Shown here one piece after another: positions 1 through 48,570 of a stretch of DNA of 48,570 nucleotides. The position numbers and the translations under genes were made by a program. The notes beneath the pieces were generated by a model. The model ran no database searches. It saw only the letters and a list, made by a program, of their open reading frames with translations, and was not told the DNA's origin. Numbering within the stretch: the stretch's first letter is position 1; the number at the start of each line of letters is the position of its first letter. Source of the DNA: Catajapyx aquilonaris (lineage: Eukaryota); NCBI GenBank assembly GCA_000934665.2, contig JYFJ02002947.1:1-48570 (forward strand), given 5' to 3'.

Positions 1-171
1 CATGGCAACTACATGGCAAGAACACGCGCGAATCAAAGATGGCGGACACTATTTTTGCCTGTACCCTATTTATACATCGTCAGCGTTGCCCACACTTCAA
101 AATGGCCGCCAGCCTTGGCAACGCCCCAAACAGAGAGACGCGGAAATCGAATGTATAGTATATGCTCCCTG
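1..171. mobile_element. Fold-back MITE family A, copy 1 (cut by window edge)
   Basis: Same sequence as the copies at 2915, 10748, 12166, 15376 and 18344; ends in the family terminus ...tatgctccctg at 171. Confidence 0.85.
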
Positions 172-243
172 CCTACAAATACTAATAATTATTTGTTGCA
201 TGATCTCAGTCCTTAAAATGATCTTAGTTATGTTCCGACACAG

Positions 244-3200
244 CATCCGGCTCAGAGTGCCCAAGTAATTGGGTTTCACACTTAGATTCATGCTACATGA
301 CTTCGAAAGAAAAAGCATCTTGGCATGAAGCTAGAGACAACTGTAAGGAACAAGATCCAAGAGCAAATCTGATCAGCATCCACAGCCAGAAGGAACTGAC
401 TTATCTCGCAGGTATTTACAAGTGAATCTGCATAATGTTCAAGTACTTATCTGCCTCACATGCACAATAATTATAGTATACAATATGTAAGCTGCAGAGA
501 AACCATGTTGATCTGTCTGCAATAATTATTTTCCAGAACAAATGTTTTGGGATATCTGGATAGGGTTGAACAATCTGAGATCTGAACCCAACAATAATTG
601 GTTATGGAGTGATTCATCCAGCATGAACTTCATCAACTGGCAAGTCGATAAGCCCAGCCAATCATCATCTGAAAATTGCGTTTACCTTGATGGCAGATAC
701 GAGAAGTGGTCCAATAGAAAATGCAGCGAAAAATTAAAATCTGTTTGCAAAGTTCGTACGGCAGGTATGATACTATAATATAGAAGTCGACTTGATAACA
801 AGTTATTGGCTCTTTTAAATAATTCCCATTAGACCCTTGCAAACCTGGATGGATATTTAATGAAGATTCGTGTTATTTCGTGTCTGAAGAACTACTGGAC
901 TGGAAAAAATCTCGAGAGTTGTGCAAATCAAAGGACAAGAAATCTGATTTAGTCAGTGTGCACAAGCTGTCTCAGCAATTGTTTCTGACCGGTATGTATT
1001 TTCTCCACAAGCATTATTTTTTTTCAATAACTGAACAGTACCACTGTATGTACGTTAGTAACTATTTTTTAGTATTAAAATCAATTTCCATTCTTTACAA
1101 TGTCTGAAACTGAATAATTCAGACCAGAACTTAACACGTCCATAATAATCCAACGTGCAGATGTAATATTTTCTGAAGTCTGGATCGGCATCACTTATTC
1201 ATCTGAAACAAAGAACTGGGTATGGATTGACACGACCTGGGACGAAACTGAAGTGACCTTTACAGCATGGCAGACAGATCCGGACAGTTCGATACAACAG
1301 TGTGTACAGCTTGCCTACGACGGTTATTGGAAACAACAAGTGTGCGAATCGAAATTACGATTCGCATGCAAATATCAGCCAGGTATGAAACATTTTTCCA
1401 GTATTGTCACAACCTGATGAGAACAATTATTATTCCGCAGATAAACTCATATGCAGCTCTGATGATTGGCTGTTTCACGAAGGGTATTGCTATTATATTT
1501 CAAATGAAAAGGTGACTTGGGAAGTGGCCAGACAGAGATGTACGGATATGAACTCTCATTTGATTAGTCTACACAGCTTTTCAGAGCAAGGCCTCATTAC
1601 TGGTAATAATATTATTATTAAGTCAACAATACTGCCGTCAGATGTGAGAAGACCGTAACTCAATGTCCACTTCCCCTTGCGGCGAGAAAAAAAAGCAGTG
1701 GTACCAAAAGCACCCAACAGGTGGAGTTGGGGTGCCGTTCCTTTTTCCCCCTTCCCCCAACGCCACCTCTTGGATGCTTTCGGTAACACTTGCTTTCTTT
1801 TCTCGCCGCAAGGGAAGTGGATATTGAGTTACGGTCCTCTCACATCTGACGGCAGAATAGCTGCACAAATTGACGCTTGAAACACATGTTGCAGATAAAC
1901 TATTTCCAAGCTTGTGGATTGGTCTCAACAATTTAGAAAATAAAGGACATTGGGAATGGAGTGATGGAACTTCAGCCCATGACTTTTTAAGCTGGAAACC
2001 AGGCCAGCGTGACTTAATTACAAGTGACAGCTGCGTCGAAACTTCAAAGTCTGGATGGAACAACTTGTCATGCAATAAGAAATTGCATTTTGCATGCAAA
2101 TCCGAGCCAGGTATATATACCGCAACTGAATAATATTGCGGCAATATATTTATTCATATAATAATTAATATTGCAGATCCATGTCCTGTTGGCTGGCATC
2201 ACATGCTGAAAAACTGTTACTTCATATCTGATCGCAAAGCTACGTGGCAAGAAGCATTGCAAATTTGCAAAGAAACAGAGCAAGCCAACCTGGTCACAAT
2301 TCGCAACTCTGAAGAGAACATACACATTAGCAGTAAATTTATCAAATAATTGCATAGTATGTCGTATAGTGGGTCGTAATGTTTCTTGTGGATTCGCAGC
2401 CAAGTTTCTGAGGCACAAAGTTTGGATTGGCTTAACAAAGTCGTCTGGAACATGGCAATGGGCTGATGGAGATTCACTGTTGATGTATTTAAACTGGAGA
2501 GAAAGCCAAGCAAATGGTCCTGGACGTGAATGTGCCGGGCTTGTAAATTCAGGAGAATACAGCATCAGAGACGTGCAATGGGAAAAACTGATTTGCAATG
2601 AGAGAAACCACTTTGCATGCGAATTTAAAGCAGGTGTACACAACAAGAAACGAAATTCGCACATTTCTCTATGTATCTCCCCAACTAACCAATTCGTGTG
2701 GTAGTAGATTTTTCAGATTTGTGTCCTGAAGGATGGAATTATAAAGACAGAAGCTGTTACTACCTGTCAACTTACAAAGTCTCGTGGTATTCAGCCGTGG
2801 AAATTTGCAAACAGCTGGATAAACGGGCATCTCTTGTAACTGTTGACAATCAAGAGGAGGATAATTACTTTGCTGGTAACGCATTTAGCAACTTCTATAA
2901 ATCTAACATTAGGTCTATACATAAGAGGCGCAAACATTCGATTTCCGCGTCTCTCTGTTTGGGGCGTTGCCGAGGCTGGCGGCCATTTTGAAGTGTGGGC
3001 AACGCCAACGATGTATAAATAGGGTACAGGCAAAAATAGGGTCCGCCATCTTTGATTCGCGCGTGTTCTTGCCGTGTAGTTGCCATGGCCGCCAAAACCA
3101 TCAAAGATGGCGGACCATATTTTTGCCTGTATTTATACTTCGTTGGAGTTGCCCCCACTTCAAAATGGCCGCCATCCTTGGCAACGGCACCAAACAGAGA

Positions 3201-6200
3201 GACGCGAACATCAAAGGCGCCGACAGAAGTTTGCGCCTCTTAATTTATGCTCCCTGATTAGGTCCTGACCTGTCCTGACCTTCCTTTTTTAAGTAGTTGT
3301 TGACGTGCCACAATTATTCTTTCAGAAAAGATGATTGTGAGGATATGGATCGGATTCAATTCTCTGAAGGAAAATGGGAAATGGAAATGGAGCGATTGGT
3401 CCAGAGTGACATACCACAGATGGGATGATGGCAATCCAACAAATTCGGAATCAGAAAAATGCGCAAACCTCAACATAAATGCAGGAGGTGTCTGGAACGC
3501 TCAGGACTGCAATGAGAAAATGCATTTCATGTGCAAGCTCTCACCTTGTAAGTTATTTTGAATTTGATGACGTATGAATTATGAATCAATAAGTTTTCGT
3601 CACCAGACAAGAAATCGCAAGATGTTTCACCCCGTAACATGTGCTCTCCTGTACCAAAGATTGAAGGTGTCGATGTAAAATGCGTTTTGCAAGATCAGAC
3701 TCCAGCATCATGCAGTGATTGGCTTCCTCCTTTCGCCCAGGTCCATTGTTCTTGCTCAAATTTTTACGAGAAAACCAGACATGTAACGACACACTCAATG
3801 ACTTGCCTTGAGGAAGGTGTTTGGTCCGATTTTCCTGGACTTGACTGCAAACCTGGTAAGTTTCTTCCGAGTCGTAAAGACTGAGTTTTTAATCCATTTA
3901 TGGTCTCTTTCAGCATGTGGAACTTCAAACTTATCATCACAAGAATCGGTTAGACATCGATTGATTTATCGGGGATGGAAAGCAGAGAAAGGACAATGGC
4001 CATGGCACGCTGGTATTTACATGAATTCGGTGTCAAATGGCACCCAAGCAGCATGTGGAGGTTCACTCATTTCTCCTAGAGCTGTTCTTACTGGTGAGTT
4101 TATATCGACATGGTCACAATACCAGAGAGCGAAGTGAGGGTTTTTCTAATTATTAAAAAAAAAATTAAATTCAATAATTTTCCATCCTAGCTGGACATTG
4201 CCTCTTGATGGAACATGCTCCAGTCATAATTGAGGAAAAAGATAGCAAAGTGTTTTTAGGAAAATACAACAACAAGGTGACTGAAAATATCGAAGGAGTG
4301 CAATCAAGAGAGGTAAAAAAAATCATATAATATTATTTTAACATTGAAAAAAAATGCATTAATTTTCACAGGTCGAAAAATTTTACCTCCATTACAACTA
4401 TGACGATAAGAGTTTGGCAGCAGACTTGGCGATTATAGTGTTGAAGAATGATGTGAAAACGACAGAACATGTTCGACCCGTATGTTATCCGAAAGCTCAA
4501 AGGCATTCTTTGGCCCACCCAGGAAAAGTCGGTGTGGTAATTACAATTTCATGTAGTTCAATGCACTGCCAATTATGGGTAAAGAGAAGCAACTACTATT
4601 ACTTGTCGTTTTTCAGCGCAATCCTTTCAAACTACCCTAATTAATTTTCCACTTGTAGATTGTGGGCTGGGGAAGAGACGAGGATGATCAATACCCTAAC
4701 GATTTACGAATCGCAACATTTCCTGTGGTCTCAAGTGACAAATGTGCTGATGACTTTGGGTTGACGTCAAACATGGCTGCAAACACAGTTTGCGTCGGAT
4801 ATAAAAACGGTATGTTGCATTGCAAATATTTTATAAAAAAATTATATGCATATTATATCGCAGGGACAAGTATTTGCTCGGGAGATAGTGGCGGAGGATT
4901 GTTTCTACCATCAGCTCGAAACAGATGGCAAGTAGAAGGTGTGGCCAGCTTTGGAAAGCCAGGAGAAACCTCCAGTTGCGATGGAAAAGCTTACAATGTA
5001 CTTACACGAGTAAGTAGTTACATACACTGGATAGAAGGAGTACTTGCAGAATCTGAAAAAGACATTCCAAGTAAGTACTCTCCACATTATTTTGTCTATT
5101 GTTGACATTACAACTGGTCATTTTCAGGACATTACCCGGACATGAACTCAAGGCCTATACCTACTCAGCCTAGAAAAGATGCCAGCAACACCACGACTAC
5201 AGTAACAACAGGCGATGAAGGTAATTGTTACAATAAGCACGCTCAATCATTGTTCATCAGTCGCATTTCGCTTTACATCCAGTTTTCTTTGAATGTCCTG
5301 AACATTGGACATCAAATGGCAACTACTGCTTTTACACGTCTGGGTACGCAGAAACCTGGGAAAATTCGCGAAAGGCATGCAAAAATCTTCATTCAGATTC
5401 TGATCTGGTCAGTCTTCACAACATCGAGGATCAGTCATTCCTAACAGGTATGCATATATACCCATTTGATAAAATGTGGATTTTTGAATATATTGCACAT
5501 TTTTTCAGACGGAATGAGCTGGCAGTATTGGGTCGGATTGCATGTAAACGATGAAGAAATGTGGATATGGAGCGACGGAACAGAGTTTGATTACGATGGA
5601 TTCAGACACAACGAGACTGTTCACATAGAGACAGAAAGATGCGCTGAACTAATGTTTCATTACGAGGAAAGCGAACCCACTGTTATTCTAAACAGTGACG
5701 TATGCTTCAGATCCAAAAATTTCATATGCAAGATGAAATCATGTAAGCCCACAGTGTAATCATACAAAAAGTATGTTCCTAATGCACATTTTTGCAGCAT
5801 CTTGTCCTGACGGCTGGTTACATCGTAATGGATTCTGCTACTTTGTATCTAAACTCAAGATGTCTTGGAATGAAAGCAGACTGTACTGTTTGGAAAAAGA
5901 AGCAGACTTGTTAAGTTACCACAGTGCAAACGAATCTGAATTTTTTATCGGTAAGTTTAACACATTTTTTTAAAGCTAACTAATTGCGTTTAACATGTTG
6001 AGGATTATTTTCAGACAAAATGAGCTGGCAGACATGGACCGGATTGCATCTGGAAGATGACAGGTGGCAGTGGTCTGATGGGACACAAGTTGACCTCTTT
6101 CAATGGGCCGAATATGAACCGAACAATTTGAGCAGTGAAAAATGCATTGAACTAACTATTTTGAATGAATGGTACAACCTCGATTGCACTTGGCGACTTC

Positions 6201-6238
6201 CATTCACCTGTAAATTATTGCGAAAATTAGTATCATAG
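244..6238 (+). CDS. Multi-exon lectin-protease A (5' end outside window): at least 5 CTLDs, 6-Cys Sushi/Wonton-like domain, active serine protease, Thr-rich linker, 2 CTLDs
   Basis: CTLD exon pairs (CP..W....CY / WIGL...W.WSDG...C...W....C) at about 244-764, 832-1383, 1441-2110, 2177-2633 and 2717-3547. Sushi-like exon at about 3607-3855. Protease at about 3914-5070 with RHRL|IYRG, LTAGHC, ADLAII and TSICSGDSGG. Linker 5128-5221; CTLDs at about 5283-5742 and 5797-6238, ending in TAG. GT-AG junctions are phase-compatible. Confidence 0.88.
1632..1855. mobile_element. Fold-back MITE (family B), intronic
   Basis: About 100-bp imperfect inverted arms, ctgccgtcagatgtgaga... and ...tctcacatctgacggcag, flanked by the direct repeat AATA (1628-1631 and 1856-1859). 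Confidence 0.8.
2915..3256. mobile_element. MITE family A, copy 2
   Basis: Long inverted arms; right end is gctccctg; flanked by attaggt(c) on both sides; small deletion in the left terminus. Confidence 0.88.
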
Positions 6239-6976
6239 CTGGCTAGTGTTAAAGTGTGTGATTAAATCTGCTTTACTGTACAAAATTGTGTATTATTTTG
6301 GAGTGTACTGCATTACCACACGTAATTAAAAAATTGTTGTAACGTCAACCATCAATTTTGTATATATTGATTAATTTTTCCACCCATAAAGTATACACCA
6401 ACCGCAAGCAGGAAATGTGCGTACATTTTTACAACCTTCCGGAACCAGATTTGAGCAAGACATAGTCGCGGTTTCTAAGAGGAAGTTGACGTTTTCTTTT
6501 GCCTTCACAAACAGTCTGGACTTGAGCTAATAAGACGAGCTCAAACTCAATCAACATTCATACGTCACTATATATTGTTTCTGAGCCCAGAATATTTTTC
6601 TCTATAGAAGCAAAACGTGTAACAAGTCGTCACAACGACTAATTTGCAATTGTATGTACTTTGTGAGATTTATTTTCTGTAATTATTGTACAAATGATGT
6701 GATTTTTGCCGAAGTAGCCAGTACTGTACATTGTGTTTTTTTTCAGTTACGACATAAATGTCCCATTGACAACAAACAGGTAAGACAAGTTTGTCATCTC
6801 ATTAGCCAACAAAGTACTTCCATAATAATTATTAGCACGTCGTACTTTCCAAGAAATGTAAACATGTCGAATTATCCGGAATCCATTAAAACTGACGTCA
6901 TATCTGTGACCAATTGAAGTGACCCATTCACTCCTCTGCTGATAAGTATAATTAGTTTTTCTAGGAATGACCTTTA

Positions 6977-9900
6977 ATGTTTTTTTTTATCAAGCTTCTA
7001 CAGCAGCCATTTTTCAGTGTTCTCGACTGTTTCGGTATGATGTGGTCATTGCTGATCGTCTGCGCAACTGGTAAGTTTTAGGAGTTACTAGTGTACGCGG
7101 AGTGTGAAAAAGAGTGAGATCATTTTTCATTATTTCAGCCAGTGTTTTGTCAACCTCAATTCCGTGTAAATTCAACCAATATTTCTGTCGAAATGGCGAA
7201 AATTGTGTGCACTGTGGGTTACGCGGCTTGTCTAAGCGTTCCACAGCAGACTTGACATACTGCAGACTTCCAAGCACCAAGACTTATGGAGAGTACGAAC
7301 TATCAATGTGCCTCAATCCGGATACCAATTTTCATCCAGCATGTTTCGCAACTGAAAGTCGATATCGACACATGCCTGATGGGATGACAGTCACTTTTGT
7401 GTGCGCAGACGGAAGTGAGGTCGTATCGAAATGCTCTGCGTCTCTGTGGAAACCTGAACCGCCCAGATGTAAAGAAAAAATTGTCACCACCACAATGGCC
7501 ATACCGGACACTACAGTTTCGACAGTTCCTCCTCGAATAATAATTAAAGATCCAACACATGTTGTTAAGCGATTCTGCCCAAAGGACTGGGAACATTATG
7601 AAGGATTCTGCTACCACACATCAGAAGACAGGTATTCGTGGCAATCAGCAAGACAAGCCTGCAAAGTAATTGATAAGAGAGCAGATTTGGTCAGTCTTCA
7701 CGATGCACACGAGCAAAGATACGTTGCAGGTAATAATTTACAAAACAATGTCACGAATGAAACTTTTTTTTTCTGATTTGTTTTTATAGAAAAAATGTTT
7801 TGGCAACTGTGGATTGGATATAGCAACAGTGAAGGCGGAAATTGGAGATGGAGCGACATGTCAGACAACGACTTTAATATTGTCGAAGGCAGTTCGACCA
7901 ACGAAGAAAATCGTTGCGCAGAGATACGTCACAACGAGAAGTGGTACAGCCGAAACTGTACTGATCATCTACCTTACGTTTGCAAATTAAATTCAGGTAA
8001 GTACGACTTTTTTATTCCTGTAAAGAGTTGTGTGCACCATATCTTTTATTTTGTTAATTATAATCGTCATGTTTTCAGAGCCAGGAGAAGGATGTCCTGA
8101 GAATTGGATATCCTACCTGGATTCTTGCTACAAGACATCTAAGGACAGGACATCTTGGCAGATCGCCAGGGAAAACTGCAAAGAACTTGATCCCAGAGCA
8201 GATCTGGTCAGCATCCACACACAGGATGAACTGACTTATCTTGCAGACCAAATGTTTTGGGAGATTTGGCTTGGATTGAACAACCTGAGATCTGAAGACA
8301 TGTGGGAATGGAGCGACGCAACTAGCATGAACTACATCAACTGGCAAGTAGGAAAGCCCAGCCAATCGTCGTCTGACAATTGTGTTCACATGAAGCAGAG
8401 TGAAATGTGGTCCAACAGGAAATGCAGCGACGAGTTAAAATTCATTTGCAAAGCCAGAGCTGCAGGTATATAGTCTAATTATTATTGTGTTGCTAATTTC
8501 TTTTCACTGCTTAAATATTTTCTTCTAGATCCGTGCAAACCAGGTTGGATTTTTCACGAGGATTCCTGCTACTTCGTCTCAGAAGACAGGGTGTCATGGA
8601 AAGAAGCTCGAGAGCTCTGCAAGTCAAAGGACAAGAAGTCGGATTTGGTCAGCGTGCACAAACTATCGCAACAAACATTTTTGACTGGTAATGTATCTGC
8701 TTGAGAGAAGAAGCAAAATTTTTATTATCATCATCATTACAGATGCCATATTTTGGGAGACGTGGATTGGAATCAAATATTCATCCGAATCGAGGCAGTG
8801 GCATTGGAGCGACAAGACCAGGATGAACTTTATGCAGTGGACCAGAAATTCGGATATTCCTCGAGAAACATGCGCTGCACTAGTCCACGCTGATGTTTGG
8901 AGGCAACGTAACTGCAACACAAAACTTCCTTACGTCTGCAAATACCAACCAGGCAGGAGAATTTATAATATGTAAATAATCTCTAGCTCGTTTTAATTTT
9001 TGACATTGCTTTCTTTGGCTTCATCAGATGTCCCAAAATGTAACTCAGGATGGCAGTTTCACTTGGGATATTGTTATTACGTCGCCAGAGAACAAGTGAC
9101 TTGGGAAGTGGCCAGAAAGAAATGCCTGGATTTGAATTCGGACTTGGTTAGTCTTCACAGCTTTAGAGAGCAGCAGTACATAACTGGTATGACCTGTTTA
9201 ATCCATGTACACATATAGAAGAATCACTTTTTGCTATAGTCTAGCTGTTTAAAAGCTGTCTTTTTAAAATGTCTTTACAAGCACCACAAAATAATAGATA
9301 ATTTCAATACCTGCACTCTACATGTACAGACAAATTGTTTGCGCGTGTTTGGATCGGTCTGAACAACTTGGAAAAGAAAGGCTTTTGGGAATGGAGCGAC
9401 GACACTTCAGCAAACTTCATAAACTGGAAGCAAGACGAACCAAATCTGATAGAGCAGGACAACTGTGTTGAAACTTCAAACACCGGATATTGGAACAACG
9501 TCGATTGCGATATTGAATTGAATTTTGTCTGCAAAGTTGTTCCAGGTATAATCCGCACTCACAAATTTGTTTGCAAAATAAACAATTATTATTTTTTTTG
9601 TTCCAGATCCATGCCCAGTAGGCTGGCATTACCTGTTGAACAATTGCTATTACATATCAGATTTGATAGCAACGTGGCAAGAAGCTTCGCAAATTTGCAA
9701 GGAAATTGAGCAGGCAAATCTACTAACCATACATAGCGCTGAAGAGAATCTACACATTAGCAGTATGAAATTTGCAAAAAAATTTACAGCATATTGCAAA
9801 TTTTTTCCTAAGCTAAATTTTTCCTCACCGAAACGTACTTCTGGTGGGAATAATTGAACTAATTATGTTAATTTTTGGGGGGGCTTTTCAGGAAAGTTTC

Positions 9901-12900
9901 TGCGACAAAAAGTGTGGATTGGATTATCCAAAACGTCTGGAATATGGGAATGGAATGATGGCGGTATGGCTTTTAAGTTTAACTGGAGACAAAACAGCAC
10001 AGAAGATCCTCACAACATGTGTGTTGGTCTTGTACATTCGGGAGAGTACACATTCAGAGACGTGAAGTGGGAAAAGCTTAATTGCTACGAGAGAAATTAC
10101 TTCGCCTGCAAGTTAAAAACAGGTATGAATATATTTGGCACAATTAATTATTCATTATGATATCAATCACTCGCATGTCCATAAATTCATGTAAATTACT
10201 AAAGCACTTCAATTCTTATTTTTTAAATTATTTTTCACACATTGCACTTTACAGATTTTTCAGATCTGTGTCCCGAAGGATGGCAATACGAAGATGAAAT
10301 ATGCTACTACCTTTCAACCTACGAAGCCTCATGGTATTCAGCTGTCGAAGTGTGCAAGCAGCTTGACACTCGAGCTTCTCTGATAACTATTGATAGCCAA
10401 TCTGAAGAGAATTATATTGCTGGTAAATACGCATAATGGACCCGAAAAAAATGGATTTTAATTATTTATATGAAACATTATTTGCAGACAAGATGATTGT
10501 GAGGATATGGACCGGATTCAACTCTCTGAAGGAAAATGGGAAGTGGAAATGGAGCGACGGGTCAAGGGTCACATACCACAGATGGGATGAGGACAATCCG
10601 ACAAATTCAGATTCAGAAAGATGCGCAAACCTCAATATCAATGCAGGAGGAGTCTGGAACACTCAGGACTGCAAGGAGGAAATACACTTCATGTGCAAAC
10701 TCTCACTCGGTAAGAACACTAACAGCTCATTTAACAAGTAGTGTCACCAGGGAGCATATACTATACATAAGAGGCGCAAACAATCGATTTCCGCGTCTCT
10801 CTGTTTATGGCGTTGCCAAGGATGGCGGCCATTTTGAAGTGTGGGGACCGCCAACGAGGTATAAGTAGGGTACAGGCAAAAATATGGTCCGCCATCTTTG
10901 ATTCGCTCGTGTTCTTGCTTTGTAGTTGCCATGGCCACCAAAAGATGGCGGACGCTATTTTTGCCAGTACCCTATTTATACCACGTTGGCGTTCCCCACA
11001 CTTCAAAATGGCCGCCATCCTTGGCAACGGCCCCCAAAAAGAGAGACGCGAACATCAAAGGTGCCGACAGAAGTTTGCGCCTATTATGTAGTATATGCTC
11101 CCTGATGTGTCACCATGCAATGTGATCTCGTATAATAGTAGGCGATGTAAGTGTCGTAGGCTGTATCCGCTCATTTCTGTCCACAGACGACAAGAAATCG
11201 CAGGATCTTCTACCAGCTAACTTATGTGCTCCTATACCAAAGGTTGAAGGAGTTGATGTCAAATGCGTGTTGAAAGACATGAACGGAAATCATGAGATTC
11301 GGTTGCCATGCACCGATTGGCAACCTCCTTTCACGCATGCCCAGTTCACGTGCTCGGATCTGTACGAAAAAGCCAGTCGTTGGATGACATACAACGTGAC
11401 TTGTATGGAGGAAGGAATCTGGTCAGATTATCCTGGACTTGACTGCAATCCAGGTATATAACATCAGTCGCAGGAAAAAGGAGTAAGGTAGCAGACCTGA
11501 AGCTCAAATTAGCCTCCAAGAAAGGATAGCTCTTGGAGGATATTTTTTGAGCTTCAGGTCTGCTACCTTACCTCATTTTCACGAATGTGCAGTACAGTTT
11601 ATTGTTATGTTACTTTCAGTGTGTGGAACTTCAAAGCTGCTTCAACCGTCGGTTCAACGCTTAATTCATAGAGGAAGAAAGGCGGTCAAAGGTCAATGGC
11701 CATGGCATGCTGGTCTTTACAGGACGAAGATGTCGACCAATATGTTGCACTATACATGCGGAGGATCTCTCATATCGCCTAGAGCTGTCCTTACAGGTAA
11801 CAAGTATATAGCCACTACAAAAATAATTCAGAAATTATTTTGCAAATAATTCATGTTAAATAGAGGAAAATGTCTAATTTATTTGACGTTAACTGCAATG
11901 TGACAAGTGCAAGTTGAATATGCAAAAAAAAATAGTGAATTTGTTATGAAATGGTGTCCAGCTTATAGTATGATCTGCAATAATATTGTTATTCTCAGCT
12001 GCACATTGCGTCATGAAGGAAAACGGTGCTAAAGTGATTGAAGAAAAGGAGATGAAAGTGTTCCTAGGCAAACACTACAAGCAATTAACCAGGAACGATC
12101 CAGATGTGCAATCAAGAGAGGTGATCATGTGTAATAATCTGCAGCATGAATCTGGAACATTCAAAATAAGAGGCGCAAACTTCTGTCGGCGCCTTTGATG
12201 TTCGCGTCTCTCTGTTTGGGGCCGTTGCCAAGGCTGGCGGTCGTTTTGAAGTGTGGGGAACGCCAACGAGGTATAAATAGGGTACAGGCAAAAATAGGGT
12301 CCGCCATCTTTGATGGGTTTGGAGGCCATGGCAACTACACGGCAAAAATACGCGCGAATCAAAGATGGCAGGCCCTATTTTTGCCTGTACCCTATTTATA
12401 CCTCGTTGGCGTTCCCCACACTTCAAAATGGTCGCCAGCCTTGGCAACAGGTAACAATACGCTCTAGGTTCTAACATAATTTGAACTACAGGTGGAGAAG
12501 ATTTACGTTCATTACAATTACAACGACGACACTTTGCAATCGGACCTGGCCCTTATCATATTGAAGTCTGAAGTCAAGATTACAGATAACATTAGGCCTA
12601 TATGCTACCCTAAGGACAAGAGCCATTCTTTGGTGTACCCAGGCAGAGTTGGAGTGGTATGATCATTATTAGGAAGTATTGTTGGGGGTCGTAATTAACA
12701 ATGCTTCGATTCTATCAGATATTAGGATGGGGAACTAACGAGCGAAACGTGTATCCGGACGATTTGTACATGGCTTCGTTCCCAGTGGCGTCGACAGATG
12801 AATGTGTCGAAGTGTATGGTCTTGGCGTTGAAATGAAAGACAGTACTTTCTGTGCTGGATACAGAAACGGTAAGTATACTTAATGTAATGTACTAACACA

Positions 12901-15900
12901 TAAAAAAATGATATCATCTGTTGCAATCAGGAACAAGTGTGTGCAATGGTGACAGTGGAGGAGGAATGGTCCTGCCTTCAGATAGCCGAAAATGGTCTCT
13001 AGAAGGTGTTGTCAGCTTTGGAGAAGTGTTGGATGACGGAATCACTTGCAATAGTTACGAGTACAGCGTATTTACTCGTGTCAGCAGTTACATCGCTTGG
13101 ATTGAAGGAGTCTTGGCTGACTCAGAAAAGGAGTTTCCTAGTAAAGAATATGATTTAAATTTTTTTTTGTCTGACAGTACAGTATGTGGCTCATTTCAGA
13201 GCATTACACTGATGAATACTACGTACCAACTCATCCTAACAGAGAACATGGTTTTGGAATTGTGACTACGGCTCGCACTACAACAACAACAACGACGACG
13301 ACGACGACGGAAATGACGACACATGTTACAAACCCAACAGAATCAGAAGCTATCACACTAGCTCCAAGACCTAGTTAGTAAAAATAATTTTAATCACAAG
13401 AATGATTATAAAATTAAAATGTGTTTCCTAATAATAGCCTCCTATTATTGTAAGTTTATACTCGTCAACAATTTAATACAACAGAACAACTGCAGATAGA
13501 GTGTAATAACTAACACTATACCTGCAGTTTTTATGTTGTATTAAATTATTAAATATTAATGTGTATGCACTTTTAGATGCCATGATATGCCAAGAAAATT
13601 GGGTGCAATCTGGAGACTCCTGTTATTACATTTCGTTTAGAAGATTATCGTGGGAACAATCTCGTAGAGAGTGCCAGAGGATGAGACCTGGAGCAGATCT
13701 GGCCAGTTTTCACAGTCACGCTGAATCGAATACTGTTACAAGTTAGTTTTTTTTTAAAAAATAAATAATTACTGATTAAAAATATGAGTTTTTCCAACTT
13801 GCAGAATATTTGTTCAGAGACTTGTGGATTGGACTCAACTCTTTGAAGCAATCTGGGGTGTGGGAATGGAGTGATGGAACTTCTGTGGTGCAGGATTACA
13901 TCAGTTGGGACAGAGGTCAACCCAAGTCGACTAAAAACAAGTGCGTGCAAATATTTCTGAGATGGTTCGACATTGAAAAGGACGCCTTAACAGACAACGA
14001 ACATGGATATCTGCATGACACTTCTTGTGACACGAAATTGAACTTTGCATGCAAATTACGACCTGAGTCAGGTAATACATTTTTATTTTGCTTTTCTTGA
14101 AGCGACGTAACTTGGTTAATTTTTTTTTAAAAAAGGAACATGCCCAGTTAAATGGAAAAGGAGAGGATCAAGTTGCTACTACTTTTCTGATTTTAAGGCA
14201 ACATGGACAAAAGCCAGAGATCACTGCAAGAGTCTAAAATCAGATTTGGCCAGCTTTAGCGACAAGTACGAGCAATCTTATTTGGCAAGTAAGTGCGATC
14301 GCAATAAATATTATTATGATCGCACTTGGTGTGCATATAATGACCTAATATAACTTCCAGGCCAGATTGACAAACATGCTTGGATAGGATTTAGCCGAAC
14401 TTCTACTGATACTAATTGGAAGTGGTCTGATCAACAAAAAGTTGATTATGTCCGATGGGACACACACGAACCTAATAATTTGCATCTGGAGTTTTGCACT
14501 GAAACTACAGACACAGGAGAATGGATGAATATTAATTGCGATTATAAACGCTTCTTTGTATGCAAACACTCTCTTCAAGGTAAAGAACAACTGCAAAAAA
14601 ATGTGCTGAAAATGAAGCTAATGTTCATACACTTTTATAGGCTCAATGACATGCCAAGATAATTGGGTTCAATCTGGAGGCGCCTGCTATTACATTTCAC
14701 TTAAAAGACTATCGTGGGAAGAGTCTCAAAAAGAGTGCCAGAGATCTGGTGCAGATCTGGCTAGTTTTCACAGTCCATCTGAATCAGATGCTGTTGGAAG
14801 TTAGCAAAAATATTTCATAAAATATTAACTATAAAAACAACAAGTGTTTTCTAACCAATTTCAATTTCAGAACATTTGTACAGAGAATTGTGGATTGGAC
14901 TCAATTCTCTGAAGAACTCTGACGTATGGGAATGGAGTGATGGCACTTCGGTTGTGGAGGATTATCTCGATTGGGAGAAAGGTCAACCCAATTCTGCTGC
15001 AGAAAAGTGCGCCCAAATATTCCTGAGATGGCCCGACGTTGAAAAGGACGCCTCAACTGACAACGAGCATGGATATCTATACGACAGACCTTGCAACGTC
15101 CTATTGAACTTTGCATGCAAATTACATCCTGCAGCGTATGGTAATACATTTTAAAAACAATCGTTGCGAATACACCTAAATGTTTCGATAATATTTTAGG
15201 AACATGCCCAGATAATTGGAAGAGAAGATATTCGAGTTGCTACTACTTTTCTGATTTCAAGGACACGTGGACAAACGCCAGAACATACTGCAAGGGTCTG
15301 AAACCAGATGCAGATTTGGTTAGCTTTGGTGACAAACACGAGCAGTCTTATTTGGCAAGTAAGTGATGGTCACACCAGGGAGCATATTATACTACATAAG
15401 AGGCGCCAACATTCGATTTCCGCGTCTCTCTGTTTGGGGCGTTGCCAAGGCTGGCGGCCATTTTGAAGTGGGGGCAACGCCAACGAGGTATAGATAGGGT
15501 ACTGGCAAAAATAGTGTCCGCCATCTTTGATTCGCGCGTGTTCTTGCCGTGTAGTTGCCATGGCCGCCAAAACCATCAAAGATGGCGGACACTATTTTTG
15601 CCTGTACCCTATTTATACCTCGTTGGAGTTGCCTACACTTCAAAATGGCCGCCAGCCTTGGCAACGGCACCAAACAGAGAGACGCGGAAATCGAATGTTT
15701 GCACCTCTTATGTAGTATATGCTCCCTGGTCACACACTGTAGTACAGGTGTACATAATGATCAAAACTTCCATTATAGGCCAGATGGACAAACATGCTTG
15801 GATAGGATTGAGTCGCACTTCTACTGACACTAATTGGAAGTGGTCAGATGGAAGTAACCTTGATTACTTGCGATGGGACGTAGGTGAACCAAACAGTTTG

Positions 15901-18900
15901 CATCTTGAGTATTGCGCAGAAATACTTGACAGCGGATACTGGATAAACACTGATTGCGACTATGAACGTTTCTCTGTCTGCAAATACTCTTCTGACAGTC
16001 ACTGTAAGAACACTACATAAAATAATATTAAGCATTATTTTACATGTGTTATGATCCTTTTTTTCCAGCCTTAACACCAAGTGTATATAAGTGCCCCAAG
16101 AATTGGCTACCGTTTGGAAATAGTTGCTTCTATCTTTCTGAGTACAAAGACAGCTGGAAAAATTCGCAAAGTGCATGCAAATCGTATCATCCAGACGCTG
16201 ATCTATTCAGCATGCACAATAGCCAAGAGCAATCGTTTGTGAATGGTAAGTACCATTGCATTTATAGTAGAGTACTACAGGGTGAGTCGGAACTGCAGCT
16301 AGTGTAGGCCTAATATATTTTTCTTTGCAGATATGATGTCATGGCAGTTTTGGGTGGGCTTGCACTTGCACGGTGATGACGATGAGTGGAAATGGAGTGA
16401 TGGGTCAAAGTTTGATTTCAAAAACTTCAGAAGCGACGAACCCAACAATTTGGACGAGGAGAAATGCGCCGAACTTATTTTCCATTTTGGCGAAAATAAT
16501 AGAGCCACTGTGGTACTGAACAACGACGTTTGCAAAAAGACCAAAAATTTCATATGCAAGAATAAATCATGTGAGTGCATCTCATTTTATGTGCTGTTTT
16601 TTTTAATTATCGGTATTTTATGTAATGTAATTAAACAGTGTCGTGTCCTGAGGGTTGGTTTTACCACATTGGAAACTGCTATCTGATATCCAAACTCAAA
16701 CTATCTTGGAAAGACAGCCATGATTTCTGCACTAGTTTTTCAAAGGGGACAGATCTGCTAAGTTACCACACTGCTGAAGAAGCTGACTTTTTCATTGGTA
16801 AGTTTAGCGAATTTTTTAGCAAACAATTTTTGCTGGCTTATTACTATCCAAAACTTTGATTTCCAGATAAAATGAGCTGGCAGGTGTGGACAGGACTACA
16901 TCTGAAACCTTACAGCAATGTTTGGCAATGGTCGGACGGAACTGAAGTCAACTTTCTTCAATGGAGATCAGGCGAACCGAACGACCTTCATCGCGAGAGA
17001 TGCACTGAACTGATCCAAGGAAATGTATGGAACAATCTTGATTGCACTTGGCTCCTTAGATTCGCCTGCAAACTTAACTTCCCAGGTTTGGCAATATTTT
17101 TGGCATAAAAACATTATGCAGACTAATTGTTTGACTATTTATCCTTATAGGTCCAACATCAGCAGCAAGTTCTCAAGGTAAATAAAATGCACTCTAAAAT
17201 ATACATTTGGTCATTCTCATCTGATGTAATTTCACAGAATCACAACAAGTGTGCCCGAATGGTTGGAAGATGATAAATGATGCTTGTTACTTCATGTCTG
17301 ACTACAAAGAGACTTGGATGATGGCACTAAAGGCATGTGAATCATCTCATGCAAATCTTCTCAGCTTGCACTCACAAGAAGAGCAAAATGAAATAACAGG
17401 TAAAGAAATCTGCACTTGAAAGAATCTCCCGAGCTCTTCAATTATTATATTCAAATTCTGATAAACATGATGAAGGAAGTAAAATATCATTCCTCCTTAC
17501 AAACAATCACAACAATGAATCTTTTTCAGGTCGTATGTTCACAAAAGTATGGATCGGATTGAACATATTAAATAATAGCGAAAATGAATGGCGATTTACC
17601 GACGGAACTGCGTTCAACTTCCTCAAATGGCCCGGGCCACATGAACCTAATTATTTGGACGACGAAAAGTGCGCTGGCCTCGTTCGTACTTATGGTGCAA
17701 AAGATGACGTGCACTTGTACAATGACAACTGCGACGAGAGAAGGAATTTCGCATGCAGAATGCAATCGAGTAAGTTTTTTTTTATCTCTCTCAAAATTAC
17801 GTACAAAAAATAATTCGAATATTTTTTTTAGTGTCCTGCCCAGAAGGTTGGGAATATTACCACGGATTCTGTTACTACATGTCAGACCACGAGTTGAACT
17901 GGCATGAAAGCAACGAATATTGTCGATCACTGGGCAAGGGGATTGAATTGGCCAGTTTTCACAGCGATACGGACATCAGATTTTACCATGGTACGTTTTA
18001 TGGAAAAATATCTCACGTCTAAGATTTTCTCTCAAGGACAAATTCGTGCAAAAATTTCAGCTTGAATATTTTGAACTGTTTGCAAATTTTTAAAGGCAAA
18101 ATGTACTGGCGAATTTGGCTGGGCTATCACATGCATCATGGTCGAGGCTGGAAATGGACAGACAAAACTTCAGACAACTTCACCTCCTGGGGCATTAGAG
18201 AGCCGAATAATCTTCCTAACGAAGAATGCGTCGAACTAACAACAGGAGGAACGTGGAACGATTTGAAATGCGACGACATGTTGCATTTTGTCTGCAAACG
18301 TGGCCTCACAGGTGGGTTTCATTGTTATAACATGTGATAATATCACATAAGAGGCGCAAACTTCCGTCAGCGCCATTGATTTCCGCGTCTCTCTGTTTGG
18401 GGCCGTTGCCAAGGCTGGCGACCATTTTGAAGTGGGGGCAACGCCAACGAGGTATGGGTACAGGCAAAAATAGGGTCCGCCATCTTTGAAGGTTTTGGCG
18501 GCCATGTCAAGAACACGCGCGAATCAAATATGGCGGACCCTATTTTTGCCTGTACCTACTACCTCGTTGGCGTGGCCCCCACTTCAAAATGGCAGGGCCA
18601 GCCTTGGCAACGCCCCAAACAGAGAGACACGGAAATCGAATGTTTGCGCCTCTTATGTAGTATATGCTCCCTGATAATATTTTAATTTAATTGATCGACA
18701 GGTAATGTAGGACGAACACGAATGAACGGGTTCGGAATCGAAGGTAATTATTACGCCATTTCCGCTTCATAATCCGATTCAAATATTAATCATATTTCAG
18801 ACAATGACATGGCCCAGACATGTCCATCTGACTGGAACTTTTATGGAAACTCTTGCTATCATATTTCGTATATGAAACTAAACTGGAAGTCTGCTGGAGC

Positions 18901-19844
18901 CACATGTTCTGCGATGGACCCGAGGGCAACACTGGCTACAATCAGAAATCAAGAAACGCAACAATATTTGCAAGGTTTCTGTTATTCAGACCTGAAAAAT
19001 ATCCTGCTCAAAATATTATATGGAAAATTATTTTAATTCCAGGCAAAATGTTTGATGACATGTGGCTTGGACTGTACTACGTAAATGTCGAAGAACAATG
19101 GGAATGGAGAGACAGAGCGAGACTCAATTTCACAAGATGGGCTTCAGGTGAGCCCAACAATGTGCACAGTGAACAATGCGGATTGTTACACGTGGCACAA
19201 ACTGACGAGACAACACTTGGAACCTACCAAAGCGCATCTTGTGCAGAAAAACATCGATTTGTGTGCAAAGCTTATACAGGTTGGTCTGCCTTAATAATTA
19301 ATAATATTAATAATTAATATTCTATGCCATTTACTGTTCAGACCAGTGTCCTGAAGGATGGGAAGTTTTTCATGGCAAATGTTACCTGATACCTGAACTG
19401 AAGGAGACTTGGGTCAATTCGAGGAGAAAATGCAGAAGTATTTACGAACCGTCTGAATTAGCTAGCATTCGCACTGAAGAAGAATTTGAATTTTTAATAG
19501 GTATGTCGCACTCTTTGATTATTTATTTAAAAAATGAAGTTGAATCATAGTGAACAAATTGGCCTATAAAATATGTTGCAGACAGAGTTTATTCTCACTC
19601 TTGGATCGGACTTGACTCGCACAAAGATCCAAGTACTTTCGAATGGATTGATGGAAATCCTGTTGAGTACACACAATGGCAGAGTCACGAACCAAACAAT
19701 TTGGAAGTGGAGAGATGTGTCGTGACAACTTCAGATGGCAAGTGGTACAACACCAAGTGCGACAATGAGAGGCACTTCATGTGCGAAATACCACTCAGAG
19801 AAATACCTAGAAGCGTGCAAAATATTCAGCCAACACCACCGTAA
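6977..19844 (+). CDS. Giant secreted lectin-protease B: signal peptide, LDLa-like remnant, Sushi, 6 CTLDs, 6-Cys Sushi/Wonton-like domain, active serine protease, Thr-rich linker, 10 CTLDs (roughly 2,700-2,800 aa)
   Basis: Exon 1 starts at ATG 6977 (or in-frame 7037, MMWSLLIVCAT) and ends at 7070. Exon 7139-7729 encodes CKFNQYFCRNGENCV, a Sushi domain and a CTLD half. CTLDs continue to 10709. Sushi-like exon at about 11187-11453. Protease at about 11620-13140 (VQRL|IHRG, LTAAHC, SDLALI, TSVCNGDSGGG). Thr linker 13200-13373, then ten more CTLDs 13577-19844 with two micro-exons (17151-17177, about 18701-18743). No internal stop or second signal peptide was found and no TM segment. Length is a hand estimate. 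Confidence 0.85.
10748..11104. mobile_element. MITE family A, copy 3 (full length)
   Basis: Termini cagggagcatatactatac... and ...gtatatgctccctg; flanking gtgtcac is repeated, with 2 extra nt on the right. Confidence 0.9.
11483..11571. mobile_element. Small hairpin element / MITE remnant, intronic
   Basis: Perfect 26-bp inverted arms (gtaaggtagcagacctgaagctcaaa / tttgagcttcaggtctgctaccttac) plus inner cctccaaga/tcttggagg; TA at both ends. Confidence 0.65.
12166..12448. mobile_element. MITE family A, copy 4 (both ends truncated, opposite orientation)
   Basis: Reverse-complement match to copy 2, including the internal spacer. Confidence 0.85.
15376..15728. mobile_element. MITE family A, copy 5 (full length, clean TSD)
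   Basis: Termini cagggagcatat...atatgctccctg with direct repeat gtcacac at 15369-15375 and 15729-15735. Confidence 0.92.
18344..18673. mobile_element. MITE family A, copy 6
   Basis: Family arms; right terminus gctccctg; flanking ataatat on both sides. Confidence 0.88.
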
Positions 19845-20513
19845 GCATTGTTGAAACATATAGTTACAGATGAGATATGTAAAGTGCTGCAAAAAAAAAC
19901 ACGTCAAAACCAGTGGGTTCGGTTATCCTCAGTACAAAATGAGGTGTCTGAAGCATATGGTCTGAACTGCGTACATGACACTGCATATGAGACGTGCTGG
20001 TGGTGCATGTGCAGCCCACCAGGAAAACAGACCACATTGTTGCAATCCTTGTTAGAAACAATTGTTGTGCTATAGAAGTGACTTTCATGTTGTTGTATTA
20101 CACTGGACTAATAAGTGCTGGTGTTAAATATCAAGCTAATGTGGGTTAAAATGTTTAGAAAGCAGCACTCAACAATAGAGGTTGGGAAATTACTGCAATC
20201 ATCATCATCATCTCCAGATTGAAGGGTGTGTATAGTAAGAACCAGGAGACAAAATGTGAGCTGAAAAGATGACTCTGTACTGTAAAATACATTAATTTTT
20301 GAAAAATTAAAATGCAATCATCCATCCTTTTTTTTCCTTTCCTAATATTGAATATGTATAACTGATTAATTGTCAGCGATTATAGTTTCATGAATTGAGA
20401 TATAGTTTGACCTGAATCTCGAGACAGAAAAAAAAGTGTACGGTAACCGCAATAATTCCGGTTATGCAACACGTATGGATAAACAGAATCAAATAAGCAG
20501 ACACTTTGCCAGC

Positions 20514-22929
20514 ATGTATCAAGCGTCTCTTACATTATTGTCAATCGTGTATATAGGGTAAGTACCACATTTTTTTTCAGTTTCTCCTACATTTACATCC
20601 AACAATGTTCCAGGTTGGTTCACGCCAGCTGCAAAGCACCCAAACCTTTGAAAGGAACAATAATAATATGCAACAATGGCCAGTCGTGTTTCGGCAATAA
20701 TTCACCTGAAGGAACAACAGTAGAGTACAAATGCGAGCGGTATTATAAAAACCCTACGCCATATGAAAACGTAAAAGTTTGCACCAAAACCGGACAGTGG
20801 TCAAGAAGATTATCGCCCTGCGTTCCAGGTAAGTTATATAGTTAAATTTATTTAAAAACCTGAACGCTTTAATGAGTCGTTTGGCACAGACTGCGGGATT
20901 GCAAATAGCCGAAATGTTTACGCCATACTAAATGGAAACGAAACTAGTCCCCATCGGTGGCCATGGCATGCTGGACTCTACATTTTCAATGGGAGGACTC
21001 AACCTTACTGTGGGGCCACACTAATTAACACCAACACACTCGTTACAGGTATAAAGTCTGATTAATTATTTTACTAGCCCAAACCGAGTGCGCACCCACA
21101 CTCGCGCAAGCTCAAGAGTCTATTGGCAACGTCGAAAACGCAGACCATTTTGTTCCCCCCACAAACGTAGCGTTGGAAATAAGTGCAGCGAGCTTATTGT
21201 TAATTCCAACAGTTAAAGCTGCGTGAACTGTGATGCGCACTCCGTTGCGCTCGTAAAAAAAAAAATCATATAATGTTAAACTACTCATGTTACAGCCGCT
21301 CATTGCGTTCAGGACGGATCATTTCTTTTGAAACCAGACCAAATCATCGTAGCTTTTGGAAAACATGCGTCTGAATTACGTCCAAGAGAAAAACAATCTC
21401 AAGAAGCGATAGTTGGACAAATATCAGTGCACGAAGAGTACGAAGAGTCCACATTAAACAATGATATCGCCTTGATATTTCTGAAAAATGAGGTTGAACT
21501 GACCAGCACTGTGAGGCCAGTGTGTTCTGGTCACTTGTATCCTGAGAAGGCTAATCATCATTTCGTTGAAGGAGTCAGAGGAATTGTAAGTTATTTAAAT
21601 CATATAAATAGGCCTAATGATGTTACTGACTATTATGCGATTCACGAGTCCTGGCCTGTTAGGCTCCTCCCCCGTCCTCCGCCCTCTGAAGGCGAGGTTG
21701 CCACGTCCGCGTCCGCCATGGCCTCACACGCCTGCCAGGACGAGGAAGGGGGAGAGCACTTGGCAGCAGTGGATCGCATTGAGGGGGACAACCAGGCCTG
21801 GAAATACGACGAACCACCTATCCCTTGTTGAGACCGAACCCCGCACCAATGGCTCCTACTCGCGAGAATCACGAGCATTCCAGGCCTGATTTCTTCCGCC
21901 GCTGACGTTGGGAGGTGGTGGGTGGAGCCTAACAGGCCAGGACTCGTGAATCGCATAATAGTACAGTAGTATTCAGGCGGTGTATCCTGCCCCATGTCGC
22001 CCCCAGCCGCAGCGGCACCACTTACACTTTACAATGCTAATTCCCATAACAAGTGCTGCCCCTAGAGACGGGGGGCGACATGGGGCAGGATACACCGCCT
22101 TAACACTAACTTTTTCTCCTATTTAAAGGTGGTTGGATGGGGTATTACAGACAACAACAGGCAAGCAGACACTCTACAAATGTCAGAACTACCTTTCGTT
22201 CCTAAGGATAAATGCAGCACGTATTTTGAGTCCACATATTTGCGTGAGACTAATTTCTGCGCGGGTTATTACACACGTAAGGTCACATTATTTTGTGTCT
22301 GTGTCAGAAAGCCAATATTGAAAAATTAGAGACTCTATATGGTTCAGTGCATTTCAGCAGATAACAGCAATGTTTGTGGAGGGGACAGCGGTGGTGGACT
22401 TTTCTTTCGCTCCAAGAATGTCGACGACAGGTGGTACCTTCAAGGTGTAACCAGCGCGACAAACAAGGACATGGCAACCAAGATGTGCATCCCAAAAGTC
22501 GCAATTTTCACTCGAATAGACAAGTACGCGCAATGGATCGAGAACAAAATATCAGAGCATAAGAACGGTATGTAAAAAAATAATCACAAAATTTAATCAT
22601 GGACTGAAAGTAACGAGCAAGCGAATAGTTATTAGTTCATTTTCTTTCAATAAATATTTTTTTCTTTTCTTTTTGACTTGGTACAAAATATTTCTTATTC
22701 CGCAGGAGAAGCTGTCGTTCCCCATATTTTTCCACCTTTCCCAGCTTTACCAACTCGTCCAACTCGACCAACTCGACCAACTCGCCCAACGCGTCCAACT
22801 CGACCAACGCGTCCAACTCGGCCAACTCTGCCAACTCGACCAACGCGTCCAACTCGGCCAACTCGTCCAACTCGACCAACGCGTCCAACTCTTCCAACCA
22901 GGCGACGTACCTGGGAATATACCTGGTAG
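20514..22929 (+). CDS. Secreted Sushi/Wonton-like + serine protease with a C-terminal (PTR)n tail
   Basis: Signal MYQASLTLLSIVYIG|LVHA (in-frame upstream ATG at 20475). 6-Cys Sushi exon 20614-20828. Protease motifs CG...NVYA|ILNG...WPWHAG, TAAHC, NDIAL and SNVCGGDSGGG. Last exon 22706-22929 carries PTR repeats. Confidence 0.87.
21074..21255 (-). mobile_element. Possible short Helitron-like insertion (3' end visible)
   Basis: On the - strand a cgagtg...cactcg hairpin lies a few nt before CTAG|T at 21074-21077. The segment is GC-richer than the host intron. The 5' TC end was not identified. Confidence 0.35.
21624..21968. mobile_element. MITE with ~40-bp TIRs, intronic
   Basis: Arms actattatgcgattcacgagtcctggcctgttaggctcc and ggagcctaacaggccaggactcgtgaatcgcataatagt; TA at the outer ends; GC-rich interior. 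Confidence 0.82.
21975..22100. mobile_element. MITE with 30-bp perfect TIRs, adjacent to the previous element
   Basis: Arms aggcggtgtatcctgccccatgtcgccccc and gggggcgacatggggcaggatacaccgcct. Confidence 0.8.
22750..22902 (+). repeat. Coding 9-bp tandem repeat, 17 units (15 PTR + 2 PTL)
   Basis: cca-act/acg/acc-cgN units read directly from the sequence. Confidence 0.9.
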
Positions 22930-23281
22930 TTGAGCCAAATTCATAAGACATGGAGATCCAACTGGGGAGCCCCCCCCCCCNAAAAAAAATGTTACCAAAA
23001 AACGACTCAATTGAAACACAAAAATTGTAATAAAAATCTCATCTGAATAATATGAAATAAACCTCATAACAAAACCTGCAGTCGTATCTATTTATCCTCC
23101 GTTTTTTTTGGGAGATATGACCTCCATAGCTAACCGCACTTCCTCTACCTTATTGCTGATAAAATATCCGGCCAAAGTTTCCTGTGTACACCTATAGAGT
23201 AAAGCCTATTTGCAAGTTTGGCATCTATTCTCTCACGAAGCTGCGTTCTTGGCGAATTTAGTCGTTTGCTCACCTGAAAAC

Positions 23282-25020
23282 ATGACGTACACGATAATGA
23301 TAACATGTCTTTTTCTGATTAGCATCTTCTTGCATCATGTTGGGTCCACTGAACACAGTAAGTACAGCCAGCAATAGCATAATCGGTAACACTCACTGCT
23401 ACCATTTAATATCTAATATCACCGGACTCATATGTGTGTGATAATGAATGGGTTTTCGTCCTACTCCAAAAGCTTTATCCACCAAATATATATTTTTTAA
23501 ATATTGACGAAATTATTTTACTAATGCGTCTGTCAGCATGTGGCAGAGCGACTTCTCTCAGCTTGTCACCACAACAAAATGTCATAGGGCTAGAAGTCCA
23601 AAAAGGACAGTGGCCTTGGAATGCTGCGATTTACGAGTTTGGAGAAGAAGACATTTCGGAATTTCCCATATGCGCAGGCACACTAATTGGAAGGAAGACA
23701 ATAATTACAGGTGAGCTAATAAATATTGCGTCTATAATGCAGGAATTATCAGAAACATTCTCAAGTATTTAGTGCACGTTTGTTGTACTGTAATATATGA
23801 AATAATTATTATTCCCAATTTCAGCTGCCCACTGTGTAATTAATCCTCTTGATGACTTCGTGTACCATCCGTCAACATTAGTCGTTGTTCTTGGTAAAGT
23901 TGATGAAAGTTATTACGAAGACGATCCTGAGGAGATTGAAGTAGACGTAAGTTCACACACATTTTATTACAAGTAAATACCGTTTCGTAGGTCTTGTATA
24001 TACTAAGGACTGCCTAAATGTTATTTAAAAAGTTTAATTAGCGAGTGGTTGCAGGTCAAAGAAATAGTTGTCCACGAAGGTTTTGACAGATCAACATTCA
24101 GGAACGGCATTGCTCTTTTGATCTTAAACAGCGAGGTTCAACTGGCTTACAACGTGATGCCAGCTTGTCTTCTACCAACTGGACGAAATACCGAAAATTA
24201 TGTGGTGAGTTCAAAGCCATGACAGGGTGTGACAGAAGTACAAACTTTTTTTCTCCTTGTCTAGACATCTGGTTGGAAAAAAACAAACGATATTCGAAGA
24301 CTTAGTTTGACATCAATTCCGAAAGTGTCTGTCGGAACTTGCATTTCGCATTTCCCCAACTCTGACAGACAATCTACTCTTTGTGCTGGATATGAAGGTG
24401 AGCTAATTACAGTAAGTACAGTACTAATTATTACAAGCCGACTTGTTACAGACAATGGCAGCAATTGTCTAGGAAGCAACGGAGGTGGATTGCTTCTAAA
24501 AATTGATAACAAATGGTACATTGGAGGTGTATCTAGCGGAACATCTAGAGATGATCTAAGCTGCATTCCTCGAATCAGTTTATTCACCAAAGTGAGCTCG
24601 TTTGGTGATTGGATCACTAACATAATGGCCAGAAACGGAGATAGTTCAGGTCAGTCTTAGAAAGAAAAATTTTTTTTTTGCGGAATTTCCTTGCAATAAA
24701 ATGTTACAGGTCAACCTTCAGGTGCAACTGAATCACCTGGATCTCGTGACAGGTATACTTTGTACTCTCCCCAATTTAAAATATAAGTAATAAAACTAAT
24801 TGCACATCCTATATACAGAGATGGAAAGTGTCACGACAACTTGTGCTGTATGAACATCCAAAATCATAACCCGGAGACTGGAGCAGGGTACTTGCAACAT
24901 GACCCCAGGTGTCTTAGAGGAGGCTTACATTGCATGGGTCTAACCGGATGTGTCCTGTGCTGGTGCAGTACTTCAGGTGGATTCAACTTAGGAAACAGAC
25001 AAGTTTGCAAAAGTTGCTAA
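23282..25020 (+). CDS. Secreted serine protease homologue (inactive) with a C-terminal 10-Cys domain
   Basis: Signal MTYTIMITCLFLISIFLHHVGS; KGQWPWNAAIY; TAAHC retained, but catalytic Asp is Gly (RNGIALL) and catalytic Ser is Asn (CLGSNGGG). Exons at about 24710-24752 and 24819-25020 give the Cys-rich tail ending in TAA at 25020. Confidence 0.82.
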
Positions 25021-25686
25021 AAGAAATTTGCAAACACACAAAAACTGAAAACGCCATCGCAATGTTCAATTTCGCACCATTTATCATTTTTATAACAACA
25101 TATCTGCCAGGATTTTTTGTTAATCTTATAGTACAATATAAAACGTAAAGTTTGTTGGTGTGTCCCATTTGCCTCCCATCTACATCCTCTTCCCTGCTGC
25201 AGCATAGCAAAATTATTGCGAACAGTTCCCAGATTATTTTTTAAACGAATTAAATATAACCAGTGTTCTAATATTGTACAGGAAAAAAGTTTAGCAGTTT
25301 CATTTCCTGTAATTGTGATAATTAGAGGCATCGCAATTATTACTTATGTGCAATTTTCCTCTAAACCAGTTCGTTTAACCCCCCATGAGCTACCTGAATA
25401 TGAGGATTTTTTTTTTAAAAAAAAAACAGTTCACCACCTCTCTTTTTTTTTCCTTAAACTGTTTATTTTAGGGAGTGTTTAACAGCTCTTTTGGCAAGAT
25501 AATTACCGAGTCTTGCAACAAAGAGGTTTCACGTTACATCGCGTGTTAGCTCCTCCTCTTTTTTTCTTCTTCTTCTTCTTGAAGAGAATAAAAAAAATAA
25601 AATAAAAATCTCAAAAGTGGCTCAGACTGACTAGTTCCTTGTCCAGTGTTGGTCAACAACCTACTTTGTTGTTAAAAAGTACTATT

Positions 25687-27973
25687 ATGTATCTAACGTT
25701 GTGGGCATGTTTTATAGCATTATTAATTATTAGTACACAGGACGCTAATGGGTGAGTTACACTTCTATATATTAAAATTCCACTGATTTAATCACGAAAA
25801 GCTAACTTAAATTCGGCTCAGCTTATAAACAACTGGTAGAAAATTGTACTGTACCTAATTTTTAAATATGTTTTATTAATTATTTTTTTTGCACAATTTT
25901 ACTAATATTTTTTTTGGTCAGGTTTCAATATCGGTTTTTGCCTAAGCCGTCGGATATCGACAATTGTTGCACCAGCACTGTTACCACCACAACAAAGCAT
26001 CCTCCACCAGATGTGGATGGACATCGTAAGTAATATTTTAACATTAAAAAAAATAATAATGTAAATTAATATAATATAGAGAAAGTGGAAGTTGAAGGAT
26101 GTACAGTTGAATAACTGAATGATAATTATTGCAACGTGGGAAATTGGTCGTGAGATCTTCACATCTTAATTGTATGGACATACCGTGTGTGTCATAATTT
26201 ATCTCACATCTGTACTCCTTTAAAGTAGTGTTCGGTATGTTGTTGTTTACTCTAGCAACCAAAGATTCACAATAATTATTATGTAAGGTTCATTGCTTCT
26301 TATTGCAGCTTTTTATAAAGTATATAATTATATATTTTTACAGCTTGTGGTAGGTCTCGCATATACTTTTCGACGCAACGAAGGTTTCAAGAAATTGAGG
26401 CCGTGAAAGGTCAAATACCATGGCACGCTGCGATATACGAGTCTTTTAATGCTGGTGTTTTTGCCTCCAAGTTTCCAGTGTGTGCTGGAACTCTAATTGG
26501 AGCAAGAACAGTCGTTACTGGTAAGATTATTGCCATTGATGTATAATTACATTGTAATAGATACTGACTTAATAATTGTTTCCAGCTGCTAATTGCGTCT
26601 CTAAAGCAAGTCGGACGTATCAACCACAGTCTTTGATTGTTGCTCTAGGAAAGCTTGAATCCAACTATTACATCACTGAATCAAACATGCAGACTCTGAA
26701 CGTATGTATATCGTCCCTATAGCATATTGAGCCACTGATTTAACAATGAGTTACTCCGTACTAAAAAAAATAATTGCAGGTCGAAAAAATTGTCGTGCAC
26801 GACAGTTACGACATGTCAACTCTGCATAACAATATTGCTCTTCTGATTCTTAAAAATGCGGCTGACATATCGTACAACACTATGCCAGCATGTTTTCATT
26901 ACATTTCGTTCAATTCAATCCGTCCAAACATTAAAGATGGAAATCTTCGCGTGGTAAGTTTCGCTAATTAACTTTTACATCCACATCCAGCAACTTACTA
27001 TAGAATGTAGACACTTGTACGTAATTAATTAATTGTGTACACACACTTGGACATAATTGTGTACACACCGGGTACACACACTTGGACGTAATTAATTAAT
27101 TAATTGTTAGGCACACACTTGGACATAATTAATTGTAGACACTTGGACGTAATTAATTGTAGACACTTGGACGCATTTAATTAATTAATTGTAGACAATT
27201 AGATGTAAATTAATTAAATGCAAAATGATAGTTTACAATTTATATCCAAGAGTCTCTCCAATAGTAAGTCGTTGGATGTAGATTATTAGATAGATAATAA
27301 TTAATTAATTAATTAAGGTGTGTCAGATGTACTCTCCCAACTGTTTCACAGGTTCCTGGATGGGGTCAAAGGTCAGATAGCATCAACACTCAAACGCTGA
27401 AAATTACCACCGTGCCCTATGTGCCTAAGAAAAATTGCAATTTGCGTTTTCCAAATGCGGATAATGACACTACTTTTTGCGCCGGATATGAAGAAGGTAC
27501 AGAGATCTTCATATTAATTCGCCAATAAAATAATTTCTTTGAATAAATGTTTCTTTTGCAAAATTTTTCAGATAATGGAGAGTCTTGCTTGGGCGATCCA
27601 GGAGGAGGACTGGTTCTGAAGAAGAACATGTCGTTGGGAACCAAATGGTTCCTCCAAGGTGTCGCCAGCGGTACCAACTCAGACAACCTGACATGTGTGC
27701 CAAAAGTCAGCCTGTTCACCAAAATAAGCTCTTACTCTGACTGGATATTGCACACAATGGCACGCAACAATGATCGTGCTCCTGCCTGGTACAACCTTCC
27801 ACACGGTACTGCATTAAAGAAAATTATTTAATCAAGACATAATATCAGACACAATAGTTTGATTATTGTTTCTTGCAGAAAATATTCATATCGAAGGCAC
27901 TGCCGTAACAATCAAGCAGACGGCAAATGCAGACAGACGATGGCATGCACCAAGAACACGCTTCGGAGAGTAA
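25687..27973 (+). CDS. Secreted serine protease homologue (all three catalytic residues replaced)
   Basis: Signal MYLTLWACFIALLIISTQDANG; Thr/Pro-rich exon 25922-26025; KGQIPWHAAIY; TAANC (H>N), HNNIALL (D>N), CLGDPGGG (S>P). Last exon at about 27879-27973. Clear paralogue of the preceding gene. Confidence 0.82.
27005..27215. repeat. Degenerate intronic minisatellite (gtagacacttggacgtaattaatt-like)
   Basis: About 7-8 visible units of acacttggac plus taattaatt. Confidence 0.75.
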
Positions 27974-28210
27974 ACCGCAAGAATATTTACATACCGTACA
28001 TTTCAAATCAACAATTAACAACAAGTAAATACTCAATAAATATTCCTGATATGACCCAATAAAACAAATTGTCGCAATTAGCTCCTTGTAGACAGTTGTT
28101 CATTATTATAAATGTATTTAAAATGTAAAGGTAGGATAGCAATAAAATCTTCATAATGTGCCTAAAGTCTTTTATTGCATTTGCGGAGGTGGTGCAAATT
28201 GTGGTGTTTT

Positions 28211-28860
28211 CTAGTTACCTGGAGTCACGCACTCCATCAGCTGCTGGTACGCTTCGCAATTTTCAGGCTTGGGTTCCATCTCGTTATCTGACAATATGCG
28301 GAAAAAAAATTAAAAGACGTGAATTTGAAGTTGCGGAAAAATAACTCACATTTTTTCATCATGCATTCCAGGATTGTCTTGACCATAGGATACGTCTTCA
28401 TTTCTTCCTTGCATTCGCCTTCCAACTCGGCGAATCTGTTAAGGTCAACCTCGTTGTCTTTCATCTGCAAATATAGCATTACTTTATAAAAATATATTTA
28501 AAAAACGAAACGGGGAAGCGACTAACTGAAGCGTAACTTACAAGCTTCATTTTATTCATCAGGCACGTCACCGAGCACTGAAAATAAACGATGAATGTTA
28601 CGACAGTATTTAATTTAATCCGATGTGGCGCAATTAATAAGCAGTACACTATGAAATTAACTTACTTGATCATTTTTGCACTTCTTCCAAGCTCTCATTA
28701 GCACCGGTAAATTCAAAGGACACTGAAATATGAACGCATGATTACTCATAATGTTGTTTTAATTATATTTTTATGAACTTACCTTCGCACCGAATGCCAC
28801 ATGGACTTCAGATGCGACCAGGACAAAAAGGAGCAGCAGAAACATCTTGGTGCGTACCAT
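28211..28860 (-). CDS. Small secreted odorant-binding-protein-like (PBP/GOBP-fold) protein
   Basis: Five exons spliced by hand give MVRTKMFLLLLFVLVASEVHVAFGAK|CPLNLPVLMRAWKKCKNDQ|CSVTCLMNKMKL|MKDNEVDLNRFAELEGECKEEMKTYPMVKTILECMMKK|YNEMEPKPENCEAYQQLMECVTPGN*. Shows C-x3-C and C-x8-C spacing. The C-terminus may extend via a donor near 28218. Confidence 0.7.
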
Positions 28861-28879
28861 GTTGAATTACTCTCGGTTG

Positions 28880-28914
28880 TCAATGACTGCCGGACACTAC
28901 GTTTGGCTTATATA
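28880..28914 (-). promoter_or_regulatory. Putative TATA box plus Inr-like element of the OBP-like gene
   Basis: TATATAA on the - strand at 28914-28908, with a TCATT Inr-like motif about 25-30 nt downstream and ATG at 28860. Confidence 0.45.
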
Positions 28915-29657
28915 CGATTTAATTTTTTTAAACAAATTTCCCCCTTGCAAAAGCTGTCAAAAATATCGAGCCCTTTACAAAGCGGCTACAAGACAAGAAA
29001 TTAATGGTAGGGTAGCATGCAATTTCCCTGTCCGCAATAACGAAATTTGTCGATCCAAAAGATATGCGCTTCCGAATTGAATAGCATGTGACACATACGA
29101 ATGAGGAGGAAATATATTTTTTTTGGTAATAAGAGCATCACCAGCAATGTTACGTAATCTTGGTTGCAATAAAATAATAAAAATGAGCCATAATTTCCTG
29201 CCGTCACTCTCCGGGAACAAATTGAAAAATTTTGAAGGTCAGATTAATAATGTTAGGTGTGGTATGGGAAGTCCTGCCGTACAATGAGATGTCCATGACA
29301 TTAAAATGACAAACCAAAATGCATAATGGTCCAAGTCGCATTTATTTCACAATGTAAAAGGTTCAGCAATTTCAAAAATGAAAGTACCAAATTCCTCGTT
29401 GCAAAATATTACTCGTCCATATTCAGCCGTTAAGTGAATATATTACTTCGCAACATCATATTTTATTAAACATCGTACATTTAATTAAAATACATGAAAT
29501 GCAAGCATGACTACCGGTCATTCAACCATAATTTTCATCACATTACGCTGTTAACACCTTGAGGTTACCGCATTTGATTGCATATAAAATGCAAATTAAA
29601 CGCTGAGGTTTAAGTTCAATTCATGTTTTTATTTCACGTATGTTTGGCAGCTACTCT

Positions 29658-30385
29658 CTACTGCCAGTGCGTCCTGGGGCGTACAGTGGAGAAGCGAGGC
29701 ATTGTTCGCTTCTGTAGCACGCTCTTGCAGATTGGGAAGCGGATCAGGGAGTCGTGGAACTGCTTCACCATCGCACGCCTGCACTTCTTAGCAGGGACGG
29801 TCTCCACTCGGATTATCTGAAATGCACCAGCGTTATGAGCACATCCGATAGGCAATCTCGTAACAATGTGACTTCCGATATCGATCCAGCAGCCCCTGTA
29901 ATGAGCTCTGGAGGCGAACGATAGAAGCCTTTACTATTTGCACTGTACAGATAATGACAAGTGACATCATGAAAAGGATTGCCACTCGTCCAGGGCGTGC
30001 ATTACCAGCTGTTGAGTACTGTAAGTACCTGTATGGCATGGGGCCTGGCCCTGTGCCGTGCTGCCATGTCATGGTAGCACTGGTTGACTGCACCGGCGAG
30101 GCTGATGTCACGGTACTCCCGGTACATGTTGTGGGTCCCAGAGCGTGAGTCGTAGCGGAGCCAGATCCCGATGTTCTTGACCTTCGTGGGCGTCTTCTCC
30201 GGCAGCTGCTTGATGGACACCACTTCTCCGCCCGTCTTCTTCAGCTTCTTCAGCTTCCGGAGGAAATACCAGAAGCGGGACTTCGCCACTATCTTGTCTG
30301 GAGCGTAGATCCGCATCTTGAAGAGCGGAGGAGTCTTGTCGCCCTCTTTCGGCAGGCGGCGACCAATCACCTCATACTCCTTCAG
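29658..30385 (-). CDS. RPL18A: 60S ribosomal protein L18a (eL20), last two exons with intact frame; first exon not found (probable 5'-truncated duplicate)
   Basis: Exon 30385-30029 encodes [12 protein letters not shown]...[13 protein letters not shown]...[16 protein letters not shown]...[10 protein letters not shown]. Exon 29816-29658 encodes [14 protein letters not shown]...QFHDS...RPRTHWQ*. AATAAA lies at about 29630. Confidence 0.9.
29864..30002 (-). ncRNA. Intronic box H/ACA snoRNA (RPL18A last intron, copy 1)
   Basis: On the - strand: tgcac...gtgca hairpin, box H ATAGTA, second hairpin gcttc..tccag/ctgga..gaagt with an internal pocket, then ACA plus 3 nt; about 139 nt. Confidence 0.8.
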
Positions 30386-30468
30386 CTGGAAAACGCAACA
30401 TTTACGTAAGTAACTAATAATTATTGGTGGACATGCAGCCAAAGCGAGTACACTTTTTGGACACGTGA

Positions 30469-30612
30469 AAATGTGCCTTCCACTTATCGATCCAGCAGAC
30501 CTGATTGGGATCTCTGGAGGCGAACTGGGAAGGATATTTTACTGTATGCACTTTTTGTTATCAGTTACAGTTCAAAGCACAAAAGTGAAGGCTTGAACCC
30601 AGGGAAGTGCAA
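30469..30612 (-). ncRNA. Intronic box H/ACA snoRNA (RPL18A upstream intron, copy 1)
   Basis: tgcactt...aagtgca hairpin, box H ACAGTA, ccttcc..tccag/ctgga..ggaagg hairpin, then ACATTT. The 3' pocket (gttcgcc / tcgat) is the same as in the other snoRNA. Confidence 0.8.
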
Positions 30613-30637
30613 ATAGTTATACTATAATATTTAAATT

Positions 30638-30790
30638 TGGAGGGCGTATGACTGTCTGGGAAACGAAGGATACAAGCAGCTTAAAGTGAACCACTCGGTC
30701 AACTTCGTGGATCCGGACACTGGGGCACACACCCAAAATATAGAGAGAACTTGAGAGGGAAGTTCATGCTAAAGTACTAAGGTAGGCCGT
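30638..30790 (+). mobile_element. Merlin/IS1595-family DDE transposase remnant
   Basis: Translates WRAYDCLGNEGYKQLKVNHSVNFVDPDTGAHTQNIERT*, the characteristic VNHS..FVDP.TGAHTQ.IE..W motif, with the conserved Trp changed to TGA. Confidence 0.85.
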
Positions 30791-31007
30791 TCAGTTTCCT
30801 GTACTGAATAACTGCGTAGCATAATAGCCATACTTTTACCTACTCTCTTAGGCGTGCAGCTGCCTCTTTGTACCCACCCAACCCGCAGTAAGGTACGTGG
30901 AATCTACGGAACCGTATCGTTAAAATATACAATACCGTATCAACACACAACACAGTAGCGTATCAGCAGGGAACTCGCCAAACCCGCAATAGTCTCGATC
31001 AGTGTGC

Positions 31008-31134
31008 TATAGATCGGTCGCTATACGAACGCAACCGAGTGGCCAATTTTATTACATGAAGTAATACAGTTTGTAATAAAACTCCTGTAATAAAATTGGC
31101 CACTCGGTTGCGTTCGTATAGCGACCGATCTATA
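31008..31134. mobile_element. Fold-back MITE with ~50-bp near-perfect arms
   Basis: tatagatcggtcgctatacgaacgcaaccgagtggccaattttattaca and its reverse complement; TA ends. Confidence 0.8.
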
Positions 31135-31415
31135 CCATCGGTATATACAACGTGGCCGTCGCAAAGCAGAATCGGAAAATGGGATGCTGCGCAAATGGTT
31201 AAAATGTCTGTAACTTCTGTTCTACAAGGTTGTTTGCACTCAAATTGCTGCTTTTCCACCACGGGGAAGTCAGTACTAGGTCCCTCTGCAGCAAGTACCA
31301 CCGCGAACGCTGTACGTCGCGCCCACCTAAACGGGATAATAACCAGCTGGGCAAACAAACGAGCCAACTATGCTTGTACCAAATGGGTATGAAATTTGCA
31401 AATTTATCATTTTAT

Positions 31416-31417
31416 TA

Positions 31418-31479
<62 letters not shown>

Positions 31480-31758
31480 GCATACCCCGTTATCAGCCAG
31501 CGGCTCTTTAGGGGGGAGTTTTTCGTTTTGACTGGAACTCTTTCTTTGCATTTTTACTTCGCTTTTGGGGATAGGATAGGGACGGAAGGAAGCGGCTGTG
31601 GCCTATTATTTTAGGAAACAACCCCGGCCTTCACCTGGAGGGACCGTGGGAAACCACAGAAAACTACGGTTAATAGGGTTGCTGGCCGCGGGGATCAAAC
31701 CCAGGACCTCCCAATTAGCAGTCGGATACCATATCCCCTCCGCCACCGCTGCTTCGGT
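31416..31758 (-). mobile_element. tRNA-derived SINE with (TAT)n tail
   Basis: The - strand head has an A-box-like ggtggcggagggg and a B-box gggtttgatccc. The body ttttctgtggtttccc...ggccacagccgcttccttcc is typical of arthropod tRNA-SINEs. The 3' microsatellite is at 31416-31480. Confidence 0.75.
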
Positions 31759-32029
31759 CTTATAATGACAAACGTGATAATCTACCCAGTACAAGTATGT
31801 CCATTTGCATTATTTATTTATTTTAAATACTAGTTAATTTCTGAGTTCACTTTCTGTCCTAGGCCTAGTTCCGAAGCTGGGTGGCAAACCTTTCCGACCC
31901 TTCGAGAGAGGCTGTGATGGACTCACCGCTCCCTTGAATTTCATCACCATCTTGGACTCGAGGCGAACCGAGGGCGGGCCCCGGGCAGACTGCTTCAAAC
32001 AGAATAAAAAAAAAGGAAGATGCTCTCGC

Positions 32030-32830
32030 CCCTTTCCTCGGGATGGGAGGAAAAATAATATGCCGGGGAGAGTGGCGTGGCTTCCAGGCCGGAAGTGGGC
32101 ACGAATCCCCGCGGTCAGAGGGCACCACCTCACTTCCGGATGACCAAATTAAGATGAGAAACTTATTTATTAATTAAGGGTAAATTAATAACGTCGAAAT
32201 TAAATTTGAAATTTAATGTGTGCGCATAATTAAGCCATGGTTATAGTGCGCATGCGTTCGGATGGGTACTCATCGCCCATTGGTTCGCTTCACATCGTTT
32301 GGGACTGGAACGTGTAAACATCGTAGTGAAGTTTACACGCTGCAGATTCCCCAGAGGGATGATTGGAATACGCATGCGTTGAGATGCATACTCATCGCCC
32401 ATTGGTTCGCTTCACATCGTTTGGGACTGGAACGTGTAAACATCGTAGTGAAGTTTACACGCTGCAGTTTCCCCAGAGGGATGATTGGAATACGCATGCG
32501 TTGAGATGCATACTCATCGCCCATTGGTTCGCTTTACATCGTTTGGGACTGGATCGTGTAAACATTATCGTGAAGTTTACACGCTGCAGTCCCCCAGGGT
32601 GATGATTCTAATACGCATGCGTTGAGATGTATACTCATCGCCCATTGGTTAATCATACAACGGTTGAGAAACTGGATCGTATAAACATTATTGTGAAGTT
32701 TACACGCTGCAGTCCCCCAGGGTGATGATTCTAATACGCATGCGTTGAGATGTATACTCATCGCCCATTGGTTAATCATACGACGGTTGAGAGACTGGAG
32801 CGTGTTAACTGTTCGACTGTAATTTACACC
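32030..32830. repeat. Repeat block: ~150-bp GC-rich head plus 5 tandem ~122-bp units
   Basis: cgcatgcg recurs at 32249, 32371, 32493, 32614 and 32737; each unit holds a gtgtaaac...gtttacac palindrome. Confidence 0.88.
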
Positions 32831-33670
32831 GTAATGTAAACAATTATTATTATTGCACAAAACAAACTTTTGGAAAGAAAATGAAGAACATCTTAGGAAA
32901 CACAGCCTCACGATGATTTGATTACAACCTTTTCATTTTGAAAACAGAAGAGAAAATAAGACTAAAAAAATAATTACTGGTAAATAGATCCGTCTGACGA
33001 GCCCAGAATGAAAATGTACCTAGACGAAAGGAAATAACTGTACAAAAAAAAAAAAATTAGCTGCAAGAAACCAGAAAATTTACAGCCAAATCTATTGCAT
33101 GCTAAAGCACCTAATATTTTCCAGAAATTGATAAAACAATCAAACAATCCACAGATAAGACTAGAAAAAAAAAAGATACGGTGGGAGTACAAAATGCAAA
33201 TAATGCACTAACAGATATGCTTCCAAGAGAATTTTATTATTATTTTGACGACCCGTTACTAGATCATACCCTCATAATAATCGAGGAATATGATACAGCA
33301 ATTTTAAAAAAATTACGATCTAAACCATCTCCTGGCCCTGATGTAGTACCAAACAGTTTAATACTTATGTACAATCAGAATACTAGAAAACAAGTACAGT
33401 GTTGGGTAAAACTGCCTGCCATCTGATGAATTTGTTTCCGGAGTGCGGCAAGTTGTAACAATGCATGTGGGGCAAGTTGTAACAATAACGGTACAACATA
33501 CCCGAACAATAACATTAAATACTTGAATATGCATTTGTCGTGGCAGAAGTTTAGACCCATGCGAATCACGGGTTTACTCTTGTTCCTCAATATGTACAAA
33601 CCCCTTGCAATCTCTCAAGGGCCTTCATGTTCAAATGTTTAAATACTGGGGATGATATTTGAGGGCTAGT

Positions 33671-33832
33671 ATAGTGCTGGCCATATATCGAGGCAACCGC
33701 CAGCGACACTTTTCCGAAGCAGCAGAAGAAGGAATCTGGCTCGCCCAGCTTGTAGCATGCTTCTTCGATTCCTTCTTCTGCCGCTTCAGAAAAATGTCGC
33801 TGGCGGTTGCCTCCATATATGGCCAGCACTGT
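33671..33832. mobile_element. Fold-back MITE
   Basis: About 65-bp inverted arms, agtgctggccatatat...gaagaaggaatc and gattccttcttc...atatatggccagcact. Confidence 0.8.
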
Positions 33833-33861
33833 GCGACAGTCAGACGTCAGCACTTTCGGTC

Positions 33862-34028
33862 TGGGATGTACCCAAGGCGATTCACTGTTGAAGTGAATGC
33901 AGCGACAATCCACATTCACGAAGCTGTTGCCTGGACACTTCCACGATGCGAAAGACCATCGCAAGCCAGGTCGACCCATGTGAAGTAATCACCCTGTTTC
34001 CGGGATTACTTTCGGTGGAGTCAGACTA
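33862..34028 (+). pseudogene. Decayed fragment of the TGFBRAP1 large exon
   Basis: Aligns by eye to 38660-38832 (cccaaggcga...gcgacaatcc...ggacacttccacgatgcgaa...gtgaagtaatca.cctgtttcc.ggattactt) with substitutions and a frameshifting deletion. Confidence 0.85.
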
Positions 34029-34032
34029 TTCC

Positions 34033-34704
34033 CTACTGCCAATGTGTCCTGGGACACACGGTGGAGAAGCGAGGCACGGTTCGCTTCTGCAGCATGCTCG
34101 GAAGCGGATCAGGGAGTCATGGAACTGCTTCACCATCGCACGCCTGCACTTCTTAGCAGGGACGGTCTCCACTCGGATTATCTGAAATGCACCAGCGTTA
34201 TGAGCACATCCGATAGGTTATCTCGTAACAATGTGGCTTCCGATATCGATCCAGCAGCCCCTGTAATGAGCTCTGGAGGCGAACGATAGAAGCCTTTACT
34301 ATTTGCACTGTACAGATAATGACAAGTGACATCACGAAAATGATTGCCACTCGTCCAGGGAGTGCATTAACAGCTGTTGAGTACTGTAAGTACCTGTACG
34401 GCGTGTGTATGCTGCCAAGCACTGGTTGACTGCACAGGCGAGGCTGATGTCACGGTACTCCCGGTACATGTGGGTCCCAGAGCGCGAGTCATAGTGGAGC
34501 CAGATACCGATGTTCTTGACCTTCGTGGGCGTCTTCGCTGCTTGATGGACACCCCTTCTACGCCCCTCCTCAGCTTCCGGAGAAGTACCAGAAGCGCGAC
34601 TTTGCCACAATCTTGTCCGTAGCGTAGATCCGCATCTTGAAGAGCGGAGGAGTCTTGTCGCCCTCTTTCGGCAGGCGGCGACCAATCACCTCATACTCCT
34701 TCAG
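34033..34704 (-). pseudogene. RPL18A: RPL18A pseudogene (second, intron-containing copy)
   Basis: Colinear with 29658-30385 including the intron, but with several frameshifting deletions in both exons. Confidence 0.9.
34229..34367 (-). ncRNA. H/ACA snoRNA duplicate in the RPL18A pseudogene
   Basis: Near-identical to 29864-30002; boxes H and ACA are intact. Confidence 0.65.
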
Positions 34705-34787
34705 CTGGAAAACGCAACATTTATGTAAGTAACTAATAATTATTGGTGGACATGCAGCCAAAGCAAGTACACTTTTTGGACACGTGA

Positions 34788-34930
34788 AAATGTGCCTTCC
34801 ACTTATCGATCCAGCAGACCTGATTGGGATCTCTGGAGGCGAACTGGGAAGGATATTTACTGTATGCACTTTTTGTTATCAGTTACAGCTCAGAGCACAA
34901 AAGTGAAGGCTTGAACCCAGGGAAGTGCAA
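34788..34930 (-). ncRNA. H/ACA snoRNA duplicate upstream of the RPL18A pseudogene exon
   Basis: Near-identical to 30469-30612; boxes are intact. Confidence 0.65.
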
Positions 34931-34943
34931 TAATAGTTATACC

Positions 34944-34989
<46 letters not shown>

Positions 34990-35039
34990 TAACAATAACA
35001 CTATTATTATAATAATAACAGAAAGAAAATGAAGATTCT

Positions 35040-35710
35040 CACCCCTTCGCCCTTCCTAGTCGAGGATGGAGGAAACATGCCGGACAGTGGCGTGGCCAGG
35101 CTAGGCCGGAAGTGGGCAGGAATCTCTGCGGTCGGAGCTCGGAGGGCGCCACCGCACTTCCGGATGACCCCCCAAATTAAGATGAGGAACTTATTAATTT
35201 AAAAATGTGCGGCGAATTTAATTACGGTGAATTAAATTTCATATTAAATGTGAACGCAATTATGATTTGGGTTCAAATGCGCATGCGTTGCGATGTATAC
35301 TGATAGTTGATTGGTGTATTTGACAGCGTTTTTGGAACTGGAACGTGTAAACATTGTTAAGTTTACACGCTGCAGTTCCGACAGTCATCATTAGAATGCG
35401 CATGCGTTGAGATGCATACTTATCGCCCATTGGTTGATCTTACAATGGACTTGAGCGTTTAAACATTCATTTCAGAGGTTACACGCTCTAGTTCCCGGCA
35501 TTGTTATAAGAATGCGCATGCGTTAGGATTTGTACTGATCGACCATTGGTTTGCTTGAAGATAGGGGGACTTGAGCGTGTAAACTGTATGGAATGTTTAC
35601 ACGAACCAGTGGAATTATCATATTAATGCGCATGCGTTTTGATGTATACTCATCGCCCATTGGTTCACCGGACAAGGTCAGGAACTGGTGAGTGTGAACT
35701 TAATAAGAGC
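35040..35710. repeat. Second, diverged copy of the head plus tandem-unit block (4 units of ~117 bp)
   Basis: Shares the head ggccggaagtgggc...cacttccggatgacc...aaattaagatgag; gcgcatgcgtt recurs at about 35280, 35398, 35514 and 35629; preceded by (AAT)n at 34944-35017. Confidence 0.82.
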
Positions 35711-36410
35711 ATGTTAATACAACGCACGTTCCATTTTTAACCAATCAAAGCTAAAACATTTTTAAACGACTTATAAAAAATTAATTTGTAATGAGCATAA
35801 ATTGCGCACAGGTATTTACACAATTCAAGCATGGTTCGAGTGCGTCTTGCTCCTGATTGGCTGGCTGAAAACGCCGGTTTGATTTGGACCAATCAGCTCG
35901 AGGCAACACTCAGGTGACCAACTAAGCTGCTTGATATTAACAGCTACGTATATTAGCTACTGATAGCAGCAGGATATATTATAACGAATTAACCCGTAAT
36001 TAAACCAATTCAAACTGGGAATTCATGGAATATCGTCCATTAATTAATATTTATCAATTTGAGGCATCACGTAGACGGATATGAAATGCGAACCGATCAT
36101 AAATTGGCCAAAAGCATTGCATATTAGTTGTTGCTAACAGCTATTTGCACCACGTAAGAACAAGCAGCTTACTTAAATGCATTATTAAAAATTTAAATAA
36201 CAAAATGTCTGCTAAAATAAATGCACTTATTTTAATTGGGCTAATTGCTGACTCTATGTACACACTGTGTCAATGCAAAGGCCACACCACAATCCCTGTC
36301 TAGTGCACCGAAAGGGGGAGTGTCTCTTTAAATGCAGTGATTACTTATTATCAATTTATTATATAGGATATAATATATAATAATTAATTATTATAAATGC
36401 GAGAAGAGGC

Positions 36411-39400
36411 ATGAGCGTAAAGGCCTTCGAGCTTGTTCCAGCCTTGGAGAGGTTCAGGCTATCAGAAGACAAGCCGCAGAGCAAGGTATATACAACAATA
36501 ATCACAATAACAATTATTATAATTATTAATTATACAATTAATTAGTACAAATTACTCCCCCAACATTTTCAGATCGAATGCATCGAGTGCAGCGGCAACA
36601 AAATATACATCGGAACCAATGACAGGTGAGGTTCAGCTCATATTACGTGCCGTGAAGCATCGTACCCATCATAATAACGCTTGCTCTGTGTACGTAGCTA
36701 CATTGCGGTGTACACGCTTGAAGAAACGGTGCAGCCGAACGGGAAGGTCGTGCTCACCAGTCGGAAGAGCCGGCACAAGAACCTGGCCCTCGTAAGTAGA
36801 TAGAGCACGCTTGTCATGCATATCATGGCAACAGGTTTACCATTGCAACATTGTGCCATGGCAACATCGTACCATGGCAACTGGTCTACAATGAAAGTAG
36901 TACATCATGGCAACAGGTTTACCATGGCAACAGTGCGCCATGAAAATATTCTGCCATGACAACTAGTTACAATGGTAACTGTACCGTGACAACTGGTTCA
37001 TCATGGCAACTTGTTTACCATGGCAACACTGTACCATGACAACTGGGTTATCAGACTGGGTTTATCAGGGCAATTGCTGGTTTACCACTGCAACAGTATA
37101 TCATGACAACTGGCTTACCATGACAACAGTATATATACCATGGCAACTTGTTAACCATGAAAATAGTATACCATGACAACTAGTTTATCAGGGCAACTGG
37201 TTTACCATGGCAACAGTGTACCATGGCAACTGGTTTACCAGTAAAATATCATTGACAACTAGTTTGTCAGGGCAACTGGTTTGCCCTGGCAACTGGTTTA
37301 TCAATTAAATATCATTGACAACTAGTTTGTCAGTCCAACTGGTTTACCATGGCAACAGTGTACCATAGCAACTGGTTTATCAATTAAATATCATTGACAA
37401 CTAGTTTGTCAGTGCAACTGGTTTACCGTGGCAACAGTGTACCATGACAACTGGCTTGTCGTGGCAAAGTTCTAGTTTACCATGGCAACAGAATGCCATG
37501 ACAACAGCAGCTTCTCATGTGGACTAGTTTACCATGGCAGCAGGTTACAATGGCGACAGTGCACTTGTTTACCATGAAAATAGCAGACGTATGCCTTGAC
37601 GACTAGTTCACCAATGGCAACTGGTTGCAATGGGATCTGGTTTACCATGGCAACGATAACTTATTGCTTCCCATGTGCAGAAGAAGCCCGTCCGCCGGAT
37701 GAAGACGGCCCCGGCGCTGAACCGCCTGCTGGTGCTGTGCGACAACAGCCTGCTCATCCTGACCCTGACTGACCTGGAGGTGCTGGGGGACTCGGCGCGA
37801 CTCAAGGGCATCAACACCTTCTGCATCAACGAGAACCCCCTCGGAAGCAACCCCTTCAGCATACAGGTAACGGTGCCGTCGTGTGTTGCCAGACGCACAG
37901 TACTTCTTAAAGGACGTTTCAGGTGTGCCTGGGTAAGAAGAGGCTGCTGCAGGTGTGCGACATCAAGGAGGACAAGCTGACCCACGTGAAGGACGTGGCG
38001 GCTCCCGAGCTGCCCTTGGAGCTGGCCATGGACGGGGCACATATATGCGTCGCATTCCAGAGCCAGTACGTCGTGTACGACTACGAGACCGGTCGCATGC
38101 AAGAGCTGTTCGCGTACGCCCCTGAGGAGTTCACGCCCATAATCCACAGGATCAACAAGGTAACTTCGCTTCCAATGAAACAATTCTTACTCTCTACTAA
38201 GGGAAAGTTTGTTTCTTTGTCCATGGCAACCTGTTGCTCAAGAAAATATGTTGTGAGAAGAACGGGCTCCACTGCTAATTGCGCGTCGTTTTCAGGATGA
38301 GTTTCTTCTGCTTGGACCTGACGACCTTGGCATATTCGTGACTACGGCAGGGACGTCCGAGCGTCCGCCCATGCAGTGGTCGCACAACCTGTTCGCCTTC
38401 ACGCACTCGCACCCGTACATACTGGGTCTGGCGCATGACGTGCTGGCCGTCTACAGCAACCTGGACCAGATGCAGAAGCAGACCATACCCTTCTCGGGCG
38501 GGAGGCAAATCGGGAACTTCGACGGACGCCTGTACCTGTGCACGTCCAGCTCCGTGTACAGCCTGGTGTCCGTTCCGTGGGAGACACAGGTGCAGGAGCT
38601 GCTTACGGACGGACACGTCGAACAGGCGTTGCAGCTGGCGGAAAACGCTGTCAAGTTCGGATTGCAACGTGCCCAAGGCGACGCGCTACTGAAGCGTACT
38701 CAGCGACAATCCGCATTCATGAAGCTATCGCCGGGACACTTCCACGATGCGAAGGACCTGCTAATCGCTAGCCAGGTTGACCCCCGTGAAGTAATCAGCC
38801 TGTTTCCTGGATTACTTCCGGCAGAATCAGACTTCGTACGATCAGTCCCGCCGTTACATCAACTTGCGGACATACTTCAAGTAACGAAAGGCGACCCCGG
38901 GAATTTACTGGAGGCGAAACAATTCCTCGTTGAATACCTGCACGAGCTACGTACATCGACCGGACCGTCATTGGAAATGGACACGGCTTTGCTTAAGCTG
39001 TACGCTGAATTAGATCCGATTACACTGGAGCGGTTCGTCGCAAATCCGGATCTAAGATGCAGCGTATCCGACTGCGGACCGTGGTTGCAACAAAACGGAC
39101 GGTATCATGCGCTCGGATTGTTGCACAGCCGACGGGGCAATGTCGGAGAAGCGCTGGAGGCATGGGCGGACATGGTGACTGGAAAACTCCAGGACGAATC
39201 GTTCCCTGGATTCGGATTTGTCGTCGATTTCCTAGCAAGGTACGACCCAATTCGCTGTGTCAACCCATGTGTTTAAACGGTTAAATCGGCAGGCTTAGCG
39301 ACCACCAGCGTGTTTGGCAGTACGCAGATTTTGTACTGGAAAAAGACGCAACGGCCGGTGTGCGAATATTCACCGAGCGTCAATCAGCCGAGTACGATCT

Positions 39401-40518
39401 GGATACGATGAAGCCCAACTTAGTCGCCGAGTACTTGCAGCGGTATCCGGCCGCATTACGATTGTTTCTGGAGCATATGATCTTTAAGGTTAAACTGGAG
39501 GTACGTACCGACCGAATCTAATCGAATTTCGTTAACAACCGGTTTGTTACAGAGCGAGCAATTCCATACGCACTTAGCGATGCTGTACTTGGAGCAAGTA
39601 ATATCGCTTCTGAACAAAGACGAGTCGCAACTATCCGAAGCCAGACGCAAACTCCAGGAGTTGCTGGAAGCCTCGTCGAATTACAGAGTCCAGTTCATCC
39701 TTGGGAAAATGGCGAACACCGAACTGTATCCGGAGATGGCCATACTTTATGCGAAGGTACGTAAATTGCGACGTACATTGTTACGTGAATGTTACATACA
39801 CTGTTATGTACAATGCAGTACATTTGTGCGGAACTAATCGGTTGCGTTACAGATGGAGGATCATGATAAAGCGCTTCGGATACTAGTGTACAAACTGGGC
39901 GACCATAAAGCGGCTGAGGAGTACTGTGTACGTAATGCGAAAGGACTCGACATGGCGAAGCGACAGAAGATATTTTACATGCTTCTTCGCGTCTATCTCT
40001 CGCCGTCTGAAGGGTAAGTGTATGAACCGGTAATTTATGCGGGAATCAATCGTTTCCTTTTTTTCAGAGTCGAGCAGTTGGATCCGGCACTGAGTTTGCT
40101 GAACAATCATGCGGCTGAATTCGATGCGGTTCAGGTGATCAGTCTTCTTCCGCCGACCTGGCCGCTTCCGTCGGTACAGAGGTTCATACGCGGTTGCCTC
40201 CGAAGCCACCTTCACGTGAGCCGCATGAAGAAAATTGAGAGCTCGTTAGCCCGAGGAGAAAACGTGCAGAACAAGTTCGTCTGGCATGACATGTGCCGTG
40301 ATGCGCTGGTTCTACTCGAATCAAAGTAAGCGCAACGGATGAGTACGTAACCCTGCAGTACTAATCCCCGATCTCTTTACAGTTATTGCTGTGTCTGCAA
40401 AAAGCCGTTTGAAGACGCATCGTGCGCAAGATATCCAAACGGTCTCGTCACCCACACGTGGTGCGCACGACAACCCAACGTTTGTCCGCTAACCGGAGCA
40501 GTCTTTAGAGATTACTGA
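36411..40518 (+). CDS. TGFBRAP1: TGF-beta receptor-associated protein 1 / Vps3-like CORVET subunit (CNH domain, clathrin-like repeat, C-terminal Cys/His motif), 11 exons
   Basis: MSVKAFELVPALER..IECIECSGNKIYIGTND; ALNRLLVLCDNSL; SQVDPREVISLFPGLLP; EQFHTHLAMLY; C-terminal CCVCKKPF...YPNGLVTHTWC...CPLTG. All junctions are GT-AG and in frame to TGA at 40518. Confidence 0.92.
36818..37655. repeat. Intronic degenerate minisatellite built on (ggttta)ccatggcaac
   Basis: Dozens of ccatg(g/a)caac cores at about 15-17-bp spacing, with higher-order ~60-bp repeats at 37200-37450. Confidence 0.88.
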
Positions 40519-41357
40519 TCTGTACACATATGTTTAATTAAATGTATTTAAGCTGTACAGTATTAGAAATTACGATCTAATGGATGTGGTTGGTAGCCCT
40601 TTATGCGATATGATCTTCTCGGCGATGTTCATGTACGTCGTGTCAGTCGTTGCGAATTGGCCGTCGTTCAGCTCGTTGACTAGTCGCTTCACGGCGGTGT
40701 ATGCATCGCAGCGGTACGTTTGCGCCGTTGCGCTGTTGCTCGTCACCCTCAAGCAGCAGACTCTAATGAGAAAAAGCGATGACACGAACCTTCGTCTGAC
40801 CTGATGACCTGGCAACAGACTCGTTGACCTCAACACGTGCGAGGTCAAATTTTTCTCTTTTGATGATGATTATGATTATGATTATTATTATGATGACTAC
40901 AGACGATAGTATCGACAATTTTTTTGAATCTACTACTTGGTATTGTCAATCACTTGGTATCGTCCATCAATTATTTACCATCACGTTTACTGTACATTGA
41001 TGTACTGTACATTGAAGTATGGAGATGTCAATAATAATGAAAAGAATACCTACTTCATAACATAGTAAACAGACGGTATATGAGCTGATGATTTGCACAA
41101 GAACACTTACAACTTCCGGATATGAGTCCGGATTTTTTAGGCACGTAAAACCCCCTGAAATAGGCAGGAAAAAAATAACACTGAAAAAAGCACTTCAATA
41201 GGCACGAAAAATTAACATTTTGCGGGCATAATGTTTAAAAAAATTAATAAGCTATACAAATTTTATAGGCCTAAAGTATAAATAGGTCAACAAACCAGAG
41301 CAAAAAAAACCTCAAACTGACAGAAAATCACTCGGGCAAAAAATAAATTAAGAAATA

Positions 41358-41394
<37 letters not shown>

Positions 41395-42183
41395 CAATAA
41401 GTGTGACAAGCCAACAAAAAAAAAACATTTTTGATTGTGAAACAAATTACTTTTAACTATTTCGGTCATTTCAGGAGCACAAAAAATACTGCACAAAAAA
41501 ACAAACATGCCTATGAAGTAATAGAGGCCGATGCCCGCATGACGTAGGCCATCCAATGAGCGTAGACGAAAAGCGGCTGATAAGAGCTCATGGGGAAGCA
41601 CCGAGTTTCACTTTAGATTTACCGCATATCGTAACCTAAATATAAATTGTTTGAGCTGCACTATCAAATACTGAAACATTTAAGTACAACACAACCTTGC
41701 AAGTACTTTCAGTGAGAAATTAAACCCTCCACTTGTGCTGGTGAAAACAATTAGAGCTTAGTACATTACAAAAAAATGTTTGTTCAAACCTTGCAATAAT
41801 TGCGACACTATTAGTGATACTGGCTCTGCACATTTAAAAAACAATTGCATGCACATCATTCATAAATGACACCCATTTATACGTGGCTGTGTCATTTAAT
41901 TAATTCTGTGCAAGAACTGTCTTGTTCGATTCTGTGAAACACATATTGCAGTGCCCGTAGCCTGTGACAGACTTGTAATTAAAAAATTATCTTACGAACA
42001 ATAAGAAATTCAATTGCACAGTTGCACAAATTTAAAATGGTAACAAAATTACATTCTGTCATTACACGATATATATAAAAAGTACATGTCCTGAAAAAGA
42101 ATTTGTAGCAATTGACTCATCAGATTTACTCTGTATTCATGGCCGGCATTTTAACGACTAGAATCGGGAAGCAGGCGTACCGC

Positions 42184-43735
42184 TCAGTACATTTCCAGCT
42201 GAGGATCGTACCGTTCGTACTGGAACCCTGGGAACATTCCGAAGTTCAGGTGAACCTGTAAGAAAGAGTGAATTAATAATAATCAATAAAAATCAATAAA
42301 AACATTGAATTAACAAATAATAATCAAGCAGTAAATATAAAATTAATAAGTAATAATAAATAGGAATAAATTAAACTAATAATAATCAGCAATAGCAATA
42401 ACTAAAATTAATAACCATCCAGAAATAATAAATTAACAAAAATAAGACCTGATAAATTACTCATAAAAATCATATGATTTTTATGAATAAATTATTAGTA
42501 ACTTATTAGTAATTTATCAAGTCTTCTTATCAACCAATCAATAATAAATCAATCTATCAGTAATAAATCAATATAAATAAGCAGTAATAAATAAATAAAT
42601 AGTAATAATAAACTAATACGAAATCAGACAAGATAACCTACTAATCAATTACTAATCAATAATTCATAAATAAAATGCATCAATCAATGAATAATAAATG
42701 AATAATAATTGATCAATAATAAAAAATAAATTAATAAAATAATCGATGCAAATTAATAAATAAACCGTTAGTTAAATTCAAATTAATATTCAAAAATAAG
42801 TAATAATTGATGAAACGTACAGCACTCTCTAAACACAAATTCTCCAGGACGGATGCGACTTGGCTGAATGTTGGCCGTTCGTCCGGATCAATCTGCCAGC
42901 ACTGCAGCATCAGCTGGTACAGGTCATCCCCGACGTACGCTAACTGCTCAGGTCTCAGTCCTCGTGTTACCCGCATCGGTACGTCCTTCGTCTTGACCTC
43001 TGCATACGGTGTCCCTCCCAGGGCCGCGATTTCCCAAAGCAGAACCCCGAAGGACCAAGCGTCGCTCTTGGCCGAGGTGTTGAGGCGACTGCGGAATACT
43101 TCTTGGGATGTCCAGCGAGTCAGGTCACGGACACCCTCGCCGCTTCGTCTGTACTGAGCGAGACCAAACCCAGTCACCTTAGGGGTTGACCCGTCCGCCA
43201 TAAGCACGCTCCGGCATTGCAGAAAGTTGTGGACCACCCGCAGCGATGACAAGTAATCCATCGCCATGGCAATACCACGAGCGATGTCCAGAAGTGCCGC
43301 TTCGTCCAAAGTGCAAAAGCGGCCATGCGACTCATACCTGTAATTTGACAATTAGCACCGGAATGACACCATGCTGCATGTGTACTCACCGGCTTTCGAC
43401 CAACATGTCCTTGAGACTCGCTGGAATAATGTTCGGTCACAACGTACAGGTGATCAGGCTCCTCGCAGATCCCTAGAAGCGTCACAATATTCCCATGAAA
43501 TCCGACTCGCACCAGCGTATCCAGGTCATGCAGTACGCCCTGTTTGTCCTCCACCGTATCCGGTACGTCATACAGCGCCACCTCCGTATGCCCACCTCCT
43601 CGCTGAACTGTCAAAGTACCACGCAAGACAGGTCCAAACTGGCCGCGGCCCAAAACCTGCTCCATTACGAGTGAACCACGTGGTAAGGTCATAACCTGCG
43701 ACCTCAACCGGTCATAATGGTCCTTCTGCGTCGCC
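42184..43735 (-). pseudogene. Wsck: 3' (cytoplasmic pseudokinase) half of a Wsck-like receptor tyrosine kinase, 5'-truncated and frameshifted
   Basis: Motifs GRGQFG, VVHNFLQCRSVL (no HRD), KVTGFG (no DFG), RWTSQEVF, KSDAWSFG, GGTPY and YQLMLQCWQIDPDERPTF. Last exon 42255-42184 encodes VHLNFGMFPGFQYERYDPQLEMY*. One extra T near 43426 breaks HYPASLKDMLVESR. No ectodomain or TM segment upstream. Confidence 0.75.
42270..42810. repeat. AT-rich low-complexity intron (aat/aataa-rich)
   Basis: Extreme A/T skew between the last two Wsck exons. Confidence 0.7.
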
Positions 43736-43774
43736 CAACACCAGTCCAGTGTGTACGTAATTACAAACGATTAC

Positions 43775-44397
43775 GCTGGATATCAGGTGCGTCACTGCCT
43801 CTTCGTGTGTCTGTAACCGGATAAACAGTAAAAGTGGTATGGACTTTGTACAGGAATGATTACCGGACTGAGCAGGTACTCTCGGTCGTGCCGGTCCGTT
43901 ACAGTGAACAGCTCCGGCCGAGCAGTGTCGTACCGGCCGGTTCTTTTCCACAAACCGGCCGGAATCAGAGTCGGCAGCATCACCTTCTGGCAACCGATCC
44001 GCTCCATCTCGACGTCCAGCAACCGGCTCAGTTTGTCCAGCGCACGCATACCAAGCGGTAGTAACGCAAACAATCCAGACCCTTCAGACTTGATAACACC
44101 CAAGTCCATCATCAGCTGTTGAACAACAAAAAAAAGTCATATTAAAAAGGCCACCCAAAACCTGTGTATATACAACACAAAAACCTTCTGACTCTTGGAA
44201 GCCACATCTGTCTTGCTCTCAACGTCCTTTGGTGCCACACTGGTTGGCCTGAATATCCGGAACATCCTCCAGTTCGATGCCCATCTTCGGACAATAGTTC
44301 GACCCCGAATTAAAACCAATCCGGTCGAATTCATGGCTCGATTCGTGACCAAAACTGATGAACACATGTGAAAAAGACGTCCACTGTAAGCCGCCAT
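43775..44397 (-). pseudogene. PARS2: 5' part of mitochondrial prolyl-tRNA synthetase, truncated after THEEAVT
   Basis: Exon 44397-44185 encodes an Arg/Ser-rich transit-like N-terminus ending SKSQK. Exon 44115-43864 encodes LMMDLGVI...GLFALLPLGMRALDKL...LWKRTGRY...DRHDREYLLSP. Exon from 43810 encodes THEEAVTHLISS, after which homology ends. Confidence 0.85.
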
Positions 44398-44660
44398 CTT
44401 TGAATTCAACGTTGCCAGATATAGCACGACAATGTTGCCAGACACACAGAAAGGCACTCGGATTAACCCATTTTTATTCCCTGATAATATGGTTTTTAGT
44501 GCAATTAAATGCAGATTGGGTAGCTTCATGGAATAGACGGAAAGTAAACTAGCATTAAATTTTCATATTTCGGCCATCTTTGAGCTCGTAGACCAAGATT
44601 AGCCAATTAGAGGCCAGTATTAGTGTCACGTGATGCAGGAGTTCCAATATGGCGACCTCA
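44385..44660. promoter_or_regulatory. Housekeeping-type (possibly bidirectional) promoter region
   Basis: YY1/Pho-like AAGATGGCGGC over the PARS2 ATG and AAGATGGCCG at about 44575; CCAAT at about 44603; GTCACGTGA at about 44625; + strand AATATGGCG at about 44646. Confidence 0.45.
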
Positions 44661-47600
44661 ATATCAGGCGTCAATGCACTGAACCTGACTGAACTATTTC
44701 ATCCTATTTGTCAGGCTTCCTTGCGAACGTCTGGGGCGCATTGTAAGCCGCATAGTTAGGATAAAGGCTTCCCCTCCCTAAAAAGTATGGTGCCCAAATT
44801 GTCACCATCAACAGTCATGGCATGTTCATTTGATACGATACTGTAACATATTTATAACAATACCTATACCTACCGTGAGAGGCGTGAGTCAGACAATGTT
44901 TTCAGGTACTGCAGCAAGATGGCCCATGAGCTGTCGAGGATGGCGCCCAAAAGCTCTTTATTCTCGGCGGCGACCACGAACGGATCAGACGTACTGGGCT
45001 GCGCTGAGGTCAGTCACCCCCACCCCGTGGTGTAGGGGCCAGTGAACTCGGAGGGGTCGATGGCCGACGACTATCAACCTCCCTTCACATCGAGATGAAG
45101 CTGACGCTGAACACCCAGGGCCGATCATAATAAGTAGGTTACCCTTTTTTTTCGCAGCCGAGGTTTGCCGCAACTAGCCTCGGAGCCCGAATTCGGCGAG
45201 ATTGGACCTGTTTGGAAATCATGGCCAGGCGACAGGGCAGTTGATGGAGGAAATATTTGGGTTGTTTGAAAATTATGTGCTGGGCACAGCAGGTGCTAAT
45301 AATGGTGGGGGGGCTGTTGTGCGAGGCTATAATTGGGGCCAATGACATATCATTGAATGTGGAGGCTTGGACACCGGGGCGGCCCCTAGGGTTAGTCAAA
45401 GTACACTCAGGTTTACTCATAGGGATTATTTATGCCAACCGGTGCTTAAGTGCCAGCGATACAGCGTACGGCAGCATACGATCATGTAGTCCAAATATGC
45501 TTAACTTTTTGTTCGTCATGGCCGGTCATGGCGTTAGTGAGGCAAGATGGCGGGCTTCTTTTGGCGCCAGATCTGACGTCGGGGCTACGGGATTGGATGG
45601 GGGGGCCTTGTTGCGCGGGCTTTCTGGCCAATGAGCATCGAGGAAGCGGCAGATAATAGCTGGCCGTGGAAGGACGGGATTCGCCCCTTTCATCTGTGCG
45701 GTCCCAAGCGAGTCGGAGGTGCCTGCTGTTAGCGATCAGTGACCCCATCCTAGCCCCGGAGCCAATGACTTCTGGGTAGGTGGCCAACAGAGGGGCAGGA
45801 ACCGTCTGTGATATTGGGCAGAACACTGGGCCAATGAACCCGGGGTCGTTGGTCGCCACCGATGAACCTTGGGCAAATCAAAGGAAGTAGGTGGTAGGTC
45901 ACCTTTTAATTCGCAGTCAGCTTTGCTGGGGGGCGGACATGGCGTTTGACTAGTTAGAAGAGTATCGCAGAGCACGGGGCCGAGCTGAGGGCGAGATCGG
46001 GCTTGGTTGGGAATTTATGTCCATGGCAGGGGCGATAGGGGCTGGCGTGTGGCTAGCCTCGCATCACAATAAAAAAAAAGGTGGCGGCATTGATGAAGCA
46101 TCATCGAAGCGGGGAGGAGGCTAGAAAGGAGGCCATCTTGATTCCGAATTGCAAGATGGGCGGATGGGTACACCCCCGGGTTTCCAGTTTGGCCCCGGGG
46201 CGGCCCGTGGGGTTAAGCAAAGTGCATTCAAGATTAGGTTTACTCACAGGGCATACCCTTCTTTTTTTGACCCAATGGCGCATTAGACGTGCTTTTACCG
46301 TGTGTTTCATAACTTAGCTCACATTTACAAAGGCTGTTGAAACACGGTTGAAACGTAGTGGAAGAGAAGGAGATAAATAGGGTACGTCCTTCTGACCGAC
46401 TAAAATTTGGGGTTATTACGGGTTATTATGTTGAAATACTGTAGTACCAATGTGATTCATGTGCGGCGTTTAACCCGATATTATCATCTAATTTTGAAAC
46501 GCACGGCACTCTCGACTTAAAACGAAGTGCACCACATATTTTTACGCGAGTGCTTCTTGGTTAATCAGGTCCTGAGGCAAGTGTTGGAGTGTGCCCCGCG
46601 TCGGGGTCAACAGGTCATCACAGACCGGTAGTTACCCAAGTTGTATCTTTTTTGTCATTTCAGATGGGCCACCTCCAGCGATCTGCAAGCTTCTATTCTG
46701 ATGTTTACCTAAGTCTGGTTTTAACCCTACCTCACCAATGTCCAATGGCATACTTGTGCGAAAGGGGTTCAAAGATATGTGCAGGTGGGAGCGGATTTGG
46801 GCTATGTGACCTTGGTGTAATTATTGCACTGGATAAGGGCTGCTTGGAAAATGTGAGGTAAAAAAAATAAATGATGGGAAATAAATCAATCCACTCAGGT
46901 TGAAACTTGTGAGTGCAGCTGTAGCTGCCCTTGCAAACCGAAGCCACATTTTTATTCGGGATTCAAATAGGGAGAAGGATTCAAGACCGCGATGTCCTGA
47001 CCGGTGTCGACAGTTTGAGCTTATTGCTAATTAATCGAGTTGTATTATACATATTTAGCAGTCCAATGTGACCGATGTCCATGTTATGCCGATTTTTTAA
47101 AAAATTAATTCTCCGACACCATTATTGAACCGGGATCCGCCACAATTGGGCCCATTTATAATTTTTGATTGTATAGTAAACTCTGGGAATTGATGTTAAA
47201 AGATTCAGGTACCATAATATGACAAAAATGTGTCTGGACAAGTTATTAGCGGACAATAAGTTCTTCCAAAGCCGGTAATCATTACACGCCAACGATATAT
47301 ATTTTGTTAAAATTTCACGAGACAAAGCTTGCAAATTCATCATTACAATTGAGCACGATGGACTAGAATGAACCCGGAGGACATAATTAAAATTACGTTG
47401 CTGCTTTTGTGTGTAGGACTAACCGAATAAATCCGGCTCGTAAATTATTGAAATTATGCAACCCGTTTCATGTTGCCTTCTGCTGACGTATGCATTTCTG
47501 CCACACTTACCGTGTTAACCAACTGAACCTCAGACTTTTGAATTTCATTCTTGGGACGCAAGTCAATCGACATCTGGCTGGCGTATATACATGCCAACCT

Positions 47601-48570
47601 AAACTCAGAGGCTCTCTTTACTGAAACATTGCAAGAGTTTTGCATTTGTGCGACTCTAATAACACCAGGTAATCAGATACATTTCTTCTGATAATGCCAA
47701 TATTATTAGTATGGCGCCACCACTAAATACAATAAAGTCTGATTGCTTACAGAAATAGCCGTCGTCGGAAGCTGAGAAGCGGGGAATGCGGCATGTCATT
47801 GTTATAGGATTATTGTGTGTTTTATCCTTGATACCCGGCACCCATGACCCCTCAATAACCTTAAACCTACTGTTGTTATTTCCTCCTGGGCCCAGGATTA
47901 CACTGTGCATGGTTGTTACTTTTATATGTTATTAATATTGGCATTATCAGAACAATGGTTTGATACTGGAGGTAATAGTGATCGTTAATAGCACAACCTC
48001 ATTTATTTATGTATGTATTTATTTATTTAAAGATCATACTCTGCAGAATCAGTTCTGTAGTATGATTGAATGAACTCTATTGAACCAACTAGAGAGTCTG
48101 AGTCTGACATATGGGAGATTAAAAAGAACAGAGAGTGGCGGAGAGTGCGAAAAAAAAGGGTGGGCATATAATAAATGTTAATAGTGAGAAGGGCTCTTTT
48201 ACATGACACCAGGAACAGACTTACTCACTGTCGAAATAAATTATATGTCCTAACAATAAGGATAAACTATAGGTGAACTATGGCGAAGGTTGATCAGTAA
48301 ACGAGTGATTTTAATCGGGGTAAGGAAATCAAAATAGTAGGCACCCGTGTGAGGAGGACGCAGGTCGCGATAGTTCTCTTGGGATCTATGGAGTCAGAAA
48401 TATATTGTTTGGATGGCTGTGGGTATAGAGAAAGATTCAAGGGTGGCACCACCATTATTACTCTGGTGGATGCTGAAGTACTTGACCAGGAATGCGAATG
48501 TTTTAAGTTTCCCGGAATGTTTCAAACTATGTCACTTCAGTGCAGCGCCGTATACAGGATTTTTGTTCGG

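Follow-up and report, generated by a model that had tools for sequence, protein, structure and literature searches.

Five serine protease-related genes stand in tandem in the window analysed here, the 48,570-nucleotide contig JYFJ02002947.1 (C1468) of the Catajapyx aquilonaris genome, and their arrangement raises the question of whether a sensor, its downstream enzymes and their cofactors are encoded side by side. A sequence-only reading of this DNA had proposed such a self-contained cascade, expanded locally from one ModSP-like ancestor. We lean instead towards a reading in which ModSP paralogues that carry a C-type lectin (CTL) array between Sushi and Wonton serve in parallel as one-chain sensor-initiators, a function predicted from their domains.

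The gene cluster

Genes A to E are all on the + strand (Table 1), between position 244, the first exon base of gene A within the window, and the gene E stop at 27973, with gaps of only 350-800 nt between genes. All hand-built models give open frames, and their introns are GT-AG throughout, the sole exception being a GC-AG donor at 8953 in gene B. At least 13 modelled introns (5 in A and 8 in B) are matched by spliced contigs from X1, a single run of unrecorded kind compared over 4850-24849, within which X1 cover is missing at 6851-9518 and 23526-24849. The five-gene cluster is real. A single N stands at 22981, between C and D, so an assembly join may fall between these two neighbours.

Table 1. 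Positions and domain content of the five genes and their parts.
Feature	Position	Strand	Content and remarks
Gene A	244-6238	+	21 exons; 1291 aa in window, 5' end outside
A, N-terminal CTLs	244..3547	+	five domains in 10 phase-1 exons; sugar loop EPN/QPD in none
A, Wonton exon	3607..3855	+	six-Cys, Sushi-like; homologous to B Wonton exon
A, serine protease	3914..5070	+	triad intact; Pfam Trypsin
A, C-terminal tail	5128..6238	+	Thr-rich linker and two CTLs, second with EPN
Gene B	7037-19844	+	42 exons; 2702 aa; 6+10 CTL domains
B, N-terminal part	7037..7729	+	signal peptide, decayed LDLa, ModSP-type Sushi, Thr-rich linker, first half of CTL1
B, remainder of six N-terminal CTLs	7790..10709	+	EPN in 1/6; CTL2 Pfam Lectin_C E 1e-17
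B, Wonton exon	11187..11453	+	E 5e-7 to P0052 residues 306-378 (named modular serine protease)
B, serine protease	11620..13140	+	triad intact
B, C-terminal tail	13200..19844	+	Thr-rich linker and ten CTLs (five doublets); EPN in 8/10
B, 3' UTR	19845..20323	+	X1 contig unbroken over 19580-20323, across B stop
Gene C	20514..22929	+	429 aa; signal peptide, Sushi/Wonton, intact protease, Pro-Thr-Arg repeat tail
Gene D	23282..25020	+	365 aa; signal peptide, protease homologue (H kept, D to G, S to N)
D, Cys-rich tail	24819-25020	+	66 aa
Gene E	25687..27973	+	369 aa; signal peptide, short linker exon, protease homologue, short tail

The gene types assigned earlier also hold, both by domains and by triads: A and B are CTL-proteases, C is a Sushi-protease (Sushi 25 bits, cut-off 20.7), and D and E are dead homologues. 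The triad is H/D/S with Asp194 in A, B and C, H/G/N in D and N/N/P in E, where H has changed to N, D to N and S to P. D and E are 46% identical to each other; the short exon 2 of E (25922-26025) is a best guess.

The protease domains of A-E have four intron positions in common (phases 1, 0, 0 and 1), except that gene C lacks the second, and the motifs noted in the sequence-only reading are present with small departures (IPW instead of WPW in E, HRWPW in C and GGGM in B). Neither property is special to the cluster, however, as the same exon templates rebuilt 40 more domains on other contigs. The further claim that each gene bears a different C-terminal appendage needs refinement. Those of A and B are lectin arrays of common origin, the two tail CTLs of A being reciprocal best hits of B CTL11 and CTL12, and the Cys-rich tail of D also occurs behind protease genes on contigs C1574, C2331 and C6305. 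This D tail has no Pfam family and no Atlas match, a PDB search gave nothing under E 0.08, and its AlphaFold pLDDT is 49.8.

The signal peptide and first CTL of gene A are probably to be found on the end of contig C2919 (about 22-640, minus strand), whose CTL has B CTL1 as its reciprocal best hit (54%). X1 contigs, all at a depth of 13.1, lack five introns of A that run from its last protease exon through to its final exon, among them the one between protease and lectin tail. In the tail of B, eight introns within 17085-19582 agree with spliced joints, and the X1 contig that covers the 3' UTR ends 17 nt beyond the start of an ATTAAA at 20306. EPN is present in 9 of the 16 CTL domains of B, where one EPN domain has an exact WND and two have WNN. 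Gene A may be a poor sugar sensor, because EPN occurs in just one of its seven in-window CTL domains and its N-terminal CTLs lack both EPN and QPD.

Protease phylogeny and the genome-wide family

Protease trees of 85, 52 and 31 rows were built after removal of near-duplicates, long branches and spare outgroups, and AU tests were conducted on the 52-row trees. Descent of the five genes from a single local ancestor predicts that their protease domains are monophyletic. This is rejected (AU p 7e-46), and the A-E clade appears in 0% of 200 bootstrap trees. Instead, A and B group with three genes of contig C2919, and C, D and E with one gene of contig C1574. A clade of all nine is not in the best tree but has a p-AU of 0.117. 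The two groups are 28-35% identical to each other; to insect ModSP or GD their identity is 29-40%. A clade with 100/100 support unites the named ModSPs and includes no gene of this genome, not even the canonical LDLa-type gene on contig C275; the genes of the cluster join a polytomy at the base, together with the ModSP and GD clades.

Since the protease tree leaves its base a polytomy, descent from ModSP rests on the flanking modules, and these bear out the proposed ModSP-like modular ancestry. Besides the match of the B Wonton exon to an insect ModSP (Table 1), the first C2919 gene has the order LDLa - Sushi - 6 CTL - Wonton - protease, with LDLa at 29.8 bits (cut-off 24.1) and Sushi at 33.3 (cut-off 20.7). 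Its LDLa+Sushi exon is similar both to the final LDLa and Sushi of P0164, an LDLa4-type protein (E 2e-8), and to exon 2 of B (E 3e-9), which this similarity marks as its decayed counterpart. Compared with P0164 directly, exon 2 of B is weakly similar (E 0.028), and an Atlas search with it gave a single match at 0.75, a lead only. The Wonton exon of A, searched alone, has no Pfam match.

The family to which the cluster belongs comprises at least 45 spliced protease domains including A-E, 30 of them intact (H/D/S plus Asp194) and 15 dead. Upstream CTL arrays are carried by 20 of the 45, and 18 of these 20 retain triad and Asp194. These counts are lower bounds that probably include haplotype duplicates, such as C13367/C7123 and C8742/C4758; gene models on other contigs are automatic, with a few exon borders off, and the counts leave out an unrelated C130 model, a C79 model and four loci lacking the first exon. 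Near-identical paralogues on contig C2210 alternate between EPN and QPD in their second CTL, and most N-terminal CTLs in A, B and the C2919 genes carry neither motif. On C4758, C2697 and C8742, active genes are intermingled with dead ones, while P0164 is a single chain made of an LDLa-type protease, a second Wonton and a dead domain. The TGFBRAP1 exon, examined as a lineage marker, is at best 51% identical to a termite cluster and 47-49% to locust and molluscs, and branches outside the winged insects sampled, with no firm position beyond that; the ModSP, CLIP and Spaetzle content points to an arthropod.

None of the 30 intact domains has Asp189, two having a gap at that column. In alignments, the S1 residues are S189/G216/N226 in A and S189/G216/S226 in B, with activation predicted after Leu in both (HRL|IYRG and QRL|IHRG). 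None of A, B and C has a clip domain; judged by this and by the missing Asp189, all three are initiator-tier enzymes. The downstream parts of a cascade are encoded elsewhere: CLIP gave 12 matches on 7 contigs, Spaetzle 17 on 8 and Hemocyanin_M (PPO family) 25 on 9, none of them on C1468, so that the idea of a self-contained cascade is not supported. CBM39 and GH16, the markers of GNBP, gave no match in an exon-by-exon search of the genome, which in so fragmented an assembly does not imply absence. Of the roles assigned earlier, that of sensor-initiator is plausible for A and B. An amplifier of known kind does not fit C, which lacks a clip domain, has S1 residues N189/T216/A226 and is predicted to be activated after Ala, not after the Leu for which enzymes of the A/B type would be expected to have a preference. 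Nor do D and E fit clip-domain (CLIPA) cofactors; neither carries a clip or a Sushi/Wonton domain, and in both the protease-like domain directly follows the signal peptide, through a 35-aa linker in E.

Comparison with known initiators

Insect ModSPs (Drosophila ModSP, Manduca HP14, Tenebrio MSP, Apis SP49 and Helicoverpa SP41) are described as having Wonton right before a non-trypsin S1A protease that is activated after Leu, as in A and B, and Sushi and LDLa modules like the Sushi and LDLa remnant at the N-terminus of B (PMC1761132, PMC7215089). The 4-5 LDLa repeats by which, in published accounts, insect ModSPs dock on betaGRP are here reduced to 0-1, with none in A, C, D and E, a decayed remnant in B and one intact copy in the C2919 paralogue. 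Sushi and then Wonton are both present in B, separated by six CTLs, while A has Wonton only and C one Sushi/Wonton. In further contrast to insect ModSPs, CTL arrays stand inserted ahead of Wonton and appended behind the protease, whose own domain lies outside the clade of named insect ModSPs (31-37% identity to one of them), and paralogues number tens, as against published figures that range from one in Apis to three in Helicoverpa. In Drosophila, ModSP is described as favouring Leu at P1 and as alone in this within a network of otherwise trypsin-like enzymes (PMC10732536). GD belongs to the same broad protease group and is about as near as ModSP (30-40%), but has its own N-terminal domain (PF16030) and its own clade (100/99). 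In vertebrates, clustering of the lectin MBL on glycans leads to autoactivation of MASP, a CCP-containing protease; these are two separate proteins with other modules, in contrast to the one chain seen here.

The published layouts nearest to A and B are those of Aedes CLSP1-3 and horseshoe crab Factor C. CLSPs are secreted elastase-like proteases with a C-terminal CTL, and clustered paralogues switch between EPN and QPD, as here; the description gives them 429-450 aa, one CTL and no N-terminal array, and does not include Sushi/Wonton (PMC6070988). With 2 and 10 tail CTLs in addition to N-terminal arrays, A and B do not have the CLSP layout, and we infer from this comparison of architectures that the two fusions arose independently. 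Factor C likewise places microbial pattern sensing, CCP modules, a CTL-like domain and a protease zymogen on one chain. In the account consulted, however, its order is Cys-rich, EGF, five CCP, LCCL and a single CTL, with nothing behind the protease, and its N-terminal Cys/EGF/CCP part rather than a lectin array binds LPS (PMC10672452). This layout is absent from the A-E gene models.

Architecture searches used single-exon queries and proteins of up to 2000 aa. Among the matches listed, none of the 294 retrieved proteins (269 from protease searches and 25 from the TGFBRAP1 search) had a CTL profile; those retrieved were the best 120 of 411 and the best 150 of 10,607, the latter crowded by multi-protease proteins. 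A search with CTL exons, a weak test, gave no such architecture among 30 scored candidates. We found no paper describing CTL arrays on a Wonton-protease, although supplementary tables of arthropod protease domains could hold one.

Proposed function and alternatives

The reading we favour would make the genes of the cluster members of two sub-lineages of a lineage-specific, genome-wide expansion of the ModSP/HP14 type. In the A/B sub-lineage a CTL array would have been inserted between Sushi and Wonton, the LDLa repeats used for docking would have decayed, and a second, EPN-rich array would have been added behind the protease in A and B. EPN lectins of the secreted zymogen would bind a repetitive glycan surface, and the resulting clustering would allow activation in trans by cleavage after Leu. 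Because the lectin tail follows the catalytic domain, the active enzyme would remain tethered to its target, where A and B, as parallel triggers rather than serial steps, would cut clip-domain proteases encoded elsewhere and so lead to Spaetzle or prophenoloxidase. C, D and E would be a neighbouring lectin-less sub-lineage, with D and E retained as non-catalytic partners or decoys. Sugar binding, autoactivation, substrates and an immune role of A and B are all predictions of this model.

To our knowledge, recognition (PGRP, GNBP/betaGRP) and initiation (ModSP) reside on separate proteins in the insects that have been studied. We offer, tentatively, the broader possibility that in this deep-branching arthropod the upper tier of the Toll and melanisation pathways has been remade as 20 or more one-chain lectin initiators, in which swappable CTL doublets set specificity and replace docking on betaGRP/GNBP. 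B would be the extreme form, its tail, made of captured heads of several other family members, holding the active enzyme on the microbe. If true, this would be an independent route, inside the ModSP lineage, to the logic of Factor C and MBL-MASP, and the surviving intermediate on C2919 would show how the fusion was built.

A local cascade derived from a single local ancestor, with A and B as sensors, C as amplifier and D and E as cofactors, is in our judgement very improbable. Tight co-orientation, the tolerated nine-gene clade and the recurrence of active with dead domains, as in P0164 and on the three interleaved contigs, agree with it. The rejected five-gene clade counts against it, as do the A/B and C/D/E groups being no closer to each other than to insect ModSP or GD, and the want of any clip-domain, trypsin-like, Spaetzle or PPO-family match on this contig. 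C, besides its Ala at P1, has its closest relative (C1574_11827, 80% identical) standing alone in the 25 kb of C1574 examined. As tandem duplication gives such an arrangement, the idea of the cluster as a cascade adds little. A non-immune use, as glycan-targeted proteases of gut, saliva or venom, moulting fluid or egg (a GD-like developmental cascade), seems unlikely, if less so. Chymotrypsin/elastase-type pockets, Thr-rich linkers and tandem expansions also suit digestive or matrix enzymes, although simple digestive proteases are unlike large multi-domain zymogens. The equal nearness of GD in the tree and the scarcity of sugar motifs in N-terminal CTLs would suit this use, but the Wonton, Sushi and LDLa modules that have been kept are the published ModSP signature (PMC7215089, PMC1761132).

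It is improbable, too, that A and B are negative modulators whose lectin tail is removed by cleavage or shields microbial glycans, the cluster and its dead members damping a canonical cascade headed by the C275 ModSP. Such a role is known from Aedes CLSP2, the one lectin-protease fusion with a tested function that is known to us and a negative modulator that dampens immunity, which speaks against our preferred reading; infection is reported to trigger its cleavage, the lectin thus released binds fungus, and resistance rises when it is silenced (PMC4461313). A and B share with it the order of protease and then CTL, behind an exposed linker, and one third of the family's domains (15/45) are dead. 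Against this, nearly all lectin-headed members (18/20) are catalytically intact, and CLSPs are short one-CTL proteins reported, in the survey cited, from culicine mosquitoes only (PMC6070988).

A further alternative, which we regard as quite unlikely, concerns gene B itself: its ten-CTL tail could be a separate lectin-only gene, or an alternative transcript, starting at an ATG at 13419, which would make six genes. A short hydrophobic peptide begins at that ATG, in the phase of the exon that follows, and the linker exon of B, read unspliced, runs into a stop. Moreover, the protease-to-tail join of B is absent among the X1 spliced joints listed, and the tail doublets find their best matches in the N-terminal heads encoded by genes of C2146 and C4280. 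Such a gene would, however, start only about 40 nt after the stop, when the other genes stand 350-800 nt apart; in A the homologous join of protease, linker and CTL is spliced, and donor position and linker start are common to A and B. At its other end, B was considered for fusion to C. This was rejected as the main form, as C has its own signal exon and an X1 contig crosses the B stop into the 3' UTR; it may occur as a minor isoform, six joints being outside those listed. A phase-2 GTAAGC donor overlaps the B stop, in frame with exon 2 of C.

Gene models and transcripts of the cluster

Hand-built models on the plus strand of contig C1468, which makes up the whole window and comes from an animal genome of 286 Mb, confirm the five-gene cluster described by the sequence-only reading: two lectin-proteases (A and B), one Sushi-protease (C) and two dead protease homologues (D and E). 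Frames are open in all five genes, and their introns are GT-AG with the sole exception of one GC-AG donor in B.

Features of contig C1468 (CTL, C-type-lectin domain; Wonton, six-Cys Sushi-like module)
Feature	Position	Strand	Description
Gene A	244-6238	+	Five CTLs, Wonton, intact protease, linker, two CTLs; 5′ end missing
Gene B	7037-19844	+	2702 aa: signal peptide, decayed LDLa, Sushi, six CTLs, Wonton, intact protease, Thr linker, ten CTLs
Gene C	20514-22929	+	Signal, Sushi/Wonton, intact protease, Pro-Thr-Arg repeat
Gene D	23282-25020	+	Signal and dead protease domain, triad H/G/N
Gene E	25687-27973	+	Signal and dead protease domain, triad N/N/P
Small multi-exon gene	28237-28900	-	Directly downstream of E; by eye, presumably odorant-binding-protein-like; no Pfam match
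Ribosomal protein L18A-like copy	30002-30538	-	Pfam E 7e-21; probably processed
Second L18A-like copy	34332-34875	-	Frameshifted-looking; no Pfam match on frame tested; probably processed
TGFBRAP1/Vps3-like gene	37660-40870	+	Used as lineage context
Tyrosine kinase domain exons	42731-43770	-	Pfam E 3e-39
ORF	43792-45000	-	Presumably prolyl-tRNA synthetase-like; no Pfam match on frame tested
Six palindromic MITE-like copies	1-154, 2918-3215, 10756-11096, 12194-12448, 15388-15720, 18374-18665		~300 nt, in A/B introns; the contig begins within the first

Transcript contigs from a single public run, X1, whose type is not on record, were aligned to window positions 4850-24849. Of the 15 listed splice joints (of 21), 13 have GT-AG ends, each at the position of an intron in the models; the remaining two are non-canonical and have no counterpart there. 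The last protease exon of A is connected to its lectin tail by five joints, all at the same depth, and eight joints fall within the tail of B. The join between the protease and tail of B was not found among the 15 listed joints (of 21); that this tail is a separate lectin gene, a rival on structure only, is quite unlikely. A single X1 contig crosses the stop of B into a 3′ UTR and ends at 20323, indicating that B is separate from C. A strong phase-2 donor overlaps this stop (19838-19846) in frame with exon 2 of C (20614), and splicing between the two was not seen among the 15 listed joints (of 21). A single N at 22981, between C and D, is a possible assembly join.

The minus-strand end of contig C2919 carries a signal exon and a single CTL. 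This CTL and the first CTL of B are reciprocal best hits, so the C2919 end is probably the start of A. If C2919 joins C1468, as we infer, the cluster would hold eight genes. Dibasic sites that we take to be convertase-like (RKRR, RIKR, SKR) are present after the LDLa position in three places: the first C2919 gene, the probable start of A, and B (window 7139-7260; stretch L055:547-1206; C2919 end), and the N-terminal piece may be trimmed there on secretion.

Two sub-lineages of a genome-wide family

Three trees, with named ModSP (insect modular serine protease), GD (gastrulation defective) and elastase sequences as outgroups, are concordant on the groupings of A to E. A pairs with B (98/99), and the C2919 genes join them (95/85). 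The sister of C is a gene on contig C1574 (80% identical; 100/99), this pair joining D and E (100/98). The proposal that all five arose from one local ancestor is not supported: constraining them as one clade is rejected (p-AU 7e-46). A clade that also includes the C2919 trio and the C1574 gene is not rejected (p 0.117) and is absent from the best tree, the base of which is a polytomy with the insect ModSP and GD clades within it.

The 66-aa Cys-rich tail of D (window 24819-25020; stretches L052, L053 and L054) has nine invariant Cys and is common to D and three other lectin-less family members (44-56% identical). It follows the C1574 relative of C as well as genes on C2331 and C6305, all outside the A/B group, and this confinement gives independent support for A/B and C/D/E as putative sub-lineages. 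The tail had no match in Pfam, Atlas or PDB, and its structure model is without confidence.

One protease exon of B has 37 matches in the genome, and 45 protease domains, A to E included, were rebuilt from 21 contigs or stretches; these counts are lower bounds, and some entries are probably haplotype duplicates. A to E do share an exon layout and motifs, but these mark the family rather than the cluster. Triad and Asp194 are intact in 30 of the 45 domains; 20 domains have an upstream CTL array, and in 18 of these the triad and Asp194 are intact.

Origin of the lectin-protease layout

What makes these genes of interest is the flanking of a protease by lectins, together with the intermediate form of that layout, rather than the grouping of five genes. 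The exon of B that precedes the protease aligns with the Wonton of one named insect ModSP (E 5e-7). The first C2919 gene has an intact LDLa and Sushi before six CTLs; its LDLa-Sushi exon aligns with the final LDLa plus Sushi of the LDLa-type relative P0164 (E 2e-8), and exon 2 of B is a decayed form of it (E 3e-9). By inspection, P0164 (1040 aa) begins with four LDLa-type repeats; Sushi, Wonton and protease come next, then a second Wonton and a dead domain, all in one chain. Its first protease domain is 93% identical to that of an LDLa-type ModSP-like gene on C275 (71800-78400), behind which there is likewise a second Wonton with a dead protease domain. Judged by these layouts and the LDLa-Sushi-CTL order on C2919, the canonical ModSP layout (PMC1761132, excerpt) appears to survive on C275, and the lectin array of the A/B line to have been inserted between Sushi and Wonton. 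The tail of B is made of CTL doublets whose best outside matches are mostly N-terminal heads of genes on C2146 and C4280, which suggests module capture.

A CTL-array Wonton-protease was not found in the literature searched, and none of 294 retrieved proteins had a CTL among the matches listed, both limited tests. Aedes CLSP1-3 combine a protease with one C-terminal CTL (PMC6070988, excerpt), and in Factor C a single chain both senses and carries the protease, with other modules (PMC10672452, excerpt). A and B fall outside ModSP in LDLa number and tree position; they would work as a ModSP with built-in recognition.

Predicted roles

In known cascades, a modular initiator stands ahead of CLIPC and then CLIPB, with clip-domain SPH cofactors (PMC7215089, excerpt); the preference of ModSP in Drosophila is for P1 Leu, and the remaining proteases are trypsin-like (PMC10732536, excerpt). 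Both A and B combine a Ser189 pocket with an activation site that itself has Leu, consistent with self-activation. We slightly favor A/B-type lectin-proteases as parallel one-chain sensor-initiators, which would bind sugars, autoactivate, cleave a substrate and serve immunity. A non-immune secreted role is fairly unlikely, and CLSP2-like damping (PMC4461313, excerpt) very unlikely. Amidase_2 (PGRP) has one locus in the genome (G000), and the GNBP markers CBM39 and GH16 had no match there, in exon-by-exon searches that can miss genes.

That A to E form a self-contained cascade, as had been proposed, is highly improbable. All matches to CLIP (12), Spaetzle (17) and Hemocyanin_M (25) lie on other contigs, Asp189 was not seen in any of the 30 intact family members (two unaligned), and C has an N/T/A pocket with Ala at P1. 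In favor of the proposal, active domains of the family repeatedly have dead neighbors, and P0164 unites both kinds in one chain, so D and E may act as partners. The original interpretation is partly supported overall.

EPN is read as a mannose-type and QPD as a galactose-type motif (PMC6070988, excerpt). EPN occurs in eight of the ten tail CTLs of B versus one of its six N-terminal CTLs, and in one of the seven in-window CTLs of A. Among 82 CTL halves, a pattern count that missed one EPN of B gave 31 EPN, 6 EPS, 4 QPD, 1 QPN, 1 EPD and 39 others. Six tandem dual-CTL proteases on C2210 (9000-32000), four of them near-identical, alternate EPN and QPD in their second CTL.
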